From NCBI GenBank assembly GCA_016213365.1, contig JACRAP010000016.1:1-54356 (forward strand): DNA of 54,356 nucleotides. Reading direction: 5' to 3'. The DNA is from Candidatus Berkelbacteria bacterium (GTDB lineage: Bacteria; Patescibacteriota; UBA1384; 2-12-FULL-50-11). A model generated the notes under the pieces. That model was given only the letters and a program-made list of their open reading frames with translations, was not told where the DNA came from and did no database searches. The translations under genes and the position numbers were made by a program. How positions within the stretch are numbered: position 1 is the first letter of the stretch; every line of letters starts with the position of its first letter. Positions 1 through 54,356 of this stretch are shown one piece after another.

Positions 1-1393
1 TGCGGATAAATCGGTTGAAGAAAGTCGGGAGCGAATCCGCTCGGCGTTAAAGTTCAACAACTTTAATTTTCCGTTAAGTAGAATTACCGTAAACTTATCG
101 CCGTCTAATATTAAAAAAACTGGCATTCACTTTGATCTGCCGATCGCACTGGCAATCCTTACCTCCAACGAACAGTTGAAACTAACAGATCGTGCCAGTA
201 AAACAGTTTTTATCGGCGGCTTATCGCTCGACGGCGAATTACAGCCGGTACCGGGGGTGTTAGTAATGGTTGACTGGGCAAAAAGTAACGGCATAACAGA
301 AATTGTAATTCCAAAAAATAATTTAGCGGAGGCGTCGTTAATTAGTGGAGTTAATATATATGCGTTAAAAAACTTTAGCGAAGTAATGGAATATATAGAA
401 GCTGAATCAATAAGTCCGTCGTTAATCGAGCGAAAATACGAACAAGAAAACTACGACGAAGATTGGTTGCAAATAAAATCACAACAATTAGCGAAACGTT
501 CGGCGGTAATCGCGGCAACTGGAGGGCACAATTTACTTTTAAGCGGTCCGCCGGGTGCCGGAAAGTCGTTAATTGCAAAGGGGTTAAGGGCGCTGTTGCC
601 ACAATTAACGGAAGCTGAATTAATTGAAGTTGTAAAAATTCACAGCATAAGCTCGCTACTAAAACAATCAATTACCATTAACACCGCTCCCCCGTTTCGA
701 TCACCGCATCATACCGCCAGTTATGCGTCTATTATTGGCGGTGGGGCGCAAGCAAAACCTGGCGAAATATCACTAGCACACCGAGGGGTTTTACTTTTAG
801 ACGAACTTCCGGAATTTTCTCGGCAAGTTTTGGAAACGCTACGTCAGCCGCTAGAAGACGGGACGGTTAACGTCTCGCGAATGGCAGTAAATTCCCAGTA
901 CCCGTGTAATTTTATATTGGTTGCAACGATGAACCCCTGTCCGTGTGGGTGGCTGGGAAGCGATCAAAAAGAGTGCGTTTGTACAATAAATCAAATTAAT
1001 TTGTATTCAAAGAGAATTAGTGGCCCACTGCTGGATCGAATAGATTTATGCGTTAGGGTTAACGCGTTAAAAATTGCCGAATTAGGCGTTGAAGCTCGAG
1101 AGAATAATTTAAGCGAAATTAAAGCGTTAATTATTAAAGCCAGAGAGCGACAGCTTAAAAGAAATAACGGTAAGTTGAATGCGCATCTGTCAGCCAGCGA
1201 AATTAAAAAACTCTGTCGACTAGACGATAATGCGCAAAAATTTATCGAAAAAGCGAGCGAGAAAATCGTTTTAACTGGTAGAACTTACAGTAAAATTATT
1301 AAAACTGCTCGAACGATCGCCGATTTGAATAATTGCCAGCAGATTACGATTAAAGAGATTTCAGAAGCGCTCCAATACAGATTTATCGATTAG
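1..1393 (+). CDS. comM: ComM/YifB Mg-chelatase-like AAA+ ATPase (5' partial, starts before the window)
   Basis: Frame is open from base 2 (ADKSVEESRERIRSAL...RITVNLSP...HFDLPIA); Walker A GPPGAGKS, PFRSPHH, PGEISLAHRGVLLLDE, MNPCPCG, SGPLLDRID motifs. Confidence 0.95.
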   Translation, partial: ADKSVEESRERIRSALKFNNFNFPLSRITVNLSPSNIKKTGIHFDLPIALAILTSNEQLKLTDRASKTVFIGGLSLDGELQPVPGVLVMVDWAKSNGITEIVIPKNNLAEASLISGVNIYALKNFSEVMEYIEAESISPSLIERKYEQENYDEDWLQIKSQQLAKRSAVIAATGGHNLLLSGPPGAGKSLIAKGLRALLPQLTEAELIEVVKIHSISSLLKQSITINTAPPFRSPHHTASYASIIGGGAQAKPGEISLAHRGVLLLDELPEFSRQVLETLRQPLEDGTVNVSRMAVNSQYPCNFILVATMNPCPCGWLGSDQKECVCTINQINLYSKRISGPLLDRIDLCVRVNALKIAELGVEARENNLSEIKALIIKARERQLKRNNGKLNAHLSASEIKKLCRLDDNAQKFIEKASEKIVLTGRTYSKIIKTARTIADLNNCQQITIKEISEALQYRFID

Positions 1394-1665
1394 CCAAGGC
1401 GTAGGTAGTTATAAATTTTATCACCAAATTGTTCTAAATATGGAAAACGGCTGTCGATTGTTATAGCTAGCACAAATAATAATGCAATTACGGCGATGTG
1501 CATTACCGTTGATTTTAATTCCTTACCGACGTGTTGTTGCGTTTTGATAGTTTGTGGTTGCTCGGATTTTGTTTCGGACTTTTTAGGGGATTCGGTAAAT
1601 GAAATAGATGCCCTGCCTTGCAACAGCTCGTTTTTAAGTTGTTTTTTGTTTAATATCTGTGCCAT
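1390..1665 (-). CDS. small hypothetical membrane protein
   Basis: 91-aa ORF with ATG start and one C-terminal hydrophobic helix; stop overlaps the comM stop. Confidence 0.6.
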   Translation of the reverse strand: MAQILNKKQLKNELLQGRASISFTESPKKSETKSEQPQTIKTQQHVGKELKSTVMHIAVIALLFVLAITIDSRFPYLEQFGDKIYNYLRLG

Positions 1666-1735
1666 TTCAAGGCAATATTATGTTAATTTTATTCTTTACA
1701 CAAGATAGAGTTAAAGATAAAATATAGTTTGTTTT

Positions 1736-1807
1736 GCGGCGGTAGTTCAGTGGTAGAACGCTTCCTTGCCAAGGAAGAGGTCGCCGGTTCGAACCCGGTT
1801 CGCCGCT
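1736..1807 (+). tRNA. tRNA-Gly(GCC)
   Basis: Cloverleaf GCGGCGG...TCGCCGC; anticodon arm TTCC-TT-GCC-AA-GGAA; GGTTCGAACC T-arm; CCA not encoded. Confidence 0.97.
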
Positions 1808-1836
1808 CAAAAAAAATGGGACGCTAGGGTATTTCC

Positions 1837-2205
1837 CTAAGCGTCCCCCAACATGAGACGGAGATTAGTGCAGATTTGGTGGTCTGCTAAAACGCGTACG
1901 AGCCGATCGATGCCGGTGTAGTGCGATCGAAACCGCATGTGGCGATCAGAGACTTTTGCGTCCCGTTTCACGCCCCACTTACCATCTTTATATCCCAAAA
2001 TGATCGTTAGTCTTGATGGCTTATTTCGCGCATCAAGATCCTTCAACTCCTCTGGAATTCGAACAAAGACAGAGATTCCGTCCCTATTCATTAAGGTGGT
2101 AATTCCGTCGATCTCAAGATCTGCAATTTTCTGAGAAAGCTCCCAGTGTAGTTTCTCAACACCCGGAACCGGCAATCTTCCCTCCACAACTCCCTGTACA
2201 ATCAA
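1837..2205 (-). CDS. hypothetical protein (orphan between two tRNAs)
   Basis: 122-aa ORF; TTG start preceded by AAGGAGG at 5-nt spacing. Confidence 0.7.
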   Translation of the reverse strand: MIVQGVVEGRLPVPGVEKLHWELSQKIADLEIDGITTLMNRDGISVFVRIPEELKDLDARNKPSRLTIILGYKDGKWGVKRDAKVSDRHMRFRSHYTGIDRLVRVLADHQICTNLRLMLGDA

Positions 2206-2328
2206 GGTTTCCTCCTTGCCAATGAGACACTGCCCTCATCGACCAAGCGCTAATATTACCTTAAACCCGGAAAAAAGCAAGGTCAAGACCCTCGTTTTTT
2301 ATTACTTTTACAGGTAGAATATAACAGT

Positions 2329-2399
2329 GGCCACGTGACCGAGCGGCTAGGTAGCGGTCTGCAAAACCGCGTAGACCGGTTCAACTCCGGTCGTGGCCT
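2329..2399 (+). tRNA. tRNA-Cys(GCA)
   Basis: GGCCACG...CGTGGCC-T; anticodon arm GCGGT-CT-GCA-AA-ACCGC; TAGAAT -10 upstream. Confidence 0.97.
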
Positions 2400-2407
2400 C
2401 GATAAAA

Positions 2408-2436
2408 TTGACCAAATTCCCTAAAAGAGGTAGAAT
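2408..2436 (+). promoter_or_regulatory. sigma70-type promoter of secG
   Basis: TTGACC-N17-TAGAAT, 9 nt before the ATG. Confidence 0.7.
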
Positions 2437-2445
2437 TTTTGCTAC

Positions 2446-2661
2446 ATGACAGCCATATTACAAGTTAGCCAGGTTGTATCGGCAGTATTAATTATTATTT
2501 CTATCCTGCTTCAGCACAGAGGTACTGGTATTGGTGGTGCCTTTGGCGGCGAAGATATGTCTTATCGCAGTCGTAGGGGAATAGAGTCGTTGCTTTTTAA
2601 ATCCACAATTTTATTTGTGGCAGTATTTTTGGTTGTTTCGATCGCCCAATTATTTGTTTAA
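2446..2661 (+). CDS. secG: preprotein translocase subunit SecG
   Basis: Two TM helices with the ILLQ..G.GIGGAFGG and RRG.E motifs. Confidence 0.95.
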   Translation: MTAILQVSQVVSAVLIIISILLQHRGTGIGGAFGGEDMSYRSRRGIESLLFKSTILFVAVFLVVSIAQLFV

Positions 2662-3951
2662 ATGTCATTTTCTAGTTTTTTGCGACAATTTGCACGTGGG
2701 ATTAATAAGCACGAAAAAGGATTACTAGCGCTACTCTCGGTAGTAATTGTAATTAGCGGTACTTTTTGGCTACGCGAGTTTTCAACCAGTGAAAGCAATA
2801 ATCCGTCCGTTGGTGGCACTTATATCGAAGGAATTGTCGGTAGCTCAACCGACGTAGAAACCATCGCCGCTCGAATAACTAAAGTCGGCTTATTTAAGTT
2901 TAATCGAGATGGTGAACTGGAGAATGTTTTAGTTGAGTCTTGGAACGTCAATCAAAACAAAACCCAATACACGTTCAAATTAAAGAGTGAGGTAGACGTC
3001 CAGGAAATTAAAACCGACATCGATGCTAATTACGAAGTGTTTGGGCAGATCGAATCGGAGGTTAAAGACTCGACGCTAATATTAAACTCAACCGACCCAA
3101 GCCCAAATATTCCCTTAATTCTCGCTCAACCGCTATTCGACTACGGCGCGTACAAATTAAATAAAACCACCGACTCAACTACAATTTTAACCAGAAATAA
3201 TCGCTCTGGGGCGCTCGGCGCATTTATTAATAAAATAATTATTCACAACTATCAGTCCAAAGAAGAGCTTCAGCTTGCGATTGATCGAAAAAAAGTTGAC
3301 GGCACCAGTAATAACTTGGAATTAAATTATCCGCCAAATTTCATAAAAAAAGAGATCGCACTACCGCAGTATTACGCCCTAGTATTTAACGTTAATAAAG
3401 CGCCGTTTAAGAGCTTGGATTATCGCCGCCAAGCATTCACTAATAGCTTTTCTAAAAAAATTCCGTTTACCTTAACCGTTACCGATCAAGTTAACCAAAT
3501 TGAATTAGCCGAACAGTTGATAAAAGACTGGGCCAAAGCGGGGGTAAACGTAAAACTAAATAAACAAAGTATTGAAGATATTCAAACCAGTATCGCTCCT
3601 TCGCGAAATTTCGAGGCAATGATAACTGGGATTAGTTATGGCTACGAGCTGGATCCGTATTATCTATGGCATTCCTCGCAAGTACTTCCGCCCGGTAACA
3701 ATTTTTCTGGCATAAATAACACCGATATTAATATCAGAATTGAAAAAATTAGAAATACTTATAACGTTATTAGTCGCTACGCTCAAATTGACGAATTACA
3801 TAAACAACTCGGTGGTTTGGGGGTTTTGAAAATTTTGGATCGCAGTAAGGAAATATTTGCCGTATCGGACGCCATTAGATTTGTTCCACCAACAGTTGCG
3901 GTGTCGCCGATCGACCATTGGTACGCGCTAAGTGAGTGGTCTGTTAAGTAA
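2662..3951 (+). CDS. ABC transporter family-5 (peptide/nickel-type) substrate-binding protein, short
   Basis: N-terminal TM anchor, GGTYIEGIVG, ESWNVN...YTFKLK and DPYYLWHSSQ...NFSG motifs. Confidence 0.8.
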   Translation: MSFSSFLRQFARGINKHEKGLLALLSVVIVISGTFWLREFSTSESNNPSVGGTYIEGIVGSSTDVETIAARITKVGLFKFNRDGELENVLVESWNVNQNKTQYTFKLKSEVDVQEIKTDIDANYEVFGQIESEVKDSTLILNSTDPSPNIPLILAQPLFDYGAYKLNKTTDSTTILTRNNRSGALGAFINKIIIHNYQSKEELQLAIDRKKVDGTSNNLELNYPPNFIKKEIALPQYYALVFNVNKAPFKSLDYRRQAFTNSFSKKIPFTLTVTDQVNQIELAEQLIKDWAKAGVNVKLNKQSIEDIQTSIAPSRNFEAMITGISYGYELDPYYLWHSSQVLPPGNNFSGINNTDINIRIEKIRNTYNVISRYAQIDELHKQLGGLGVLKILDRSKEIFAVSDAIRFVPPTVAVSPIDHWYALSEWSVK

Positions 3952-3975
3952 GATCGTGGTAAAATTAACAGAGTC

Positions 3976-4058
3976 GCCGGGATGGTGAAACGGTAGACAC
4001 GCTGGCTTCAGGTGTCAGTGAGCGCAAGCTCGTGTGGGTTCAACTCCCACTTCCGGCA
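3976..4058 (+). tRNA. tRNA-Leu(CAG)
   Basis: Type II tRNA; anticodon arm CTGGC-TT-CAG-GT-GTCAG; variable arm GAGC-GCAA-GCTC. Confidence 0.97.
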
Positions 4059-4090
4059 CTTCGACTCACTGCGTTCGCTCAGTGTAAACA
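4059..4090 (+). repeat. REP-like element after tRNA-Leu(CAG)
   Basis: CTTCGACTCACTGCGTTCGCTCAGTG; the core ACTCACT(G/A)CGTTCG recurs at 52364. Confidence 0.6.
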
Positions 4091-4120
4091 CAAGGTGAAG
4101 AGCTAGTAAGATAAATTTAT

Positions 4121-4204
4121 GCGCGAGTGGTGAAACTGGTATACACGCAGCCTTGAGGTGGCTGTGGGAGCAATCCCGTGGAGGTTCAAGTCCTCTCTCG
4201 CGCA
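4121..4204 (+). tRNA. tRNA-Leu(GAG)
   Basis: GCGCGAG...CTCGCGC-A; anticodon arm CAGCC-TT-GAG-GT-GGCTG; variable arm GGGA-GCAA-TCCC. Confidence 0.97.
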
Positions 4205-4383
4205 CTAATTTAGACCCCAAATTGGGGTCTAAATTAGTGCCTGAAATAAGTTGAACCGATTGCCGATAGGCAACTGGTTCAACTGCGAGTTTGCCACAGG
4301 CAAACGAGAAGTCGAGTCCGTATGGACGAGAAATCCGAATTCGCGCACTAATTAACGAGAAATCCGAACTCGCGTACTAATCC
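4198..4383 (+). repeat. multi-hairpin cassette bounded by copies of the tRNA-Leu 3' end
   Basis: TCGCGCACTAATT at 4198 and 4341, degenerate copy at 4370; 17-bp perfect hairpin at 4202-4240 plus three further hairpins. Confidence 0.85.
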
Positions 4384-4419
4384 TTGCACTATTTACATCT
4401 ACTCTATTAAATCAATACA

Positions 4420-5742
4420 ATGCCTATGGTTATGAAAAAACTCATCCCCAAGCAATTAATATTGTTTTATCATTATTTAACAGCTTTACTTGCCGCATTT
4501 TACTATCGGTTCCCCTCAAAAAAAATGATCGTAATCGGTGTAACCGGCACCAAAGGCAAAACCTCAACCATTAACTTTATCTGGTCGTGCTTAACTAGCG
4601 CTGGCAATAAAGTTGGAATAATCAGCACCGCCAATATCAGAATCGGCCACAAAGAAGTACTGAACAAATACCATATGACGATGCCAGGGCGTTTTACAAT
4701 CCAAAAACTAATGAAGCAAATGCTTAACGAGGGCTGTAAATTTTGTATCGTTGAAACAACATCCGAGGGAATAAAACAATTCCGTCATATCGGTATTTAT
4801 TACGATATCGCTGTATTTACAAATTTAACGCCGGAGCATTTAGATTCGCACGGCGGAAGTTTTGAAAAGTATAAACAAACGAAAGCTAAAATGTTTAGCG
4901 CCCTTTCAAAACACCGAAAAATTATCGATGGAAAATTAGTTGAGAAAGTTATCGTCGCCAACGCCGACGACGAGCACGCAAAATACTATTTAAAATTTTC
5001 TTCCGATAAAAAAATCACTTTTTCCCTTAGCGAATCTACTGCGGATGTTGTTGCTAAAAATATAAACGAAACAAAAGATGAAGTTGCTTTTGAGGTTGGT
5101 GATAGTAAATTCAAAATCAAAATACTCGGTAAATTTAATGTATATAACGCCCTTCCGGCGATTATTATTGCACGATTATTTAACGCAAAGGATAAACAAA
5201 TTGAGAATGGCTTAAAAGAACTTACTAAGATTCCGGGACGAATGGAGTTTATTGATAACGATCGAGATTTTTCGGTAATTGTTGATTACGCGCACGAGAA
5301 AGTAAGTTTAACAAACGTACTTGAAGTTGCAAAAAACTTAAAAAAACCAAATTCAAAAATTATTTTATTACTTGGCGCCGAAGGCGGTGGCAGGGACAAA
5401 AGTAAGCGACCGATTATGGGCGAGATCGCTGCTAAAAACGCGGATGTTGTAATTGTTTCCAACGTCGATCCGTACGACGATAAGGCACAACAAATAATTG
5501 AAGATATCGCAGTTTCAGCAGAAAAATTCGGCAAAGTTAGAGATAAAGACATATTTACGATCGAAGATCGACGTTCTGGTATCAATAAAGCATTAAGTTT
5601 AGCAAAATCAGGCGATATAGTTTTAATTACCGGCAAAGGCGCTGAACAATCACTGGTAATAGGTGGCAAAAAAATCCAGTGGGACGATCGTACGGTAACC
5701 AGAGAAGAGCTTGAAAAACTAAGCAAAGCTCGACATTCTTAA
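4420..5742 (+). CDS. murE: UDP-N-acetylmuramyl-tripeptide synthetase (MurE-type Mur ligase)
   Basis: GVTGTKGKTST P-loop, FTNLTPEHLDSHG, PGRME, VDYAH, GGGRDKSKRPIMG and LITGKG motifs. Confidence 0.92.
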   Translation: MPMVMKKLIPKQLILFYHYLTALLAAFYYRFPSKKMIVIGVTGTKGKTSTINFIWSCLTSAGNKVGIISTANIRIGHKEVLNKYHMTMPGRFTIQKLMKQMLNEGCKFCIVETTSEGIKQFRHIGIYYDIAVFTNLTPEHLDSHGGSFEKYKQTKAKMFSALSKHRKIIDGKLVEKVIVANADDEHAKYYLKFSSDKKITFSLSESTADVVAKNINETKDEVAFEVGDSKFKIKILGKFNVYNALPAIIIARLFNAKDKQIENGLKELTKIPGRMEFIDNDRDFSVIVDYAHEKVSLTNVLEVAKNLKKPNSKIILLLGAEGGGRDKSKRPIMGEIAAKNADVVIVSNVDPYDDKAQQIIEDIAVSAEKFGKVRDKDIFTIEDRRSGINKALSLAKSGDIVLITGKGAEQSLVIGGKKIQWDDRTVTREELEKLSKARHS

Positions 5743-5768
5743 TATTCCTCTGATACACTTCTAATAGG

Positions 5769-6530
5769 ATGAACCGAGGTAAAAGAATAGTAATTTTCAG
5801 TTTGCTTGTCTTGGTAACTATTGGAATTCTGGTTTTTCTTTTAGGACCAGGACTTTTTGCTAGCGTTGCCTATCCCCTGCCAGAGAAATATAAAGGTTCG
5901 ATCGCTAAATGGACCAAAGAATACTGCACCGGAATTAGTGATTCGGCACACTTGTTGTCTGGTTTAATTATGGCCGAGAGCGGTTGGCGCGAGGGCGCTG
6001 CTTCTTACGCTGGGGCAATTGGAATGACGCAATTTATCCCCTCAACTGCTGTTGCCGTAGCCGGTCGGCTTGGTATTTCGCCGTTTACGCCAAGTGATTT
6101 AACTAGAGATTCAGATCTTTCTATTAGATTTGGTGCTTATTATATCTGTACTCGAATTAAAGATTACGGCGGAAACGTTAAGCTGGGCTTAATTGCCTAT
6201 AACGGCGGCGGCGGGGCGGTAAATGCGTACCTAGCTGGCACACCCGTAAGTGGTACTGTTGGCTACGCCGATAAGGTTATGCGTCTACAAAGAGCTTACA
6301 AAAGCATCTACGGCGATTGGTGGCGCGATCCCAAGTACGGCGGCGAGCCGATCAATCCAAACGAGCCGTTCGACGTTTTTCCTAAAACCGAAACTTCAGT
6401 AGTTGGAAGCATTTCGATTATTGACTTTTGGCAGGGGTTATTATCTAATGACGATGCGCCCGAAACGGCCGCAACAGAAGAACCGATTAATATTTTCAAT
6501 TTTTGGAAGATATTTATTCCAGGGCAGTAA
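5769..6530 (+). CDS. membrane-anchored lytic transglycosylase (SLT domain)
   Basis: N-terminal TM; catalytic AES, GAIGMTQFIPST and AYNGG motifs. Confidence 0.9.
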   Translation: MNRGKRIVIFSLLVLVTIGILVFLLGPGLFASVAYPLPEKYKGSIAKWTKEYCTGISDSAHLLSGLIMAESGWREGAASYAGAIGMTQFIPSTAVAVAGRLGISPFTPSDLTRDSDLSIRFGAYYICTRIKDYGGNVKLGLIAYNGGGGAVNAYLAGTPVSGTVGYADKVMRLQRAYKSIYGDWWRDPKYGGEPINPNEPFDVFPKTETSVVGSISIIDFWQGLLSNDDAPETAATEEPINIFNFWKIFIPGQ

Positions 6531-6532
6531 TT

Positions 6533-8260
6533 ATGGAAATTATAGAGTTACGAAGGAGATTTTTAGAATTTTTTGAGCAAAAGGGCTACCAAAAGGTCGG
6601 GCCGTCTTCTTTAATACCTCAAAACGACGCTTCGGTATTATTTACAACGGCGGGAATGCAACAATTTAAAGACTTTTATTCTAGTCCAGATTTATCGCCG
6701 TCGCCGAAACTGACAACGGTTCAGCCGGTTATTAGAACCAGCGACATTTCTGAAGTTGGAGACGACACGCACTTAACCAGTTTTGAGATGCTGGGCAATT
6801 TTCGCTTTGGCGAGAAAGATTCGTTTGAAATGAAAAAAATCGCCATAACTGAGGCGTGGGAGTTTATTAATAACACTTTGGGCGTACCGGCAAGTAGGGT
6901 ATACGCGACAGTATTTAAAGATGATGGCTGGGGAGTAAGTGACGACGAAGAGTCTGAAAAAATTTGGAGAGAATTAGGGGTTGAAGTTAAAAAGGCAGGT
7001 AAGGAAGACAATTTTTGGGGGCCAACTGGCGAGGAAGGTCCGTGCGGTCCGACCACCGAAATATATATTGACGGCGTAGAGGTATGGAATTTAGTTTTTA
7101 ATCAGTATTATAAAAAGGTTACTACAGCTGAAACTGCAGGAATAGCCGGTTCAACGGAGGCGGGAGAATATGTAGCGTTAACTCAACAAGGCCTCGATAC
7201 CGGCTCCGGTTTGGAACGCTTAGCCGCAACACTACAAGGCAAAAAATCGGTTTGGGAGATCGAGCCGTTTGCAACTTGGGTGCACTACACCGATCCGACG
7301 ATGCCGCGCCAAAGTCGGATAATTATCGATCACTTACGGGCGATTATTTTCATTGTGAGTGCTGGTATACTACCTGGCAACAAAGGCCGAGAGTATATTT
7401 TACGACGTTTAATTCGTAAAGCGGTTTTCTTAGTCGATCAACTGTCGGTTAGTTTTGCTTGGGACGACGCGATCAAACATATGTCTGCTTATTATCGTGA
7501 TTTTTACCAAATATGCGACGACGAAGAGACGCTGGATGTGATTTTTAACGAAAAAGCCCAGTTCGAGAAAAATATTATTAAAGCCAAGCATTATTTAGAA
7601 AAATGGTTACAACAAAACGTCAGCCCTAGTAGCGAAGAAATAACTAAACTTGCCTTTTATATGTACGAATCGTTTGGTTTTCCAAAAGAATTAGTGATCG
7701 AGCACTTAAGTTCGCTTAGCTACACAGTCGATAACGAATATTTTAGTAATTTATTTTTAGAGCACCAAAAAATTTCCAGATCAGGAATGGAAGGTCAGTT
7801 TAAAGGCGGCTTGGTTGATCATAGCGAGCAAACGATTAAACATCATACCGCTCATCACCTACTACTTGCGGCCTTACGGCAAGTATTGGGAAAAAATGTT
7901 GTCCAAAAAGGATCAAACGTTAGTAGCGAGCGACTGCGAATCGATTTTAATTTCGATCGAAAACTTACCGAGGAAGAACTAAAAGAAATCGAAGAAATTG
8001 TTAACCAAAAAATTAAGGAAGATTTACCGGTAGAGCACAAAGAAATGCCTAAAGAAGAAGCGCTCTCGCTTGGTGCGCAAGCCGAATTCGGCGCAAAATA
8101 CGGCGACGTAGTTTCGGTATACTCGATCGGTGATTTTTCGCTGGAACTTTGCGGCGGACCGCATGTAGACAGAACCGGCCAGTTAGGCCGGTTCGAAATC
8201 CTGAAGGAAGAGGCGTCCAGTCAGGGTGTACGTAGAATAAAAGCAAAATTATATAATTAA
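6533..8260 (+). CDS. alaS: alanine--tRNA ligase, short form lacking the C-Ala domain
   Basis: LFTTAGMQQFK, HLTSFEMLGNF, GPCGP, DTGSGLER; editing motifs HTAHH and ELCGGPH; ATG at 6533 preferred over TTG at 6503. Confidence 0.97.
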   Translation: MEIIELRRRFLEFFEQKGYQKVGPSSLIPQNDASVLFTTAGMQQFKDFYSSPDLSPSPKLTTVQPVIRTSDISEVGDDTHLTSFEMLGNFRFGEKDSFEMKKIAITEAWEFINNTLGVPASRVYATVFKDDGWGVSDDEESEKIWRELGVEVKKAGKEDNFWGPTGEEGPCGPTTEIYIDGVEVWNLVFNQYYKKVTTAETAGIAGSTEAGEYVALTQQGLDTGSGLERLAATLQGKKSVWEIEPFATWVHYTDPTMPRQSRIIIDHLRAIIFIVSAGILPGNKGREYILRRLIRKAVFLVDQLSVSFAWDDAIKHMSAYYRDFYQICDDEETLDVIFNEKAQFEKNIIKAKHYLEKWLQQNVSPSSEEITKLAFYMYESFGFPKELVIEHLSSLSYTVDNEYFSNLFLEHQKISRSGMEGQFKGGLVDHSEQTIKHHTAHHLLLAALRQVLGKNVVQKGSNVSSERLRIDFNFDRKLTEEELKEIEEIVNQKIKEDLPVEHKEMPKEEALSLGAQAEFGAKYGDVVSVYSIGDFSLELCGGPHVDRTGQLGRFEILKEEASSQGVRRIKAKLYN

Positions 8261-8301
8261 CATTGTTTAAACCTGATTTAACTGCTATCTTTTAAAGGAC
8301 A

Positions 8302-9546
8302 ATGAAACTTTTTGGAGGGAAAAAACGTTCCAGTAATTGGGCTATCTCACTCGATATCGGTACCGAATTTGTAAAAGCGTTAATTTTTGAAGTTATTGGA
8401 GGCGTTGGCTACGTTCGCGGCGTTGGTCGAGCCAGACAGCGTTTAAGCGATATGGCTGGCGGTGGCGTAACCGATATTCACGGCGTCGCCCAAAACTGCG
8501 AAACAGCGATCGAACAAGCACTGCAACAATCAAAATTTTTACCGACAAAGGTGATCGTTGGTATCGCCGGTGAGCTTGTAAAAGGTACCACCAACTCAAT
8601 TAAAGTTACTCGTAGTGCCCCAACAACTCAAATTCAAATCACAGAATTACAAGATATCGTCAATAAAGTTCAGGCCGAATCTTTCAAGCGCGCTCGCGCC
8701 GAACTTGCCGCTGAAACAGGGCAAGAATTAATTGACGTTGAATTGGTTAACGCGGCGATTGTGTCTGTTACAATCGACGGCTATAAAGTTTCAAACCCCC
8801 TAAGTTATCAGGGTAAAGAATTATCGGTTGGTGTATACAATTCTTTTGCGCCGATCGTTCAGCTGGGCGCGATCGAAACCGTTGTTCGCGAACTGGGTTT
8901 AGAGTTAATCGCCGTTACTGCCGAGCCGTACGCGGTGGCGCGTTGTTTAAACGAAGAGTCAACAGATTTTGCGGCGATATTTATTGATATTGGCGGCGGC
9001 ACCACAGACGTGGCGGTTGTGCGTAACGGTGGGGTTGAAGGAACGAAAATGTTCGCTCTTGGCGGTCGGGCATTTACGAAAAGAATTTCACTTGCTCTAG
9101 GCGAGTCTTTTGCCGAAGCCGAAAAATCCAAATTATCTTACTCAGCCGGAACGCTTGAAGCAGAGAAAGCCCAACTGGTTAAACACGCTTTAGCATCAGA
9201 TACAAAGGTTTGGCTCTCGGCGCTACAAATTTCTTTAGAAGATTTCGGCGCAACAGATTTATTGCCATCAAAAATACTACTTTGCGGCGGCGGTAGTAAC
9301 CTACCAGAAATAATGCAAATATTAAGAACGAGCGAGTGGGCAAAAGAATTACCGTTTGCCAAAACCCCAGAAGTTCAATTTATTAAGCCCAGCGATGTCG
9401 CTTCAATGCGCGACGAAACCGGTATGCTTAAAAATATAGACGAGGTTACACCGCTTGCGCTTGCAAATGTGGCCTTAGACTTATTGGGTAATTCGGGTAT
9501 CCTAGAAACAGTTATGCGTAAAGCGATCGAAGGAATAAAGAAATAA
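8302..9546 (+). CDS. FtsA-like actin-family ATPase
   Basis: LDIGTEFVK, AEPYA, IDIGGGTTD and LCGGGSNL actin-fold motifs; no ftsZ adjacent. Confidence 0.85.
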   Translation: MKLFGGKKRSSNWAISLDIGTEFVKALIFEVIGGVGYVRGVGRARQRLSDMAGGGVTDIHGVAQNCETAIEQALQQSKFLPTKVIVGIAGELVKGTTNSIKVTRSAPTTQIQITELQDIVNKVQAESFKRARAELAAETGQELIDVELVNAAIVSVTIDGYKVSNPLSYQGKELSVGVYNSFAPIVQLGAIETVVRELGLELIAVTAEPYAVARCLNEESTDFAAIFIDIGGGTTDVAVVRNGGVEGTKMFALGGRAFTKRISLALGESFAEAEKSKLSYSAGTLEAEKAQLVKHALASDTKVWLSALQISLEDFGATDLLPSKILLCGGGSNLPEIMQILRTSEWAKELPFAKTPEVQFIKPSDVASMRDETGMLKNIDEVTPLALANVALDLLGNSGILETVMRKAIEGIKK

Positions 9547-11267
9547 TGAAACCAATTTATCTTGCACCAGACGACGAGATTACGTCGGTGGTTGAAAAAA
9601 TTACTGCTCTTTCCGATCAGAAACTTGCCCTGGTTGCCCCAAAAAATAGCAACATTTTTCAAAGTTTAATTAATCTTAAATTACTCAAAAAAGAGGCGAC
9701 ACGGCTTGATAAAGAAATCGTAATTATAACTACTAGTAAAGTTGGTCAGAAATTAGCCGAGCAAGTTGGTATAAAATCGTATTCAAATATTTCATCGGTT
9801 GGAATTAGCGACATTGGGCGAAGCGAGCGTTTAGAAGAAAAAATAGAAAGCGAAGTTTTACCCGATGGCACAAAAATTCATCAGTATAACCCCAGTGAAA
9901 CAGTCGAAAAAAACGATGAAGTAATAAGCGAAACCACTGCTCCCCAAGAGCAAAAAAACGATGATGATGAAGAAGAAGGGGAGGAGGAGAGCGTAATTAA
10001 TAAGAAAGCAACGCTAATTCCAGAATTTCCACCGATCAAAATCGCTACCCCGATTGAAAAGAGTCCAGCAGACGAATTACCAGCAATTAGCGGAGCTGGA
10101 TTTAGTACTCGAACCGAATTTAATTTACCTTGGCGATCGTTAATCGGCGCAATACTTATACTTTTTATCGCTTTTATAGCGCTGTTTGTTTTTCTACCTA
10201 AAGCATATATTTCGGCTACTTTTCCTTCAACAAAAGTTGATACTAAAGTCGCCTTAAATGTATTAACTGAAGGGGTTGTAGGAGAAAACGATATTGAAGG
10301 AGTTAATTTATCGGCCAGTAAATCGGCTACAAAGACCATCAAAGCTACGGGCAAAAAAGACATCGGCACTAAAGCCACTGGCAGTATAACGATAACGAAT
10401 AAATATAAAGACGGCTCCGGTGTCGGTAAAGACCAATCGTTTAGTGCACTAACCAAAGTAACCGACACTAAAACCGGCAAAGTTTTTACTCTAAATAATG
10501 CCGTTACAATCGGTCGAGTTACGTATGATCCAAATAACGGTCAACCAATCTATCAGTCCAAAACAGTAGGCGTAACGGCCATTGAGCCGGGTGAATCCTA
10601 TAACATTTCAACGAGTACTTTTAATATTACCGGAGCACTTAGCGGCGTTACCGCCCAAAGCACTACTTCCTTTAAGGGCGGTTTAACTAAACAAGTAACG
10701 GTATTATCGCAAAGCGATATCGACAACGTCCAAAAAGAACTGAAAGAAAAAACCAATACCGAAATTCTCGTGGAGTTAAAAACTAAAGCTGAAAATAAAC
10801 AATTTATTAACAGCGCGGTTAGTTATCAGGTCATAAAAGAATCGGTCGATAAAAAAGTTGGCGATCAAACAGATGAAGCGACCGCGACATATGAAGTGAC
10901 AGCTTCAGTAATAGCGTTTGATCAAGAAACGTTAAAACAAAAAGTTGTTACAGCGCTTTCAAAAGACATTAAGCAAAACGAAGAGCTGGTTTTAAACGAT
11001 AAGACTTTTGAGAATATAAAATCCACCAACGATCCGGCAAAAAAATCGGTTAAATTAGAGTTGCAGGCCTCGGGCAATTTAACGATAAGAATTGAAAAAG
11101 ACAAAATGGCAAAAGCAATTACCAACAAAACTTCAGATCAAATTTCGCAAATATTAAAAGACAGTTATTCGGCAACTGACGTAAAAGTTGATATCAGTCC
11201 GAGTTGGTGGTTCAAACGTTCACCGATGTTTAGTTGGGCGATTAAAATTGAGCCGGTATTCAAATGA
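9546..11267 (+). CDS. bitopic membrane protein with a baseplate-J/gp47-like extracellular region
   Basis: N-terminal IYL..DDEITSV domain, acidic linker, one TM, then KATGSITITN...VTAIEPGESYNI...FKGG; coupled to the upstream gene (TAATG); family assignment from recall. Confidence 0.65.
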   Translation: MKPIYLAPDDEITSVVEKITALSDQKLALVAPKNSNIFQSLINLKLLKKEATRLDKEIVIITTSKVGQKLAEQVGIKSYSNISSVGISDIGRSERLEEKIESEVLPDGTKIHQYNPSETVEKNDEVISETTAPQEQKNDDDEEEGEEESVINKKATLIPEFPPIKIATPIEKSPADELPAISGAGFSTRTEFNLPWRSLIGAILILFIAFIALFVFLPKAYISATFPSTKVDTKVALNVLTEGVVGENDIEGVNLSASKSATKTIKATGKKDIGTKATGSITITNKYKDGSGVGKDQSFSALTKVTDTKTGKVFTLNNAVTIGRVTYDPNNGQPIYQSKTVGVTAIEPGESYNISTSTFNITGALSGVTAQSTTSFKGGLTKQVTVLSQSDIDNVQKELKEKTNTEILVELKTKAENKQFINSAVSYQVIKESVDKKVGDQTDEATATYEVTASVIAFDQETLKQKVVTALSKDIKQNEELVLNDKTFENIKSTNDPAKKSVKLELQASGNLTIRIEKDKMAKAITNKTSDQISQILKDSYSATDVKVDISPSWWFKRSPMFSWAIKIEPVFK

Positions 11268-11692
11268 GATTATTAGGACTTGACGTTGGTAGTAAGAAAA
11301 TTGGTGTAGCAGTGGGTGAAACGATTGGAAACGAGTTAACTACGATAATTGCGCCAAAAGACGATAACTTCTACAGCTCAAGCGGTTATAATTACGCAGA
11401 GCAAGAAATTTCTAAAATATTACGGGAGGAAGAGGCGCAAGCAATCGTTGTTGGTTTACCAGTGAACGAACAAGGACATCATACCGAGGAATCTGCAAAA
11501 ATTGAAAAATTTGCTGAAAAATTGAAATCACAGTTAAAAATCGATATTTATTTCGTCGACGAAACCTTAACAAGTTTCATGGCCGATGAAATGTTAGAAT
11601 CGCAAGGGATCGATCCGCAAGAACGAAAACAACGGGTTCATCAGCTAGCGGCAGAGTTAATTTTGGAACAATACCTAGAGGATGCAAGGTAG
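11264..11692 (+). CDS. ruvX: YqgF/RuvX family nuclease
   Basis: LGLDVGSKKIGVA, IVVGLP and VDETLTS motifs. Confidence 0.93.
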   Translation: MRLLGLDVGSKKIGVAVGETIGNELTTIIAPKDDNFYSSSGYNYAEQEISKILREEEAQAIVVGLPVNEQGHHTEESAKIEKFAEKLKSQLKIDIYFVDETLTSFMADEMLESQGIDPQERKQRVHQLAAELILEQYLEDAR

Positions 11693-12596
11693 AAAGATTT
11701 TTGTTCGTATTTTTATCGTATTTTTTCTAATTACAACTATTTTTATTGTTTATTTTTATACACTCTTACAGAGCGCGACAACCAAATCTGTCTCTAAGGC
11801 CTTTGAAGTTAAGGAAGGTGATAGTACGGCTGTAATTGCCAGTAAATTACAACAAAAAGGTTTAATAAAAAGTGCGTTTGCCTTTAGGGTATATAAGCAA
11901 ATTTCTGGCTCTATTTTAGTGCCGGGTGTTTATGTAATCGATTCATCCGAAAATGTTTCGAGTATTTTGAACACGATCGCTAAAGGAAAAAGTAGCGTAA
12001 TAAAAGTTACTCTACTTGAAGGATGGCGCGCAAAGGATATTGAAGAGTATATGGTGAACGAAAAGGGGCTAAGCCAATTTATCGGGTTTACTAAAAAAGC
12101 TGAAAAATACGAAGGGTATCTGTATCCAGACACTTACGAAATTTTATTAATTATTACGCCCGATGAGTTCATTAAGTTACTGCGCGATACGTTTGTAACT
12201 AAAACGAAATCCTTAAACCCAACGAGCGATCAAGTAATTTTAGCGTCAATTATCGAGCGCGAAGCGGCGAGCGACAGCGAACGAGCAGATATTGCTGGAG
12301 TGTACACTAACAGACTTAAAATAGGTATGCGACTTGAGGCCGATCCAACGATTCAGTACGCCAAGGGAAACTGGCAGGCGGTAACATTAGCAGAGTACCG
12401 ATCAGTAATATCACCGTATAATACTTATTTAAACGACGGCTTACCGCCAACGCCGATCGCCAACCCTAGCGTTAAAAGTATCGAAGCGGCGATTAATCCA
12501 GCAAAACACAACTATTATTTTTTCTTTCACGCAAACGGTAATATCTATTTCTCAAAAACCCTAAGTGAGCATAAGGAAAAACTAAAAAGTCTTTAG
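11682..12596 (+). CDS. mltG: endolytic transglycosylase MltG
   Basis: EGYLYPDTY, LASIIERE, NRLKIGMRLEADPT and SPYNTY..GLPPTPIANP motifs. Confidence 0.96.
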   Translation: MQGRKIFVRIFIVFFLITTIFIVYFYTLLQSATTKSVSKAFEVKEGDSTAVIASKLQQKGLIKSAFAFRVYKQISGSILVPGVYVIDSSENVSSILNTIAKGKSSVIKVTLLEGWRAKDIEEYMVNEKGLSQFIGFTKKAEKYEGYLYPDTYEILLIITPDEFIKLLRDTFVTKTKSLNPTSDQVILASIIEREAASDSERADIAGVYTNRLKIGMRLEADPTIQYAKGNWQAVTLAEYRSVISPYNTYLNDGLPPTPIANPSVKSIEAAINPAKHNYYFFFHANGNIYFSKTLSEHKEKLKSL

Positions 12597-12598
12597 AA

Positions 12599-12627
12599 TT
12601 GACCGCAACCAATATTACTTCTAGAAT
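12599..12627 (+). promoter_or_regulatory. sigma70-type promoter of the mreBCD-mrdA operon
   Basis: TTGACC-N17-TAGAAT, 9 nt before the ATG. Confidence 0.7.
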
Positions 12628-12636
12628 ACAAACACG

Positions 12637-13680
12637 ATGCTAAACAGGTTTTTTGGTGCGTTTTCACAAGATATTGGAATAGATTTAGGGACCGCCAATA
12701 CGTTAGTTTACGCTCGCGGCAGGGGTGTAGTTATTAACGAACCGTCCGTAGTAGCAATTAACCAAAGAACCCGACAAGTGCTGGCAATCGGCCAAGAGGC
12801 ACAGATAATGGTTGGTAAAACCCCGGGGCATATTGTTGCTAAACGTCCGTTAGTTGACGGAGTGGTTTCCGACTTTGAGATTACAGAGCAGATGCTCCGA
12901 CATTTTATTGATCGAGTTCATAAAGAACGTTTTTCTTTTTTACCAAGACCAAGAGTATTAGTTGGGATTCCCTACGGCGTTACTGAAGTTGAGCGTCGTG
13001 CGGCAGAGGAAGCAACAATCAACGCCGGCGCGCGTCAGGCGTTTTTAATCGAAGAACCGGTTGCGGCGGCGATCGGAGCCAGACTACCGATTCAAGAAGC
13101 GACCGGTAGTATGATAGTAGATATCGGCGGTGGCACAACGGAGGTGGCAGTAATCTCGATGGGCGGGATAGTTGCATCGCGATCGATCAGAATTGCAGGC
13201 GACGAGATGAACGAAGACATTATTAATTTCGCTCGCGATAATTTTAATATGTTGCTCGGAGAACGTACCGCTGAAAAAATAAAAATCGAAGTCGGTTCCG
13301 CCTTCCCTATGAAAGATAAAATCGAACGGCCGATGCGCGGAAGAGATTTAGTAACCGGTTTACCAAGAGAAGTGATAGTCAACGACGAACAAGTTCGTCG
13401 GGCACTTGGAAAATCGATTAACACTATCGTCGAGGCGGTAAAAGTAACCCTGGAAGAAACACCACCGGAATTGGTCGCTGATATTATGGAGCGGGGAATT
13501 GTTTTGGCTGGCGGCGGTGCCCTATTAAGACATCTGGATTTATTAATCTCGCAATCAACCCAGACAAAAGTTTTTATCGCCGACGATCCGCTTACCTGCG
13601 TTGCCAGAGGTACTGGGGTGGTGCTGGAAGATTTGGAAACGCTTGAATCGGTATTGTTAAGTAGTGCGCTTAGGGGATGA
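12637..13680 (+). CDS. mreB: rod shape-determining protein MreB
   Basis: IGIDLGTANT, NEPSVVA, VDIGGGTTEVA and GGGALL motifs. Confidence 0.98.
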   Translation: MLNRFFGAFSQDIGIDLGTANTLVYARGRGVVINEPSVVAINQRTRQVLAIGQEAQIMVGKTPGHIVAKRPLVDGVVSDFEITEQMLRHFIDRVHKERFSFLPRPRVLVGIPYGVTEVERRAAEEATINAGARQAFLIEEPVAAAIGARLPIQEATGSMIVDIGGGTTEVAVISMGGIVASRSIRIAGDEMNEDIINFARDNFNMLLGERTAEKIKIEVGSAFPMKDKIERPMRGRDLVTGLPREVIVNDEQVRRALGKSINTIVEAVKVTLEETPPELVADIMERGIVLAGGGALLRHLDLLISQSTQTKVFIADDPLTCVARGTGVVLEDLETLESVLLSSALRG

Positions 13681-14459
13681 GACGAAAGAATACACGATTA
13701 ATAATTATAGTACTGGTGATATTGGCAATTATATTAATCCAATTACCATTTTTTTCTACTTTTAGAGACAAGATAAGAATTGTAATCAGCACGCCTGCTC
13801 GAATAATTAACAGCTCATTTCAATCAGTTAAAAGTAATATAAAAACTATCAGTAATATCGACACGATCGTTAAAGAAAATTCTGAATTACGAGAACAGTT
13901 ATTATTTACTAACGCTAGAATTGCAGAGCTTCAAACTGTTTTACAGGAAAACATCCGATTAAGAGAAGATCTGAAGTTTAGCCAATCTAGGCCGGAGATA
14001 AACTTAGTGCCAGCAAAGATTGTAAATTTCTCACCAAGCGGTGCGTATCAAGCAATTACGATAGGTTTAGGTAGCGAAGACGGTATTAAAGAAGGTCAGG
14101 CGGTAATTTCACAAGGGTTTTTAATCGGTAAAGTAAAAAATGTCTCAGTAAAAACGGCTGAAGTTTGGCTACTTACTAATCGAAACGTTATAACCCCCGT
14201 TAGGTTAACAAATAGTCAGACTACGGGACTATTAAAGGGGGGAATACGTGGTTTGGTAGTTGATAATATCCCTGTTGATACTAAAGTTGCAAAAGGCGAG
14301 TTAGTTGTAACGTCATCACTTGAGGGGCTTTATCCGGAAGGGATAGCGATCGGCGAAGTAATAGATATTATTCACAGAGAAGAAGAAATTTTTATCACCT
14401 TAAGGATTAGCACCCCAATAAATATTAGTTCAATAACATATGTTTTTATAGTTAAATAA
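13677..14459 (+). CDS. mreC: rod shape-determining protein MreC
   Basis: TM, coiled coil (ENSELRE, ENIRLRE) and beta domain (VVTS...YPEGIAIG); operon position. Confidence 0.95.
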   Translation: MRRKNTRLIIIVLVILAIILIQLPFFSTFRDKIRIVISTPARIINSSFQSVKSNIKTISNIDTIVKENSELREQLLFTNARIAELQTVLQENIRLREDLKFSQSRPEINLVPAKIVNFSPSGAYQAITIGLGSEDGIKEGQAVISQGFLIGKVKNVSVKTAEVWLLTNRNVITPVRLTNSQTTGLLKGGIRGLVVDNIPVDTKVAKGELVVTSSLEGLYPEGIAIGEVIDIIHREEEIFITLRISTPINISSITYVFIVK

Positions 14460-14941
14460 TGCGCTATTTCGTATTAATTATCCTGGCACTTTTAGAAACA
14501 ATTATTCTTTTTGGATTTATCGGATCGAATTTTGCGCTTAGTGGGATTAGTATTGAGCTCGCAGTTATTACAACGTGGTTGATCTCTTGGCTATATAATT
14601 TTAGGACAGGTATTTTTTGGGCGGTTACTATGGGGGCGTTATTAGATATTATCGGTTTCGGCTTTTTTGGGGTTAATTTAATAAAACTACTGCTGGTGGT
14701 GGGAATAATATTTTTCTTGAAGGGCAAATACCTTTCAGTGTCATCGTTACTTCACTCCTTTATTTCGATTCTTCTTAGTTGCGTTATCGCAGTTTTATTG
14801 GATCAGATAGTTATTGGTAATGTTAATTTTTATACTCTAGGTTTTAGTAGTTTATACAGTTCCGTCGTTGGATTTTTAATATATTATTTCTTGGCCGTAA
14901 GGTTTAAATTCTTCCAAAGATGGGCGGGAAATAGAATCTAA
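14459..14941 (+). CDS. mreD: rod shape-determining protein MreD
   Basis: 160-aa polytopic protein with G.LLD motif, between mreC and mrdA. Confidence 0.85.
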   Translation: MRYFVLIILALLETIILFGFIGSNFALSGISIELAVITTWLISWLYNFRTGIFWAVTMGALLDIIGFGFFGVNLIKLLLVVGIIFFLKGKYLSVSSLLHSFISILLSCVIAVLLDQIVIGNVNFYTLGFSSLYSSVVGFLIYYFLAVRFKFFQRWAGNRI

Positions 14942-16902
14942 TGTTTAATTTTTTTAAAAAGTTCTCAAAGCGAATCAACAACTCGGAAACGGGTATTTTC
15001 GATCCGTATATACCGATTAAATTGAATAAAAAAATTGACCAATTAGAAGTTGAATGGGTTGAGCCAAGCTTTTCAGAAGAGCATTTTTCAGACATTAAGC
15101 CGCATAAAGAGAGACATATCCCCCTAAAAACTTTAAGCGTTATCTTTGCCTTAGTACTGATCAGCAGATTATTAACCCTGCAAATTACTCACGGACAAGA
15201 GTATCAAGCAAAATCAGAGAACAATCGGCTCAAAGCAGTTAAAATCGTCCCGCCTCGTGGTTTAATTTACGACTCAAGCGGACAGTCGTTAGTCAAAAAT
15301 ACTCCAAGCTATTCAGTAATCGTTCAACCCCAAGAGTTGCCAAAAGACGAAGGAGCTAGAAACGAGCTATTACTTAAACTCTCTAAAATTATTAATGTTT
15401 CGCATCAGGAATTAATCAATACCGTTAACGAGGCACGTAAGAATAAACATAGCGAAACAGTTGTTGCCGAAGGGATAGATCGTGAAAAGTCTATGGCGCT
15501 CGAACTTAAATTAAATAATTTTAGCGGCGTTAGTTTAGAAAAATCCCCAATTCGTCTGTATAGTGATTTGCCAAGTTTGGGACACATCACCGGCTATATC
15601 GGTAAAGTTACAAAAGAAGAGAAGGACGAAGACAACTCGCTACTTTCAACGGGTTATATCGGTAAATACGGTATTGAAAAGATTTACGACCAAATATTAA
15701 GAGGTAAAACCGGTATTGAAACAATAGAAATTGATTCGTTCGGTAGAGCATTACGTTCGGTTGGCAATGTTCCGGCAATTCCCGGTGAATCAATTTATCT
15801 TTCGCTTGACTCCTCGTTGCAACGCCAAACCGCTTTGGCGTTAGCAGAGGCGATAAAAAAAATGGAAGCAACAAGCGGCGCCGCAGTCGCACTTGACCCA
15901 AGTAACGGCGAGGTACTGGCAATGGTAAGTTTTCCTTATTACGATATTAACTTATTTTCGCCAAATAATCGTTCAAAGAATTTACAAAAAGTGTTAACCG
16001 ATCCGCTTGCGCCGTTAGTTAATCGAGCGATTTCGGGGCAGTACCCGTCTGGGTCAACGATAAAACCGTTTGTCGCGGCTGCAGCGCTTGAAGAAAAAGT
16101 TATCACAGAAACAACCCGAGTAGACACTTCTGCGGGAAAGATCTCGGTTGGCCCGTGGACGTTCTCGGACTGGAAACGACACGGCGTTGTGGATGTAAGA
16201 CAGGCGATCGCAGAAAGTAATAATATTTTCTTTTACACCCTTGGTGGCGGATACGGGGATATTAAAGGACTTGGGGCCCGAAAATTAACCGATTACTTAC
16301 AAAACTTCGGCTTGGGCAAAATAACTGGTGTTGATTTAACCGGTGAAGCGAAGGGAAACATTCCTACCCCAGAATGGAAGAAGAGAGTATTTAACGAATC
16401 TTGGTACGTAGGCGATACGTATAATACATCGATTGGTCAGGGCGGGTTACTCTTAACGCCGCTACAATTAGCGGTAAGCACTTCATCGTTTGCAAACGGG
16501 GGTAATATCTATAAACCGCACTTTTTAAGAAAATACGTCTCATCGTCTGGGAAGATTTCTGAATATAAACCAGAGATCATAAACTCAAATGTCGTATCAA
16601 AGCATTTTACCCAAGTCGTAAGAGAGGGGATGCGTCGGGTGGTTACGGGCGGTTCAGCAACTCGTACCTTTGGCAATTTTAAAATTGAGGTAGCCGCTAA
16701 AACTGGTACCGCCCAGTTTTCTGCCTCAAAGAAAAATACCCACTCTTGGATTACTGCTTTTGCCCCGTACGACAATCCAAAAATTATCGTAGCGGTGATT
16801 GTAGAGGGTGGAGGCACTGGTTTTACAGCGGCCGCTCCGGTTGCAAAAAACATGCTTGAAAATTTCTTCAAACTCCCAATAACCCCAATAATTCCGCAGT
16901 AA
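14941..16902 (+). CDS. mrdA: penicillin-binding protein 2 (class B)
   Basis: PPRGLIYD; STIK (SxxK), SNN (SxN) and KTGT motifs. Confidence 0.96.
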   Translation: MFNFFKKFSKRINNSETGIFDPYIPIKLNKKIDQLEVEWVEPSFSEEHFSDIKPHKERHIPLKTLSVIFALVLISRLLTLQITHGQEYQAKSENNRLKAVKIVPPRGLIYDSSGQSLVKNTPSYSVIVQPQELPKDEGARNELLLKLSKIINVSHQELINTVNEARKNKHSETVVAEGIDREKSMALELKLNNFSGVSLEKSPIRLYSDLPSLGHITGYIGKVTKEEKDEDNSLLSTGYIGKYGIEKIYDQILRGKTGIETIEIDSFGRALRSVGNVPAIPGESIYLSLDSSLQRQTALALAEAIKKMEATSGAAVALDPSNGEVLAMVSFPYYDINLFSPNNRSKNLQKVLTDPLAPLVNRAISGQYPSGSTIKPFVAAAALEEKVITETTRVDTSAGKISVGPWTFSDWKRHGVVDVRQAIAESNNIFFYTLGGGYGDIKGLGARKLTDYLQNFGLGKITGVDLTGEAKGNIPTPEWKKRVFNESWYVGDTYNTSIGQGGLLLTPLQLAVSTSSFANGGNIYKPHFLRKYVSSSGKISEYKPEIINSNVVSKHFTQVVREGMRRVVTGGSATRTFGNFKIEVAAKTGTAQFSASKKNTHSWITAFAPYDNPKIIVAVIVEGGGTGFTAAAPVAKNMLENFFKLPITPIIPQ

Positions 16903-16960
16903 TTGTTATAACTTATAATTTTCTACAACTAATTACCTTAATTACTGTAAATATAGACAG
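16903..16960. promoter_or_regulatory. candidate operator boxes (YTGT-N8-ACAR-like) upstream of the CdaR-like gene
   Basis: TTGT-N8-ATAA at 16903, TTAT-N8-ACAA at 16913, CTGT-N8-ACAG at 16945. Confidence 0.4.
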
Positions 16961-17001
16961 GGAAATTTGACACAATTTGTAAGATTATATAAAAAGAAAC
17001 T

Positions 17002-18147
17002 ATGCCACCATATTTAGCGCAAGAGCTTTACGATCAAATAAAAAGGGTAATTAATAAATCGATTGCGATCGTCGGTCCGTACGGCGAACCGATTCTTCAG
17101 AAAAACGACTTTAATAATATAGTTAATTTTCAAACTAAAACCGTTAGTCGCGAGCACGATTCCCACGAAGTGATCGGCAACGACCAGTTAAGGGCAATTT
17201 CGTTATACGACGAGCGTAAGTTATTAGGATTTGTAATTGTAGAAGCAAGGGCAGAAGATATTCAAACAATTCAAATTATATCGAGTTTGGCTGGCCTAAT
17301 AGTACAGCAGTTTTTATCGATGCATAAACCCAAGCCAGACACCGTTGATTTATTACTTACAAGATTAATTTTTAGAAGTAATACCCTTGAAGACGGCGAA
17401 TTAGACGAACAGATGGCGGCGCTTGGGTATAGATTGGACGTTCAGCGCGTAGCGGTGGTATTAGAATTAAGCGGTTTTTGGCAGAATTACTTACATTCTT
17501 TAGGTCACGACAAACAAAACTTAATCGCTGCCAAGAAACGCGATATCGAGTTAAGTTTAGTTAGTTTCTTTAGCCGTAACCAAGATAATATCATCGGTTA
17601 TATCGGTAACGATCGCTTTTTAGTGTTAAAAGACCTATCCAGCGCTGATTTCAATAAATTCTTCAGCTTGCTTAAAAGTAGTTTTAACGAAATCACCGCC
17701 TCGCTTAAAAATGTAAATATTAAACAGATAACCGTTGGTGTGGGAACGCCGTCGCACTCAAGCATCGATTTAATCAGCTCTGCCTCTGAAGCAATTCAAG
17801 CACTTGAGATCGGTAAAAAACTCTTTGGGAGTGATAAGGTTTATCGTAACGAAGCGCTCGGGGTATTACCGATGCTAACCTCAACTAATTTAGCCCAGAA
17901 AAAACACCTTGCCGAAGGGCTTGTCGCACCAATTATTACCGATATTGAACTGTTAACAACCCTGGAATCGTTTTTGGAGCACAATCTAAATCTTACGAAT
18001 ACTTCTGAAGCGCTAAAGGTTCACCGCAATACGGTAATTTATCGTCTCGATAAAATTAAAGAGTTAATCAACAAAGACCCGCGAAAATTCGACGAAGCGA
18101 TGGAACTGAAACTCGCAATGATGTTTCAAAAAATCTTGAGCGATTAA
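17002..18147 (+). CDS. CdaR/PucR-family transcriptional regulator
   Basis: N-terminal LAQEL.DQI sensor-like region, GGDEF-like middle (ITVGVG) and C-terminal HTH LKVHRNTVIYRLDKI. Confidence 0.92.
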   Translation: MPPYLAQELYDQIKRVINKSIAIVGPYGEPILQKNDFNNIVNFQTKTVSREHDSHEVIGNDQLRAISLYDERKLLGFVIVEARAEDIQTIQIISSLAGLIVQQFLSMHKPKPDTVDLLLTRLIFRSNTLEDGELDEQMAALGYRLDVQRVAVVLELSGFWQNYLHSLGHDKQNLIAAKKRDIELSLVSFFSRNQDNIIGYIGNDRFLVLKDLSSADFNKFFSLLKSSFNEITASLKNVNIKQITVGVGTPSHSSIDLISSASEAIQALEIGKKLFGSDKVYRNEALGVLPMLTSTNLAQKKHLAEGLVAPIITDIELLTTLESFLEHNLNLTNTSEALKVHRNTVIYRLDKIKELINKDPRKFDEAMELKLAMMFQKILSD

Positions 18148-18524
18148 TTATCGTCGAGTGCTTTTTGGATTATCTCAACCATCTCGTCTGGGGTGTGATA
18201 GGATTTTACTAAATAATCGATCGCACCGAGCGATAGGGCTAGTCGTTTGTCTTTATCGGTGTCTTCGCTACCCAAATTAGTTAGCACTATTACGGGTATG
18301 TCTTTGGTTCTTGAGCTAGATTTTAACTTTTTTAACACTTCAAACCCATTTATGCCGGGCAGGAGGATATCGAGCAAAATTAAATCCGGTGCGTGGTTAG
18401 CAAGTTTTAGCGCTTCGTGACCGTTTTGGGCTACTTGGAGCTGAAAATTGGCGTTAGAAAATGCCTCTTGATATAGATCGATTAATATTTGTTCGTCTTC
18501 AACTAATAATACTTTCTTGCTCAT
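18144..18524 (-). CDS. single-domain response regulator (receiver only)
   Basis: LLVED, PDLILLD, PVIVLT and DYLVK motifs; no output domain. Confidence 0.95.
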   Translation of the reverse strand: MSKKVLLVEDEQILIDLYQEAFSNANFQLQVAQNGHEALKLANHAPDLILLDILLPGINGFEVLKKLKSSSRTKDIPVIVLTNLGSEDTDKDKRLALSLGAIDYLVKSYHTPDEMVEIIQKALDDN

Positions 18525-20113
18525 TTCACTCCTTTTACCATAATTACTCTTTTAATAATAGGGAAGGTTAATTGGAAGGTGGTACCTTGGTTAATTTTAC
18601 TTTTTACTTTAATCGTTCCGCCTTGCTTTTCAACAAAATTTTTCACAATAAATAGTCCCAAACCGGCGCCGGTTTCGCTAGTTCTTCTGCCGTTTTCACC
18701 GCGATGAAATTTAGTGAAAGCATTAGCGATATCTTTACTGCTCATACCGATTCCCTGATCCGTTATAGTAATGGAGGCCTTGTCTGGCTTTTCGTAAACC
18801 GAATTTACTTGGATTACTCCCTTGACGCTGTATTTAATTGCGTTGTCGATAAGATTTGTTAACACTTGAAGTAATCTAAGCTTGTCCGCGGCGATAATAA
18901 GCTGCTCGTTTGGTTCGTTATACCGAATAAAAATCCCCTTTTTTTCGGCTTTACTTTTTAACTGACTAATCGCGCTATTTATAATTTCGCAAAGATTAAT
19001 CGGTCGCAAGGAAAAACTGATTCGATTTTCCTCAACGTGAATTACTTGAAGTAAATCTTCAGCTAATTTAACTAAGCGATCGCTGGCAAACTCAGCATTT
19101 TTTAAATATTTGGCTTGAGTTTCGGTTAGCTCCCCCTTGTTAAGTAACGATAAATAGCCCTTTACAGCTGTAATAGGCGTTCTTAACTCGTGGGTGGCGA
19201 TTGAAATAAACTCGTTTTTTCTGTTCTCTAATTCTTTATTTTTTGAGATATCTCTAACTAGAATAATTACTTGTGTAATTCTTCCTTCACTGTCTCGCAG
19301 TAGTGAACCGGAAAAACTAACCCATTTTGGTTGATTGTTTTTTGTTCTAATCTCTAAGTCTCGGTAAAAAACATTTTTCAATTTGTCTGATTCGTAGTCT
19401 TTAATTATTTCTTTTAGCCAGTTACTATCGCTACTCTTAAAACAGCTTGAGTAATTTTTTCCGTAGGTTTCTTTTGGCGTAAATCCCGTTAAACGCTGAA
19501 GCGGTCGGTTCCATGTAATTATGTTTAAATCCTTGTCTAAGATCATCAAACCCTCGCTTAGGTGGTGTGTAATTGTGGCAAAACGTTCGGTTTCGCTGGC
19601 AAGCGAGGTCGAAAGTTTTTGATTAGCTTCGTATAGTCGGACTATTCTATTGAATAAATGTAAGAATCTTAGCTCGTGTCGCTGCGGCGCATCGTTTCCA
19701 AAGAGCGCAATAGTAATATCTTTTAAAAACGGTATTAGCGTTATGTATTTTACCGTGTCGCTGTTTTTCAACCTTTCCACCGTAACTGTTGGTCTGCGTT
19801 TTATTCGGCTAGTTACATCGCTACTACGAGGGATTTTGGCTTGGCTACGACTAAAGGAATTTTCAACTAAAATCAGTTCGCTGTCCTTGTGAATATAGGC
19901 GGCGTATTTGGACGTATTTACAGAAGTGCAGAGCTCGCTACAAAATAAAGCCAGTTGTCTATTCGGATCTTGGGCGTACTTAATCAATAGAACTAGTAGT
20001 TCCTGCTGCCTTAATAATTCTATCCCGTCGTGACTCGGTATTACCCCAAGTCTGTTTAACCATTGCTCCCAAACGCTGGCGCTGATGGTGCTTGTGGGTT
20101 TATTTTTTGTCAT
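18521..20113 (-). CDS. cytoplasmic PAS-domain sensor histidine kinase
   Basis: PAS domain (WNRPLQRLTGF), H-box THELRTP, N-box NLIDNAIKY, DQGIG and GAGLGL; no clear TM. Confidence 0.95.
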   Translation of the reverse strand: MTKNKPTSTISASVWEQWLNRLGVIPSHDGIELLRQQELLVLLIKYAQDPNRQLALFCSELCTSVNTSKYAAYIHKDSELILVENSFSRSQAKIPRSSDVTSRIKRRPTVTVERLKNSDTVKYITLIPFLKDITIALFGNDAPQRHELRFLHLFNRIVRLYEANQKLSTSLASETERFATITHHLSEGLMILDKDLNIITWNRPLQRLTGFTPKETYGKNYSSCFKSSDSNWLKEIIKDYESDKLKNVFYRDLEIRTKNNQPKWVSFSGSLLRDSEGRITQVIILVRDISKNKELENRKNEFISIATHELRTPITAVKGYLSLLNKGELTETQAKYLKNAEFASDRLVKLAEDLLQVIHVEENRISFSLRPINLCEIINSAISQLKSKAEKKGIFIRYNEPNEQLIIAADKLRLLQVLTNLIDNAIKYSVKGVIQVNSVYEKPDKASITITDQGIGMSSKDIANAFTKFHRGENGRRTSETGAGLGLFIVKNFVEKQGGTIKVKSKINQGTTFQLTFPIIKRVIMVKGVK

Positions 20114-20232
20114 TAGGTTAATAGTACTACTTTCCGAAGCAATAATTTGAGGATTCTTTGCTGTATTTTCTACTTTTTTAGTTATATTTTTTGTTAATTC
20201 CTACAAATTTCTGCCAACTAGTGCTTCTACTC

Positions 20233-20260
20233 TTGACAATTTCGGCGGTGTTGTTAAAAT
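20233..20260 (+). promoter_or_regulatory. sigma70-type promoter of greA
   Basis: TTGACA-N16-TAAAAT with TG extension; SD TAAGGAG before the ATG. Confidence 0.6.
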
Positions 20261-20352
20261 TTCTTTAGTCTTTTGTTTAATACCACAACAGCTATTAATT
20301 AACACCGATCAACAAAAGTCAACCAAACAAAAGTAACAATTTAAGGAGAACT

Positions 20353-20811
20353 ATGAAGAAACAAATTCTTATGACCGGCGAAGGTTTGGAAAAATTACAA
20401 GTTGAGCTAAAAGAGCTTACCGAAGTTAAGCGTCCTGAAATTGTCAATCGTATTAAGGTTGCAAAAGCGCTCGGGGATTTAAGCGAAAATGCAGAGTATA
20501 CATCCGCTAAAGAAGAGCAGTCTTTTGTTGAGGGTAGAATTCAAGAGCTAGAAGAGCTCTTAAAACACGCTAAAGTTGTTGAGGGTAATAATTCCGATTC
20601 TATCGGCATCGGTTCGTATATCGATTTCGAAGTTGATGGCGACAAAGATTCGTTCGAGCTAGTTGGTTCAACCGAATCCGATCCCGACAACGGCAAAATT
20701 TCCATCGACTCCCCAGTTGGACAAGCGCTACTTGGTCACAGGGTTGGCGACGTAGTTTCGGTTCAGACCCCAGACGGCGCAATTTCCTACAAAATTCTTG
20801 CCGTTAAGTAA
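20353..20811 (+). CDS. greA: transcription elongation factor GreA
   Basis: GDLSENAEY, EGRI.ELE and IS.DSPVG.ALLG motifs. Confidence 0.98.
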   Translation: MKKQILMTGEGLEKLQVELKELTEVKRPEIVNRIKVAKALGDLSENAEYTSAKEEQSFVEGRIQELEELLKHAKVVEGNNSDSIGIGSYIDFEVDGDKDSFELVGSTESDPDNGKISIDSPVGQALLGHRVGDVVSVQTPDGAISYKILAVK

Positions 20812-20851
20812 CCGCTGGCAATAACTGGTCTCAATCTGGTACACTACCAGC

Positions 20852-22048
20852 ATGATTGACGTCGAATTATTGCGTAAAAATCCGCAGGACTTTCAAGAAA
20901 GTTTAAAAAATCGCTTTATAAAAACCGATTATATCGAGCAGTTTCTAGGTGTGGATAAGAAGTGGCGAGAAATTATTACGCTCACTGATCAACTTCGCGC
21001 ACAAAAAAAAGATTTAAGTACCGATTTTAATACCGCCCAAACCAACCAAGAAAAAATTAAAAATATCAGCGCGCAAATCTCTACAAAAGAGAAAGAACTG
21101 GCGAATCTTGAAAAACAGCGCAAAGAATTTCTCTCAAGAATACCCAATTTATTAAGTAAGGACGTTCCGATCGGCGAAGGCGAAACTGCAAATACTGTAA
21201 TTAAAAAAATCGGTGAAGATCGGCAAGTTGAAGGAATCTCTCACGATCAACTTATGACCAAACTTGGTTGGTTAAACACCGAGGCGGCGGCGAACACTAC
21301 TGGAGCGAGGTTCCGTTACTTACTTTCCGAGGCGGCTTCAACACACTTAAAACTTGTCAGTAAAGCCCAGCAATTCGCGATCAATAAGGGATTTGTTCCT
21401 GTTATTACGCCAGTGATGGCAAAATCGAATTTGCTCGAAGCCGGCGGATTCTTCCCAGACGGCGAAGAAGACACCTTCAAAGTCGACGAGGATTTATATC
21501 TATCTGGGACATCGGAATATTTGCTAGTCGGGCTGTACGCAGGTAAAACCTTGAAGGCCGAGGACTTGCCAATTAGACTGGTTGGCTTTTCAACGTGTTT
21601 TCGTAAAGAAGCGGGTTCGTACGGCAAAGACACGAAAGGAATGTTTAGAGTTCACCAATTTGATAAGGTTGAGATGGTATCAATCTGTAAAAAAGAAGAC
21701 TCTGAAAAAGAGCATCAGTTCTTATTGTCGATGCAGGAAGAGTTTGTCAGCTCGCTCAATTTACCGTTTCAAGTAGTGTTGATCGGTAGCGGCGACACCG
21801 AAAAGAAAGCGATCAAACGTTACGACATCGAAACTTGGTTTCCCGGACAGAACAAACATCGCGAAACGCACTCGGTCAGTAACTGCACCGATTATCAATC
21901 AAGAAGTTTGGGTATAAAGGTTAAAAAGGTTGATGCAACTGAATTTGCCCACACCTTAAATGGAACGCTTTATACCGAACGAACTTTACTTGCATTAATT
22001 GAAAATAATCAAACGCCAGACGGAAAAGTAAACCTACCAAATGATTAA
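20852..22048 (+). CDS. serS: serine--tRNA ligase
   Basis: N-terminal coiled coil; GTSE, CFRKEAG, RVHQFDKVE, SNCTDYQ and HTLNGT motifs. Confidence 0.98.
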   Translation: MIDVELLRKNPQDFQESLKNRFIKTDYIEQFLGVDKKWREIITLTDQLRAQKKDLSTDFNTAQTNQEKIKNISAQISTKEKELANLEKQRKEFLSRIPNLLSKDVPIGEGETANTVIKKIGEDRQVEGISHDQLMTKLGWLNTEAAANTTGARFRYLLSEAASTHLKLVSKAQQFAINKGFVPVITPVMAKSNLLEAGGFFPDGEEDTFKVDEDLYLSGTSEYLLVGLYAGKTLKAEDLPIRLVGFSTCFRKEAGSYGKDTKGMFRVHQFDKVEMVSICKKEDSEKEHQFLLSMQEEFVSSLNLPFQVVLIGSGDTEKKAIKRYDIETWFPGQNKHRETHSVSNCTDYQSRSLGIKVKKVDATEFAHTLNGTLYTERTLLALIENNQTPDGKVNLPND

Positions 22049-24608
22049 AATTCTTTCAAAATTTTTTGGCGACTTAAACACTAAAGAAGTTAATAAATAT
22101 TCGGGTAAGGTTGAGCAAATTAACGCCGAGGAAGCTGGGCTTGAAAAACTCACCGATAAACAACTGACCGAAAAATCAAATAATTTAAAGCAAAAAGTTA
22201 GAGCCGAAGTTGAGCAGATTATTCAAAAAACGACTGATCGCGCTGCCGATCCGGAAGATTTGAAAAAACTTAGAAAAAAATTACTCAACGAATTATTGGA
22301 AAATTTTATTGTTGAGGCGTTTGCGCTGGTTCGCGAGGCGTCTAAACGCTCAATTGGACTAAGACATTTCGATGTACAGTTAATCGGAGGAATGGTTTTG
22401 CACGACGGTAAAATCGCCGAAATGCAAACCGGAGAAGGAAAGACTTTGGTTGCTAGCTTGCCGCTCTATTTAAACGCACTAACCGGGCTTGGCGTGCATT
22501 TAGTGACTGTTAACGATTACCTTGCTCGCAGAGATGCTGGCTGGATGGCGCCGATATTTCATTTACTCGGCTTAGAAGTGGGCGTAATCGGTCCGCAGTT
22601 TTCGCTACTTTACGATCCTAAATTTAGTTCAGACGAAGAAGACGAACGTTTAAAGAATCTTAAACCAGTTGATCGTAAACTCGCCTATCAAGCAGATATT
22701 ACTTACTGCACCAATAACGAACTCGGGTTTGATTACTTGCGCGACAATATGGCAAATTCAGTTGAGCAATTAGTTCAAAAAGAATTGCACTTTGCGATCG
22801 TCGACGAAGTCGACTCGATTTTAATCGACGAGGCGCGCACGCCGTTAATAATCTCGAGTTTTTCCAGCGAAGCCGCCGAAGCGTACGTGCGGTTTGCCAA
22901 AATTGTCCCGAAACTAAAAAACGAAGAAGATTTCAAAGTCGACGAAAAAGCCAGGTCGATCTCGCTTACCGATGCTGGTATCGCTAAATTAGAATCTCTA
23001 ATCGGTGTCGACAATTTGTACTCTACCCAAAATACAAATTTAGTTCACTACGTCGACACCGCACTTAAAGCATTCGTTTTATACAAAAAAAATAAAGACT
23101 ACGTCGTAAAAGACGGCGAGGTAGTAATTGTCGACGAATTTACTGGTAGAATGCTCGCTGGACGACGCTACTCCGAAGGGTTACACCAGGCATTAGAAGC
23201 TAAAGAAGGCGTTAACGTTCAGCAGGAATCGATTACGCTAGCAACAATTACTTTCCAAAACTATTTCCGACTTTATACAAAACTTTCCGGTATGACCGGT
23301 ACGGCCGTTACCGAGGCGGAAGAGTTTTCAAAAATTTATCATTTGGAAGTTGTAAGTATTCCAACCAACAGACAGTCTGCGCGTCGCGACTTACAAGACT
23401 TAATTTACAAAAACGAGGACGCAAAATTTAAGGCAATCGCCGAGAAGATCTCGGAACTTCAACAGCTTGGCCAGCCGGTTTTGGTGGGAACGGTATCGAT
23501 CGCAAAATCAGAAAAACTCTCAAAATTTTTAAAGGCAAAAAATATTAAACACTCGGTATTAAATGCTAAGCAACATCAAAAAGAGGGTTTGGTTGTAGCG
23601 CAGGCCGGTAAGATTGGTTCGGTGACGGTGGCAACGAATATGGCCGGTCGCGGCGTAGACATTGTACTTGGTGGTGCTCCACCTTCAACAAAAACTGATT
23701 TAAAAGACTGGGAGAAAGAACACCAGAAAGTATTGGAACTAGGCGGATTGTATGTAATTGGAACCGAGCGTCACGAATCGCGTCGAATCGACAATCAGTT
23801 GCGCGGTCGTTCTGGTCGTCAGGGCGATCCGGGCGTGAGTCAGTTCTACATTTCTACCGACGACGATCTAATGCGCATTTTCGGTGGAGACAGAATGAAA
23901 AACTTAATGGAACGGCTTAATGTTCCAGACGATGTGAGTATAAATAACCCACTTCTATCTCGCGCGATCGAACAAGCCCAAAGCCGAGTTGAGGGGCATA
24001 ACTTTGATATTCGAAAACAGTTAGTTGAATACGACGACGTAACCAATAAACAACGCTCAGCGATCTATCGAAGACGTCAACAAGTATTAAGTTCCCGTTC
24101 GTTGTCTGATTTTAAATTATTACTCTCAGAGATTGAGTCGTTATTTAACGATGAGCAACTCGCTGAATTTAAAAAACGAATTAAGGGCGTTCCAGAAGAA
24201 ATTGTTCACGACGTTTTGAAAGCGGTGAGTTTACGTTCGATCGATGTACTTTGGGTCGAGCATCTTAAAAATCTTGAGAATTTGCGCGAAAGTATTGGTT
24301 TAAGGGGTTACAGCCAAAAAGACCCGATTGTAGAGTACAAGCAAGAGGCGTACCGACTTTACAGCGAACTGGAGCAGACGATAAACGAGCAAATTATAGA
24401 CATGCTTCTTAGAGTTGAAATTAAGTTAGAGCACGATCAACCTCAAAAACAACCGGTTTCAACCAATAAAGATGAGAGTGTACAATTATCGGCACAAAAG
24501 ATCGGCCGAAACGATCCGTGTCCGTGCGGCGCCATCGATCCCAAAACCGGCAAGGTTTACAAGTATAAAAAGTGCGGGTTGATTAACGCACCGCATCATC
24601 AGTCTTAA
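22041..24608 (+). CDS. secA: preprotein translocase subunit SecA
   Basis: EMQTGEGKT, VDEVDSILIDEARTPLII, ATNMAGRG, QLRGRSGRQGDPG and a C-terminal GRNDPCPCG. Confidence 0.99.
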   Translation: MIKILSKFFGDLNTKEVNKYSGKVEQINAEEAGLEKLTDKQLTEKSNNLKQKVRAEVEQIIQKTTDRAADPEDLKKLRKKLLNELLENFIVEAFALVREASKRSIGLRHFDVQLIGGMVLHDGKIAEMQTGEGKTLVASLPLYLNALTGLGVHLVTVNDYLARRDAGWMAPIFHLLGLEVGVIGPQFSLLYDPKFSSDEEDERLKNLKPVDRKLAYQADITYCTNNELGFDYLRDNMANSVEQLVQKELHFAIVDEVDSILIDEARTPLIISSFSSEAAEAYVRFAKIVPKLKNEEDFKVDEKARSISLTDAGIAKLESLIGVDNLYSTQNTNLVHYVDTALKAFVLYKKNKDYVVKDGEVVIVDEFTGRMLAGRRYSEGLHQALEAKEGVNVQQESITLATITFQNYFRLYTKLSGMTGTAVTEAEEFSKIYHLEVVSIPTNRQSARRDLQDLIYKNEDAKFKAIAEKISELQQLGQPVLVGTVSIAKSEKLSKFLKAKNIKHSVLNAKQHQKEGLVVAQAGKIGSVTVATNMAGRGVDIVLGGAPPSTKTDLKDWEKEHQKVLELGGLYVIGTERHESRRIDNQLRGRSGRQGDPGVSQFYISTDDDLMRIFGGDRMKNLMERLNVPDDVSINNPLLSRAIEQAQSRVEGHNFDIRKQLVEYDDVTNKQRSAIYRRRQQVLSSRSLSDFKLLLSEIESLFNDEQLAEFKKRIKGVPEEIVHDVLKAVSLRSIDVLWVEHLKNLENLRESIGLRGYSQKDPIVEYKQEAYRLYSELEQTINEQIIDMLLRVEIKLEHDQPQKQPVSTNKDESVQLSAQKIGRNDPCPCGAIDPKTGKVYKYKKCGLINAPHHQS

Positions 24609-25360
24609 TGAATTTATGGAGGGGGGATCCGGAGCTAGTATTGCCGTACGAAGAGGGGCAGATAAATAAGTCCGTCGAACGAGCGATCGATAAAATTAGT
24701 TACACCCAAACTGAAATCGAAAAATCTGATCTAGCTATATTTATCGCCCAAGCCAAACTTCGTCATATCCCGTTTTCTAATGGCGTCGCCTCGCGCGACG
24801 CGCTTGAGTACTGCAAAATTGCGGCTAAATCGAGCGATTACATAAAAGACAGTATTTTAATCTCAGCACAAGTCTACATATTAACCGGTGAAAAATCTCT
24901 TGCTCGAAAAAAAATCGAAGAATTTGCGCCTTTTATTGAAACTAAAGAATTAGCAGCGCCGTTTATAAGTGTATTTGCCCAGTTTTCGATTTTTTCTGGT
25001 GATTTTCTATCAGCACAAAATTATCTATCCTCAGCCGAAGAACATTTTGTCAGGTTTAACGACGATACGTTATTACACCAAGAGATAATATTTTACCAAG
25101 CCGTAAACGCCTATCTTTCGGGCGAATTACATACAGCCGAGGAGCTAATCGAGTTAGTTGAGTCGTATTTTCGATCGGACTTTGGCGGTGTTAGTTATAA
25201 TTATTTATTAACCAGAGCTTTATTATTAAAATTATTACTTATTGATACAAATAAAAATAAACTTCAAAAAGAAATTACGGATTTACTCCGGCATCAAGAT
25301 AAAGAAGTGGCGATAGCGCTTGAGGCGTTTATCCAAGAGTTGATGGTACTTAAACAATAA
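24608..25360 (+). CDS. hypothetical alpha-helical (TPR-like) protein
   Basis: 250-aa ORF coupled to secA (TAATG); repeated amphipathic helices. Confidence 0.6.
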   Translation: MNLWRGDPELVLPYEEGQINKSVERAIDKISYTQTEIEKSDLAIFIAQAKLRHIPFSNGVASRDALEYCKIAAKSSDYIKDSILISAQVYILTGEKSLARKKIEEFAPFIETKELAAPFISVFAQFSIFSGDFLSAQNYLSSAEEHFVRFNDDTLLHQEIIFYQAVNAYLSGELHTAEELIELVESYFRSDFGGVSYNYLLTRALLLKLLLIDTNKNKLQKEITDLLRHQDKEVAIALEAFIQELMVLKQ

Positions 25361-25374
25361 TTTATTCTAATTTT

Positions 25375-26694
25375 ATGGGTTCACCAAAAAGAGTAATTAA
25401 GGAAGTGGTAATTGATGCCGAAGTAGTTATCGGTGAAATAAAAAATAATTCCGAAGTAAAAAAAGTTAAAAAATACTGGCGAATGCTTGGCCCGGGCCTT
25501 ACCACCGGCGCAGCCGACGACGACCCGTCCGGTGTTGCCACCTACTCGCAAGCCGGCGCCCAATACGGCTTTGGTTTGTTATGGCTTTCTATTTTTACTT
25601 TTCCGTTAATGGCCGTAGTACAGGAAATGTGCGCCCGAATCGGAATCGTTACGGGCAAGGGGCTTGCAACCAACATTAAGGAACATTTTCCAAAATGGTT
25701 TTTATTTGGTTCAACGATACTGTTATTTGCCGCAAATAGTTTTAATATCGGTGCCGATTTGGGGGCGATGGCAAAATCAACTCAACTAATATTTCCCACG
25801 CTGAATTTTGCGATCTTAATAATATTATTTACAGGTGTCTCGCTAATTCTTCAGATTTTTTTATCTTACGATCATTACGCTCGTATCTTGAAATGGCTGG
25901 CTTTGGTGTTGTTGTCGTATATCGTTGCAACTCTTATGATCCCGAACTTAAATTGGCAAGAAATATTGAGCGGTGCAGTTATCCCAAAATTTAGTTTTAA
26001 CGAACAATCGATTCTTTTAATCGCCGCCGTACTTGGAACAACAATCTCGCCGTATTTATTCTTCTGGCAAACGTCGCAAGAAGTTGAAGAGGCAAAAGTG
26101 AAAACACAAGTCGATAGAAATGCGCTAAAAAGAATGCGAATTGATGTTTGGTCTGGAATGCTTCTATCTAACGTTGTAATGTTTTTTATTATCGCCGCAT
26201 GCGGAGCGACGCTTTACGTAAACGGAATTACCAATATTAGCACGCTCGAACAGGCCGCGCTGGCGCTAAAACCGTTTGCCGGTAATGGTGCGATAACAAT
26301 TTTTACTATTGGAATAATTGGAACAGGACTATTAGCGATACCAGTTTTAGCTGGATCGGCCTCTTACGCAATCGCAGAGACCTTTGGTTGGAGGGAGGGC
26401 TTAAATAAGAGCTTAAAACAAGCTAGAGCTTTTTATGGAGTAATTATTATCTCGATGCTACTTGGATTATCGCTTAATTTTATCGGGCTAGATCCGGTAA
26501 AAACCTTAATATACAGCGCTCTTGCAAACGGAATAATCGCCCCGCCGATATTACTAGCGATACTACTATTATCAAGTAATAAAAAAATTATGGGCGAACA
26601 CGCAAGTAGTAACGGCTCTAAAATCGTAGGGGTACTTATTGTAATAATCATGACACTCGCTAGCGCCTATTCAGTTATCAAGATTTTTAGTTAG
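25375..26694 (+). CDS. NRAMP-family divalent metal transporter
   Basis: LGPGL.TGAADDDPSG, QEMCARIG and GTTISPYLFFWQ motifs; about 11 TM. Confidence 0.92.
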   Translation: MGSPKRVIKEVVIDAEVVIGEIKNNSEVKKVKKYWRMLGPGLTTGAADDDPSGVATYSQAGAQYGFGLLWLSIFTFPLMAVVQEMCARIGIVTGKGLATNIKEHFPKWFLFGSTILLFAANSFNIGADLGAMAKSTQLIFPTLNFAILIILFTGVSLILQIFLSYDHYARILKWLALVLLSYIVATLMIPNLNWQEILSGAVIPKFSFNEQSILLIAAVLGTTISPYLFFWQTSQEVEEAKVKTQVDRNALKRMRIDVWSGMLLSNVVMFFIIAACGATLYVNGITNISTLEQAALALKPFAGNGAITIFTIGIIGTGLLAIPVLAGSASYAIAETFGWREGLNKSLKQARAFYGVIIISMLLGLSLNFIGLDPVKTLIYSALANGIIAPPILLAILLLSSNKKIMGEHASSNGSKIVGVLIVIIMTLASAYSVIKIFS

Positions 26695-26740
26695 CGCTAT
26701 TTATTTACGCTCGTTCTACTGGTATGCTTAATGACAGTAA

Positions 26741-27490
26741 ATGAATGAAGTTCTTAAGATCGGAAGTAGCCCAAGCGTTAAACCACCAGTTGATCAGGTA
26801 AAAAAACCTCCGCTGATAGATTTTCAAAACGTATCAAAACAGTATCCCAGAAAAGTTGCCCTCAAAGACGTTGATCTGAAAATTTCAGAAGGGGAGTTTG
26901 TTTGTTTGGTTGGCCAAAGCGGCGCCGGCAAAACTACCATAATTAAACTCTTAACCAAACTAGAAAAGCCGTCACGCGGTAAAATTTATGTCGCTAACAG
27001 AAGTTTAAGCGATCTTCGAAGTGGCGAGGTGCCGCTCTACCGGCGAAAAATAGGTGTTGTTTTTCAGGATTTTAAATTACTTCCCCAAAAAACAGTATGG
27101 GAAAATATCGCTTTTGCGCTTGAAGTTTGCGCTTTTAGCGACAAAGAAATTAATCGTCGCACCGAGAAAGTGCTCGAATTAGTTAACTTAATTAAGCGTA
27201 AAGATAATTACCCAAACGAATTATCGGGCGGAGAGCGTCAACGCTGTGCGATCGCACGCGCTTTGGTGCATTCACCTAAAATATTAATCGCCGATGAGCC
27301 AACCGGTAACCTTGATCCGATCAACGCGTGGGAGATTATCGATTTGCTTTACAGAATCAATCAGCGCGGCACCACAGTGATATTAGCTACCCATAACAAG
27401 CAAATTGTCGACAGAATTCAAAAACGCGTTATTTTAATGAAGGCCGGTCAAATTGTCAGCGATCAAGCTGGGGGTAAATATGTCATCTAA
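26741..27490 (+). CDS. ftsE: cell division ATP-binding protein FtsE
   Basis: GQSGAGKT, RRKIGVVFQDFKLL, LSGGE and ADEPTGNLD motifs. Confidence 0.96.
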   Translation: MNEVLKIGSSPSVKPPVDQVKKPPLIDFQNVSKQYPRKVALKDVDLKISEGEFVCLVGQSGAGKTTIIKLLTKLEKPSRGKIYVANRSLSDLRSGEVPLYRRKIGVVFQDFKLLPQKTVWENIAFALEVCAFSDKEINRRTEKVLELVNLIKRKDNYPNELSGGERQRCAIARALVHSPKILIADEPTGNLDPINAWEIIDLLYRINQRGTTVILATHNKQIVDRIQKRVILMKAGQIVSDQAGGKYVI

Positions 27491-28427
27491 GTCTAAAACT
27501 TTCTGGAGAGTTGCGAAACTTGGTCATCAAAATTTCTGGCGCAATCGATGGTTAACGCTTGGGGCAACGCTGTTAATGACGTTAACCTTAACTATGATCA
27601 GCGTTTCGTTATTAATGACTTTTATTTTACGCGACACCGCCGAATCGATTCGTTCAAAAATTGATATCACGATATATTTTAGAAACGACGCCATCAAAGA
27701 CGAGCAAATCCAACAACTCGCCGAAAAAATAAAGCAAGTTAATGGTGTAATTGCGGTTGATTTTATTGATAAATCGGAAGCGTTGGCAATTTTTAAACGC
27801 TTACCGATTAACGATAATATTAAGTCCCCCATCGACGAGAAAAATAATCCCCTACCTAGAAGTGTGTTAGTAGACACGCAAAATCCAGACGACATTCAGG
27901 CGGTTGTAAATAACATCGATTCGATCGATTCCAACGATTACATCTGCTCCGAATGTGTTTCGTACGATCAAAATAAAGAGAAGGTTGATAAAGTAATCTC
28001 TGCAACTCAATTTGTTCAGCTAATTGGAATAGGTCTAAGTGTATTTTTTGGAGTAATTGCTATTTTTAATGTTTATAACATTATTAAAATCACAATTACT
28101 GCTAGAAGTGATGAGATCGAGATAATGCGCGTTGTCGGTGCGTCAAATATGTTTGTTCGGGGACCGTTTATTGTTGAAGGGATTTTATACGGCCTAATAG
28201 GCACAATCTTTACTACCTCGTTTTTGCTTTTAATGGCAAAACTAAGTTTTGGTGGGGGCAGTACAACGAATAGCTCGGGGTTTTCGATCTCAAATTTACT
28301 AGGAATTGATATTTACACCTATCTAGTTACCCATATTTGGCAGTTAGTGGCAGTACAGTTTTTAGCAGGTTCTGTTCTGGGGGTAGTAGTAAGTTTAATC
28401 TCGATTAGAAAGTTTCTTAAATCATAA
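27480..28427 (+). CDS. ftsX: cell division permease FtsX
   Basis: NPLP and EIEIMR.VGA...RGPFIVEG motifs, 4 TM; ATG at 27480 preferred over TTG at 27453. Confidence 0.95.
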   Translation: MSSKSKTFWRVAKLGHQNFWRNRWLTLGATLLMTLTLTMISVSLLMTFILRDTAESIRSKIDITIYFRNDAIKDEQIQQLAEKIKQVNGVIAVDFIDKSEALAIFKRLPINDNIKSPIDEKNNPLPRSVLVDTQNPDDIQAVVNNIDSIDSNDYICSECVSYDQNKEKVDKVISATQFVQLIGIGLSVFFGVIAIFNVYNIIKITITARSDEIEIMRVVGASNMFVRGPFIVEGILYGLIGTIFTTSFLLLMAKLSFGGGSTTNSSGFSISNLLGIDIYTYLVTHIWQLVAVQFLAGSVLGVVVSLISIRKFLKS

Positions 28428-28465
28428 TTGACACAAGTGCATTTGTTTGTAATATATAATTACTA

Positions 28466-29638
28466 ATGAAAGAGGGGCAAATAATTAACAACACAAAAAA
28501 AGTACTTGTATTACTCGGTGTAGTAGTATTTCTATTACCATCGTTCTCTGAGGCCGCAACATTGAGCGAACTTTTAAGACGACAACGCGAATTGCAACGA
28601 CAATCAGAATTAAATAAACAAAAACTAGATCAAACCCGTCGAGAGGCAAGAAGTTTAAGCGAAGCGATCGGCGACATCGAATCTGATATCAACTACACCC
28701 AAAACAGAATAAATAATACCGGAGAGCGAATTAGTGCGACAAATCAAATAATCGACGAACTCTCAAAAGATATAAAACTTAAGGAAGCCGATATTAGCGT
28801 TTTAACCAAGCAAAATAATAACGCTTACGTCTTACTTTACGAACTCTCGCAAACTAGTACGATCGAACAAGTCTTAACCGGTAACTCGATTAACGACGTA
28901 TTATCACAGGCGCAGTTTATCCAATCGATCCAAACAGACTTGCAAGCCGATATTTTAGAAGTAAATCGGCTTAAAGACGAGCTATCGAAGCAAAAATCGG
29001 AGGCAGAAAGTCAAAAGACAAACCTAAGCGAACTTAATTCTGATTTAAAACAAAGTCAAAGTTCGTTACTTGGACAGCGAACCCAGAAAACCTATCTTTT
29101 ATCGGTAACTAAAAATAACGAAGCGACGTATCAAAACCTAATTAATAAAATAAAACAAGAAGCCGATTTTATTTCAGAAGAGATTTATCAAAAGCGTCAA
29201 AGTTTAGGTGATAGTTTGCCGGGAGTGGATACGTATCCATATAAAAACTATAAACCCAATACACCCGATCCGTGGGGGTTCTTAATGAGACAGTGCACAT
29301 CTTACCCAGCTTACAGAGTGGATGGACTGTGGTACAGAAACCCGTTACCGCCAGGTGTACCAAGGGGTCACGCGATGTATTGGCCGGCGATGGCGCGTTA
29401 CCGTGGCGTACCGACCGGTAGCGTTCCAAGAAAGGGCGCATTCATCGTTTGGGGCGAGCCGGGCAAATACGTAAATTATAATTACATTAGTTCGCTGGGG
29501 CATGTTGCGTTTGTAGAGCGAGTCCACTCAAGAACCGATATCGAAGTATCCGACTACAACTGGAAAAAATACGCGTACTCCTACAGAAGAATTAATCCAA
29601 CCAAATTCGGTAGCCCTACATACATCTATATAAAGTAA
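28466..29638 (+). CDS. PcsB/CwlO-like coiled-coil plus CHAP peptidoglycan hydrolase
   Basis: Signal peptide, long coiled coil, DPWGF..RQCTSY (Cys) and GHVAFVE (His); follows ftsEX. Confidence 0.92.
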   Translation: MKEGQIINNTKKVLVLLGVVVFLLPSFSEAATLSELLRRQRELQRQSELNKQKLDQTRREARSLSEAIGDIESDINYTQNRINNTGERISATNQIIDELSKDIKLKEADISVLTKQNNNAYVLLYELSQTSTIEQVLTGNSINDVLSQAQFIQSIQTDLQADILEVNRLKDELSKQKSEAESQKTNLSELNSDLKQSQSSLLGQRTQKTYLLSVTKNNEATYQNLINKIKQEADFISEEIYQKRQSLGDSLPGVDTYPYKNYKPNTPDPWGFLMRQCTSYPAYRVDGLWYRNPLPPGVPRGHAMYWPAMARYRGVPTGSVPRKGAFIVWGEPGKYVNYNYISSLGHVAFVERVHSRTDIEVSDYNWKKYAYSYRRINPTKFGSPTYIYIK

Positions 29639-29700
29639 TAAACATTAAATAGTACCTAAAAGGTATTGATTAATTACCAAAATTTCCAGATATTGAACTT

Positions 29701-29892
29701 ATGGATAGTAATTTTTTCATCTATCTGGGTTACGGAATATTTCTATTAATTGTGCTTGTAATTAATTTGTTATATTTTTTCCAAGTATTTAAATACCGGC
29801 TTCCAGGCGATGCTTCGTTATCAGTTCTAACGCTTCATATAATTTTACTGTTATTAGTTTTATTTAGCGGAAGTTATTTTTTTAGAACATAA
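29701..29892 (+). CDS. small two-TM membrane protein
   Basis: 63-aa ORF with two hydrophobic helices; abuts the next gene. Confidence 0.7.
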   Translation: MDSNFFIYLGYGIFLLIVLVINLLYFFQVFKYRLPGDASLSVLTLHIILLLLVLFSGSYFFRT

Positions 29893-30495
29893 ATGTCGCA
29901 TTTAATCGATACAGAAATTAACAGTCACGACCCCGCCTTTTTATATTTGAATTTGCATACAAACGAAGAGATAAAACTTGTTGTTCGCCACCACTGGGCA
30001 GGGTTTTTGGGAACTTTGCTGTTGGTGGTTGGAATGGGTTTATTTCCGTTGTTTATTTTATTTGCAGTAAACCTTACTTTTAAAGATTCTATCGACCAAT
30101 ATATGCCGATAATTTCCGTTGCAATCACTGGTTTTTATTTATTTTTACTGACGTTTTTATTTGGCGCGTGGATTAACTATTACTACGATATTATTTTTAT
30201 TACTAACGAGCGAATCGTTAACGTAGCGCAAGAAGGGTTACTTAGTCGTAAAACTTCAGAGCTTAACTTAAGGCAAGTAGAAAATGTTACGGCGGAAGTA
30301 GAGGGTTTTCTACAAACCGCATTAAATTACGGAATATTGGTTATTGAAACGGCAGGCGAGGGAACTACCGGCAATATCGATAAACCTGGGATAAAGGGCT
30401 TTTTTACGGTGACTGACGTACCGGACCCAAACCGCCTTGCTCGGGTTATCTTGGAGTTTCACCGCAATGTTGTTTCCTCAACGGACAATAACTAG
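29893..30495 (+). CDS. membrane protein with bacterial PH domain
   Basis: E.I.LVVRHHW, 2 TM, ITNERIV..Q.GL and NYG.L.IETAG motifs. Confidence 0.85.
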   Translation: MSHLIDTEINSHDPAFLYLNLHTNEEIKLVVRHHWAGFLGTLLLVVGMGLFPLFILFAVNLTFKDSIDQYMPIISVAITGFYLFLLTFLFGAWINYYYDIIFITNERIVNVAQEGLLSRKTSELNLRQVENVTAEVEGFLQTALNYGILVIETAGEGTTGNIDKPGIKGFFTVTDVPDPNRLARVILEFHRNVVSSTDNN

Positions 30496-32497
30496 TTTAT
30501 CCTTGATTTTGTCTCTGTTTTTCCCGTTGTCTGTTTACGCGCAAGAATTTATAAAATCAAATGAAGCATTAAGCTATAAATCCGATCAACAAATTTATAA
30601 ATTTGATAATAGTAATTTGCCGTGGAGAATGGTTAGCCCGCTTGAAGGCGAACTTGTCGGCGATGCGATTAGCATCGGCACAAACATTTTTCAAGTAAGC
30701 AAAATCGATTCTAAATATTACCTGTATAATATTGAGCGAGCGATAAAACCGCAGTTAATAAGTCAATTTAAAGCTACCGATTTGATAGAAATTACAAAGC
30801 AGGAAGAACTGATTATCGTTCAAGTAAATTTTAATAACTCTAAGAAAATTTATCGGATCAATAGCGCTGTCGAGGTACGCGAAATCGCTCAAATCCCAAT
30901 CGAACAAACGGCGATATTTTTCGATGAAACCAGAAATATCCTAGTTACAAAAGATGAAACAAAAGTTTATTTAAATAATGTCGGACAAGACTGTCCCCAA
31001 GCAGTAAATATCGTAATAAAATTGCCAATCACAATTTGTCAAAATAACACCATTAAAATTTACGAAAACAGACAATTTAAAAATATTGAATATGTTAGCA
31101 ACTATAAGTATTCAGATAATTTATTATGGGTAGATTTATTAAATAAAAATAAATTAATAATAAGTAAAGACGCGATAATAGAGCTTACAATAAATAGCGA
31201 CCAACAAATAAATCAAAATAATATCGATATTATTGGCAATAGAATTTTTGTAAAAAGTAACGGTTATTGGGAGCTAGACTTTAAAAACAATAAATTGATC
31301 AGTATTAGTCAAGCCCCAGCGGAGGTTATGGCTGTTGGAAATGATGTTATTTTAATAAGCCAAGAAAAATATTTATTTAGTCGTAAAACTGGTGAGTACA
31401 GTGCGTTTAAAGTACTTACAAATTTTAATCGTGCAAATTATTTTGGGAAAATGATCGTATTATTTCAACACGATGGCTCTACTATACAAGCGCTGAATCC
31501 AGACACGCTTGAAGTAAGCGCATCGACCGGCTCTTGGGCTAAAAGCAGTAAAATCAAATCGATAAGTTCGTTTGGCGGTCTATATTTTCTTAGTTTATTG
31601 AACTCGTCGTTAAAACCGAATTTATATAAATCCGAAAACCTACTTAGCTGGACTAGAATTACACTGCCAACAAAAATAACCAATAGTTTACCGATCGCGC
31701 AAATTCGCGAGCTTGAAGCGGGACAACTGGTTGAGTTTTGGGGGACGGTAACTACTGTACCAGGAGAGATTTCATCAGAGATTAACTATCTCCAAGACGA
31801 GTCGGGGGGAATCCAACTATTTCTTAATTCCGACAACGGCCCACCTATTGATATCAGGAACAATCTCGTTCAAGTCTACGGCGAAATAAGCTCAAGTGTT
31901 GTTAAGCGGGTAATTTTGGATTCCAGGGAGGGGTTAAGAATTCTCGGGTCTTCAACAATTAAACCAATCAAATTAAGTCTAGCCGAAGCAATAAATCGGC
32001 CGGGTGTACTTTCAAACATTGAAGCTGAAGTTAAATCTACCGACGAAAAATTTATGACGCTTTACTCGGAAATAAAACTCAATTTCGCTAAATTAAAGAA
32101 TAAGTACTCAGGGGGCGATAAAATAAATTTAAACGTAATTAGTGATTACAATAGTTACACTAAAAAATATGAGCTTTGGAAGATCGGAGAAGCTGAAAAA
32201 ATAATAAAACCACCCAAGCCAAGCGTTACCGCCACTACTACTCAAAAACAAATAGAAAACGAAGTAAAAAAAACAAAAGCTACAACTCCAACTCCAAAAC
32301 AAATAACCACCGTAACGACCGTAACTAAAATTAGCCGCACCCCAAATCCAAACAACGAGCCACAACAACTTACAATTATCGGTTCCGCCACTACAAATGA
32401 AAAAGAGAATTATTTTTATGCCCTGTTTGGATTTTTAATTGGGTTGCTATCGGTTAGCTCAAAACTTAATCTATCTAAAGGACCGCAAATTAGCTAA
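30467..32497 (+). CDS. large secreted, C-terminally anchored surface protein with OB-fold-like domains
   Basis: Signal peptide ending VYA, beta-rich N-half, V..WGTVT..PG...YLQD.SGGIQ, Thr/Pro-rich stalk and C-terminal TM. Confidence 0.7.
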   Translation: MLFPQRTITSLSLILSLFFPLSVYAQEFIKSNEALSYKSDQQIYKFDNSNLPWRMVSPLEGELVGDAISIGTNIFQVSKIDSKYYLYNIERAIKPQLISQFKATDLIEITKQEELIIVQVNFNNSKKIYRINSAVEVREIAQIPIEQTAIFFDETRNILVTKDETKVYLNNVGQDCPQAVNIVIKLPITICQNNTIKIYENRQFKNIEYVSNYKYSDNLLWVDLLNKNKLIISKDAIIELTINSDQQINQNNIDIIGNRIFVKSNGYWELDFKNNKLISISQAPAEVMAVGNDVILISQEKYLFSRKTGEYSAFKVLTNFNRANYFGKMIVLFQHDGSTIQALNPDTLEVSASTGSWAKSSKIKSISSFGGLYFLSLLNSSLKPNLYKSENLLSWTRITLPTKITNSLPIAQIRELEAGQLVEFWGTVTTVPGEISSEINYLQDESGGIQLFLNSDNGPPIDIRNNLVQVYGEISSSVVKRVILDSREGLRILGSSTIKPIKLSLAEAINRPGVLSNIEAEVKSTDEKFMTLYSEIKLNFAKLKNKYSGGDKINLNVISDYNSYTKKYELWKIGEAEKIIKPPKPSVTATTTQKQIENEVKKTKATTPTPKQITTVTTVTKISRTPNPNNEPQQLTIIGSATTNEKENYFYALFGFLIGLLSVSSKLNLSKGPQIS

Positions 32498-32507
32498 AAT
32501 TAATAAA

Positions 32508-32801
32508 ATGCTATTTAATCAGAACGCTTTGGCTAAAGTAATTATCGGTAACAAACTCCTATCTGTTTGGACGCTACTATTACTATCTCTAGTTATACTA
32601 CTTGCTTACGCTCGCAACAGTTACTTTGAAAGGGCGATTTTTAATTCGCTTTTAAGTTTGTTTGTAGTTAATTCGGTGATATTTTTTTCTACCTATAAAA
32701 ACAATAAGCAGATTGCGCTAGCAATATTGTTATTTATTATGTTGCTCGAGTTGTCATTTATCGGCTTATTTTTTGTCTCCGAGTATAGCTATGTCTACTA
32801 A
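32508..32801 (+). CDS. small three-TM membrane protein
   Basis: Hydrophobic ORF; ATG at 32508 avoids overlap with the upstream gene. Confidence 0.65.
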   Translation: MLFNQNALAKVIIGNKLLSVWTLLLLSLVILLAYARNSYFERAIFNSLLSLFVVNSVIFFSTYKNNKQIALAILLFIMLLELSFIGLFFVSEYSYVY

Positions 32802-34311
32802 GAAAATCTTAACCAGACTCTGGAGTTTTTTACCTGGATTTATGGCGTGGGGAACTATTCTTGGATTACTTTTGTTAAGCTTTACTGCGCCAAATACAGT
32901 TTTAATTTTAGTATTAATTTACGCAATCTATTGGTTAGTAAAAGTGTTTATTATAACGGGGCACTTAGTAGTTGGGACCGTTAAGTACAACCAAGACATT
33001 CGAAAAAATTGGCACGAACAGTTAAAAAAAGATTTTCCAGGTAAGTTTGAGAATTATTACCACCTAGCAATTGTGCCAACTTACAAAGAAGATATTACGA
33101 TTTTACGTCATACACTTAGTGCTATTGCAAACAGTAGTTACAACTTAGAAAAAATACTTGTTGCGGTTGCCTTTGAAGAACGGGATAAAGAAAACGCAAA
33201 AGTTTTCGCAAAGATTTTGTCGCACGAATTCGGTAATATTTTTGGCCAACTATTTATAACCTTCCATCCTTCGGATATCGCTGGCGAAGTTAGGGGTAAG
33301 GGTCCAAATATTACTTACTGTGCTCGGGAAATCACCAAAGAAATATTAAAAAATCATCTTGCCCAAGACGTTATAGTTACCACCCTAGACGCCGACAACA
33401 GGGTTGATAAAAATTATTTCGCGAACCTTACGTGGAACTACTGCAATACACCCGACCCCCTGCACAAAAGTTTCCAACCGATCCCGATGTTTTTCAATAA
33501 TATTTGGAAAGTACCATTACCGGTTAAAATAACGGCGCTGGGGTCGTCATTTTGGCAGATAATCCAAGCGATGCGACCGCACTACGCCCGTAATTTTTCT
33601 GCGCACGCCCAATCGCTGGAGGCACTTATTGCTACGGACTATTGGTCGGTTACCACGGTGGTAGAGGACGGCCATCAGTACTGGCGAACGTACTTTCGAT
33701 TTCACGGCAATCACCACGTTGTGCCGATGTTTGTGCCGGTATATATGGACGCAGTACAAGGCGAGGATCTGTACGATACTTTCCGCGAGCAATACTTACA
33801 ACGTCGTAGGTGGTTTTGGGGGGTGTCTGATATTCCTTATGTGTTTGAGCATAGCTTCGGAAATTCTAAAATCCCGTTTTTGTATAAATGGTTACAATTC
33901 TTTCGCTTAGTCGAGGCGCATTATTCGTTAAGTACGCAGTCATTTATTTTACTTATTGGCTGGTTACCGCTGTTTTTGTATCCAAGCTTTGAAAATACAG
34001 TTTTGGGTTACAATTTCCCGATTGTTTATAGAACGTTTTTAACCGCCGCATGGATCGGGCTTATTGCCAATATGTCGGTAGCATCAATGTTAGTGCCGCC
34101 AAGACCCGGCAATAAAGGTGTTTACGCTTTAACTTTACTAAAGGAATGGGTACTCGCCCCGATTATGCTTTCAGTTTCTGCGGTGTTATTTTCTGCGTTA
34201 CCGGCGCTGGATTCCCAAACCAGACTAATGTTAAATAAGCCCTTTACAGTATTTAATGTAACTAAAAAAGCTGCGGTCCAAGAGGGAGTCGAGCGTCATT
34301 CTTTGGCTTAG
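32791..34311 (+). CDS. membrane-embedded GT2 glycosyltransferase, processive-type signature
   Basis: VPTYKE, LDAD, VED and QRRRW motifs with flanking TMs. Confidence 0.9.
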   Translation: MSTKKILTRLWSFLPGFMAWGTILGLLLLSFTAPNTVLILVLIYAIYWLVKVFIITGHLVVGTVKYNQDIRKNWHEQLKKDFPGKFENYYHLAIVPTYKEDITILRHTLSAIANSSYNLEKILVAVAFEERDKENAKVFAKILSHEFGNIFGQLFITFHPSDIAGEVRGKGPNITYCAREITKEILKNHLAQDVIVTTLDADNRVDKNYFANLTWNYCNTPDPLHKSFQPIPMFFNNIWKVPLPVKITALGSSFWQIIQAMRPHYARNFSAHAQSLEALIATDYWSVTTVVEDGHQYWRTYFRFHGNHHVVPMFVPVYMDAVQGEDLYDTFREQYLQRRRWFWGVSDIPYVFEHSFGNSKIPFLYKWLQFFRLVEAHYSLSTQSFILLIGWLPLFLYPSFENTVLGYNFPIVYRTFLTAAWIGLIANMSVASMLVPPRPGNKGVYALTLLKEWVLAPIMLSVSAVLFSALPALDSQTRLMLNKPFTVFNVTKKAAVQEGVERHSLA

Positions 34312-35405
34312 TTTTTAAAAGTAGTTAATCTGTTTAGAATATAATTCCAGCCAAATACTAATACAACCGCGATTAATTTTGCGATATTGTAATGCCATTT
34401 TGCTAGATCTACTAAAAGATAAACGATTAGAAAGTTTATCGCTAAACCAACTACTGCTATTGTCATAAAGTTAGCTAATTTATTAAGTGATAATTTTGTT
34501 CCAAAGGAAAAGTAACTGTTTAAAATGTAGTTATTTATTGCGCCAACTATAAATCCGATTGTTACTGCCACATATAAATTAAAATCTAGTACTGCATAAA
34601 AAAGATTTAATACCATAAAATCAAGTGTTGTGCCGATCGCACCCACAAAAGCAAACCGAAGCACTAATTCAGGTTCGGATCGACTCACCTTTGAGTATTT
34701 ACCGCTCATTGAGTTTCTTTTAATCCTAAAAAGCTCTATTAAAGTTTTATGAAGAGCGTTTCGAGATTGAATCGTAGATTGATCGTCGTTTTTCCAAGTA
34801 ATTCCAACCTGTTTTACCGGTAAGTTCAATTCCTTGGCGATACGCAGGAGTTCCATATCAAACCCCCAACCAAAAACGGTTTGTTTTGAAAATATCTCGT
34901 TAGCGGCGTCGCGTCTAAACATTTTAAAACCGCACTGAGTGTCTTTAAACCCTGGTAAAATTAGTGCTTGTATTAATAAATTACTAACTCGCGAAATAAT
35001 TATTCGAGGCGTAGGTTGTTTTTTGATGATATTACTACCCGATATGTAACGCGAACCAATTATTACCGGATAGACGTCGGTAAACGGTTCCAGTTTATTC
35101 ATTTCTTCAATTGGGGTGGAGTTATCGGCGTCGGTATATAACACCCAATCGTTTTTAGATTCTTTTACTCCAAAATTTATCGCATAACCCTTACCCCTGT
35201 TTTTACCGTAACTAATTACCTTACAATTCTTGATACTCAATTTTTCAACAGTTTCTATGGTTTTATCTTTACTGCCGTCGTCAACAACAATTATCTCGTA
35301 ACTCAATTTCTTCTCTTTAAGAAATTGGTCAATTTTAATTAAGGTTTTTGTAATTCTTTTTTCTTCGTTATACGCCGGTACGATTACGGAAACACTTTTA
35401 ATCAT
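34308..35405 (-). CDS. polyprenol-phosphate glycosyltransferase (DPM1/ALG5-like GT2) fused to a GtrA-like flippase domain
   Basis: IVPAYNEE, VDDGSKD, NRGKG, DAD and DTQCGFK motifs; C-terminal RFAFVG...4-TM GtrA-like domain. Confidence 0.92.
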   Translation of the reverse strand: MIKSVSVIVPAYNEEKRITKTLIKIDQFLKEKKLSYEIIVVDDGSKDKTIETVEKLSIKNCKVISYGKNRGKGYAINFGVKESKNDWVLYTDADNSTPIEEMNKLEPFTDVYPVIIGSRYISGSNIIKKQPTPRIIISRVSNLLIQALILPGFKDTQCGFKMFRRDAANEIFSKQTVFGWGFDMELLRIAKELNLPVKQVGITWKNDDQSTIQSRNALHKTLIELFRIKRNSMSGKYSKVSRSEPELVLRFAFVGAIGTTLDFMVLNLFYAVLDFNLYVAVTIGFIVGAINNYILNSYFSFGTKLSLNKLANFMTIAVVGLAINFLIVYLLVDLAKWHYNIAKLIAVVLVFGWNYILNRLTTFKN

Positions 35406-37083
35406 TTGTTTTACACACGAAAACAGCGTTTGAAATTATTTTGTTATCGCACGACGGAAATTGAAACTTATATCTTGTTGCGTAAATTGAAGCGCTAATA
35501 ATTACAGTATCCGATGTGCTTGGTTTGGTGCTTTCCAAAACTCTATAATCACCCAGGTAATAATCGAGGCCGTCCTTACCGAGCCAGCCGTAATCTATTA
35601 CAGGCGAAATGATGTTATTTTTTTGAATATAGTTTTTTATTCGCTTCAAGTCTTGCCCCCAGTCTAAATTTGAATCAGTTGCTATTTTGTAACCATTCCT
35701 TGCTCCGCCAGCTAATTCGTTAAAATATCCTAAATAAGTTGGGTATCCTATGATATAAATTCCCAAAGCCCAAATGCTCAATATCAATATAGGGGTTTTG
35801 TAATTTTTTATTTGAAGTATTCCCCAGGTGGAAAGTAGTATAAATAACGGCATTGTTGGCAAAATATGGCGGATACCGAGGTTGGCTTTTGAAATCATCG
35901 CAAATCCTAAAAATCCAATTCCAAAGATTGCTAGCGTCCAAATTAATAGCTTCTTTTCTTTTTTAATTATCGCCCAAAGGCCGATCGTAAAAGCAATCAA
36001 AAACGGTAGCGGCGACTTAACAAAAAATAGCAGTGGGAAATAATACCACCAACCGGTGTTGGAAACTTTACCGAGTAAATAACTGCTGTGTCCGCCGCCA
36101 GTATGGTTTAGTACTAATATCACACCTTTAATATAATTTAACGGCAATGTTACAAGGAGTGGTCGAACATTAGTGTAGATTTTATCTAACGTTTCATTTT
36201 TCTCTACATTAACTCTTTCGGGGCTGCTGTTAATAATTTCTTGCGTAATTGAGGTTGATCTAGGGGCAATATCGTCGTTAAAACCAAATCCCGCCCAAAT
36301 CACCGCCCAAATTACTACGGCTGTGATTAGTAATTTTGGTAGCATTTTCAACGATTTTTTTCTGGTTTTGTCGTAAGCGATTAAAAATATTAAACAACCA
36401 ATTATTATTGGGATCAGAATAATCGCCGTGTGTTTACTTAGTAATGCAAGCCCAAGCGCCAAACCAAAAATTATCGAGTTTAGGGCCGTTGGTTTTGTTA
36501 CAAATTTATAAGCAGTGATTACCGTGAGTAAGTAACTAAGCGCTAAAATCATATCCGTTGTAATTAAGTGTCCGTGGCCGTTAACGGTTGGATTGGTGGT
36601 AAATAGTGTGGTAGCTAGTAGCGCTCCCCAAACTCCAAAGATTTTTTTTGAAAATAGAAGCAGGGTAAGCGCAAGTAGCGCTGTAATTATAACTGTTGGG
36701 ATTCTTCCCCAAAAAATTAGTTGATCGGGATTGTTTTGGGAGGTATACATAAATTTGTCGCCCAGTACTCTATTCTCCGCCCAAGAATCGTAAAAAGTAT
36801 TATCACTTTTTTGCCAAAGCGTATCGTAATCCTTGGGTAGATTTGGAGTTATAAATAAAAGCGGGATCGCCGACAATGTTTTTAATAGCGGTGGGTGTTC
36901 GGGGTTGAATCTGTAATCGCGTTCAATTAAATATGTGTAGCCCGCAAATAAGTGGATGGCTTCGTCGGTTGTTGGTGAGTCGTCGCGAGCGAGTTTTAGT
37001 TGCACAGCAAATTGAATAAATATCAGTAATAAACAACAGGATAAAATTAGTTTTGGGGAGATTTTTTTTACTAAAAAAACCAT
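35398..37083 (-). CDS. GT-C fold (ArnT/PMT-like) lipid-linked sugar transferase
   Basis: PTTDE..H, NPEHPPL, ALLSKH, GIRHILP and DSNLDWGQD motifs; many TMs. Confidence 0.9.
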   Translation of the reverse strand: MVFLVKKISPKLILSCCLLLIFIQFAVQLKLARDDSPTTDEAIHLFAGYTYLIERDYRFNPEHPPLLKTLSAIPLLFITPNLPKDYDTLWQKSDNTFYDSWAENRVLGDKFMYTSQNNPDQLIFWGRIPTVIITALLALTLLLFSKKIFGVWGALLATTLFTTNPTVNGHGHLITTDMILALSYLLTVITAYKFVTKPTALNSIIFGLALGLALLSKHTAIILIPIIIGCLIFLIAYDKTRKKSLKMLPKLLITAVVIWAVIWAGFGFNDDIAPRSTSITQEIINSSPERVNVEKNETLDKIYTNVRPLLVTLPLNYIKGVILVLNHTGGGHSSYLLGKVSNTGWWYYFPLLFFVKSPLPFLIAFTIGLWAIIKKEKKLLIWTLAIFGIGFLGFAMISKANLGIRHILPTMPLFILLSTWGILQIKNYKTPILILSIWALGIYIIGYPTYLGYFNELAGGARNGYKIATDSNLDWGQDLKRIKNYIQKNNIISPVIDYGWLGKDGLDYYLGDYRVLESTKPSTSDTVIISASIYATRYKFQFPSCDNKIISNAVFVCKTND

Positions 37084-37089
37084 CGCCCT

Positions 37090-37695
37090 TTAATTATTTT
37101 TGCCGCTTAATAATTTGTAGTTATGGCTGCAAAGTGAATCGTTAACTTGATCGCAAAGCGAAATATCATCTAAGGCATAACCCCAACTACTTAATGTACT
37201 ACTTTCTTGTGTAACATTAGTATTTACGTTATTTATTCGCTCAACTAACGCCATTAACATGTATTCAGATTTTGGCGAAAGGGAAGGGGCGTTTTTTACA
37301 AAATATAGATATTCGCCTTTGTGGGCAGAAGCAGTGGCGAGCGAAGTACAATCATTACCGCTTTGATTTAACTTACTAAGGGGATCTCTTGGGAAATTCT
37401 GTATAAACGATGGCCATATACCACGATAATTATTTACGCAATTAAATGTTCCTGGCGCCAGTTGATATTCCGCCAATGTAATTTGGTTCGAACCACTATA
37501 AAATGCAGGGAAAGATTTTATGTCTAAGTAATAAAGTTCGATTGCGCTTTTTATATTATTCAAATCACTTATTCGTTGTTGGTCGCGAGTACGCTTTAAG
37601 GCAACGCTGTACGCATAGCCACTAATACCAATTAAAATAGAAAAAACCATAATTACAGTTAGTACTTCAATTATAGTAAATCCCCCACGTCTCAT
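37090..37695 (-). CDS. type IV pilin / GspG-like prepilin
   Basis: Class III signal GG/FTIIEVL, RD..R.SDL..I..A.E.YY and P.DP motifs, four Cys. Confidence 0.92.
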   Translation of the reverse strand: MRRGGFTIIEVLTVIMVFSILIGISGYAYSVALKRTRDQQRISDLNNIKSAIELYYLDIKSFPAFYSGSNQITLAEYQLAPGTFNCVNNYRGIWPSFIQNFPRDPLSKLNQSGNDCTSLATASAHKGEYLYFVKNAPSLSPKSEYMLMALVERINNVNTNVTQESSTLSSWGYALDDISLCDQVNDSLCSHNYKLLSGKNN

Positions 37696-37730
37696 ATTCT
37701 TACTATTGCAAACTATTATTCTTTTCTCAA

Positions 37731-38375
37731 CTAGTAGCCGATAAAATCTTCAGTTTTAATTTTAGATTCCTCAATTTTTAAGTTTTCAAGCATCAGTAAA
37801 ACACCGCTTATGAAAGCGCTACTTCCGCAAATATAAAATTCCTTGTCTCTGTACGGCGCTAAGTCGTTAGTATTTATCCTGCGATTAATAAATTTTGATT
37901 TTTCTTTTGTAATAAATATTTTGCCGTATTTCTTTATCTCTTCTAAATACGGCGCAGAATCATTAGTACTAAAACTAAATAATCCAGCTTTTGGTATAGA
38001 AGTTTGTGTGCGAATAATGCTTAATATCGGCGCTACACCAACACCGCCGGCGATAAAGACACTTTTTGCCACATCTTTACAGGTGAATTTTCCTTTTGGC
38101 TGTGTAATTGATAGCTCATCACCCTCTTTTAAGTTTTTTAAATTATTCTTAAATGCCGTTATACCCTGCTTAAATAAAAATTTTATAGTTGGGTCGTTTG
38201 GGGATGATAATATAGACAGCGATCTGGTATCCCCCATATTATCGGAAAGTTTAGGGTTGATTATCTGCAAATCTACGTATTGCCCAGCAATAAAATCAAA
38301 ACCAAGTGGCTTAGTAATCTCTAACTCAAAAATTTCTTGAGCAATATTTATCAATTTAACGGTGCGGCAACGCAT
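37731..38375 (-). CDS. FAD/NAD(P)-binding oxidoreductase (ferredoxin-reductase-like)
   Basis: F.AGQY, RSLSILS, IAGGVGVAP and FYICG motifs; C-terminal EDF.GY. Confidence 0.92.
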   Translation of the reverse strand: MRCRTVKLINIAQEIFELEITKPLGFDFIAGQYVDLQIINPKLSDNMGDTRSLSILSSPNDPTIKFLFKQGITAFKNNLKNLKEGDELSITQPKGKFTCKDVAKSVFIAGGVGVAPILSIIRTQTSIPKAGLFSFSTNDSAPYLEEIKKYGKIFITKEKSKFINRRINTNDLAPYRDKEFYICGSSAFISGVLLMLENLKIEESKIKTEDFIGY

Positions 38376-38377
38376 TG

Positions 38378-38454
38378 TGGCGGTCCCAACCGGATTCGAA
38401 CCGGTGATTTTCTGGATGAAAACCAGATGTCCTAGGCCTCTAGACGATGGGACC
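38378..38454 (-). tRNA. tRNA-Glu(TTC)
   Basis: Reverse strand GGTCCCA...TGGGACC-G-CCA; anticodon arm TCTGG-TT-TTC-AT-CCAGA. Confidence 0.97.
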
Positions 38455-38532
38455 AGTTAGTAAATTTTACCCTTTTTTGGCTAATTTATAAAGACTGTTG
38501 ACAATAATATCTATTTCGCACATGCTGAATAT

Positions 38533-39327
38533 ATGAAAAATATTTCTATTGGGAACAAGGTTATTTTTAAGTCCATTTTACTTTCAGCGTTAATTGCAGT
38601 AGCGGTATTTTCAATAAGCAGTGGAAAAAAATTATTACCACAATCTGCAAGTGCTCAAACCTCTACACAGGCCTATACCAGTACCTGGAAAGCACAAGAA
38701 TTAATAGTTGCAAGACTAAAATCGGTTGGCACTGATAGTTCTAAAGCAGAATGTGAAGCTAAAAATCAAAGTTATGGAGCTTTCCCAAATCCAGATAACT
38801 CCGAAGCCGTAATAGGTATTGCTTCGTGGGAAGTAAAGGGCTCGGTTGATGGCGGTCAAGCATTTAAAGAAAAGTGGACTGTACCAAGTACCATGCCTCA
38901 ATATTACGGATATACTCCAGGGGTTTGGACTCCAGTTAAAGTAGGGGGTTTAATAATTGGGTACCTTTGTACTGGTGGTAGTCAGATAAAGGTTGTGCCA
39001 CAAGAATATAACACCGATTGGGTTTATGGATACTTAAACAACAACAGCTTAATTAGATCGGCAATTGAATTTAGAAAAGAACCAGTTGGTGGAACATTTA
39101 CTAACTCACACGTAGATCCGGACAGGGTTTCAAGTTTTGGGCTAGGTACTTCTTGTCAGGATACAAACAGGTGTATATTTTCAACTGGGTCTTACGGGTT
39201 TAACACTTGGCACGAGTTTGAGGAAGCTGGCAACGGAAAAATACTTAATGCAGGGATTTTAATGCCGTTGAAATGGGTCGTTACAGGAACGCTTTGCGAA
39301 AGCAAGACTGATGCGTCTTGTAATTAG
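38533..39327 (+). CDS. secreted Cys-containing hypothetical protein
   Basis: N-terminal hydrophobic segment, six Cys; TTGACA-N17-CATGCT promoter-like sequence 6 nt upstream. Confidence 0.75.
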   Translation: MKNISIGNKVIFKSILLSALIAVAVFSISSGKKLLPQSASAQTSTQAYTSTWKAQELIVARLKSVGTDSSKAECEAKNQSYGAFPNPDNSEAVIGIASWEVKGSVDGGQAFKEKWTVPSTMPQYYGYTPGVWTPVKVGGLIIGYLCTGGSQIKVVPQEYNTDWVYGYLNNNSLIRSAIEFRKEPVGGTFTNSHVDPDRVSSFGLGTSCQDTNRCIFSTGSYGFNTWHEFEEAGNGKILNAGILMPLKWVVTGTLCESKTDASCN

Positions 39328-39580
39328 TAAAAATAAGTTAAACTTATTTGATAGTATAATAAACACTATCTTAATTATTGCGTTAATTTTTTTAGTAATT
39401 TATTTTACTGATAATAATAACTTGGTTTTACCCAAATCATCCATGACAGAACGTGAACTAGCGATTGCAAAAGCTAAACAAGAGGGTAAAAAAACTTATC
39501 AATACCACAGTAGCTTTATACCGGGAATTGGGGTTGTTGATGCAGACAATATTCGTAAACAATTTAATTCAAATAAATGA
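39311..39580 (+). CDS. small membrane-anchored hypothetical protein
   Basis: 89 aa, one TM, overlaps both neighbours. Confidence 0.6.
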   Translation: MRLVISKNKLNLFDSIINTILIIALIFLVIYFTDNNNLVLPKSSMTERELAIAKAKQEGKKTYQYHSSFIPGIGVVDADNIRKQFNSNK

Positions 39581-40374
39581 ATAAACTAAACTCCCTAACA
39601 AGTAAAATAATTTACGGCTTAATAATTTTTACTGTTATTACATCTTCAATAATTCTAATAATTAATTCAAAATACGACGCCGCGGGAGGGGTTACTGCCT
39701 GTAGTAAATTTGACCCCGCATTTCCTAACAAAGTAAACGAACAGGGTGCCTCAATATTTTACGGTGCACGCGATGCGTTTATCGCTCAAAAACCCCAACT
39801 TTCTGCCGTAGCAGATAATGCTGTCGATTATGCCAGGTCTCGTCCGGCATACGTGAAATTATTAAACGAATGGCTTAACGGCAATCAAACAGACGACCAA
39901 GCTAGTAAAATTTACGCCGCTTATAAGGCGGGGATCGATGAGTATTTTGGGCTTGATACAATCAAAACTAAAATTGATGTAATCCTTGAAGCTCCGCGAG
40001 CAATCGCAAAATCCAAAACTGATGCTTTTAGTTATGCAGGGCTTGATAATTATTGCGGCGAAGGAACTTTCTCGTCTACAGATTCACAATTAGACTATCG
40101 ACAAAACTGGCAACTGGTAACAGATAGACCTGTTGGAGCAAACTTTAAGGCATCTATCGATGTAACGGCGCTAGTAATCGGCTCAAACCAAGGATATTAC
40201 GACAGTATCAATTCCACTTTCGGCAGTTTCGCAACTAAAATATCGGAACTCGGTAATTGGTATAACGACAGACTAACCTTCAAAAACGGCGATAAAATAA
40301 TTTTGCGCGCCACTATCTCAATTAAAGGGATTAAAGATTTCGGCGCAAGTTATAAAATCAAATTTAATCTGTAA
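39577..40374 (+). CDS. membrane-anchored or secreted hypothetical protein
   Basis: 265 aa, N-terminal TM, ATGA overlap with the upstream stop. Confidence 0.75.
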   Translation: MNKLNSLTSKIIYGLIIFTVITSSIILIINSKYDAAGGVTACSKFDPAFPNKVNEQGASIFYGARDAFIAQKPQLSAVADNAVDYARSRPAYVKLLNEWLNGNQTDDQASKIYAAYKAGIDEYFGLDTIKTKIDVILEAPRAIAKSKTDAFSYAGLDNYCGEGTFSSTDSQLDYRQNWQLVTDRPVGANFKASIDVTALVIGSNQGYYDSINSTFGSFATKISELGNWYNDRLTFKNGDKIILRATISIKGIKDFGASYKIKFNL

Positions 40375-40392
40375 TTACGGTATAATTGCTAT

Positions 40393-41244
40393 ATGTTACG
40401 CATAATTTTATGGGGCTTGGCCCTGATTTTATTAACATTAAATATTTTAATTTTTTCTGGTGTAATGCCGCTAGACAATATTCAGGTAGTTGAAGAAAAA
40501 ACTAATACCAAGCTCGCCGAACCGTATAACCAAACCCCAGAGGCAACAGAAAGTAAAAACGCCCAATTTTTTGTACCGATTTTAATGTATCACTATATTA
40601 AAGACTACAATAACCCAAGCGATCCGCTGGGTGTACAGTTAAGTGTTTCGCCAGCAACGCTTGAAAAGCAATTTGAGTTAATAAAAATACTCGGTTACCA
40701 ACCGATAACGCTTCAAGATTTTGCCGCAAAAAAATATACTAATAATTCAATCATACTTACTTTCGACGACGGTTATATCGACCATTACACCAACGCCCTG
40801 CCGCTACTTCAGAAATACAATTACAGGGCTTCGTTTTTTATCGTTAGCTCGTTTGTGGGGCGATCTGGCTATATGAACGCTAATCAAATTCAAGAGCTGG
40901 TTGATGCGGGAATGGAAGTGGGTGGCCACTCGATTAGTCATAAAAACCTAGCTAGTTTGAGTTTTGAAGATGCAATTTATGACATTAGTACCAGTATCCG
41001 TAATCGGGAATTAGTTTTTGCTTATCCATCTGGAAAATACTCCGAGCAGACACTTGATATCGTTAGTTCGCTTGGTATCGTCGCTTCTGTTACTACAAAC
41101 CTGGGTGTTGCAACCGAAAAAAGCAACTTGCAAGAGTTACCGCGAATTCGAGTTAAGGAATACACAGACTTAACTAAGCGCATTAACGAAGAAATCGCTA
41201 TAGCCAAAAGCACACTCAAACCTTCCCAGAGAAGTAAAGATTAG
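40393..41244 (+). CDS. polysaccharide deacetylase (CE4, IcaB/PgaB-like)
   Basis: PILMYH, LTFDDG, GGHSISH, FAYPSG and LPRI motifs; N-terminal TM. Confidence 0.93.
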   Translation: MLRIILWGLALILLTLNILIFSGVMPLDNIQVVEEKTNTKLAEPYNQTPEATESKNAQFFVPILMYHYIKDYNNPSDPLGVQLSVSPATLEKQFELIKILGYQPITLQDFAAKKYTNNSIILTFDDGYIDHYTNALPLLQKYNYRASFFIVSSFVGRSGYMNANQIQELVDAGMEVGGHSISHKNLASLSFEDAIYDISTSIRNRELVFAYPSGKYSEQTLDIVSSLGIVASVTTNLGVATEKSNLQELPRIRVKEYTDLTKRINEEIAIAKSTLKPSQRSKD

Positions 41245-41261
41245 GTAGAATTACCCTAGTA

Positions 41262-41301
41262 GCGCTCGTAGCTTTTCGCCGGCTGGCGAAGGTAGAGCAC
41301 T
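41262..41301 (+). repeat. duplicated tRNA-Val 5' end with a hairpin inserted in the D-loop
   Basis: GCGCTCGTAGCT[TTTCGCCGGCTGGCGAA]GGTAGAGCACT versus tRNA GCGCTCGTAGCT[CAGC]GGTAGAGCACT. Confidence 0.9.
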
Positions 41302-41306
41302 ATCTT

Positions 41307-41378
41307 GCGCTCGTAGCTCAGCGGTAGAGCACTTCCTTGACGTGGAAGGGGTCTTCAGTTCGATCCTGAACGGGCGCA
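41307..41378 (+). tRNA. tRNA-Val(GAC)
   Basis: GCGCTCG...CGGGCGC-A; anticodon arm CTTCC-TT-GAC-GT-GGAAG; CCA not encoded. Confidence 0.96.
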
Positions 41379-41485
41379 CATGAAAGGAGAAATAAGGATC
41401 GAACAGTTCGATATCGAGCGAAGCATTGCTAAGCGAGATATCCCAGCAAAGATTTTGCTGGGATCCTGAACGGGCGCACATGAAA
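41362..41485 (+). repeat. palindromic cassette flanked by a 24-bp direct repeat of the tRNA-Val 3' end
   Basis: GATCCTGAACGGGCGCACATGAAA at 41362 and 41462; internal hairpins TCGAAC/GTTCGA and CCCAGCAAA/TTTGCTGGG. Confidence 0.92.
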
Positions 41486-42052
41486 AACACAACCATAATT
41501 ATCGGTGTAATTATATTAATAATCGGTGGGTTCTTATTGTTCCCTAAAAATAATAGCGAAGGAGAAAAAAGAAATATGTCAGATCCAACAACGTTCGAAA
41601 AAATATCGGCAACTTCAGCGGTAATAAAAACCGAAAAAGGCAACATTGCGATTGAACTTTACCCACAAGACGCACCAAAAACCGTAACCAATTTTGCAAC
41701 GCTCGCAAAAAACGGCTACTACAACACTTTAACTTTTCACCGTGTTGAGGCCGGATTTGTAATTCAGGGCGGCGACCCTAACGGCAACGGAACCGGTGGT
41801 GTATCTGTTTACGGCAACAAATTTGAAGACGAACTCGACCCAAAAACCGAATCCTATAAAAACGGTTACAAAGAAGGCGTAGTTGCGATGGCCAACGCCG
41901 GCCCAAATACTAACGGCAGTCAATTCTTTATAATGCTTGCCGACAATCCGCTTCAAAACGCTTATACGATTTTCGGAAAAGTAATTAGCGGAATAGATGT
42001 TGTAAAAAAGATTGAAGTTGGCGATAAGATATTAACGATCGAAGTTAAATAA
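41480..42052 (+). CDS. membrane-anchored cyclophilin-type peptidyl-prolyl isomerase
   Basis: APKTV.NF, FHRV..GFVIQGGDP and AMANAGPNTNGSQFFI motifs; N-terminal TM after the ATG at 41480. Confidence 0.96.
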   Translation: MKNTTIIIGVIILIIGGFLLFPKNNSEGEKRNMSDPTTFEKISATSAVIKTEKGNIAIELYPQDAPKTVTNFATLAKNGYYNTLTFHRVEAGFVIQGGDPNGNGTGGVSVYGNKFEDELDPKTESYKNGYKEGVVAMANAGPNTNGSQFFIMLADNPLQNAYTIFGKVISGIDVVKKIEVGDKILTIEVK

Positions 42053-42070
42053 TTACTACTAGAAACTACT

Positions 42071-42099
42071 AGAAAAGGAGCAAGTTTTGCTCCTTTTCT
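42071..42099. terminator. bidirectional intrinsic terminator
   Basis: AGAAAAGGAGCAA-GTT-TTGCTCCTTTTCT between convergent genes. Confidence 0.85.
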
Positions 42100-42125
42100 G
42101 CTATCACTATATATTTTGCGCGTAA

Positions 42126-42821
42126 TTACTTCTTTTTCACGGCAATTTTGGTAGTTTTTGGTTTTGCCGGCTCAACTTTTGGCGCAACGATTGTTAGCGT
42201 ACCGTTTTCGAGTTTGGCCTCAACTTTTTCTTCCACAATCGGCGAAGCAAAACGGATCGAACGGCTAAATTCGCTGTGTTGCCATTCTCTACGAACGGCG
42301 CTTTTGCCGTCTTTTCGCTCTTCGTGTTTCTTATTTCCAGACACGGTTAAAGTATCTTCGGTCATCTCGATCGTTAAATCTTCGTCGGAGTAACCTGGCA
42401 CTTGAAACTCGATTTCGTACTCTTTCTCATTCTCGTGAATATTCATCGCTCCAACGGTTGTACCAAGCGCTCGCGTCCAATCGCCGCGACCAAAGGTTCG
42501 CTCAACCATATCGTTCATCTCTTCCTGCATTCGATCGATCGCCTGAAACGGGCTCCATGGTGTTAGCTGCATGTTCTGCTCACCTCCTTTCTCGATATTA
42601 TTGTTTTCTAATCGTGTTATTTTAATCCCCTCCACTAATTGCTCGATTGGGCAGTTAAAAAATTCCATCAACGCCAATAATACCGGTGAACTTGGCAGAT
42701 ACTCGCCGCGTTCTAGCGAGATAATCGATTGGCGCGATAAATTCAGGGCTTGTGCCAACTCTTCTTGGCTTAAATCGCTGGCAGTCCGTAATTCGCGCAA
42801 CAGTAATCGAATTTTTGTCAT
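42126..42821 (-). CDS. XRE-family HTH fused to an Hsp20/alpha-crystallin domain
   Basis: N-terminal LSQEELAQALNLSRQSIISLERGEYLPS; C-terminal VPG, LTVSG, FSRSI, A.LENG.LTI.APK and I-x-V tail; single uninterrupted frame. Confidence 0.95.
   Translation of the reverse strand: MTKIRLLLRELRTASDLSQEELAQALNLSRQSIISLERGEYLPSSPVLLALMEFFNCPIEQLVEGIKITRLENNNIEKGGEQNMQLTPWSPFQAIDRMQEEMNDMVERTFGRGDWTRALGTTVGAMNIHENEKEYEIEFQVPGYSDEDLTIEMTEDTLTVSGNKKHEERKDGKSAVRREWQHSEFSRSIRFASPIVEEKVEAKLENGTLTIVAPKVEPAKPKTTKIAVKKK
42580..42590 (-). promoter_or_regulatory. internal Shine-Dalgarno for an Hsp20-only isoform (ATG at 42572)
   Basis: AAAGGAGGTGA, 7 nt upstream of an in-frame ATG (MQLTPWSPF) at the domain boundary. 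Confidence 0.8.
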
Positions 42822-42832
42822 TTTATTCTTTA

Positions 42833-42861
42833 AATGTAAAGCTAACTTTACATAATGTCAA
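42833..42861 (-). promoter_or_regulatory. promoter with overlapping palindromic operator
   Basis: TTGACA-N17-TACATT; perfect inverted repeat ATGTAAAG-CTAA-CTTTACAT at 42834-42853. Confidence 0.8.
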
Positions 42862-42934
42862 TATAGATCTGAAACACTCAACCGTAAAAACTTGTGCGGT
42901 AGACAGAAACAAATAATTACAGCATTCTATATAT

Positions 42935-44140
42935 ATGAAGAAACACTGGATCTGGATTATTATCGGCGTAGTTGTTGCCTTAATAATAACTTTAATAATC
43001 TTAAACCGAAAAAGTGACAGCGTTGAAACACCTAAGGGAACAAACACTACGCAATCACCTTCAACAACAATTTCTAGTGCAGTGCAAGCAGGAAAGCTGT
43101 TATCCAATAATAAATGCACCGGTGAAGGTGCTGGGGTATTAACTCAGCTGCCGATGAAACAAAGCGATTACGCTATGATTTTACCGTATGGGCTAATGGT
43201 AGGGGGACATGTAACGCCGATCGATCACCAGTATTTCTCGCCAACAGTTTTTAACTCACCGCGCGACACTTACCCAGTTTACGCAATGGCAGACTCGGTA
43301 ATTACCGATATTCAGCCCCGCACTAACGATCGTGGTACCGAATACCGTTTTGTTTTTACGATGAGTTGTACTTTTTTCTATTATTACGATTTAGTAACAA
43401 GTCTAGCTCCAGACATTAAAGCTGCTTACGAAAAAAAGAATTTAAACTATAAAGTTAAAGCCGGACAATTAGTTGGTAGAATTGGAGGGCAAACGCTAGA
43501 TTTTGCGGTTTGGGATACCACAAAGCCATTGAAAAATTTTATTAATCCAAGCAGTTACTCGGGCGAGGCGTGGAAAATTTACACCGCCGATCCGCTCGAT
43601 TATTATTCTTCGGAAGTCAAGAAAAATGCGCTTGCAAAATATATTCGAACTATCAAACCAGTTTCCGGCAGAATAGATTACGACATCGACGGCAAAATAA
43701 TCGGTAACTGGTTTATAAAAGATTCGGACGGTTACACCGGTACGGGAGAAAATCAAAACGAGTATTGGGGTGGACATTTAGCGATCGCTCCAGAATATAT
43801 TGATAATTCAGCTACGATAATTTCTTTTGGGAGTTGGAATTCGGGCGACGCTAAGCAATTTGCGGTAAAAAATCCTCTTGATCCAGCCAAAATCGGAGTT
43901 GCAGACGGAATTGTTCGCTACGAAATTTATGGTTATTACTTTGTAAAAAAAGACGGTTCGCGCTGGGATAATATGACGCATACCTTTGATCCGAAACTGA
44001 AAATTAGCAATCAGGAATTTGGTGGGTGTGTTTTATTGCAACTAATAGAGACTCGAAAATTGAAGGTTGAACAATTCCCCAAAAAAAAGTGTACAGAAAA
44101 GTTGGTATTTACAAGCGCTTCAAAGATATACACGAGATAA
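42935..44140 (+). CDS. membrane-anchored protein with a degenerate M23-peptidase-like domain
   Basis: N-terminal TM, Thr/Ser linker; GHVTPIDH, PVYAMAD.VI and VKAGQLVG.IG segments. Confidence 0.6.
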   Translation: MKKHWIWIIIGVVVALIITLIILNRKSDSVETPKGTNTTQSPSTTISSAVQAGKLLSNNKCTGEGAGVLTQLPMKQSDYAMILPYGLMVGGHVTPIDHQYFSPTVFNSPRDTYPVYAMADSVITDIQPRTNDRGTEYRFVFTMSCTFFYYYDLVTSLAPDIKAAYEKKNLNYKVKAGQLVGRIGGQTLDFAVWDTTKPLKNFINPSSYSGEAWKIYTADPLDYYSSEVKKNALAKYIRTIKPVSGRIDYDIDGKIIGNWFIKDSDGYTGTGENQNEYWGGHLAIAPEYIDNSATIISFGSWNSGDAKQFAVKNPLDPAKIGVADGIVRYEIYGYYFVKKDGSRWDNMTHTFDPKLKISNQEFGGCVLLQLIETRKLKVEQFPKKKCTEKLVFTSASKIYTR

Positions 44141-44195
44141 ATTTTAATTATTAGCAGTAATAACTATTTTTCTCTATTTGTGTTATATCGTAGTA

Positions 44196-44585
44196 ATGGC
44201 AAAGTTTGAGGGAAAGGAAAAGTTGGTTCGGGACAGGATTCCTGAGCTGATAAAAGCGCGTGGAGGTCGGTGTAAGTTTAGAATTGCAGACGAGAACGAA
44301 GCCGAAGGGCTACTACTACACAAGCTTAACGAAGAGCTTGTGGAATTGGCGGATGCGAAAACAGACGAGGATCGTAAGGCAGAGATGGGGGATGTGCTTG
44401 ATGTTGTGGATGAGCTTGCGTTAAGGGGGTTGGTGAATTCCAGCGAAATAGGCAAAGCGATACGGCTTGTTGCGCAAATATCGCTGCGATATGGAATAGA
44501 TACTGCAGAGATTGACAAGGTTAGGGCGAAAAAGACACAAACCAACGGCGGTTTTAAGAAGCTTGTCGTTCTAACAGCGTGGTAG
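44196..44585 (+). CDS. MazG-like nucleoside triphosphate pyrophosphohydrolase
   Basis: KLVRD.IP, KL.EE..E, E.GDVL and R.KK....GGF motifs; ATG at 44196 preferred. Confidence 0.85.
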   Translation: MAKFEGKEKLVRDRIPELIKARGGRCKFRIADENEAEGLLLHKLNEELVELADAKTDEDRKAEMGDVLDVVDELALRGLVNSSEIGKAIRLVAQISLRYGIDTAEIDKVRAKKTQTNGGFKKLVVLTAW

Positions 44586-44620
44586 AGCCCAAGTGAGGAT
44601 GAATAGTCGCTATTTCAGCC

Positions 44621-44646
44621 GCGGCCCGCAAGGGCCGCATTCTTTC
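44621..44646 (+). terminator. intrinsic terminator-like hairpin
   Basis: GCGGCCC-GCAA-GGGCCGC followed by ATTCTTTC. Confidence 0.65.
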
Positions 44647-44746
44647 ATTATCATCTTGGTAGGAATTAGTACCGATTTGGTATAGATTTACGCATTGCCA
44701 AAATTTATATATGTTAAATAAATAAGTTAATTAAACAGGAGGCATA

Positions 44747-44908
44747 ATGAGTATAGTAGAAGAGTCAGAATTTAAGGGTAACGCTATGATTGTGTTAAAA
44801 AACGACGAAGAAGATAAGTATCCGTTTCAGTTCGGCGTTAAAAAAGCTAAGCTAATTTTAGAAAATATAGAAGCGATTAAGTCTTTCGTAGATAAAAACG
44901 ACAAGTAA
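44747..44908 (+). CDS. 53-aa small protein missing from the ORF track
   Basis: AGGAGG SD then MSIVEESEFKGNAMIVLKNDEEDKYPFQFGVKKAKLILENIEAIKSFVDKNDK*. Confidence 0.85.
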   Translation: MSIVEESEFKGNAMIVLKNDEEDKYPFQFGVKKAKLILENIEAIKSFVDKNDK

Positions 44909-44984
44909 TTTACTCGAATCGCAGGGCTTCAACCGGATTTTTACGGGCGGCCCGCATTGCGATTTAAGCTCTAGCGTTACAACG

Positions 44985-46922
44985 CTATCTTACCTTAACT
45001 GTAACCGTAGCTGAAGTACCGACGTTGAGCGCTATATCATATGCTTTTGCTGATAACGAGTAGTTCGAGCCCGATAATTTTGCAACATTAAAATTAAACT
45101 GGTAAGGGCTTGTTGTTGAACTTGCTTGAATAACGCCGTTAACGTAAAACTCTACCCTTCCAACAGCAACATTATCAGTGGCAGAAACTAATACTTTTGC
45201 GTTACCTTTTAATGTTTCGCCCGATTTTGGTGAGATAATTGAGACTTGTGGTGCGATCGTGTCTGTATTGGTTTGGTTGGCTACGTTAACAGATATATTA
45301 CTACTTGTTCCGATATTGCCCGAAGTATCGTAAGCAACGGTTTTTAGGATGTGAAATCCGTTGGTGTATTTTGTAGTATCCCAATTCACCTGAAACGGCG
45401 AAAGCTGATCGATCGCAATGGAAGTATTATCAACGTAAAACACAACTCGAGCAATTGCCACGTTATCTGTTGAGTTTGCAACTATTTGAACACTTTCAGA
45501 AACAGTTGATCCGTTTGCTGGGGAAGTAATTGTAGTCGTAGGTGCAGTTGTATCGCTTAGTATATCGCTTGGGTTAAATAGTTTTATTATTGTAGGTTCG
45601 TCGCCAACTTTAATCGTATGAATATTAGCAGAGCTTAAAGAAAATTGGATACTCGGGCTGATCAACGGCCTGAACACCTCGGCGTTAAACGATTTTGTGA
45701 GATTTATTGTTACGTCTTGAGGGGTATAGCCATTTCTGGAATCGACTTCGTTCCAAAGCACTAAATAATAACTGCCGTCGCGTTTTTGCAGTAAGGTTTG
45801 GTGCAAAGTTGATGGCCCGGTAATGGTCATATCAAGCGGCGTTGTTGAGAAATAAGTTCCTGGGTCGGAAAGGATTTTGTTGATATTTGTAATTCCCGTA
45901 AAAGCCGGTTTATTTGTACCGTCGGTGTTCACAAGCCCCCAGTAATAGCTAAGTTGATTTGGAGTAAACTCCGGCCAAACGTTGAATTCGTATAAATAAG
46001 TACGCTTTACGCCGCGATTAAATGTCTCAAATAACCTTCTGGTTAGATATTTTCCGCCGACCTCGTCGGTTAAAATTCGTGCTTTTAAATACGGGTCGGT
46101 TACTATCGATAGGTCTTTTGTTGTCGCTACGCCAGTTTCGGTGATGATAACTGGTTTGCTTGGATAGGGTTTAGTGAATTCGGCGATATCCGAATCCAAA
46201 TTGCATAAATTTGACATATTGGGAGTAGTTACCGACTCCCAATAATCGTGGCAGTACCAGTGAATATTGGCGTAATCAACGTAGTTTTCGATCGGTCCGG
46301 CGCTGTTCAGCTTATCTGCAGAGCCGTAGGCAATAATTGTTGGCGACAAAACACTTATACTTGTCGTTTGAGTATCGCCTTTCATTTTTAAGTAAAAATC
46401 TCGGGTGTACTCGTAAAGCCAAGTCGTCCAAGAGTCAGGCGGTTGGTTCCCGCCCCAAACGAGTTTAGGGTGATTGTATTCGTTCGGTCCCTCAACCGAA
46501 GTAATATTTATGCCCCGATTTAAATGATCTTTAATTTGCGAGTGCGTAGTATTGATATCCGGAAGATGATTTTCAGAATTTGTTACTAAGTTCGGGGCAA
46601 GATTTAGTTTTATCCCTTGATTTGACATTTTTATCATCGCTAGCTTTAGATATTCGTACGGTGCGATGTGCTCCCGGACATGACGGATACCAGATTCCTT
46701 AAGTTTAGGTAAAAGTATCGTGTCGACACTATTAACATGGAAGCTATTATCCAAGTGAACATTTACGCCGATCGAGTCAACAAAACTATCCGCCATCCTT
46801 GGCTGGTATGTAATTATTTCTGTTGCGGCCTGAAATCGACTAAAGTAGTAAAGTATTGCCAGTAATATCCCAATTACCACCCCACCGGCTACTAAATTTC
46901 GTAAATTTTGTTTACTGTGCAT
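44985..46922 (-). CDS. membrane-anchored clan GH-A glycoside hydrolase with two C-terminal Ig-like domains
   Basis: IGVNVH, EGPNE (acid/base), NIHWY, ITETG (nucleophile); two DT.AP...DNVA..RV.FYV...AYD repeats. Confidence 0.85.
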   Translation of the reverse strand: MHSKQNLRNLVAGGVVIGILLAILYYFSRFQAATEIITYQPRMADSFVDSIGVNVHLDNSFHVNSVDTILLPKLKESGIRHVREHIAPYEYLKLAMIKMSNQGIKLNLAPNLVTNSENHLPDINTTHSQIKDHLNRGINITSVEGPNEYNHPKLVWGGNQPPDSWTTWLYEYTRDFYLKMKGDTQTTSISVLSPTIIAYGSADKLNSAGPIENYVDYANIHWYCHDYWESVTTPNMSNLCNLDSDIAEFTKPYPSKPVIITETGVATTKDLSIVTDPYLKARILTDEVGGKYLTRRLFETFNRGVKRTYLYEFNVWPEFTPNQLSYYWGLVNTDGTNKPAFTGITNINKILSDPGTYFSTTPLDMTITGPSTLHQTLLQKRDGSYYLVLWNEVDSRNGYTPQDVTINLTKSFNAEVFRPLISPSIQFSLSSANIHTIKVGDEPTIIKLFNPSDILSDTTAPTTTITSPANGSTVSESVQIVANSTDNVAIARVVFYVDNTSIAIDQLSPFQVNWDTTKYTNGFHILKTVAYDTSGNIGTSSNISVNVANQTNTDTIAPQVSIISPKSGETLKGNAKVLVSATDNVAVGRVEFYVNGVIQASSTTSPYQFNFNVAKLSGSNYSLSAKAYDIALNVGTSATVTVKVR

Positions 46923-46951
46923 TAATATAATACTAACACAGTTACTAACAA

Positions 46952-46980
46952 TTGACTTTTACTAAATTTTATGGTATAAA
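46952..46980 (+). promoter_or_regulatory. tmRNA promoter
   Basis: TTGACT-N17-TATAAA with TG extension. Confidence 0.7.
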
Positions 46981-46989
46981 TCGGTCATT

Positions 46990-47373
46990 GGGCCTGTTAT
47001 GGCTTCGACGGGAACGTTTACAACTAAATTGGCAAGCGGACGTATCTGCCTTAGAGTACACCAAATACGTGCAAACGCATTTGAAAATGCAAAAGCTCGC
47101 GTAGCAAACTTGTTTGCTGCTCCTGCATTTGCGCCAGCAGTAGCTTAACAGCTCACTGCCGTCTTGTTGCTTGACTCCTACTGGAGTAGCAAGGCGTCAT
47201 ATTAGTAGGATAGGAGTTCGGCCCAATTCGACCAAATTCCAAAATTAAGAATTTGCCTCGGTGTGTGTTTTGTTTGTTTTAAGCCCACCGAATAAGATTT
47301 AAACAACCTACGCTTGTAGAAGATTTAGTTCGTTCGTTTTCGGACAGCGGTTCGACTCCGCTCAGGTCCACCA
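46990..47373 (+). ncRNA. ssrA: tmRNA
   Basis: 5' GGGCCTG...TTCGAC; 3' GGACAGCGGTTCGACTCCGCTCAGGTCCACCA with G3.U70 pair; tag frame 47071-47148 ANAFENAKARVANLFAAPAFAPAVA*. Confidence 0.96.
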
Positions 47374-47376
47374 AAA

Positions 47377-49617
47377 TTATATCCTGCTTCTTTTAAGTAA
47401 TAACGAATTCAATACAACTGAAATAGAGCTGGCTGCCATTGCGGCAGAGGCGAATATTGGACTTAATAGAATTCCCCAAACTGGAAACAAAACTCCAGCG
47501 GCCACGGGAATCAATAACGTGTTATAGCCAAAAGCCCAAATCAAGTTCATTTTTATTGTCCGCATTGTTTGGCGGCTTAAACGGATAGCGGTGGCAAGAC
47601 TGCGCAAATCCTTGTTAATTAGGGTGATATCGGCGGCTTCGATAGCTACGTCGGTTCCCGATCCCATCGCAATGCCGTTATCAGCCGCGGCCAGCGCTGG
47701 CGCGTCGTTAATGCCGTCGCCGACCATGGCGACGTGCAAACCCCGCTGTTGAAGTTTGCGAATTTCGGCTTCTTTATCTTGTGGCAACACTTCCGCTAAC
47801 ACATCACCTGGTTCAATTCCCGCTTCTTTGGCAATAGCTTGGGCGACTCGCTGATTATCGCCCGTAATCATAAATACACGCAGACCCAAGGAACGTAGCT
47901 CTTTAACAGCATCTTTGGAAGTGGGACGGATCGTATCCGCCACCGCGACGATACCAGTTGCCGTATTATTAATACCCACAAGCATAGCCGTTTTACCTTC
48001 TGTTTCTAATCTTTCCATTTCCTTCTCCTGTTCATTGGAGAGTGCGATACCTGTTTGTATGAATAGTTTTCGGTTGCCAATTACAATTGTTTCTTGGCCT
48101 ACTTTTGCTCGAACACCGTGGCCGGAAATTGCCTCGAAATCAGTAGCTTTAAGTAGCTCAATCTTTTTGTCGTTAGTACCGTTAACTATTGCAGTTGCCA
48201 GCGAGTGTTCGGATAAACTTTCGACACCAGCGGTTTTGGCTAGAAGCTCTTTTTCAGTTCCGAGCCATGTTACCACATCAGTTAAAAGCGGTTCGCCGTT
48301 GGTTAGCGTTCCGGTCTTATCAAAAACAATCGCGTTAACTTTATAGGCGGTTTCGAGCGACTCGGCATTTTTTATTAAGATGCCCTTTTCAGCTCCCCGT
48401 CCAGTTCCAACCATAATTGCCGTTGGTGTTGCTAAACCCATCGCGCACGGACAAGCGATAATTAATACTGTCACCATAGTTAGGAGCGAATAGGTTAGTT
48501 GTGGGGCGGGGCCAAAAACGTACCAAACTACAAAGGTTGCGATCGCAATCATAATAACAATCGGTACAAAATACGACGAAATTAAATCTACTAACCGCTG
48601 AATAGGAGCTTTGGATCCTTGTGCTTCTTCAACAAGTTTAATAATTTGCGCCAACATCGTTTCTGAACCGACTTTTTCAGCTACGAATGTAAAACTACCG
48701 GTCTTGTTGATAGTTGCGCCGATCACAGTGTCGCCGACTTTTTTTGTGACAGGGATAGATTCACCGGTCACCATCGATTCATCAACGCTAGAAGTCCCTT
48801 CGATTAACTTGCCGTCGACAGGGATTTTCTCGCCAGGTCGAACTAGTATTTTATCGCCGTGAATAACCTGTTCTATCGGCAAATCTAACTCCTTGCCGCC
48901 ACGGATTACACGAGCAGTTTTTGCCTGCAGGTTCATCAGTTTTTTAATTGCCTGACTCGTGCGCTTTTTAGCCACTGCTTCCAGGTATCTTCCCAATAGA
49001 ATTAAGGTGATAACAATAACTGAAACATCAAAGTACGGCATAGTTTCGACGCCAAGCGCCCCCAAGGATCCCGGGAAGAAGGCAATAAACGCCGAATAGA
49101 GGTAGGCGACACTGGTTCCCAAGGCAATCAAGGTATCCATATTGGCGTTGCGATGAATCAGGGATTTCCAGGTGCTGGTGTAAAATTGCCAACCGGCCCA
49201 GAACTGAATCGGTGTGGCTAACAGTAGTTGAAAATAAAAGTTTTTAATAATCGCTGGCGCAAAATCAATTAATCCCGGGAGCGTTCCCCACATTACAATT
49301 AGCCCAACGATAGCCCCGGCAATGATTTTTGGTTTGAGGAGTTTTAATTCTCTTTCGCGCATCATTTCTTGGTGGTCGTGGTGCATGTCAGCGGCTTTAA
49401 CGGCTTTATAACCAGTCCGATTGACCGCTTCTTCTAAATCGGCTCTTTTAGAGATGTTTTGATCATAGGTAACAACTGCCTTACCAGTCGCTAAATTGAC
49501 GTTCGCTTCTTGGACACCCGGTACTTTATTAAGAGAGCGCTCGATCATGTGAACACAACTGGCGCAGTGCATACCGTCGATATCTATCACTTCCTTTTTA
49601 GTTTCAATTTGACGCAT
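47377..49617 (-). CDS. copA: Cu(I)-translocating P1B-type ATPase
   Basis: MHCASC metal-binding domain; [22 protein letters not shown] and MAASS motifs. Confidence 0.96.
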
Positions 49618-49730
49618 TAATGATGGTGCTCCTCGTTATTATTTCGGTCTTTTTTGCCTAAGAAAAACCAATAAGTTAAGAAAATTAACAATAATCCTAC
49701 TGCGATAACAATTATTTTGTCGCTAGACAT
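49617..49730 (-). CDS. 37-aa single-TM peptide with His tail, missing from the ORF track
   Basis: [37 protein letters not shown]; overlaps the upstream stop and the copA start (TAATG). Confidence 0.75.
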
Positions 49731-49938
49731 ATGGAACCGCCTTATATCCACTAATATTCTCTATCGCTTCGATTAATTCTTCAGAATTGATTTTACTTTC
49801 ATCAAATTCAATTGTGGCCGTTTTACGTATCGGGTCTACTTTAATATTATTTACAAATTCAATTTCATCTTCTATTTCTTCGAGCAACATCACACAACTA
49901 CTGCAATGAATTTCTGGGATGTAATATTTAGCAACCAT
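49723..49938 (-). CDS. HMA-domain copper chaperone (CopZ-like)
   Basis: IHCSSC motif, 71 aa, C-terminal GY. Confidence 0.9.
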   Translation of the reverse strand: MVAKYYIPEIHCSSCVMLLEEIEDEIEFVNNIKVDPIRKTATIEFDESKINSEELIEAIENISGYKAVPYV

Positions 49939-50975
49939 TATTTAAAAACAATCCTTCCTGTGTACATGCCCATCGAACAACTAAATCTTAACGTTCCAGT
50001 TTGGGCCGGAATTTCTATTGACTCAGTACCGTCTTGTGGCAAAATTAATTGAATTCCCAGTTCGGGAATTGTAAAGGCGCGACTACAGCTATACACGTTA
50101 TTAGATTTTAACTTTATTGTTGTGGGCGTATTTGCTTTTGCCTCGATATTATTTGGTGAGTAACCGTAATCTAGAACATCTATCTCAATTATTTGCCCTT
50201 TTTGGGCGGGAGTAGTCTTGGTAATTTTTGGGGTTTCTTTATTTTTATTGTTTAAATAGCTTTGTTTGGCGTTAGCAAATGAAACAGGGGAACCCATTAA
50301 ATTTAACGAAGATTCAAGCGAGATTAATCCAAATATAAGAATAATAAGCGCAATTATGCGCACAAATTGTTTATGTAAATTTTCGCCGAGTTTTGTTGTA
50401 AAATATGCCAAGATAAAAAATACTGGACTGGCGCCAAGAGTGAACGCAAACATTATTAACGCTCCGTAGAGTGGATTGGCAGTGCCAATTGCAAGTAGCA
50501 TCATTGCTTGGGTTATTCCGCAGGGGATTAATACTGTTAATCCCCCTAAAAATACAGGGGTAATATAATCACGTTTTGAATTCTTGCTGAATTGACGGAT
50601 AAATTTCCGGATAAACTTTGGGGGTTGAAGATAAAAAATATTGAAGATCGGATGGACATTTAACATTCGTAGGCCTGTTCCGATCATAAAAACAGCAATT
50701 ACTAACAAAAGGATCGCCCGGGCGATCGGACCAAGCTGTAGCATCGTTCCAAACCAACCAAGTAATAATCCTAGTAATGTATAAACAAATATTTTTGCAA
50801 TTAAAAATAAAGAGATCGCGAAAATCGACTCGTTATTTTTATTAAAATTATCTTGTTGCTGGGAGTCGGTTGCTTCTTTTGCGATTACATTTGCCAGTAA
50901 TCCGCCCTGTACTGCTAAACAACTCAACCCGCCCGTGGTTAAACCAGTTAAAAATATCAGCCAAATATTTGGCAT
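49938..50975 (-). CDS. DsbD_2/TauE-like membrane protein with C-terminal cupredoxin-like domain
   Basis: SCLAVQGG and LIPCG in the TM region; GYSPN...C...FSCSMGMYTG at the C-terminus. Confidence 0.88.
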   Translation of the reverse strand: MPNIWLIFLTGLTTGGLSCLAVQGGLLANVIAKEATDSQQQDNFNKNNESIFAISLFLIAKIFVYTLLGLLLGWFGTMLQLGPIARAILLLVIAVFMIGTGLRMLNVHPIFNIFYLQPPKFIRKFIRQFSKNSKRDYITPVFLGGLTVLIPCGITQAMMLLAIGTANPLYGALIMFAFTLGASPVFFILAYFTTKLGENLHKQFVRIIALIILIFGLISLESSLNLMGSPVSFANAKQSYLNNKNKETPKITKTTPAQKGQIIEIDVLDYGYSPNNIEAKANTPTTIKLKSNNVYSCSRAFTIPELGIQLILPQDGTESIEIPAQTGTLRFSCSMGMYTGRIVFK

Positions 50976-51304
50976 TACTGACTCCTACTTTCGGATAATT
51001 CCTTGATTAAGTTCTGGGTAAATTGATTTTTCTCAAGCGAATAGTAAACAGTTTGAGCTTGTTTATTTGAGCTTAAAATATTTACGGCTTTTAATTTTTT
51101 TAACTGTCTTGAGGCGGCAGAAACCGATAATCCAACTAACGAGGCGATCTCACTTACGGACAATTCGGGGTGATTTCTAAAAAGATAGCAAATCTTCATT
51201 GCACTTGGGTCGCCGATGGTGCCGTGTCGCTCGGCGCAAGCACTAACAGCTTCGTTATTAGCCAGTTCTGATCTTATTTTTTGGTAATCTTTATTTGCAC
51301 CCAT
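50975..51304 (-). CDS. ArsR/SmtB-family transcriptional repressor
   Basis: SVSEIA...SAASRQL..L and VYYSL winged HTH; ATG at 51304 preferred because the TTG at 51340 is the -35 box. Confidence 0.88.
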   Translation of the reverse strand: MGANKDYQKIRSELANNEAVSACAERHGTIGDPSAMKICYLFRNHPELSVSEIASLVGLSVSAASRQLKKLKAVNILSSNKQAQTVYYSLEKNQFTQNLIKELSESRSQ

Positions 51305-51340
51305 ATGCAAATAATATACAAATTCGTATTTGCGTGTCAA
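51291..51340 (-). promoter_or_regulatory. copper operon promoter and operator
   Basis: TTGACA-N18-TATTAT-N6-ATG; inverted repeat TTATTTGCA-N6-TGCAAATAA at 51291-51314 and further CAAATA half-sites. Confidence 0.65.
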
Positions 51341-51392
51341 GGAAAATACAAATAATTACAAAAATTAACGAAAAAAAGGGTATAATACAGCC

Positions 51393-52343
51393 ATGGAAAC
51401 AATACTAAAAAATAAATTGATCGCAGTAATTATAGTGCTACTACTAATGACAATGGCTGGGTGCGTAATTTGGTATGGCACTAAAAATGCAAGTAATACC
51501 GATAATCAACAAAACAATAATCAAAAAACAAATAACACTCCAACTCCTACGCCTGACGACCCAACCAAGCCAACAAACAACACCACAACTGTAAAAATTT
51601 ATTTTAGCAAAACCGGCGACACCGATTGCTCTAAAGTTTACGCCATTAACCGCACAATTCCAAAGACTACCATGATCGGAACCGCCGCCCTAAATCAACT
51701 TTTTAAGGGGCCAACTGATACCGAAAAAACTAACGGCTATACTTCTTTATTTAGTTCTAAAACAGCCAATATTTTAAACTCACTTCAAGTTACAAACGGC
51801 GTCGCTTATGTAAATTTGAAAGATATCCGAACCCTTATTCCAAGCGCTTCAAGTAGCTGTGGTAGTGCTCAATTTATCGCCGAAGTTGAAAGTACTTTAG
51901 AGCAATTTAATACCGTTAAAAAGGTGGTAAATGCGATCGATAGCGATGTTGAAAAGTTTTACGAGTGGGTTCAAATTGGTTGCCAGATTAGTAACAATTT
52001 GTGCGAAAATGCACCACTAAAAACCAACTTAGTTAAAGTAACTTCGCCTAGAAGTAGCGCAAAGATTTCAAGCCCTGTTAGTATTACCGGCGAGGCGCGC
52101 GGTAGCTGGTTTTTCGAAGCAAGTTTTCCGATTAAAATAGTTGACGAGCAAGGTAAAGTAATCGGTAGCGGTATTGCAACTGCAACTAGCGACTGGATGA
52201 CATCGAACTTCGTGCCGTTTACTGCTAATATCAGCTTTACAGCTCCAGCTACAACTTATGGCGCGATTATCCTGGAGAGGGATAATCCTTCAGGCCTTGC
52301 GATTAATGACGATAGTGTGAGGGTGTTTGTTAGATTTAAATAA
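51393..52343 (+). CDS. membrane-anchored GerMN plus Gmad2 Ig-like domain protein
   Basis: VKIYF, AL..L.KGPT..E...GY and TL.QF.TV (GerMN); ITGEARG.WFFEASFPI and LERDNPSG (Gmad2). Confidence 0.85.
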   Translation: METILKNKLIAVIIVLLLMTMAGCVIWYGTKNASNTDNQQNNNQKTNNTPTPTPDDPTKPTNNTTTVKIYFSKTGDTDCSKVYAINRTIPKTTMIGTAALNQLFKGPTDTEKTNGYTSLFSSKTANILNSLQVTNGVAYVNLKDIRTLIPSASSSCGSAQFIAEVESTLEQFNTVKKVVNAIDSDVEKFYEWVQIGCQISNNLCENAPLKTNLVKVTSPRSSAKISSPVSITGEARGSWFFEASFPIKIVDEQGKVIGSGIATATSDWMTSNFVPFTANISFTAPATTYGAIILERDNPSGLAINDDSVRVFVRFK

Positions 52344-52344
52344 T

Positions 52345-52537
52345 TTGCGCCCCGGGAGGGAATACTCACTACGTTCGTTTCCCTCCCGGCAATCAAAAAA
52401 CGCACGGACAAGCCGTACGTTTTTCAATTTGCGCCCCGGGAGGGAATAACCTCACCTTGTTCGGTTTTCCCTCCCTCTAGGGCAACAAAAAACGTGTGAT
52501 CAAGTCACACGTTTTCCGTTGCGCCCCGGGAGGGAAT
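52345..52537 (-). repeat. tandem array of tRNA-Arg 3'-end repeats with hairpin spacers
   Basis: TTGCGCCCCGGGAGGGAAT at 52345, 52429 and 52519 (the last is the tRNA itself); periods 84 and 90 nt. Confidence 0.92.
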
Positions 52538-52595
52538 CGAACCCCCGACCTTGACGTTAGAACCGTCTTGCTCTAATCCGCTGAGCTACCGGGGC
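52522..52595 (-). tRNA. tRNA-Arg(TCT)
   Basis: Reverse strand GCCCCGG...CCGGGGC-G; A20 present; anticodon loop GT-TCT-AA. Confidence 0.92.
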
Positions 52596-52750
52596 AATAT
52601 ACAGGGCGTGTTTCTAATAAAGTACGTAGTGCGCTCGGCTCTTATTTGTGCCCTGTTTATTATGGCACAAACAGAGCCTTCCGTTCGGCAGTTGCTGGCC
52701 GTCCACCGGACGCCCAGCTGATGCTGCCTCATGCTGAGCTACCGGGGCAA
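52580..52750 (-). repeat. palindromic cassette flanked by an 18-bp repeat of the tRNA-Arg 5' end
   Basis: GCTGAGCTACCGGGGCAA at 52580 and 52733, with two long imperfect hairpins between. Confidence 0.9.
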
Positions 52751-52779
52751 AATTATTGACGCAACTACCGTATTTTACC

Positions 52780-53385
52780 TTAATTACGCTTAAATTTTAA
52801 TCTTTTTATAAAATAACCGCCTCCCGGGGGGAGGCGGTATCGAAGAGGGGATTGGGACTTAGGCACGTACATCACCACATCTTCCAACATCCACTTACCA
52901 ACTCTTTTCATGTAAATGTACCAGACCAGCTTTGTCGCCCTGATCGGTTCTGGAGCACCTACCTTTAGGTTAGCTTCCGAGTCAGAAGGAAAACTGAAGG
53001 TCCACACCACGATTTCATCTTTAACTCTTTCAAGTGCTCTGATGATTTCCTGGGGTGGCTTGTCGGGTTCATTCCCGAAAGCAGAATACCGATTCATTTT
53101 CTGGTCGATGGATTCAAGCGAGAATTTTTTGTTCCTCGCTCTCTCCTCCATAGTTAGCTGGATCGTTCGAATCGCTTTTGCGAATGTTAAAATTCGCATT
53201 TCTCGTTCAAATTCACCACCCACAATGGGCATGATCTTGGTGAAGAGCCCTTCCTCCCTCACCGTCTCAAACCCACCCTTTCGAGCGGCCTCGACGAAGC
53301 TTTTGGCTGCGTCGAACTTGGTTGGGGGCGTGCTCGTTTGCATCGAGCAAGCCAATAACAACGATAATGTGCATCCGGTGAACAA
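52780..53385 (-). CDS. hypothetical lipoprotein-like orphan
   Basis: AAGGAGGTGA SD before a TTG start; LLLAC lipobox-like motif. Confidence 0.65.
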   Translation of the reverse strand: MFTGCTLSLLLACSMQTSTPPTKFDAAKSFVEAARKGGFETVREEGLFTKIMPIVGGEFEREMRILTFAKAIRTIQLTMEERARNKKFSLESIDQKMNRYSAFGNEPDKPPQEIIRALERVKDEIVVWTFSFPSDSEANLKVGAPEPIRATKLVWYIYMKRVGKWMLEDVVMYVPKSQSPLRYRLPPGGGYFIKRLKFKRN

Positions 53386-53440
53386 ATCTCACCTCCTTGT
53401 AACAAAAAATTATACGCCTAATATGGCCAATTTCAAGTAA

Positions 53441-53926
53441 CTATCGACCCAAAAAATATCCAACAAGTACTGATAAAATAATAACCCCACCACCAACTAA
53501 GGTAATTTTTACAGCGCTTAGAATCGGGTTTTTCTTAACGTATCTACCCTTGTAAATACCAACCAAAAAGAGCGCTAGTAGCGAAAAAGTAATTGAAAAA
53601 TAAAAAGCTATTTTCGGCTCAACGATAAATATATAAGGCAATAACGGAATTAACCCCATCGTTAAATACGAAATAAACATCACGCCAGCATCTTTGGACT
53701 GATTGTCTTTTTGGTTTTGTTGAGAAATCTCGTTACTAGTTTCTTCAGATAAATATACGCCTGCGGCCATCGACAATGCCTCAACTAAAATTAGTATTAA
53801 TCCGCTAACAATAATACTTTTATTACTTAACCCTGCAAAACTAATACCAGAAAGTAGCCCCACAGTAGAAACTAAGCTATCTTCCGAACCAAAAATAAAA
53901 TTTCTGATAAATCCTCTGCGTTGCAT
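53441..53926 (-). CDS. VIT1/CCC1-family metal transporter
   Basis: FG.EDSLVST.GL, ALSMA.G.YLSE and GLIPLLPY motifs. Confidence 0.92.
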   Translation of the reverse strand: MQRRGFIRNFIFGSEDSLVSTVGLLSGISFAGLSNKSIIVSGLILILVEALSMAAGVYLSEETSNEISQQNQKDNQSKDAGVMFISYLTMGLIPLLPYIFIVEPKIAFYFSITFSLLALFLVGIYKGRYVKKNPILSAVKITLVGGGVIILSVLVGYFLGR

Positions 53927-53995
53927 AAGTACAGTTTACACCATTAGGAAAGCCCACGATTATAATCGATTCACCGAATTTCAAATGGAATTAGA

Positions 53996-54356
53996 TTATT
54001 TCTTATAAACAAAACCGCGCAAAGCCCAGAAGTTATTAGGAACAGATCTAGAACTTACGATATATCTACCGACGTAGTTCATTTCCATAACTGTGAAAGA
54101 GTTTGCCCCAACAGCAGATACGTAAGCAATGTGACCGTAGTAGGATTCTCTAGTAACCATAACCGCTCCAACTCTTGGTGTGCTACCAGTTGGAATTCCG
54201 CGCGAACGGGCGCTGTTTAAGTAATCGCGAGCGTTACCCATGCCGTTTGGTAAATCGGGTCTACGATAATTTACGTACCAAGTACACCAACCAGGCAAGC
54301 CACCGTTATAAGTACCGTACATTTTTCCAAGATTTGTATACCCACCCGAGCTATAA
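53996..54356 (-). CDS. CHAP-domain peptidoglycan hydrolase (C-terminal part; starts beyond the window)
   Basis: GWCTWYV, GNA, YGHIAYV and EMNY motifs; frame open to the window edge. Confidence 0.9.
   Translation of the reverse strand, partial: YSSGGYTNLGKMYGTYNGGLPGWCTWYVNYRRPDLPNGMGNARDYLNSARSRGIPTGSTPRVGAVMVTRESYYGHIAYVSAVGANSFTVMEMNYVGRYIVSSRSVPNNFWALRGFVYKK

Follow-up and report, generated by a model that had tools for sequence, protein, structure and literature searches.

Hairpin-rich cassettes framed by copies of tRNA ends in the genome of a Candidatus Berkelbacteria bacterium

Results

Duplicated tRNA ends at the Leu, Val and Arg loci

We analysed a window of 54,356 nt, the whole stretch taken from contig JACRAP010000016.1 of a Candidatus Berkelbacteria bacterium whose genome (G000) is 94% complete. 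The tRNA genes were located with ARAGORN and Rfam, and both agreed with a preliminary description of this DNA. That description had reported duplicated tRNA ends beside hairpin-rich units at Leu(GAG), Val(GAC) and Arg(TCT), which we confirmed: the cassettes span 45-155 nt and are bounded by copies of the tRNA's own ends. The features are as follows.

3976-4059, plus strand: tRNA-Leu(CAG)
4057-4084, minus strand: class I G.A hairpin, 28 nt, core CGAACGCAGTGAG at 4064-4077 on the minus strand
4121-4205, plus strand: tRNA-Leu(GAG)
4205-4237, no strand assigned: 33-nt palindrome (opposite-strand self-match), a terminator-like hairpin directly 3' of tRNA-Leu(GAG)
4250-4283, plus strand: hairpin A, inverted T-loop-like arm GTTGAACC paired with direct arm GGTTCAAC
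4286-4330, plus strand: two CGAG-hairpin-CGAG modules (4286-4308 and 4313-4330) with an AAGT linker
4331-4381, plus strand: two diverged tRNA-Leu(GAG) 3'-end stubs with TAAT flank (4331-4352 and 4360-4381)
41262-41301, plus strand: tRNA-Val 5' stub, tRNA positions 1-12 (41262-41273) and 17-27 (41291-41301)
41307-41379, plus strand: tRNA-Val(GAC)
41380-41461, plus strand: 82-nt cassette with three hairpins (41396-41415, 41410-41442, 41442-41462)
41462-41485, plus strand: Val 3' stub, exact 24-nt copy of 41362-41385
52345-52428, minus strand: Arg downstream unit 2, terminator hairpin 52395-52424, 3' stub 52345-52363
52429-52520, minus strand: Arg downstream unit 1, terminator hairpin 52487-52515, 3' stub 52429-52447
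52521-52595, minus strand: tRNA-Arg(TCT)
52596-52750, minus strand: Arg upstream cassette, preceded by 5' stub 52733-52750; strong fold (-56.4 kcal/mol)

At Leu(CAG), the closing stem of the class I hairpin (CACT/AGTG) includes the last 3 nt of the tRNA. Downstream of tRNA-Leu(GAG), the 3' stubs come after the CGAG-hairpin-CGAG modules, whose CGAG ends could pair as C-G, G.A, A.G and G-C. Each stub matches the real end plus flank (4188-4209) at 17 of 22 positions by hand count, and a 14-nt repeat lies at 4326 and 4355 in the stub region. The same module also occurs downstream of Met, Asp, Gln and Lys tRNAs.

The 24-nt repeats at Val, which frame the 82-nt cassette, run from the T-loop to the tRNA end and on through a 6-nt flank, ATGAAA, the start of the downstream ORF. 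The cassette hairpin at 41410-41442 contains GAGCGAAGC; upstream of the gene, a hairpin at 41274-41290 replaces the D-loop and thereby splits the 5' stub. The 19-nt 3' end of tRNA-Arg (52519-52537) is repeated at 52429-52447 and 52345-52363, and its 5' end (52580-52597) at 52733-52750. Downstream unit 1 has a palindromic T-arm hairpin with a degenerate core (52438-52475), and unit 2 a hairpin (52354-52387) carrying the core CGAACGTAGTGAG.

In run X1, separate Logan contigs span the Val and Arg cassettes, including the Val 3' stub and the Arg upstream cassette, with 0 differences, and none of the X1 contigs listed showed a joint skipping a cassette. Since X1 is probably the source sample of the assembly, this bridging is not independent data.

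Genome-wide distribution of tRNA-end copies

In this ultra-small groundwater bacterium, about half of the tRNA genes adjoin a hairpin-rich insert framed by a spare tRNA-end copy. A same-strand self-copy, 12 nt or longer and no more than 400 nt away, accompanies 17 of 38 tRNAs (45%), well above the 61 of 2000 random 75-mers used for comparison. Copies of the 5' half lay upstream in 11 cases and downstream in 1, and copies of the 3' half lay downstream in 10 and upstream in 0, a strict polarity. Direct repeats that are exact, 14 nt or longer and spaced 25-300 nt apart numbered 56, against 3, 3 and 0 in Markov controls; for 37 of the 56, a tRNA or tmRNA gene was no more than 500 nt away. The tRNA-end copying is real and larger than first noted.

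The stubs are 13-27 nt long, break in the T-loop, D-loop or anticodon loop, and form arrays of up to three, at Lys(CTT); repeat spacings were 45-155 nt and never kilobases. Two Met tRNAs have tandem duplicates of 98 and 140 nt. Most stubs in this genome match the functional ends exactly, which points to recent events or to gene conversion still under way, even though the genome has no small GIY-YIG gene. The same architecture is found at a 5S rRNA 3' end, with stubs downstream of the gene, and at the start of one protein gene, so that the original designation of the elements as tRNA-targeted proved too narrow.

Such stubs could be remnants of tRNA-targeted integrative elements, attL and attR left after deletion of the body and sometimes stacked by serial integration, as the arrays at Lys(CTT) might suggest. 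The 3' stubs run from the T-loop or anticodon loop to the tRNA end, reportedly the classical identity block of tRNA-targeting integrases in the account of Williams from 2002. Tyrosine integrases leave 3'-segment direct repeats of this extent, restoring the gene and leaving a fragment. Integration-derived tRNA fragments are common in prokaryotes (PMC9897764). However, no integrase or element body lies between the repeats here, the spacing is about 100 nt, upstream 5' stubs are as common as 3' stubs (11 versus 10), and 5S rRNA and protein genes are targeted too. The repeats also reach into host-specific flank (ATGAAA at Val), and the cassettes share conserved hairpin modules, unlike random phage DNA. 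The genome has a single Xer-like tyrosine recombinase, unlinked to any cassette. We therefore regard this origin as improbable. Even further from the data is the earlier suggestion of decoy att sites that divert tRNA-targeting phages. Extra T-loop-to-3'-end blocks do exist beside the real genes, but phages could still integrate into the real gene, where the tRNA is usually restored in any case, and the idea accounts neither for 5' stubs nor for the copies at 5S rRNA and at the protein gene. No prophage or integrase was seen at any such site. Nothing speaks for this proposal, and we give it almost no weight.

A conserved G.A hairpin core

The cassettes share a core, CGAACG-N-AGTGAG, at the top of a G.A-rich hairpin whose closing stem covaries. 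The core is exact on the minus strand at 4064-4077 and 52364-52377; of the other sites assigned to it earlier, 52451 is a degenerate variant, and 41415, 4285 and 4313 are related G.A hairpins. All five core motifs in this genome lie within 360 nt downstream of a tRNA, and the G.A mini-hairpin pattern is denser in the tRNA zone (17 in 28,961 bp) than elsewhere (43 in the other 530,966 bp). Across the class, the core had 56 matches in 38 of 162 genomes, compared with 2 for a reversed control. In 25 sequences, 88% of closing-stem cells were paired, versus 21-37% when the stem was slid, and 33 double-change cells were counted; shuffles gave 10.8, and none of the 500 went above the observed number. 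The modular order is kept across genera: GGTTCGA, CGAG/CGAC, G.A hairpin, (C)GAG, spacer, CGAG, hairpin and a final CGAG, after which come the 3' half of the T-loop and the rest of the tRNA as far as its 3' end. This recurrence and the shared hairpin modules support a real, related, non-autonomous family built on a G.A/GNA mini-hairpin core, as had been proposed.

The class I hairpin forms solely on the strand antisense to the tRNA. The core often lies directly past the tRNA 3' end on the opposite strand, and 9 of 13 hits within about 100 nt downstream of a tRNA are on that strand. With its structure-forming strand often antisense to the tRNA, the core is consistent with recognition in single-stranded form.

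REP/BIME elements with RAYT and the Rickettsia palindromic elements are small, structure-conserved, sequence-variable palindromes, and they resemble the present cassettes as small palindromic elements dispersed in a reduced genome. Here, however, copy number is low, the tie to gene ends is strict and target duplications are long. The tail described as REP-like at Leu(CAG) is one conserved 28-nt hairpin. No Y1 transposase was found in G000.

The tRNA-linked repeats (TLRs) of E. coli (Egan and Landy 1978; Rudd 1999) are the closest published counterpart: 22 units at ten loci, among them the RrA/RrB/RrF sRNAs, lying right after tRNA or 5S rRNA genes, sometimes in tandem, with 3' ends that repeat the last 18-19 bp of the gene (PMC8144298). 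Here 45% of tRNAs are affected, upstream 5' stubs are equally common, a protein-gene start is included, and the cassettes have a conserved G.A-hairpin module, turnover between congeners and, in relatives, nuclease genes in the same slots.

The cassettes could likewise be functional RNA modules, co-transcribed by read-through and then acting as sRNAs, processing signals or terminator modules. Tiny RNAs might be excised by tRNA-processing enzymes, because inverted and direct 3'-end copies form a minihelix like an acceptor/T-stem. Three TLRs are processed sRNAs (PMC8144298), the stubs here are of similar kind (13-27 nt, 5S rRNA gene included), the units fold to closed multi-hairpin shapes, and long-variant cassettes downstream of tRNAs are all sense-oriented. 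Against this, most units sit behind an intrinsic-terminator-like hairpin, the antisense bias of the class I hairpin and of the near-tRNA hits is unfavourable, cassettes upstream of genes are found in either orientation, congeners differ by gain and loss of sites, same-site cassettes are unrelated between genera, and the units match no Rfam family. We consider an RNA function unlikely.

Turnover in related genomes

Presence/absence variation, expected from the preliminary description, was seen at the Val, Arg(TCT) and Leu(CAG) orthologous sites. The Val site is empty in five relatives (G016, G009, G012, G013 and G001) and filled by unrelated cassettes in G000 and in G002/G010; by eye, the Arg(TCT) site is empty in 6 of 10 relatives and filled in differing ways in 4. 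Congeners differ at Leu(CAG): G010 lacks the cassette and stub, together about 120 nt, that G002 carries there, and the core of this cassette is identical to that at G002's own Leu(GAG).

Some stubs derive from other alleles. The Ile(UAU) 5' stub of G000 matches the functional allele of G010 at 34 of 35 positions versus 29 of 35 for its own, and the Ile(GAU) 5' and 3' stubs of G001 pair 7 of 7 acceptor-stem positions together versus 5 of 7 with the resident halves. At Arg, the stubs in G018 and G007 read CGGGGGC where the functional gene has CGAGGGC, and by eye 5 differences separate the protein-start stub on contig C14 from the real start, all of them at third codon positions.

Candidate enzymes

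The mobilising enzyme had been placed outside the window; we found no candidate in the window or in the 94%-complete genome, where searches for a small GIY-YIG gene, a LAGLIDADG protein match, Cas1 and RT were negative. Among 19 family genomes, 7 encode small GIY-YIG ORFs (15 in total), whose products are single-domain proteins of about 80-140 aa. Seven of the 15 ORFs follow a tRNA or tmRNA gene on the same strand at a distance of 47-228 nt. In G013 the order is tRNA-Lys, hairpin cassette, stub, GIY-YIG ORF and stub, with the ORF bounded by tRNA-end copies. The G.A mini-hairpin flanks only 5 of the 15 ORFs examined; its pattern occurs 7 times in the 9,000 bp around these ORFs versus once in the 33,021 bp further out. 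In G005 and G011 a LAGLIDADG ORF starts 3 nt past tRNA-Leu(CAG). Of the enzymes named in the preliminary description, small GIY-YIG nucleases are encoded at the same tRNA/tmRNA-end positions in relatives, RAYT/HUH was not found, and the one tyrosine recombinase is unlinked. The cassettes need no resident nuclease, because G010 and G001, whose only GIY-YIG hit is UvrC-sized, have 10 self-copy tRNAs each.

The Ssn GIY-YIG nucleases (Chenal et al. 2025; PMC11893778) are likewise small single-domain proteins, with flanking NTS/SRM hairpin repeats of 20-50 nt recognised as ssDNA, and their hairpin-gene-hairpin arrangement is that of an insertion sequence. In contrast, the published SRM pattern is not enriched in G000 (2 matches versus 0-3 in shuffles), the hairpins here have tandem G.A steps and a GNA loop with 1-5 core copies per genome, and the elements sit at gene ends, which they duplicate; the word tRNA has 0 occurrences in the available text of the Ssn paper. 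Phage T4 SegB is a free-standing homing endonuclease of intronless homing in a tRNA gene cluster: a GIY-YIG gene among or beside tRNA genes, polymorphic for site presence and inherited non-reciprocally with its flanks (PMC2330249). Our cassettes, by contrast, have no coding capacity and bring along a second copy of the target-gene end, and the putative nucleases of relatives are the short single-domain proteins described above.

Discussion

The cassettes could be a host mutational by-product: stable-RNA genes are prone to hairpins and heavily transcribed, and template switching or slippage there would give inverted and direct partial duplications, which would persist because small genomes lack palindrome-removing functions. 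The units are palindromes of an inverted plus a direct gene-end copy, tandem duplicates exist at the two Met tRNAs, and no mobilising enzyme was found in G000. This account leaves unexplained the conserved covarying non-tRNA core in 38 genomes, the stubs from foreign alleles and the nuclease ORFs in the same slots, and it seems to us quite doubtful.

We instead give a probability of about 0.5 to the view that homing-like cassettes overwriting gene ends form a Patescibacteria-wide family, and that the units are members of it without coding capacity or its recent relics. A cassette would sit at the end of a highly conserved gene (tRNA, tmRNA, 5S rRNA and some protein genes) and bring a replacement copy of that end, so that the gene stays intact, while the displaced original would persist as a stub beyond the cassette. 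Its flanks would be homologous to adjacent parts of the uninterrupted target on both sides, and recombination or gene conversion could therefore place a copy in any allele that is still empty. The G.A-rich DNA hairpins, CGAACG-N-AGTGAG and CGAG-stem-CGAG, would mark the cassettes, and we infer that small single-domain GIY-YIG nucleases, encoded by relatives at the same positions, would recognise them as single-stranded DNA and drive homing-like spread by cut-and-repair. The cassettes of G000 would be passively inherited and recombined, or mobilised in trans. Classical homing gives no explanation for a partial duplication at insertion, and our literature search found no published description of tRNA-end cassettes in Patescibacteria. 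The cassettes look like the footprints of a selfish process that repeatedly overwrites the ends of conserved genes.

Hairpin cassettes bounded by copies of tRNA ends

The window forms an entire contig of a 560-kb, 23-contig, 94%-complete genome (G000), and the nearest labelled relatives of one G000 protein were Saccharibacteria/Patescibacteria MAGs. ARAGORN called eight stable-RNA genes in the window, in agreement with Rfam: Gly, Cys, Leu(CAG), Leu(GAG), Glu, Val(GAC), tmRNA and Arg(TCT). The genes discussed here, each found by both programs, are as follows.

3976-4059, tRNA-Leu(CAG)
4121-4205, tRNA-Leu(GAG)
41307-41379, tRNA-Val(GAC)
46990-47373, tmRNA
52521-52595, minus strand, tRNA-Arg(TCT)

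We read three of the tRNA regions and located their pieces, which bore out the preliminary description of hairpin cassettes bounded by duplicates of the tRNA's own ends. At tRNA-Val(GAC), a 24-nt segment (41362-41385) that starts in the T-loop, reaches the end of the tRNA and takes in the adjoining ATGAAA is repeated exactly at 41462-41485; an 82-nt cassette made of three hairpins separates it from this second copy, the spare gene end (stub). A tandem duplication alone was ruled out at this site because the repeat is 24 nt and not the whole flank. Upstream of the same gene, copies of tRNA positions 1-12 and 17-27 occupy 41262-41301, and a hairpin replaces the D-loop. The Val cassette (41380-41463) opens with a copy of the ATGAAA of the downstream ORF, which gives a 27-codon open frame (ATGAAAGGAG...) ending in the stub; the true start of the downstream ORF is 41480, not the TTG at 41426 that was listed mechanically.

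Two further copies of the 19-nt 3' end lie downstream of tRNA-Arg(TCT), at 52429-52447 and 52345-52363. In front of each stand a terminator-like hairpin and a second hairpin, in which the T-arm/acceptor 3' strand pairs with its inverted copy; upstream of the gene, the 5' end is copied at 52733-52750. The 3' side of tRNA-Leu(GAG) carries, in order, a palindrome (4205-4237), a hairpin in which an inverted T-loop-like arm pairs with a direct one (4250-4283), a pair of CGAG-hairpin-CGAG elements (4286-4330) and two diverged stubs of the tRNA 3' end and flank (4331-4352 and 4360-4381). The sole element at tRNA-Leu(CAG) is a 28-nt hairpin (4057-4084, minus strand) that begins within the last 3 nt of the tRNA; it belongs to the G.A-rich class I hairpins, which contain the core CGAACG-N-AGTGAG. 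The spacer between the two Leu genes (4061-4120) is 61 nt in G000, 12 nt in G010, 16 nt in G001 and 2-3 nt in G016, G003, G007 and G008, and the extra DNA of G000 consists of the class I hairpin and about 35 nt of A/T-rich sequence. The tmRNA (tag ANAFENAKARVANLFAAPAFAPAVA) was free of cassette and stub.

The Val and Arg cassettes showed 0 differences from Logan contigs of sequencing run X1, which is probably the sample of origin, so that this agreement supports the assembly only. Among the joints listed, which come from contigs only, none skipped a cassette; a second run, X2, from a relative at 0.17 of words, had no coverage of the tRNA loci.

Distribution of gene-end copies and hairpins in the genome

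Self-alignment around every tRNA of G000 revealed the end duplications proposed earlier well beyond the window. Same-strand self-copies of at least 12 nt within 400 nt were found at 17 of 38 tRNAs, compared with 61 of 2000 random 75-mers. Their placement was polar: copies of 5' halves lay upstream in 11 cases and downstream in 1, and copies of 3' halves downstream in 10 and upstream in 0. Genome-wide, exact direct repeats of 14 nt or more, spaced 25-300 nt apart, numbered 56, versus 3, 3 and 0 in Markov-shuffled controls; 37 of the 56 were within 500 nt of a tRNA or tmRNA, and the spacings of the whole set ranged from 29 to 294 nt. Two other genera of the family carried self-copies as well, at different tRNAs (10 of 34 tRNAs examined in G010; 10 of 36 in G001).

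The hairpin motif was likewise more frequent near tRNAs than elsewhere. All five cores in G000 lie within 360 nt downstream of a tRNA, and a looser G.A mini-hairpin pattern occurred 17 times in the 29-kb tRNA zone versus 43 times in the other 531 kb (60 in the whole genome, versus 45-54 in shuffles). A generic 'Y-GA-stem-GA-R' definition, barely enriched genome-wide (370 versus 300-324), was dropped for the tighter patterns.

A shared architecture with a covarying G.A hairpin

The downstream units of three genera follow a common plan. A unit often starts with a terminator hairpin, followed by an inverted copy of the tRNA T-arm/acceptor 3' strand, then GGTTCGA (the T-stem 5' strand plus half of the T-loop) and CGAG or CGAC. 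The middle holds a C-GA-RY-GNA-RY-GAG-G hairpin, a 4-6-nt spacer and CGAG-hairpin-CGAG, and the end supplies the other T-loop half and the 3' strands of T-stem and acceptor. Since CGAG pairs with CGAG as C-G, G.A, A.G and G-C, the hairpins alternate Watson-Crick and tandem G.A steps. The mini-hairpin variants (GCGAAGC, ACGTAGT, ATGTAAT, GCGTTAGC and ACGTTAGT) represent compensatory changes, which supports the GNA-minihairpin idea. In a short variant, seen in Arg unit 2 and Lys(CTT) unit 3, CGAACG-N-AGTGAGT stands alone between the inverted and the direct tRNA arms. That the units are by-products of template switching seems improbable to us.

Across the class, the core gave 56 matches in 38 of 162 genomes, and the reversed pattern gave 2. 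Thirty-one matches in 30 loci were fetched, and 13 of these were no more than about 100 nt downstream of a tRNA called by ARAGORN, 9 of them on the strand opposite the tRNA and 6 of those 9 just 5-7 nt past the tRNA end. Such opposite-strand sites near the tRNA end read tRNA-CCA-TTCG-ACTCACTTCGTTCG-CTCATGG. On the G/A-rich strand the core forms a hairpin whose four closing pairs covary in an alignment of 25 sequences. The closing-pair cells were paired in 88% of cases, versus 21-37% with the partner slid, and 33 cells were altered on both sides, versus 10.8 in shuffles (0 of 500 shuffles reached 33); the structure was derived from the same 25 sequences, some of them kin and so not independent, and the inner pairs are set by the search pattern and are uninformative.

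When read on the strand of the tRNA, the class I hairpin has C.T in place of its tandem G.A steps, so the structure forms only in ssDNA or in an antisense transcript. Rfam, applied at gathering thresholds to the window and at E-value thresholds to 17 loci, returned tRNA, tmRNA, rRNA, RNase P and group I intron matches and no described RNA family over the cassettes. We also observed a small palindrome, CCGCCA(A/G)CTGGCGG, which may represent a separate mini-hairpin family: it is present in several G000 cassettes (window 41274-41290, CGCCGGCTGGCG, at Val; contig C7 around 9745, C5 around 8020 and C6 around 62700) and in a distant relative (G040, locus L009).

Turnover between relatives

Comparison with relatives revealed presence/absence variation at the Val, Arg(TCT), Leu(GAG) and Leu(CAG) sites. 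The Val site is empty, with the tRNA directly abutting the ATG of the downstream ORF, in G016, G009, G012, G013 and G001; it is filled by the 82-nt cassette in G000, by an unrelated cassette of 50 nt, bounded at the same point of the T-loop, in G002 and G010, and by another insert in G018. By eye, both sides of the Arg(TCT) site are empty in 6 of the 10 relatives shown, and the other 4 are filled in four different ways. The 3' side of Leu(GAG) is filled in 2 of 12 relatives shown. At Leu(CAG), G002 has a cassette and stub of about 120 nt that are absent from its congener G010; the core of this cassette is identical to the one behind Leu(GAG) of G002, and the two tRNAs have the same T-arm, a pattern suggestive of homology-based copying into a second target.

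Some stubs carry foreign alleles. Upstream of tRNA-Ile(UAU) in G000, 5' halves ending at the anticodon loop lie at -190, -115, -65 and -15, and the last three have a 50-nt period (a 35-nt half plus a 15-nt spacer). The stub nearest the gene matches the functional tRNA of G010 at 34 of 35 positions, versus 29 of 35 for the gene of G000 itself. This tRNA, with anticodon UAU, was present in all three genomes examined (G000 C7 9675-9889; relatives at L013 and L047) and is the most heavily stacked site; at least three of the four 5' halves in G000 are recognisable, and their acceptor stems differ. At Ile(GAU) of G001, the upstream 5' half and the downstream 3' half pair at 7 of 7 acceptor-stem positions, versus 5 of 7 with the resident halves; judged by this pairing, a complete new gene has split an older or foreign one. 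In G018 and G007, the Arg stubs show an acceptor variant that belongs to other lineages. In G000, by contrast, the majority of stubs do not differ from the resident gene, pointing to recent events or gene conversion.

Targets other than plain tRNA ends

Behind the 5S rRNA gene on C15 (Rfam) lie a CGAG-hairpin cassette, a 27-nt repeat of the 5S 3' end and, in addition, a 26-nt copy of the gene's flank. On C14, the start of a protein gene (a 345-aa frame, perhaps TsaD/Kae1 from the look of its N-terminus) is preceded by a stub of the promoter-proximal 35 nt of the ORF and two TTTCGAG-hairpin-CGAG-AACTC-CGAG cassettes; by eye, stub and real start differ at five sites, all third codon positions. 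Because a 5S rRNA gene and a protein-gene start are affected, the process is not tRNA-specific. Similar cassettes, inverted, lie upstream of tRNA-Phe and of a group-I-intron-containing tRNA missed by ARAGORN. The latter gene, on C7, is split by the intron at about 13918-14174 (L076 719-975; Rfam 74.7 bits) and has a 26-nt upstream repeat besides its cassette, which is of one family with that upstream of tRNA-Phe. The end of C6 (62864-63007) and the start of C13 (1-170) lie within one tRNA-Gln cassette; the other Gln tRNA, on C5, is followed by a cassette about 85% identical to it.

Candidate enzymes

The preliminary description had envisaged spread by an enzyme acting in trans and proposed a check for co-occurrence with RAYT/HUH, GIY-YIG or tyrosine recombinase genes. 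GIY-YIG genes did accompany cassettes in relatives, though not in G000; Y1 (HUH) transposase (PF01797) had 0 matches in G000, and a recombinase was present there but unlinked. This single Phage_integrase-family gene (C5, about 20.3-21.2 kb) is Xer-like by domain make-up, with no cassette adjoining. Searches of G000 for Cas1/casposase (PF01867) gave 0 matches, and no reverse transcriptase (RVT_1) was found. Its sole GIY-YIG match was in a 539-aa, UvrC-sized frame, with no small GIY-YIG gene.

Fifteen small GIY-YIG ORFs (79-139-aa frames; domain confirmed for two) occurred in 7 of 19 genomes of the family, 7 of them on the same strand and 47-228 nt downstream of a tRNA or tmRNA. The array in G013 (L115) runs from tRNA-Lys through a terminator, a long-variant hairpin cassette and a stub to the GIY-YIG ORF, which a further stub follows. 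In G015, G013, G006 and G007, a tmRNA-type 3' end and the nuclease gene are separated by a class I hairpin or by a degenerate version of it; in G013, G015 and G006 this end is that of the tmRNA, and the gene is small and YhbQ-like. Around the 15 ORFs, the 9.0 kb of flanking DNA contained 7 matches to the G.A mini-hairpin pattern, versus one in 33 kb farther out, and the pattern lay within 300 nt of the ORF at 5 of 15 loci only. Across the class, 158 of 162 genomes had GIY-YIG matches, with a maximum of 18 per genome. NCBIfam returned a weak group-I-intron-endonuclease match for 1 of 4 small GIY-YIG proteins and no other family name.

In G005 and G011, a LAGLIDADG ORF starts 3 nt past tRNA-Leu(CAG), the exact place of the class I hairpin of G000, which has no match to this protein. 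The ORF (217-225 aa, Pfam LAGLIDADG_3) lies between tRNA-Leu(CAG) and tRNA-Leu(GAG) (L171 836-1486 in G005; L174 814-1488 in G011).

Comparison with known systems

The closest published description is that of the E. coli tRNA-linked repeats (TLRs): tRNA or rRNA genes at ten loci are followed by 22 such units, and every unit closes with 18-19 bp that exactly repeat the 3' end of the gene before it (PMC8144298). Here too, units directly follow tRNA and 5S rRNA genes and end in exact copies of the gene's end, of 13-24 nt for tRNAs and 27 nt for 5S rRNA. Apart from three sRNAs, TLRs have no known function (PMC8144298). A TLR-like RNA function of the present units appears unlikely.

Fragments of tRNA genes left by integrating elements are well known (PMC9897764), and a direct repeat of the tRNA 3' block, as in attL/attR, is present here, with copies starting at positions 56-61, or 34-35 for Ile (T-loop or anticodon loop). 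However, no integrase lies inside or beside the repeats, the lone Xer-like gene of G000 being without an adjoining cassette, and spacings of 29-294 nt leave no room for a kilobase-sized element. We regard integrase remnants as improbable, and the earlier alternative, decoy att sites for phages, as hardly credible.

REP/BIME elements with RAYT, or PATEs derived from IS200/IS605, require a Y1 (HUH) transposase, which had 0 matches in G000. An IS200/IS605-type model, prompted by many left junctions after YCGA, was rejected because the transposase is absent; as a second ground, this family, to our knowledge, makes no long target duplication. CRISPR-like or casposon integration, with its ruler-type long target duplication, lacks its Cas1/casposase gene in G000. 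MITEs have terminal inverted repeats and 2-10 bp target duplications, whereas the repeats here are 13-33-nt gene-end copies, and by eye no terminal inverted repeat is common to the cassettes. Ssn systems pair a single-domain GIY-YIG gene with flanking hairpin repeats; such an arrangement is absent from G000, and the published SRM consensus was at chance there (2 matches versus 0, 3, 1, 1 and 1 in shuffles). Intronless homing is exemplified by T4 SegB (PMC2330249), a GIY-YIG homing nuclease encoded among clustered tRNA genes. Its presence/absence polymorphism at one site is matched at Val, Arg(TCT), Leu(GAG) and Leu(CAG); a nuclease ORF within the cassette is absent from the window and present in relatives (GIY-YIG in G013, L115; LAGLIDADG in G005 and G011). 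Full-text searches, which covered the main text of openly available articles, returned no account of tRNA-end-duplicating hairpin cassettes in CPR/Patescibacteria.

Interpretation

A family of gene-end-overwriting cassettes is the simplest account covering all these observations, and we give it about even odds (roughly 0.5). The insert would arrive with a replacement copy of a conserved gene's end; as this end is supplied, the gene survives, with the old end persisting as a stub. The insert would then be flanked by two segments that are contiguous in the uninterrupted allele, and such flanking homology would make it copyable into empty alleles by recombination. With a nuclease cutting empty alleles, this copying would become homing, and the hairpins may act as recognition elements, by analogy with Ssn nucleases and their NTS/SRM hairpins (PMC11893778). 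As regards co-conversion of flanking target, foreign-allele stubs occur at the Ile and Arg loci, and most G000 stubs match the resident gene. Against gene-end overwriting with homing, G000, G010 and G001 have cassettes without a small nuclease gene, hairpins lie near a third of the nuclease genes only, no cleavage or transfer event was observed, and the origin of the partial duplication is left unaccounted for.

More tentatively, and with the balance of probability against it, Patescibacteria may harbour a genetic drive of hairpin-marked mini-cassettes whose autonomous form would be small single-domain GIY-YIG nucleases acting on ssDNA, such as DNA taken up by naturally competent cells. Alleles from relatives would thereby be written repeatedly over tRNA, tmRNA, 5S rRNA and conserved protein genes, either at their ends or in full, leaving dead gene ends in ordered stacks as a record of past alleles, and E. 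coli TLRs would be relics of a like process.

In practical terms, stubs confuse tRNA annotation and cassettes break assemblies, as at the C6/C13 Gln cassette; stub stacks could also be an archive of past alleles. The genetic drive, if real, would be previously undescribed in Patescibacteria. It would give a natural role to their many tiny GIY-YIG genes, an origin to the long-unexplained E. coli tRNA-linked repeats, and a new hairpin/nuclease pair possibly useful for ssDNA cutting. The most conserved genes of these ultra-small bacteria would then be hot spots of selfish recombination-based turnover, with tRNA alleles moved between lineages and nearly half of the tRNA loci shaped by the process.

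What the first reader, a model, noticed from the sequence alone, without database searches (positions are those of the whole stretch)
42126..42861. One-gene heat-shock circuit: XRE-HTH/Hsp20 fusion with its own operator and an internal start for free Hsp20
Seen in sequence: (a) one frame encodes an XRE HTH joined to an alpha-crystallin domain; (b) the linker holds a perfect SD (AAAGGAGGTGA) 7 nt before an in-frame ATG at 42572, giving a normal 148-aa sHSP, while the upstream start has no evident SD; (c) a perfect palindrome ATGTAAAG-N4-CTTTACAT sits between -35 TTGACA and -10 TACATT and overlaps the -10. Established: sHSPs oligomerise and co-aggregate with unfolded protein, and the classical heat-shock regulators (HrcA, CtsR, HspR, sigma32) are separate proteins. 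Inference: the gene makes abundant Hsp20 plus scarce HTH-Hsp20 repressor, which is titrated off the operator when its chaperone domain engages clients. I do not know of a characterised system like this.
Basis: partly seen in the sequence, partly recalled or inferred. Interest (0 to 1): 0.9.

Follow-up and report, generated by a model that had tools for sequence, protein, structure and literature searches.

The report
Chaperone-fused heat-shock master repressor
A small gene fuses a DNA-binding domain to a small heat-shock chaperone, and its binding site sits in the promoters of the main chaperone and protease genes, so it looks like a previously undescribed master heat-shock regulator in a group of ultra-small bacteria that lack the usual one.

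Summary
All three observations are correct. Window 42126..42821 (-) encodes a 231-aa XRE-HTH/Hsp20 fusion. A perfect SD lies 7 nt before an in-frame ATG that gives a 148-aa sHSP. A perfect palindrome lies between -35 and -10.

The "one-gene circuit" reading is too small. The core TGTAAAG-N4-CTTTACA occurs 6 times in the 560-kb genome: before this gene, groES-groEL, dnaK, dnaJ, clpP and a ClpB/C gene. In 14 genomes, 46 of 47 exact sites precede these genes, the fusion or an ABC-2 transporter.

In one class of Patescibacteria, 31 of 35 genomes carry the fusion and one carries a truncated form. 31 of these 32 have the site; the 3 without the fusion have none. HrcA was found in 0 of 17 class genomes and in 253 of 284 from other classes. 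This genome has one sigma factor, one HTH_3 protein (this one), and no HrcA, CtsR or MerR/HspR.

The internal SD+ATG is kept across the deepest split of the family at nucleotide level, in different frames and peptides. It was lost three times together with the sHSP N-arm. The long form starts 6-13 nt after the -10, so its mRNA is effectively leaderless.

Best reading: an autoregulated master heat-shock repressor whose sensor is its own chaperone domain. The sensing step is inferred. Seven literature searches found no description.

The parts
42856..42861 (-). -35 hexamer TTGACA
   Evidence: TTGAC lies 2-5 nt before the palindrome at 38 of 47 regulon sites.
42834..42853 (-). Operator: ATGTAAAG-TTAG-CTTTACAT (core TGTAAAG-N4-CTTTACA at 42835..42852). 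Half-site centres are 11 bp apart. It fills the promoter spacer and overlaps the -10.
   Evidence: An exact core lies upstream of the fusion gene in 30 of 31 loci. There are 6 exact copies in the own genome.
42833..42838 (-). -10 hexamer TACATT; its first four bases are the end of the palindrome.
   Evidence: In 30 fusion loci the -10 is TACATT in 24, TACAAT in 5 and TACACT in 1.
42126..42821 (-). Long ORF, 231 aa: XRE-HTH, linker, sHSP N-arm, alpha-crystallin domain and C-terminal I-x-V. The start ATG at 42821 is 11 nt after the -10, with no SD (leaderless or nearly so).
42636..42800 (-). HTH_3 (XRE) DNA-binding domain, residues 8-62. The stretch S29 R30 Q31 S32 .. I34 .. L36 E37 is invariant in 60 homologues.
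   Evidence: The AF2 model is confident over residues 1-65. The closest solved relative is CylR2.
42573..42635 (-). Variable linker (residues 63-83), which contains the internal SD.
   Evidence: The alignment shows no conservation here except the GGE/D-x-x-M stretch. pLDDT is below 50 over residues 71-121.
42580..42590 (-). Internal Shine-Dalgarno AAAGGAGGTGA, 7 nt before the internal ATG.
   Evidence: A core SD is present in 18 of 24 orthologous loci, against a 0.74% background. It is kept in different reading frames and peptides.
42126..42572 (-). Short ORF from the internal ATG (42572..42570): a 148-aa canonical sHSP.
   Evidence: Stand-alone sHSPs align their residue 1 to query residue 84. 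Automatic gene callers chose this start in 6 database entries, and I matched 2 of them by eye to fusion genes.
42441..42572 (-). sHSP N-terminal arm (residues 84-127; includes P-W-S-P-F and a predicted helix at 91-109).
42138..42440 (-). Alpha-crystallin domain (residues 128-228). Its last three residues (226-228) are the C-terminal I-x-V motif.
   Evidence: Invariant or near-invariant F185, R187, F191, G207, L209, P214, K215, I226 and V228.
42071..42099 (-). Terminator-like hairpin (13 pairs) after the stop codon. It lies between this gene and the convergent cyclophilin-like gene that ends at 42052.

Best explanation
The gene encodes the autoregulated master repressor of the heat-shock (chaperone and protease) regulon of a class of Patescibacteria. 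Named records of this class are mostly labelled Candidatus Berkelbacteria, and HrcA was not found in it. Two XRE-HTH domains, held together by the dimeric alpha-crystallin domain, bind TGTAAAG-N4-CTTTACA. This site fills the spacer and overlaps the -10 of sigma-70-type promoters of the regulator itself, groES-groEL, dnaK, dnaJ, clpP, a ClpB/C-type Hsp100 and an ABC-2 transporter, so it should block RNA polymerase. Under proteotoxic stress the sHSP part is drawn into sHSP-client assemblies, or changes its oligomeric state with temperature. Operator occupancy then falls and the regulon is induced. When chaperones clear the clients, the repressor returns. In most lineages the same mRNA, which is leaderless for the long form, has an internal SD+ATG that yields a free 148-aa sHSP able to compete with the long form for clients. 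Shown by computation: the architecture, its conservation, the operator, the regulon, phyletic co-occurrence, complementarity with HrcA, and conservation of the internal start. Inferred: DNA binding by this protein (about 0.85), repression rather than activation (about 0.8), use of the internal start (about 0.75), and client titration as the sensing step (about 0.45, against about 0.3 for intrinsic thermosensing). The overall confidence of 0.7 refers to the core claim: this protein is the operator-binding repressor of the regulon.
For: Architecture: both Pfam domains lie in one frame. 112 of the 120 listed homologues carry both. About 70 of the top 150 cluster representatives at 50% identity are full-length. 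Operator: an exact palindrome lies upstream of the fusion in 30 of 31 loci, at fixed register with -35 and -10. Regulon: 6 exact sites in the own 560-kb genome precede the fusion, groES-groEL, dnaK, dnaJ, clpP and ClpB/C (Pfam names). A seventh site with 1 mismatch precedes an ABC-2 transporter. Across 14 genomes the 47 exact sites split as dnaK 13, fusion 11 plus 1 truncated, clpP 7, groES 6, clpB 4, ABC 2, dnaJ 2 and one metallophosphoesterase. 38 of 47 have TTGAC 2-5 nt upstream. Co-occurrence: of 35 class genomes, 31 of the 32 with the fusion or its truncated form have at least one exact site, and 0 of the 3 without it do. The site occurs in 14 of 17 class genomes against 6 of 284 other-class genomes. 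Missing alternatives: HrcA in 0 of 17 class genomes against 253 of 284 others. The own genome (94% complete) has no HrcA, no MerR_1, no CtsR, one Sigma70_r2 match, no CIRCE, and a single HTH_3 match, which is this protein. The HTH stretch SRQSIISLE is invariant, matching the invariant operator. Internal start: SD+ATG is present in 25 of 31 loci and a core SD in 18 of 24, against 0.74% background. The SD is kept although the encoded peptide and frame differ (KGGE, EEVR, RKEAN, NEED, KKEN). It is present on both sides of the deepest split of the family tree. Met84 aligns with residue 1 of stand-alone sHSPs. Precedent for an sHSP regulating the heat-shock response: E. coli IbpA (PMC10410725, abstract and introduction read).
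Against: There is no experimental or expression evidence. No RNA run was listed, so the transcription start, the two isoforms and heat induction are all unobserved. DNA binding by this protein is inferred; an sHSP gene would belong to a heat-shock regulon whoever the regulator is. One fusion genome (G275) and one locus (L028) lack an exact site. 9 of 47 sites lack the TTGAC at the fixed offset, including both dnaJ and both ABC sites, and one site precedes a metallophosphoesterase. The internal start and the N-arm, which recalled sHSP literature treats as the main client-binding region, were lost three times. The operator was kept in all six of those loci, and G007 kept a 5-site regulon. So neither the free isoform nor N-arm client binding is required for the regulator to persist, which weakens the simple titration model. 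The second, stand-alone sHSP of the genome has no operator. Six other-class genomes without the fusion have 1-2 exact sites. Two families of the class (f5, f6) have neither the fusion, the site nor, where tested (f5), HrcA, so some other regulator exists in the class.
Confidence: 0.7

Rival explanations
1. Another, unidentified transcription factor binds the palindrome. The fusion gene is only a regulon member, as any sHSP gene would be, and its HTH binds something else or nothing.
For: No binding data exist. sHSP genes are typical heat-shock regulon members. Six other-class genomes without the fusion carry 1-2 exact sites.
Against: The fusion is the only HTH_3 protein found in the genome. The site is present in 31 of the 32 class genomes with the fusion or its truncated form, and in 0 of the 3 without it. 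G076 keeps the HTH with only half an ACD and still has the site in its promoter. The invariant recognition stretch parallels the invariant operator. A 7-N4-7 palindrome with 11-bp half-site spacing suits a dimeric HTH.
Confidence: 0.08
2. The fusion is the regulator, but it senses temperature directly. The alpha-crystallin domain changes its dimer or oligomer state with heat and so breaks the two-HTH arrangement, without needing unfolded clients. This would work like CtsR or RheA (recalled from the literature).
For: Lineages that lost the N-arm and the free isoform keep the operator, and one of them (G007) keeps a 5-site regulon. Temperature-dependent sHSP oligomer dynamics are established (recalled knowledge).
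Against: In most sHSPs heat favours dimers, which would still bind a palindrome. The N-arm and internal start are retained in 25 of 31 loci across deep divergence, which suggests client handling matters in most lineages.
Confidence: 0.3
3. The internal SD and ATG are relics of a fusion of two adjacent genes (regulator, then hsp20) and are not used. Only the 231-aa protein is made.
For: In other classes of the phylum hrcA and hsp20 are often neighbours: 13 pairs seen, 9 of them in tandem with hrcA first. A regulator-then-sHSP gene pair is therefore a plausible ancestor. The element was lost three times. GGAGGTGA is not enriched in the genome.
Against: The surrounding linker has no conserved residues, yet SD and ATG persist on both sides of the deepest split, where proteins are down to about 30% identical. 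The SD is kept at nucleotide level while frame and peptide change. A core SD occurs in 18 of 24 loci against 0.74% at other internal ATGs. In all three losses the N-arm was lost as well, as expected if SD, ATG and N-arm form one functional unit.
Confidence: 0.2
4. The protein activates rather than represses: it binds the spacer and helps RNA polymerase, as MerR-type factors or ClgR do (recalled from the literature).
For: Some sites (dnaJ, ABC, some clpB) lack a good -35 at the fixed offset.
Against: Most promoters are already near consensus (TTGACA, a 17-bp spacer, TACATT or TACAAT) and need no activator. The site covers the spacer and part of the -10. MerR-type activation needs over-long 19-20-bp spacers (recalled).
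Confidence: 0.05

Closest known systems
HrcA-CIRCE (with GroEL feedback)
   Same: A negative regulator of groESL and dnaK operons that acts through an inverted repeat in vegetative promoters, with activity coupled to chaperone availability (recalled). It occupies the same regulatory niche. It was found in 253 of 284 other-class Patescibacteria and in 0 of 17 genomes of this class.
   Different: An unrelated protein family: there is no PF01628 match in this protein or genome. The operator is CIRCE, 9-N9-9, which was not found here. The chaperone that tunes HrcA is a separate protein, whereas here a chaperone domain is part of the regulator.
E. coli IbpA as aggregation sensor (Miwa and Taguchi; PMC10410725, abstract and introduction read; 10.1101/2020.04.20.050740 and PMC10474464, titles and abstract starts seen in listing)
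   Same: An sHSP that regulates its own expression and the heat-shock response as well as acting as a chaperone. It is the closest functional precedent for an sHSP acting as the stress sensor.
   Different: IbpA acts after transcription, on mRNA (ibpA, ibpB, rpoH), and has no added DNA-binding domain. Here an XRE-HTH is fused to the sHSP and the targets are promoters.
HspR-HAIR/DnaK, CtsR and RheA (recalled from the literature, not read here)
   Same: Repressors of chaperone, clp or sHSP genes at vegetative promoters, with feedback from a chaperone (HspR) or intrinsic heat sensing (CtsR, RheA). RheA controls an sHSP gene and itself.
   Different: Different families: no MerR_1 or CtsR match in the genome. 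None of them carries a chaperone domain.
ClgR (XRE-family regulator of clp and chaperone genes in Actinobacteria; recalled)
   Same: A small XRE-type HTH protein that controls clpP and other proteostasis genes through a palindrome.
   Different: ClgR is an activator without a chaperone domain. Its motif and taxon differ.
CylR2 of Enterococcus faecalis (PDB 2xiu, 1utx)
   Same: The closest solved relative of the HTH part (E 4.3e-7, residues 9-63). It is a 66-aa XRE repressor.
   Different: It has no alpha-crystallin domain. No solved chain covers both parts of the fusion.

Membership tests
Small heat-shock proteins (HSP20 / alpha-crystallin, PF00011) | An alpha-crystallin domain scoring above the Pfam gathering cut-off | tested here: met
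   69.3 bits against a cut-off of 20.8, residues 128-228. PDB relatives include SpHsp16, Hsp21, Hsp16.9 and Hsp16.5.
Small heat-shock proteins (HSP20 / alpha-crystallin, PF00011) | A flanking N-terminal arm and a C-terminal I/V-x-I/V anchoring motif (motif definition recalled) | tested here: met
   The N-arm (residues 84-127) aligns from residue 1 of stand-alone sHSPs. I226 and V228 are nearly invariant. Six of 31 loci lack the N-arm.
Small heat-shock proteins (HSP20 / alpha-crystallin, PF00011) | ATP-independent holdase activity and oligomer formation | not testable with these tools
   This needs biochemistry.
XRE / Cro-C1-type HTH regulators (HTH_3, PF01381) | An HTH_3 domain scoring above the Pfam gathering cut-off | tested here: met
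   53.1 bits against a cut-off of 23, residues 8-62. The AF2 model shows a confident helical bundle over residues 1-65.
XRE / Cro-C1-type HTH regulators (HTH_3, PF01381) | Sequence-specific binding to a palindromic operator as a dimer | not testable with these tools
   Inferred from the conserved 7-N4-7 palindrome in its own promoter (30 of 31 loci) and from co-occurrence.
HrcA family (PF01628) | An HrcA domain | tested here: not met
   There is no HrcA match in the protein or the genome. CIRCE was not found.
Heat-shock master repressor (functional class) | An operator in the promoters of the major chaperone and protease genes | tested here: met
   46 of 47 exact sites in 14 genomes precede dnaK, groES-EL, clpP, clpB, dnaJ, the regulator or an ABC-2 transporter.
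Heat-shock master repressor (functional class) | Derepression on heat or proteotoxic stress | not testable with these tools
   No RNA data could be had.

The most novel reading that the evidence does not exclude
A chaperone domain is covalently the stress sensor of the master heat-shock repressor. One leaderless mRNA encodes both the sensor-repressor (long form) and its competitor and buffer (free sHSP from an internal SD-led start). Unfolded proteins pull the repressor off about six promoters, and the sHSP made in response gives it back. This would be a self-contained proteostasis feedback loop that replaced HrcA in a whole class of ultra-small bacteria.
Probability: 0.4. Interest if true: 0.9.

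Novelty: new variant of a known kind. Interest (0 to 1): 0.85.

Why it matters
How bacteria sense heat is known for a handful of regulators (sigma-32, HrcA, HspR, CtsR, RheA). In all of them, chaperone feedback acts between separate proteins. Here the sensor candidate and the DNA-binding domain are one polypeptide, with a very clean and small regulon of about six promoters in a 0.56-Mb genome. That makes the 'chaperone titration' idea testable with two purified proteins and an 18-bp DNA. It also assigns a regulator to the heat-shock genes of a class of uncultivated Patescibacteria in which HrcA was not found. It gives a compact stress-responsive promoter and repressor pair for synthetic biology. 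It adds a conserved case of two protein isoforms made from one bacterial mRNA, one by leaderless and one by SD-led initiation.

Tried and rejected
RNA thermometer at the internal SD: I folded -80..+30 around the internal ATG in 24 loci at 25, 37 and 45 C. The unpaired probability of the SD ranged from 0.11 to 0.74 between loci and hardly changed with temperature, so no conserved thermometer is apparent.

Expression data: no RNA holder was listed for window 41900-43100.

Known regulators were sought in the own genome and not found: HrcA, CIRCE (only two 4-mismatch look-alikes), MerR_1/HspR, CtsR, and a second sigma factor (one match only).

Significance of the SD in one genome: GGAGGTGA occurs 15 times against about 17 expected. 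Only 35 of 326 crude first-ATG starts have a core SD. The argument therefore rests on conservation, not on the single occurrence. A 16S 3' end was not found in the assembly.

Split forms: a search for short proteins like residues 1-83 gave 2 candidates. One is 113 aa. The other is 40 aa and its listed longest-contig length (9510) equals that of the 179-aa entry P0100, so it looks like a local break. Six 147-152-aa 'stand-alone' entries begin at the internal Met, or 2 residues before it in P0103. P0104 and P0107 match, by eye, the C-terminal 148-149 aa of fusion genes L003 and P0033. A seventh HSP20-only entry, P0100 (179 aa), begins inside the HTH.

In one search, four listed matches in other classes run into the HTH region but contain 1-4 stops (G032, G294, G157, G045; 26-28% identity). 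I did not follow these up. A further 167 matches of that call were not listed.

Literature: seven searches returned nothing on an HTH-sHSP regulator, on this motif, or on heat-shock regulation in these bacteria. Subscription journals and supplements are not covered.

Not used: complex prediction (an sHSP dimer would pass by likeness to solved structures and would not change my odds), fold search and the protein-atlas search.

Rows dropped: L017 and L020 (gene cut by contig ends) and L033-L036 (single-domain hits) from the 36 loci; L005 (near-identical to L002).

The counts 'of 284 other-class genomes' include the unpublished genome G173 (HrcA match, ACD-only match, no site). No claim depends on it alone.
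Full report
THE OBSERVATION. The ORF at window 42126..42821 (-) encodes 231 aa. Pfam finds HTH_3 at residues 8-62 (E 3.2e-14) and HSP20 at 128-228 (E 3.4e-19), both well above the curated cut-offs. On the minus strand AAAGGAGGTGA (42590..42580) is followed after 7 nt by an in-frame ATG (42572..42570), which leaves a 148-aa protein. Upstream lie TTGACA (42861..42856), the perfect palindrome ATGTAAAG-TTAG-CTTTACAT (42853..42834) and TACATT (42838..42833). The promoter scan reports TTGACA-17-TACATT. A 13-pair terminator-like hairpin follows the stop codon.

THE FUSION IS REAL AND CONSERVED. A word-indexed search of 5.8 billion proteins gave 130 hits, of which 120 are listed. 112 of the 120 carry both PF01381 and PF00011. 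The few that carry names are labelled Hsp20 family protein from Patescibacteria, Candidatus Berkelbacteria or Saccharimonadales MAGs. The 8 others are one 3'-cut HTH piece (P0108), one entry that begins inside the HTH (P0100, 179 aa), and six 147-152-aa entries that begin at the internal Met, or 2 residues before it in P0103. Two of these six, compared by eye, are the C-terminal part of fusion genes: P0104 matches L003 and P0107 matches P0033. These look like gene-caller choices of the internal start, not separate genes. A full HMMER scan of 1.84 billion cluster representatives found about 70 full-length relatives among the best 150. Stand-alone sHSPs of 146-169 aa align their residue 1 to query residue 84, which is the internal Met. 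A search for short HTH-only relatives gave only 2 candidates. No full-length genomic match contains a stop. An AlphaFold2 model built on a 60-sequence alignment (60 of the 120 hits) has two confident domains, residues 1-65 and 122-215. They are joined by a low-confidence stretch, 71-121, that holds one predicted helix. The closest solved relatives are sHSPs for the C-terminal part and the XRE repressor CylR2 for the N-terminal part. No solved chain covers both.

THE PALINDROME IS AN OPERATOR BUILT INTO THE PROMOTER. I compared the window with 30 orthologous loci from named MAGs. These came from the 36 loci; I dropped 2 cut by contig ends and 4 single-domain hits. An exact TGTAAAG-N4-CTTTACA lies upstream of the start codon in 30 of 31, L028 being the exception. 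TTGAC lies 3-4 nt before it in nearly all. The -10 formed by the end of the palindrome is TACATT in 24, TACAAT in 5 and TACACT in 1. The four central bases and the flanks vary, whereas the two 7-base arms do not, although the proteins are down to about 30% identical. The half-site centres are 11 bp apart, which is one helical turn. The HTH stretch S-R-Q-S-I-I-S-L-E is invariant or nearly so in the 60 aligned homologues, which parallels the invariant operator.

IT IS A REGULON, NOT A ONE-GENE CIRCUIT. The 18-bp pattern has 6 exact copies in the window's own 559,927-bp genome, and the reversed-pattern control gives 0. Besides the fusion gene, they lie in front of five targets, named by Pfam or by the N-terminal sequence:
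- groES-groEL;
- dnaK;
- a 207-aa DnaJ;
- clpP, whose ATG is 6 nt after the -10;
- an 828-aa ClpB/ClpC-type Hsp100.
A seventh copy, with one mismatch, precedes an ABC-2 transporter. I fetched all exact sites of 9 relatives (G001, G005, G007, G009, G010, G013, G014, G015, G020) and further sites from 4 more (40 sites), plus the G076 regulator site. I named the downstream genes by BLAST against the own-genome proteins. Of 47 exact sites in 14 genomes, the counts are dnaK 13, the fusion 11 (plus 1 truncated form), clpP 7, groES 6, clpB 4, the ABC transporter 2, dnaJ 2, and a metallophosphoesterase 1. 38 of the 47 have TTGAC 2-5 nt upstream in the direction of the gene. The dnaJ and ABC sites and some clpB sites do not.

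PHYLETIC PATTERN. The evidence comes from a sample of 300 genomes of the phylum plus the own genome.
- Full-length matches to the fusion occur in 14 of 17 genomes of the same class. None of the 150 listed matches from the 284 other-class genomes is full-length without stops; those match only the sHSP part. 167 further matches were not listed, and four weak read-through matches were not followed up.
- The palindrome occurs in 14 of 17 same-class genomes and in 6 of 284 other-class genomes.
- HrcA (PF01628) shows the reverse pattern: 0 of 17 against 253 of 284.
- Combining, both features were scored in 35 class genomes. 31 have the fusion and one (G076) has an HTH with half an alpha-crystallin domain, in an operon with clpB. 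31 of these 32 have at least one exact site; G275 has none. The 3 genomes without the fusion (G018, G019, G230) have no site even with one mismatch allowed.
- These tallies include the unpublished genome G173 among the 284.

NO OTHER CANDIDATE REGULATOR WAS FOUND. The own genome is 94% complete. It has no HrcA, no CIRCE, no MerR_1 (the family of HspR) and no CtsR. It has one Sigma70_r2 match, so no sigma-32-like factor was found. It has one HTH_3 match, which is the fusion itself. This makes the fusion the best candidate for the protein that reads the palindrome. It also means control must act at vegetative promoters. A site that fills a 17-bp spacer and overlaps the -10 of near-consensus promoters points to repression by occlusion. 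This last step is an inference.

THE TWO STARTS. The long form begins 6-13 nt after the -10 in 23 of 30 loci: 6 nt in 7 loci, 7 nt in 1, 8 nt in 7, and 10-13 nt in 8. The mRNA is therefore leaderless or nearly so, which explains the missing SD. Seven loci have longer leaders. An internal ATG giving a 140-159-aa sHSP is present in 25 of 31 loci. A core SD (GGAGG, AGGAG or GAGGT, 4-16 nt upstream) precedes it in 18 of 24 distinct loci, and the other 6 have G-rich purine runs. The same test is met by only 10 of 1347 other internal in-frame ATGs in this genome. The SD is kept as nucleotides while the peptide and even the frame change (KGGE, EEVR, RKEAN, NEED, KKEN). It sits in a linker that is otherwise unconserved. 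On a maximum-likelihood tree of the 31 proteins, the internal start is present on both sides of the deepest split. It is absent in three separate places (L011; L012/13/15/19; L031). Starred branches force at least 3 changes. Each loss also removed the sHSP N-arm. So the element is most likely ancestral and under selection, but it is dispensable. All six loci that lost it keep the operator, and G007, the only such genome whose sites were all fetched, still has a 5-site regulon.

MECHANISM. My best reading is as follows. The alpha-crystallin dimer holds two HTH domains in place for the palindrome. The protein represses its own gene and the chaperone and protease genes. Stress lowers operator occupancy through the sHSP part. 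I favour sequestration into sHSP-client assemblies (about 0.45), with the free isoform competing for clients and so restoring repression. The E. coli sHSP IbpA is a precedent for an sHSP that regulates its own expression and the heat-shock response, though it acts on mRNA (PMC10410725, abstract and introduction read; two related papers seen only in the listing). Direct thermosensing by the alpha-crystallin domain (about 0.3) is the main alternative. The N-arm-less lineages favour it. A thermometer-like RNA structure at the internal SD was looked for and not found. Nothing here shows binding, induction or the isoforms directly, and no RNA run could be listed.

ORIGIN (inference). In other classes of the phylum, hsp20 often lies next to hrcA. 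I saw 13 such pairs in the listed rows, 9 with hrcA directly upstream on the same strand. A regulator-then-sHSP gene pair is thus a plausible ancestral arrangement. In this class the regulator position is taken by an XRE-HTH that became fused to the sHSP, and the sHSP's own SD and start codon survive as the internal start.

NOVELTY. Seven full-text searches found no description of an HTH-sHSP regulator, of this motif, or of heat-shock control in these bacteria. Negative control of heat-shock genes with chaperone feedback is a known kind of system. A master repressor that carries the chaperone domain itself, together with a second isoform from an internal start, is a new variant, and by sequence it is a new regulator family.

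VERDICT. Interest is high.

Noticed in passing
G000:C20:18456-18527 (outside the window; in L106): Between the operator and dnaK lies a 23-codon upstream ORF whose first five residues (MGKII) repeat the start of DnaK. It contains the dnaK SD, and its stop overlaps the dnaK start codon (18520) by 8 nt. This could be a leader peptide or translational coupling.
   Followed up: no
Other-class genomes, e.g. G026:C2:52872-54309, G313:C1:72633-74090, G271:C7:60114-61462, G059:C5:40754-42016: In other classes of the phylum, hsp20 often lies next to hrcA. I saw 13 pairs in the listed rows: 9 in tandem with hrcA first and 4 divergent. This suggests an ancestral regulator-sHSP gene pair.
   Followed up: partly
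L081:1368-1733 (-) (G076:C1): A variant regulator of 121 aa has the HTH plus only the first half of the alpha-crystallin domain, followed directly by clpB. The operator sits in its promoter. The genome has only 2 sites: this one and dnaK.
   Followed up: partly
G000:C10:1185-1472 (+) (L041): A second, stand-alone sHSP of about 125 aa with a short acidic N-terminus has a TTGACT/TACCATAAT-type promoter region and no operator. A similar paralogue is present in nearly all relatives and was never found downstream of a site.
   Followed up: partly
G018, G230 (family f5), G019 (family f6): These class members have no fusion and no palindrome. HrcA was not found in G018 and G230, and was not searched in G019. 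Their heat-shock regulator is unknown.
   Followed up: no
G314:C4:48018-48661 and single sites in G286, G131, G225, G110, G070: Exact copies of the palindrome occur in 6 of 284 other-class genomes. G314 has two copies 600 bp apart. A related stand-alone XRE regulator with the same specificity is possible, because HTH-only matches of 39-42% identity exist in other classes.
   Followed up: no
G000:C18:36875-36903 and relatives (L061, L070, L077, L089): The clpP ATG lies 6-10 nt after the -10, with no SD. Leaderless mRNAs therefore seem to be used for highly expressed genes in these bacteria.
   Followed up: partly
G000:C6:42713-44319 (L105); L065; L088: An ABC-2 transporter (ATPase plus permease) is a conserved member of the regulon in 3 genomes. 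The own-genome site has 1 mismatch. Its role in proteotoxic stress is unexplained.
   Followed up: partly
window 41426-42052 (+) and 42935-44140 (+): The neighbours are a cyclophilin-like gene with an N-terminal membrane helix, convergent with the fusion gene and sharing the terminator hairpin, and a divergent 401-aa membrane-anchored protein of unknown family. Both calls are by eye from the translations; no Pfam scan was run. Neither has an operator.
   Followed up: no

Follow-up and report, generated by a model that had tools for sequence, protein, structure and literature searches.

Three exact copies of a 19-bp sequence follow one another in the genome of a Candidatus Berkelbacteria bacterium, and the locus raises the question of what kind of repeat this is and how it came to stand behind a tRNA gene. 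The stretch of DNA analysed, referred to here as the window, is 54,356 nucleotides long; it belongs to a genome of 560 kb that is 94% complete, and the public sequencing runs containing this DNA are groundwater metagenomes, with no RNA data set listed among them. A preliminary description had proposed a CRISPR-like mini-array whose repeat is the 3′ end of a tRNA-Arg gene. We find that the locus is real, that it is not a CRISPR array, and that it is one more example of the tRNA-linked repeats (TLRs), a kind of repeat that has long been unexplained.

Anatomy of the tRNA-Arg(TCT) locus

The sequence TTGCGCCCCGGGAGGGAAT is present in three exact 19-bp copies, as originally described, starting at positions 52345, 52429 and 52519 with spacings of 84 and 90. 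The whole window holds no further copy even when 3 mismatches are allowed, and the number expected by chance has a mean of 0.01 over 100 shuffles, in which three copies were never reached. The third copy (52519-52537) comprises positions 58-74 of an intact tRNA-Arg(TCT) gene and two trailing bases, so that the proposed identity of the repeat with the tRNA-Arg 3′ end holds. Since this copy is the end of the gene itself, the supposed array of three consists of one gene and two units, exact as the copies are. The two units directly abut the gene, starting at the base after it. The following features are recognised, of which the 5′-side unit upstream of the gene does not appear in the preliminary description:

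52772..52779, minus strand: -10-like motif GGTAAAAT, upstream of the 5′ fragment and not of the intact gene
52596..52748, minus strand: 5′-side unit of 153 bp, of which the first 16 nt match the 5′ end of the tRNA, with the break in the D loop, followed by hairpins including a decayed inverted copy of the 5′ end; fold z -3.8
52521..52595, minus strand: intact tRNA-Arg(TCT) gene, CCA not encoded (ARAGORN; Rfam RF00005, 59.6 bits)
52429..52518, minus strand: unit 1 (proximal, 90 bp), a 71-nt insert and a copy of tRNA positions 58-74
52482..52522, minus strand: terminator-like hairpin of unit 1, 18 pairs (2 G.T), loop 52500-52504; its 5′ arm begins within the last bases of the tRNA
52459..52483, minus strand: decayed inverted copy of the tRNA T arm and acceptor strand in unit 1, in register with an offset of +1/+3
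52451..52463, minus strand: tip of unit 1, with a C-G pair, tandem A.G/G.A, two pairs and an AAG triloop
52429..52447, minus strand: second 19-bp copy (tRNA positions 58-74 plus AA)
52345..52428, minus strand: unit 2 (distal, 84 bp), a 65-nt insert and a copy of tRNA positions 58-74
52391..52429, minus strand: terminator-like hairpin of unit 2, 17 pairs (3 G.T), loop 52408-52412
52373..52389, minus strand: inverted copy of the tRNA T arm and acceptor in unit 2, complementary to 52526-52542 at 16/17 positions
52365..52377, minus strand: tip of unit 2, CGAACGTAGTGAG, with tandem GA and a GTA triloop
52345..52363, minus strand: first (outermost) 19-bp copy, 2 bp from the stop codon of the convergent gene
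51393..52343, plus strand: convergent neighbour, given for context, encoding a 316-aa protein with Germane and Gmad2 domains

Read on the tRNA strand, the order is the tRNA end, a terminator-like hairpin, an inverted T arm, a GA/GA triloop tip and again the tRNA end from A58. The hairpin of each unit has 17-18 pairs and a 5-nt loop, which reads CTTGA or CTTGT on this strand, and the 3′ arm of the hairpin contains a T tract. Because the 5′ arm begins in the last bases of the tRNA, the tRNA end joins with the hairpin and the inverted copy in a single long, imperfect palindrome, and the unit takes the shape of a forward-reverse-forward zig-zag that turns at the terminator loop and the T loop. A consensus terminator scan flagged neither hairpin; both stems continue through the T tract. 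The tandem G.A pairs and triloop of the tip can form on the tRNA strand alone, and DNA mini-hairpins of this type are known for their stability.

The structural elements named in the preliminary description are all present, namely the arm folding back onto the repeat, the tip with CTCAC..GTTCG and the two terminator-like hairpins, and each unit is more stable than 200/200 shuffles. Folding is also better on the tRNA strand, at -50.4 and -43.1 kcal/mol for the two units versus -41.8 and -32.3 kcal/mol on the other strand (z as RNA of -7.5 and -6.2 versus -7.2 and -5.1). The stem covariation that had been reported is real, in that 3/7 pairs of the inner terminator stem differ on both sides between unit 1 and unit 2 and one of the seven becomes G.T, but it is drawn from two sequences. 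Beneath the tip, the stem of unit 1 exceeds that of unit 2 by 2 bp on each side. Each unit is structured and takes part of its sequence from the tRNA end as template, and the earlier view that they are not the outcome of simple slippage stands.

An assembly artefact might be suspected in a metagenome assembly near a conserved tRNA, but this explanation is barely credible here: run X1, which may be the source, has one contig that covers 51300-52566 with zero differences, and run X2, from another study, matches 52280-52430 and 52471-52597 exactly, with 52431-52470 uncovered among the pieces listed. The units moreover differ from each other, and their design recurs in many genomes and in Escherichia coli K-12. 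A CRISPR-like mini-array, with the tRNA end as repeat and the inserts as guides, would account for exact 19-bp repeats at near-regular spacing, but this reading is largely refuted and scarcely deserves any weight. Cas1, the Cas family searched, has 0 matches in the 94%-complete genome, as has the Y1 transposase; the inserts, at 65 and 71 nt, are longer than typical spacers (about 25-45 nt), can be aligned with each other, are complementary to the repeat through the inverted copy of it that they include, and gave no match to phages at E 1; and the repeat differs with each tRNA.

Upstream of the tRNA gene, a 201-aa open reading frame (52780-53385, minus strand) has no Pfam or NCBIfam match. Its true start is probably internal, and a 10-bp hairpin (52816-52838) overlaps its end.

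Likeness to the tRNA-linked repeats of Escherichia coli

TLRs of E. coli (Egan & Landy 1978, Rudd 1999, as summarised in PMC8144298) comprise 1-5 units per locus downstream of tRNA or rRNA genes, the last 18-19 bp of which equal the end of the upstream gene; the summary in PMC8144298 credits them with no known function. According to the same summary they also follow 5S rRNA genes, and the rRNA-linked TLRs are transcribed, processed near the repeat and bound by Hfq and CsrA (PMC8144298). Both units described here lie right behind the tRNA-Arg gene, and their end identity consists of 17 bp of the gene (58-74) and 2 trailing bases, 19 exact positions in all. With these defining features, both units are TLRs built on the E. 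coli plan.

The likeness extends to an internal design, which lies outside the TLR definition as summarised in that source and which the E. coli repeats have in common with our units: the junction, the terminator with inverted T arm, and the tip. From 56 distinct tRNA contexts in E. coli K-12, 13 TLR units were recovered, and the copy starts at 58-59 in 13/13. The lysQ TLR contains a terminator, an inverted T arm and GA-rich tips, like the longer units of the source genome, and the TLR of the valU-cluster tRNA-Lys likewise combines a terminator, an inverted T arm and tips. A tip pattern that had been fixed before the E. coli sequence was read gave a single match in 101 kb, located at the end of an arg TLR directly before the copied tRNA end. 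The tip of unit 2 is one base off the tips of this arg TLR (which is one base longer), of a tRNA-Lys unit in the same genome and of a tRNA-Gly unit in another genome (G005).

In both organisms the units thus stand in tandem behind a tRNA gene, are rich in hairpins, carry an 18-19 bp tail (19 in the tRNA-Arg units) and have their junction at 58-59. In contrast, the E. coli units are 98-178 bp long and contain extra hairpins, whereas the units of the window, at 84-90 bp, lack these. Units at tRNA 5′ ends are present in the source genome but in none of the 56 E. coli contexts, and units that carry a nuclease gene are found in relatives (see below), whereas the three E. coli TLR regions examined are without an annotated nuclease. 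The locus can be regarded as a minimal 84-90 bp version of the TLR in a distant lineage with small genomes, tied to the E. coli TLRs by junction and tip.

A search of the window against Rfam at gathering and E-value thresholds returned tRNA only. The RtT RNA of the tyrT repeats (RF00391, covariance model, 45-bit threshold) had no match in the window or in any of 22 genomes of the order (0/22), and the E. coli control was positive.

Recurrence across the genome and its relatives

The same design was sought at the 36 tRNAs of the source genome with at least 200 nt of flank and at 248 tRNAs of relatives (233 with enough flank), which came from 150 of 925 order-level tRNA matches plus further matches and were not picked for having units. 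A copy of the cognate 3′ end lies within 400 nt of 8/36 tRNAs in the source genome and of 33/233 in the sampled relatives; non-cognate controls had means of 0.0 and 0.6, respectively, and the wrong side gave 0. Copies of the 5′ end accompany 8/36 and 18/233 tRNAs (non-cognate controls 0.16 and 0.46). The break points lie mostly in the loops: 3′ copies begin in the T loop (54-60) in 12/14 units of the source genome and 32/36 of relatives, and 5′ copies terminate at nt 12-23, in the D loop, in 11/11 and 19/22. Before the outer 5′ copy a -10-like motif is present in 8/9 cases in the source genome, versus 1/9 before the intact gene; the pattern is weak in relatives (6/18). One 10-mer match behind tRNA-Thr(CGT) was discarded as likely chance, being lost at 12-mer length. 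There remain 28/36 tRNAs in the source genome without 3′ units.

The third of the units behind tRNA-Lys(CTT) on contig C22 shares this plan and has a near-identical tip, and its arms derive from the Lys end; arms therefore follow the host tRNA and the tip is constant. At the orthologous tRNA-Arg(TCT) site some relatives are empty and others have other units, and no gain or loss was seen at the tRNA-Arg(TCT) site itself. A scan of metagenomes with the last 29 nt of the tRNA yielded 31 loci. Most of these were rich in GC and unrelated, 0/31 had a copy of the 3′ or 5′ end, and no close strain was among them.

The inverted arm is in register with the hairpin centre in 22/27 units that have a leading hairpin. 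The non-cognate control for this register is high (mean 11.7, maximum 17, 200 runs) because T arms resemble each other, and an in-register inverted arm was also scored at 9/37 hairpin-bearing tRNAs without a copy. Specificity for the cognate tRNA is clear over the last 24 nt, where 12/25 arms fall in the top 5%, and weak over the last 12 nt (5/25). Among 25 distinct hairpins, mismatches on the tRNA strand are G.T in 34 cases and A.C in 7 under symmetric scoring, a bias which indicates that it is this strand that maintains the structure, whether in the form of RNA or of single-stranded DNA.

Junctions in the T loop are also known from another source. In attL/attR duplications at tRNA 3′ ends, the 3′ end is duplicated from the T loop, the gene stays intact and a terminator follows, and Williams' work is said to describe how integrative elements at tRNA 3′ ends leave just such a T-loop junction and a terminator behind the restored gene. 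The units could accordingly be scars of a tyrosine integrase, left by tandem integration at the T loop and loss of cargo, with the terminator of the element and the displaced 3′ end remaining; the junction and the terminator behind an intact gene fit this account, yet we consider it improbable. The units have neither integrase nor cargo, they occur at many different tRNAs and also at 5′ ends, and their in-register inverted T arm is left unexplained. The one tyrosine recombinase match (PF00589) is a 338-aa frame on contig C5, more than 12 kb from the tRNAs of that contig.

The tip is found before the junction in a minority of distinct ends (3/12, 3/34 and 3/7). Its strict form is present in 3/162 genomes of the class, and 2 of 3 matches in other genomes are away from tRNA. 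The pattern has at least 121 loci in GTDB, where among the matches listed 2/127 lie within 300 nt of a tRNA, and 14 loci in IMG/VR, of which 0 are with a tRNA. The tip was rejected as a marker of tRNAs; it is a generic hairpin cap, common away from them.

Several other occurrences were observed. Within the source genome, 8/16 tips fall within 400 nt of a tRNA. Tips stand right behind tRNA-Leu(CAG) (window 4060-4090), tRNA-Ala(GGC) (G000 C19 17171-17200) and tRNA-Ile (C7 9964-9995) with no duplication of the end, those behind tRNA-Leu(CAG) and tRNA-Ala(GGC) being inverted. Among the GTDB loci (L036-L156), the GA/GA triloop tip caps long hairpin repeats off tRNAs in Lachnospiraceae, several per genome and some in tandem, and it is also present at a conserved site away from tRNAs in genomes of the Streptococcus mitis group. 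On contig C7 (G000, 5191-5960), two tRNA-Met genes are each followed by two near-identical units (140 and 98 bp), which are recent tandem copies, whereas the tRNA-Arg pair has diverged. Elsewhere on this contig (9690-9890), several tRNA-like 5′ fragments upstream of tRNA-Ile(TAT) suggest intron-split or decayed tRNA genes.

Small GIY-YIG nucleases and a possible origin of the units

A search for PF01541 in 162 genomes of the class gave 755 matches, and 87 short-frame loci were examined. These were the 30 best, another 40 from the top rows, where a few at the ends of contigs were passed over, and 17 drawn from ten of the order's genomes. In 50/87 of these loci the small GIY-YIG gene is no more than 300 nt away from a tRNA or tmRNA; as background, about 5% of the source genome is within 400 nt of a tRNA. 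The RNA genes near the nucleases are on the nuclease's strand in 60/61 cases. For long GIY-YIG frames, taken as control, 4/13 were located by profile and 0/4 are near a tRNA. By script, copies of a tRNA end bracket 13/87 nuclease genes, at the 5′ side in 11 cases and at the 3′ side in 2; a further 3′-bracketed gene (L326) was recognised by eye, and 37 tRNA-adjacent nuclease genes are without a detected bracket. The tRNA-adjacent nucleases are not one clade, with 23 changes on a quick tree of weak support. No small GIY-YIG gene was found in the source genome, 94% complete, whose sole PF01541 match is a 539-aa frame. A search of viral contigs with a three-protein GIY-YIG alignment gave no confirmed relative.

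Two loci illustrate how nuclease and unit are combined. In a genome of the same family (L323, G013), the order after tRNA-Lys is a unit of the terminator type, one copy of the Lys end, a GIY-YIG gene of 78 aa and a second copy of the Lys end; the closest solved relatives of this nuclease are the UPF0213 proteins 1zg2 and 1ywl. At L215 the nuclease gene takes the place of the terminator, ahead of the inverted arm, the tip and the Lys end.

We tentatively favour, with a confidence that stays just short of an even balance, the reading that the units are TLRs produced as non-autonomous offshoots of a small mobile system, in which a GIY-YIG nuclease acts in trans, nicks in the T loop and is followed by fold-back repair. 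A tiny nuclease of this family, in trans or since lost, would nick the single-stranded tRNA gene in its T loop. Repair by strand switching would copy the gene end backwards and then forwards, in a fold-back of the tandem-inversion type, and this copying would rebuild the end of the tRNA gene. The tip may be the recognition hairpin or mark of the nuclease, and each hairpin may later have been tuned as a terminator on the tRNA strand. With the tRNA gene left intact, the units would be carried as near-neutral passengers and would also keep transcription from running on into the convergent gene. A nuclease origin is favoured by the fixed position of the junctions in the loops, by arms that match the cognate tRNA, by the bias towards one strand, by the likeness to TLRs and by the association of nucleases with tRNAs. 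Against it stand the lack of such a nuclease in the genome, the small number of 3′-bracketed genes, the several nuclease lineages and the frequency of the tip off tRNAs, as well as the lack of an annotated nuclease at the E. coli TLR loci examined, the presence of the tip at a minority of junctions and the absence of polymorphism at the site.

Some of these points can be read differently. The TLR design might be made by host replication and repair alone, through template switching at tRNA hairpins, and be kept because the units act as RNA, in the form of additional terminators or processing decoys downstream of a strongly transcribed tRNA, the nucleases being separate tenants; we regard this as a serious possibility, though a doubtful one. 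The excess of G.T over A.C on the transcribed strand, C-to-T changes that lengthen the T tract, a convergent gene end 2 bp away and a source genome in which no small nuclease was found all suit this explanation, as do the transcription, processing and Hfq/CsrA binding reported for rRNA-linked TLRs in the summary of PMC8144298. However, random switching would not be expected to yield a fixed non-tRNA tip common to E. coli and this lineage, junctions fixed in the T and D loops, or nuclease genes bounded by tRNA-end copies, and the 28/36 tRNAs of the source genome without units also argue against it.

A broader form of the nuclease origin is that TLRs, which in E. coli have lacked an explanation since 1978, are the empty offspring of a widespread minimal mobile element without transposase or integrase. 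Such an element would consist of a GIY-YIG nuclease of approximately 80 aa directed at the T or D loop of tRNA genes; it would duplicate the gene end and leave zig-zag units, whose GA/GA triloop tip would be conserved from E. coli to ultra-small bacteria. This we think unlikely, though still worth stating. In relatives, a candidate enzyme is found within an array of this kind, which brings the question of where TLRs come from within reach of a simple assay that needs an 80-aa protein and some oligonucleotides. Of this account, the link to the nuclease is the sole part that could be new: a literature search for TLRs or tRNA-end duplications linked to GIY-YIG nucleases found no paper, most subscription papers, including Rudd 1999, being outside its scope.

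Known systems offer partial parallels. REP/BIME sequences with TnpA-REP (RAYT) are short, strand-specific hairpins whose spread is attributed to a single-strand nuclease acting in trans. Unlike these, our units are bound to the ends of tRNA genes, from which they are in part copied, and PF01797 (TnpA-REP/RAYT) has no match in the source genome. SsnA, a single-domain GIY-YIG nuclease, cuts single-stranded DNA beside its hairpin repeat, and the main text of its description makes no mention of tRNA (PMC11893778, a paper that also discusses REP/BIME sequences). As described there, Ssn nucleases and their NTS/SRM repeats resemble the present case in that single-domain GIY-YIG proteins of about 80-95 aa are encoded beside short hairpin repeats, and the Ssn gene is flanked by repeats, like a minimal mobile element (PMC11893778). 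Nevertheless, the degenerate SRM motif has 0 matches on either strand of 52331-52770, and an 8-member clade that appears SsnA-like by its flanking repeats is near tRNAs in 0/8 cases.

Further arrangements of small GIY-YIG genes were noted among the loci examined. At L207, L213 and L214, on the 5′ side, a 5′ tRNA copy runs through the D arm and a near-constant 14-nt palindrome then replaces the anticodon arm, after which come the nuclease gene and an intact tRNA; the tRNAs are Ala, Asp and one truncated at a contig end, and the proteins cluster with 93% support. In a 100%-supported clade (L193, L195, L200, L208, L221, L359, L366, L374, L381, L386 and L394), the GIY-YIG gene often ends in a stop codon that overlaps the beginning of the tRNA-Ser gene downstream. 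In three members of the family, GIY-YIG genes stand 128-163 nt behind tmRNA (L329, L330 and L343), in a 99%-supported clade with L339, and L217 is also tmRNA-adjacent. Finally, by eye, one small GIY-YIG gene apparently lies within the 5′ part of a 16S rRNA gene (L325, G007:C2 ~366380), and another apparently interrupts an RNase P RNA gene on the opposite strand (L327, G014:C12 ~18578).
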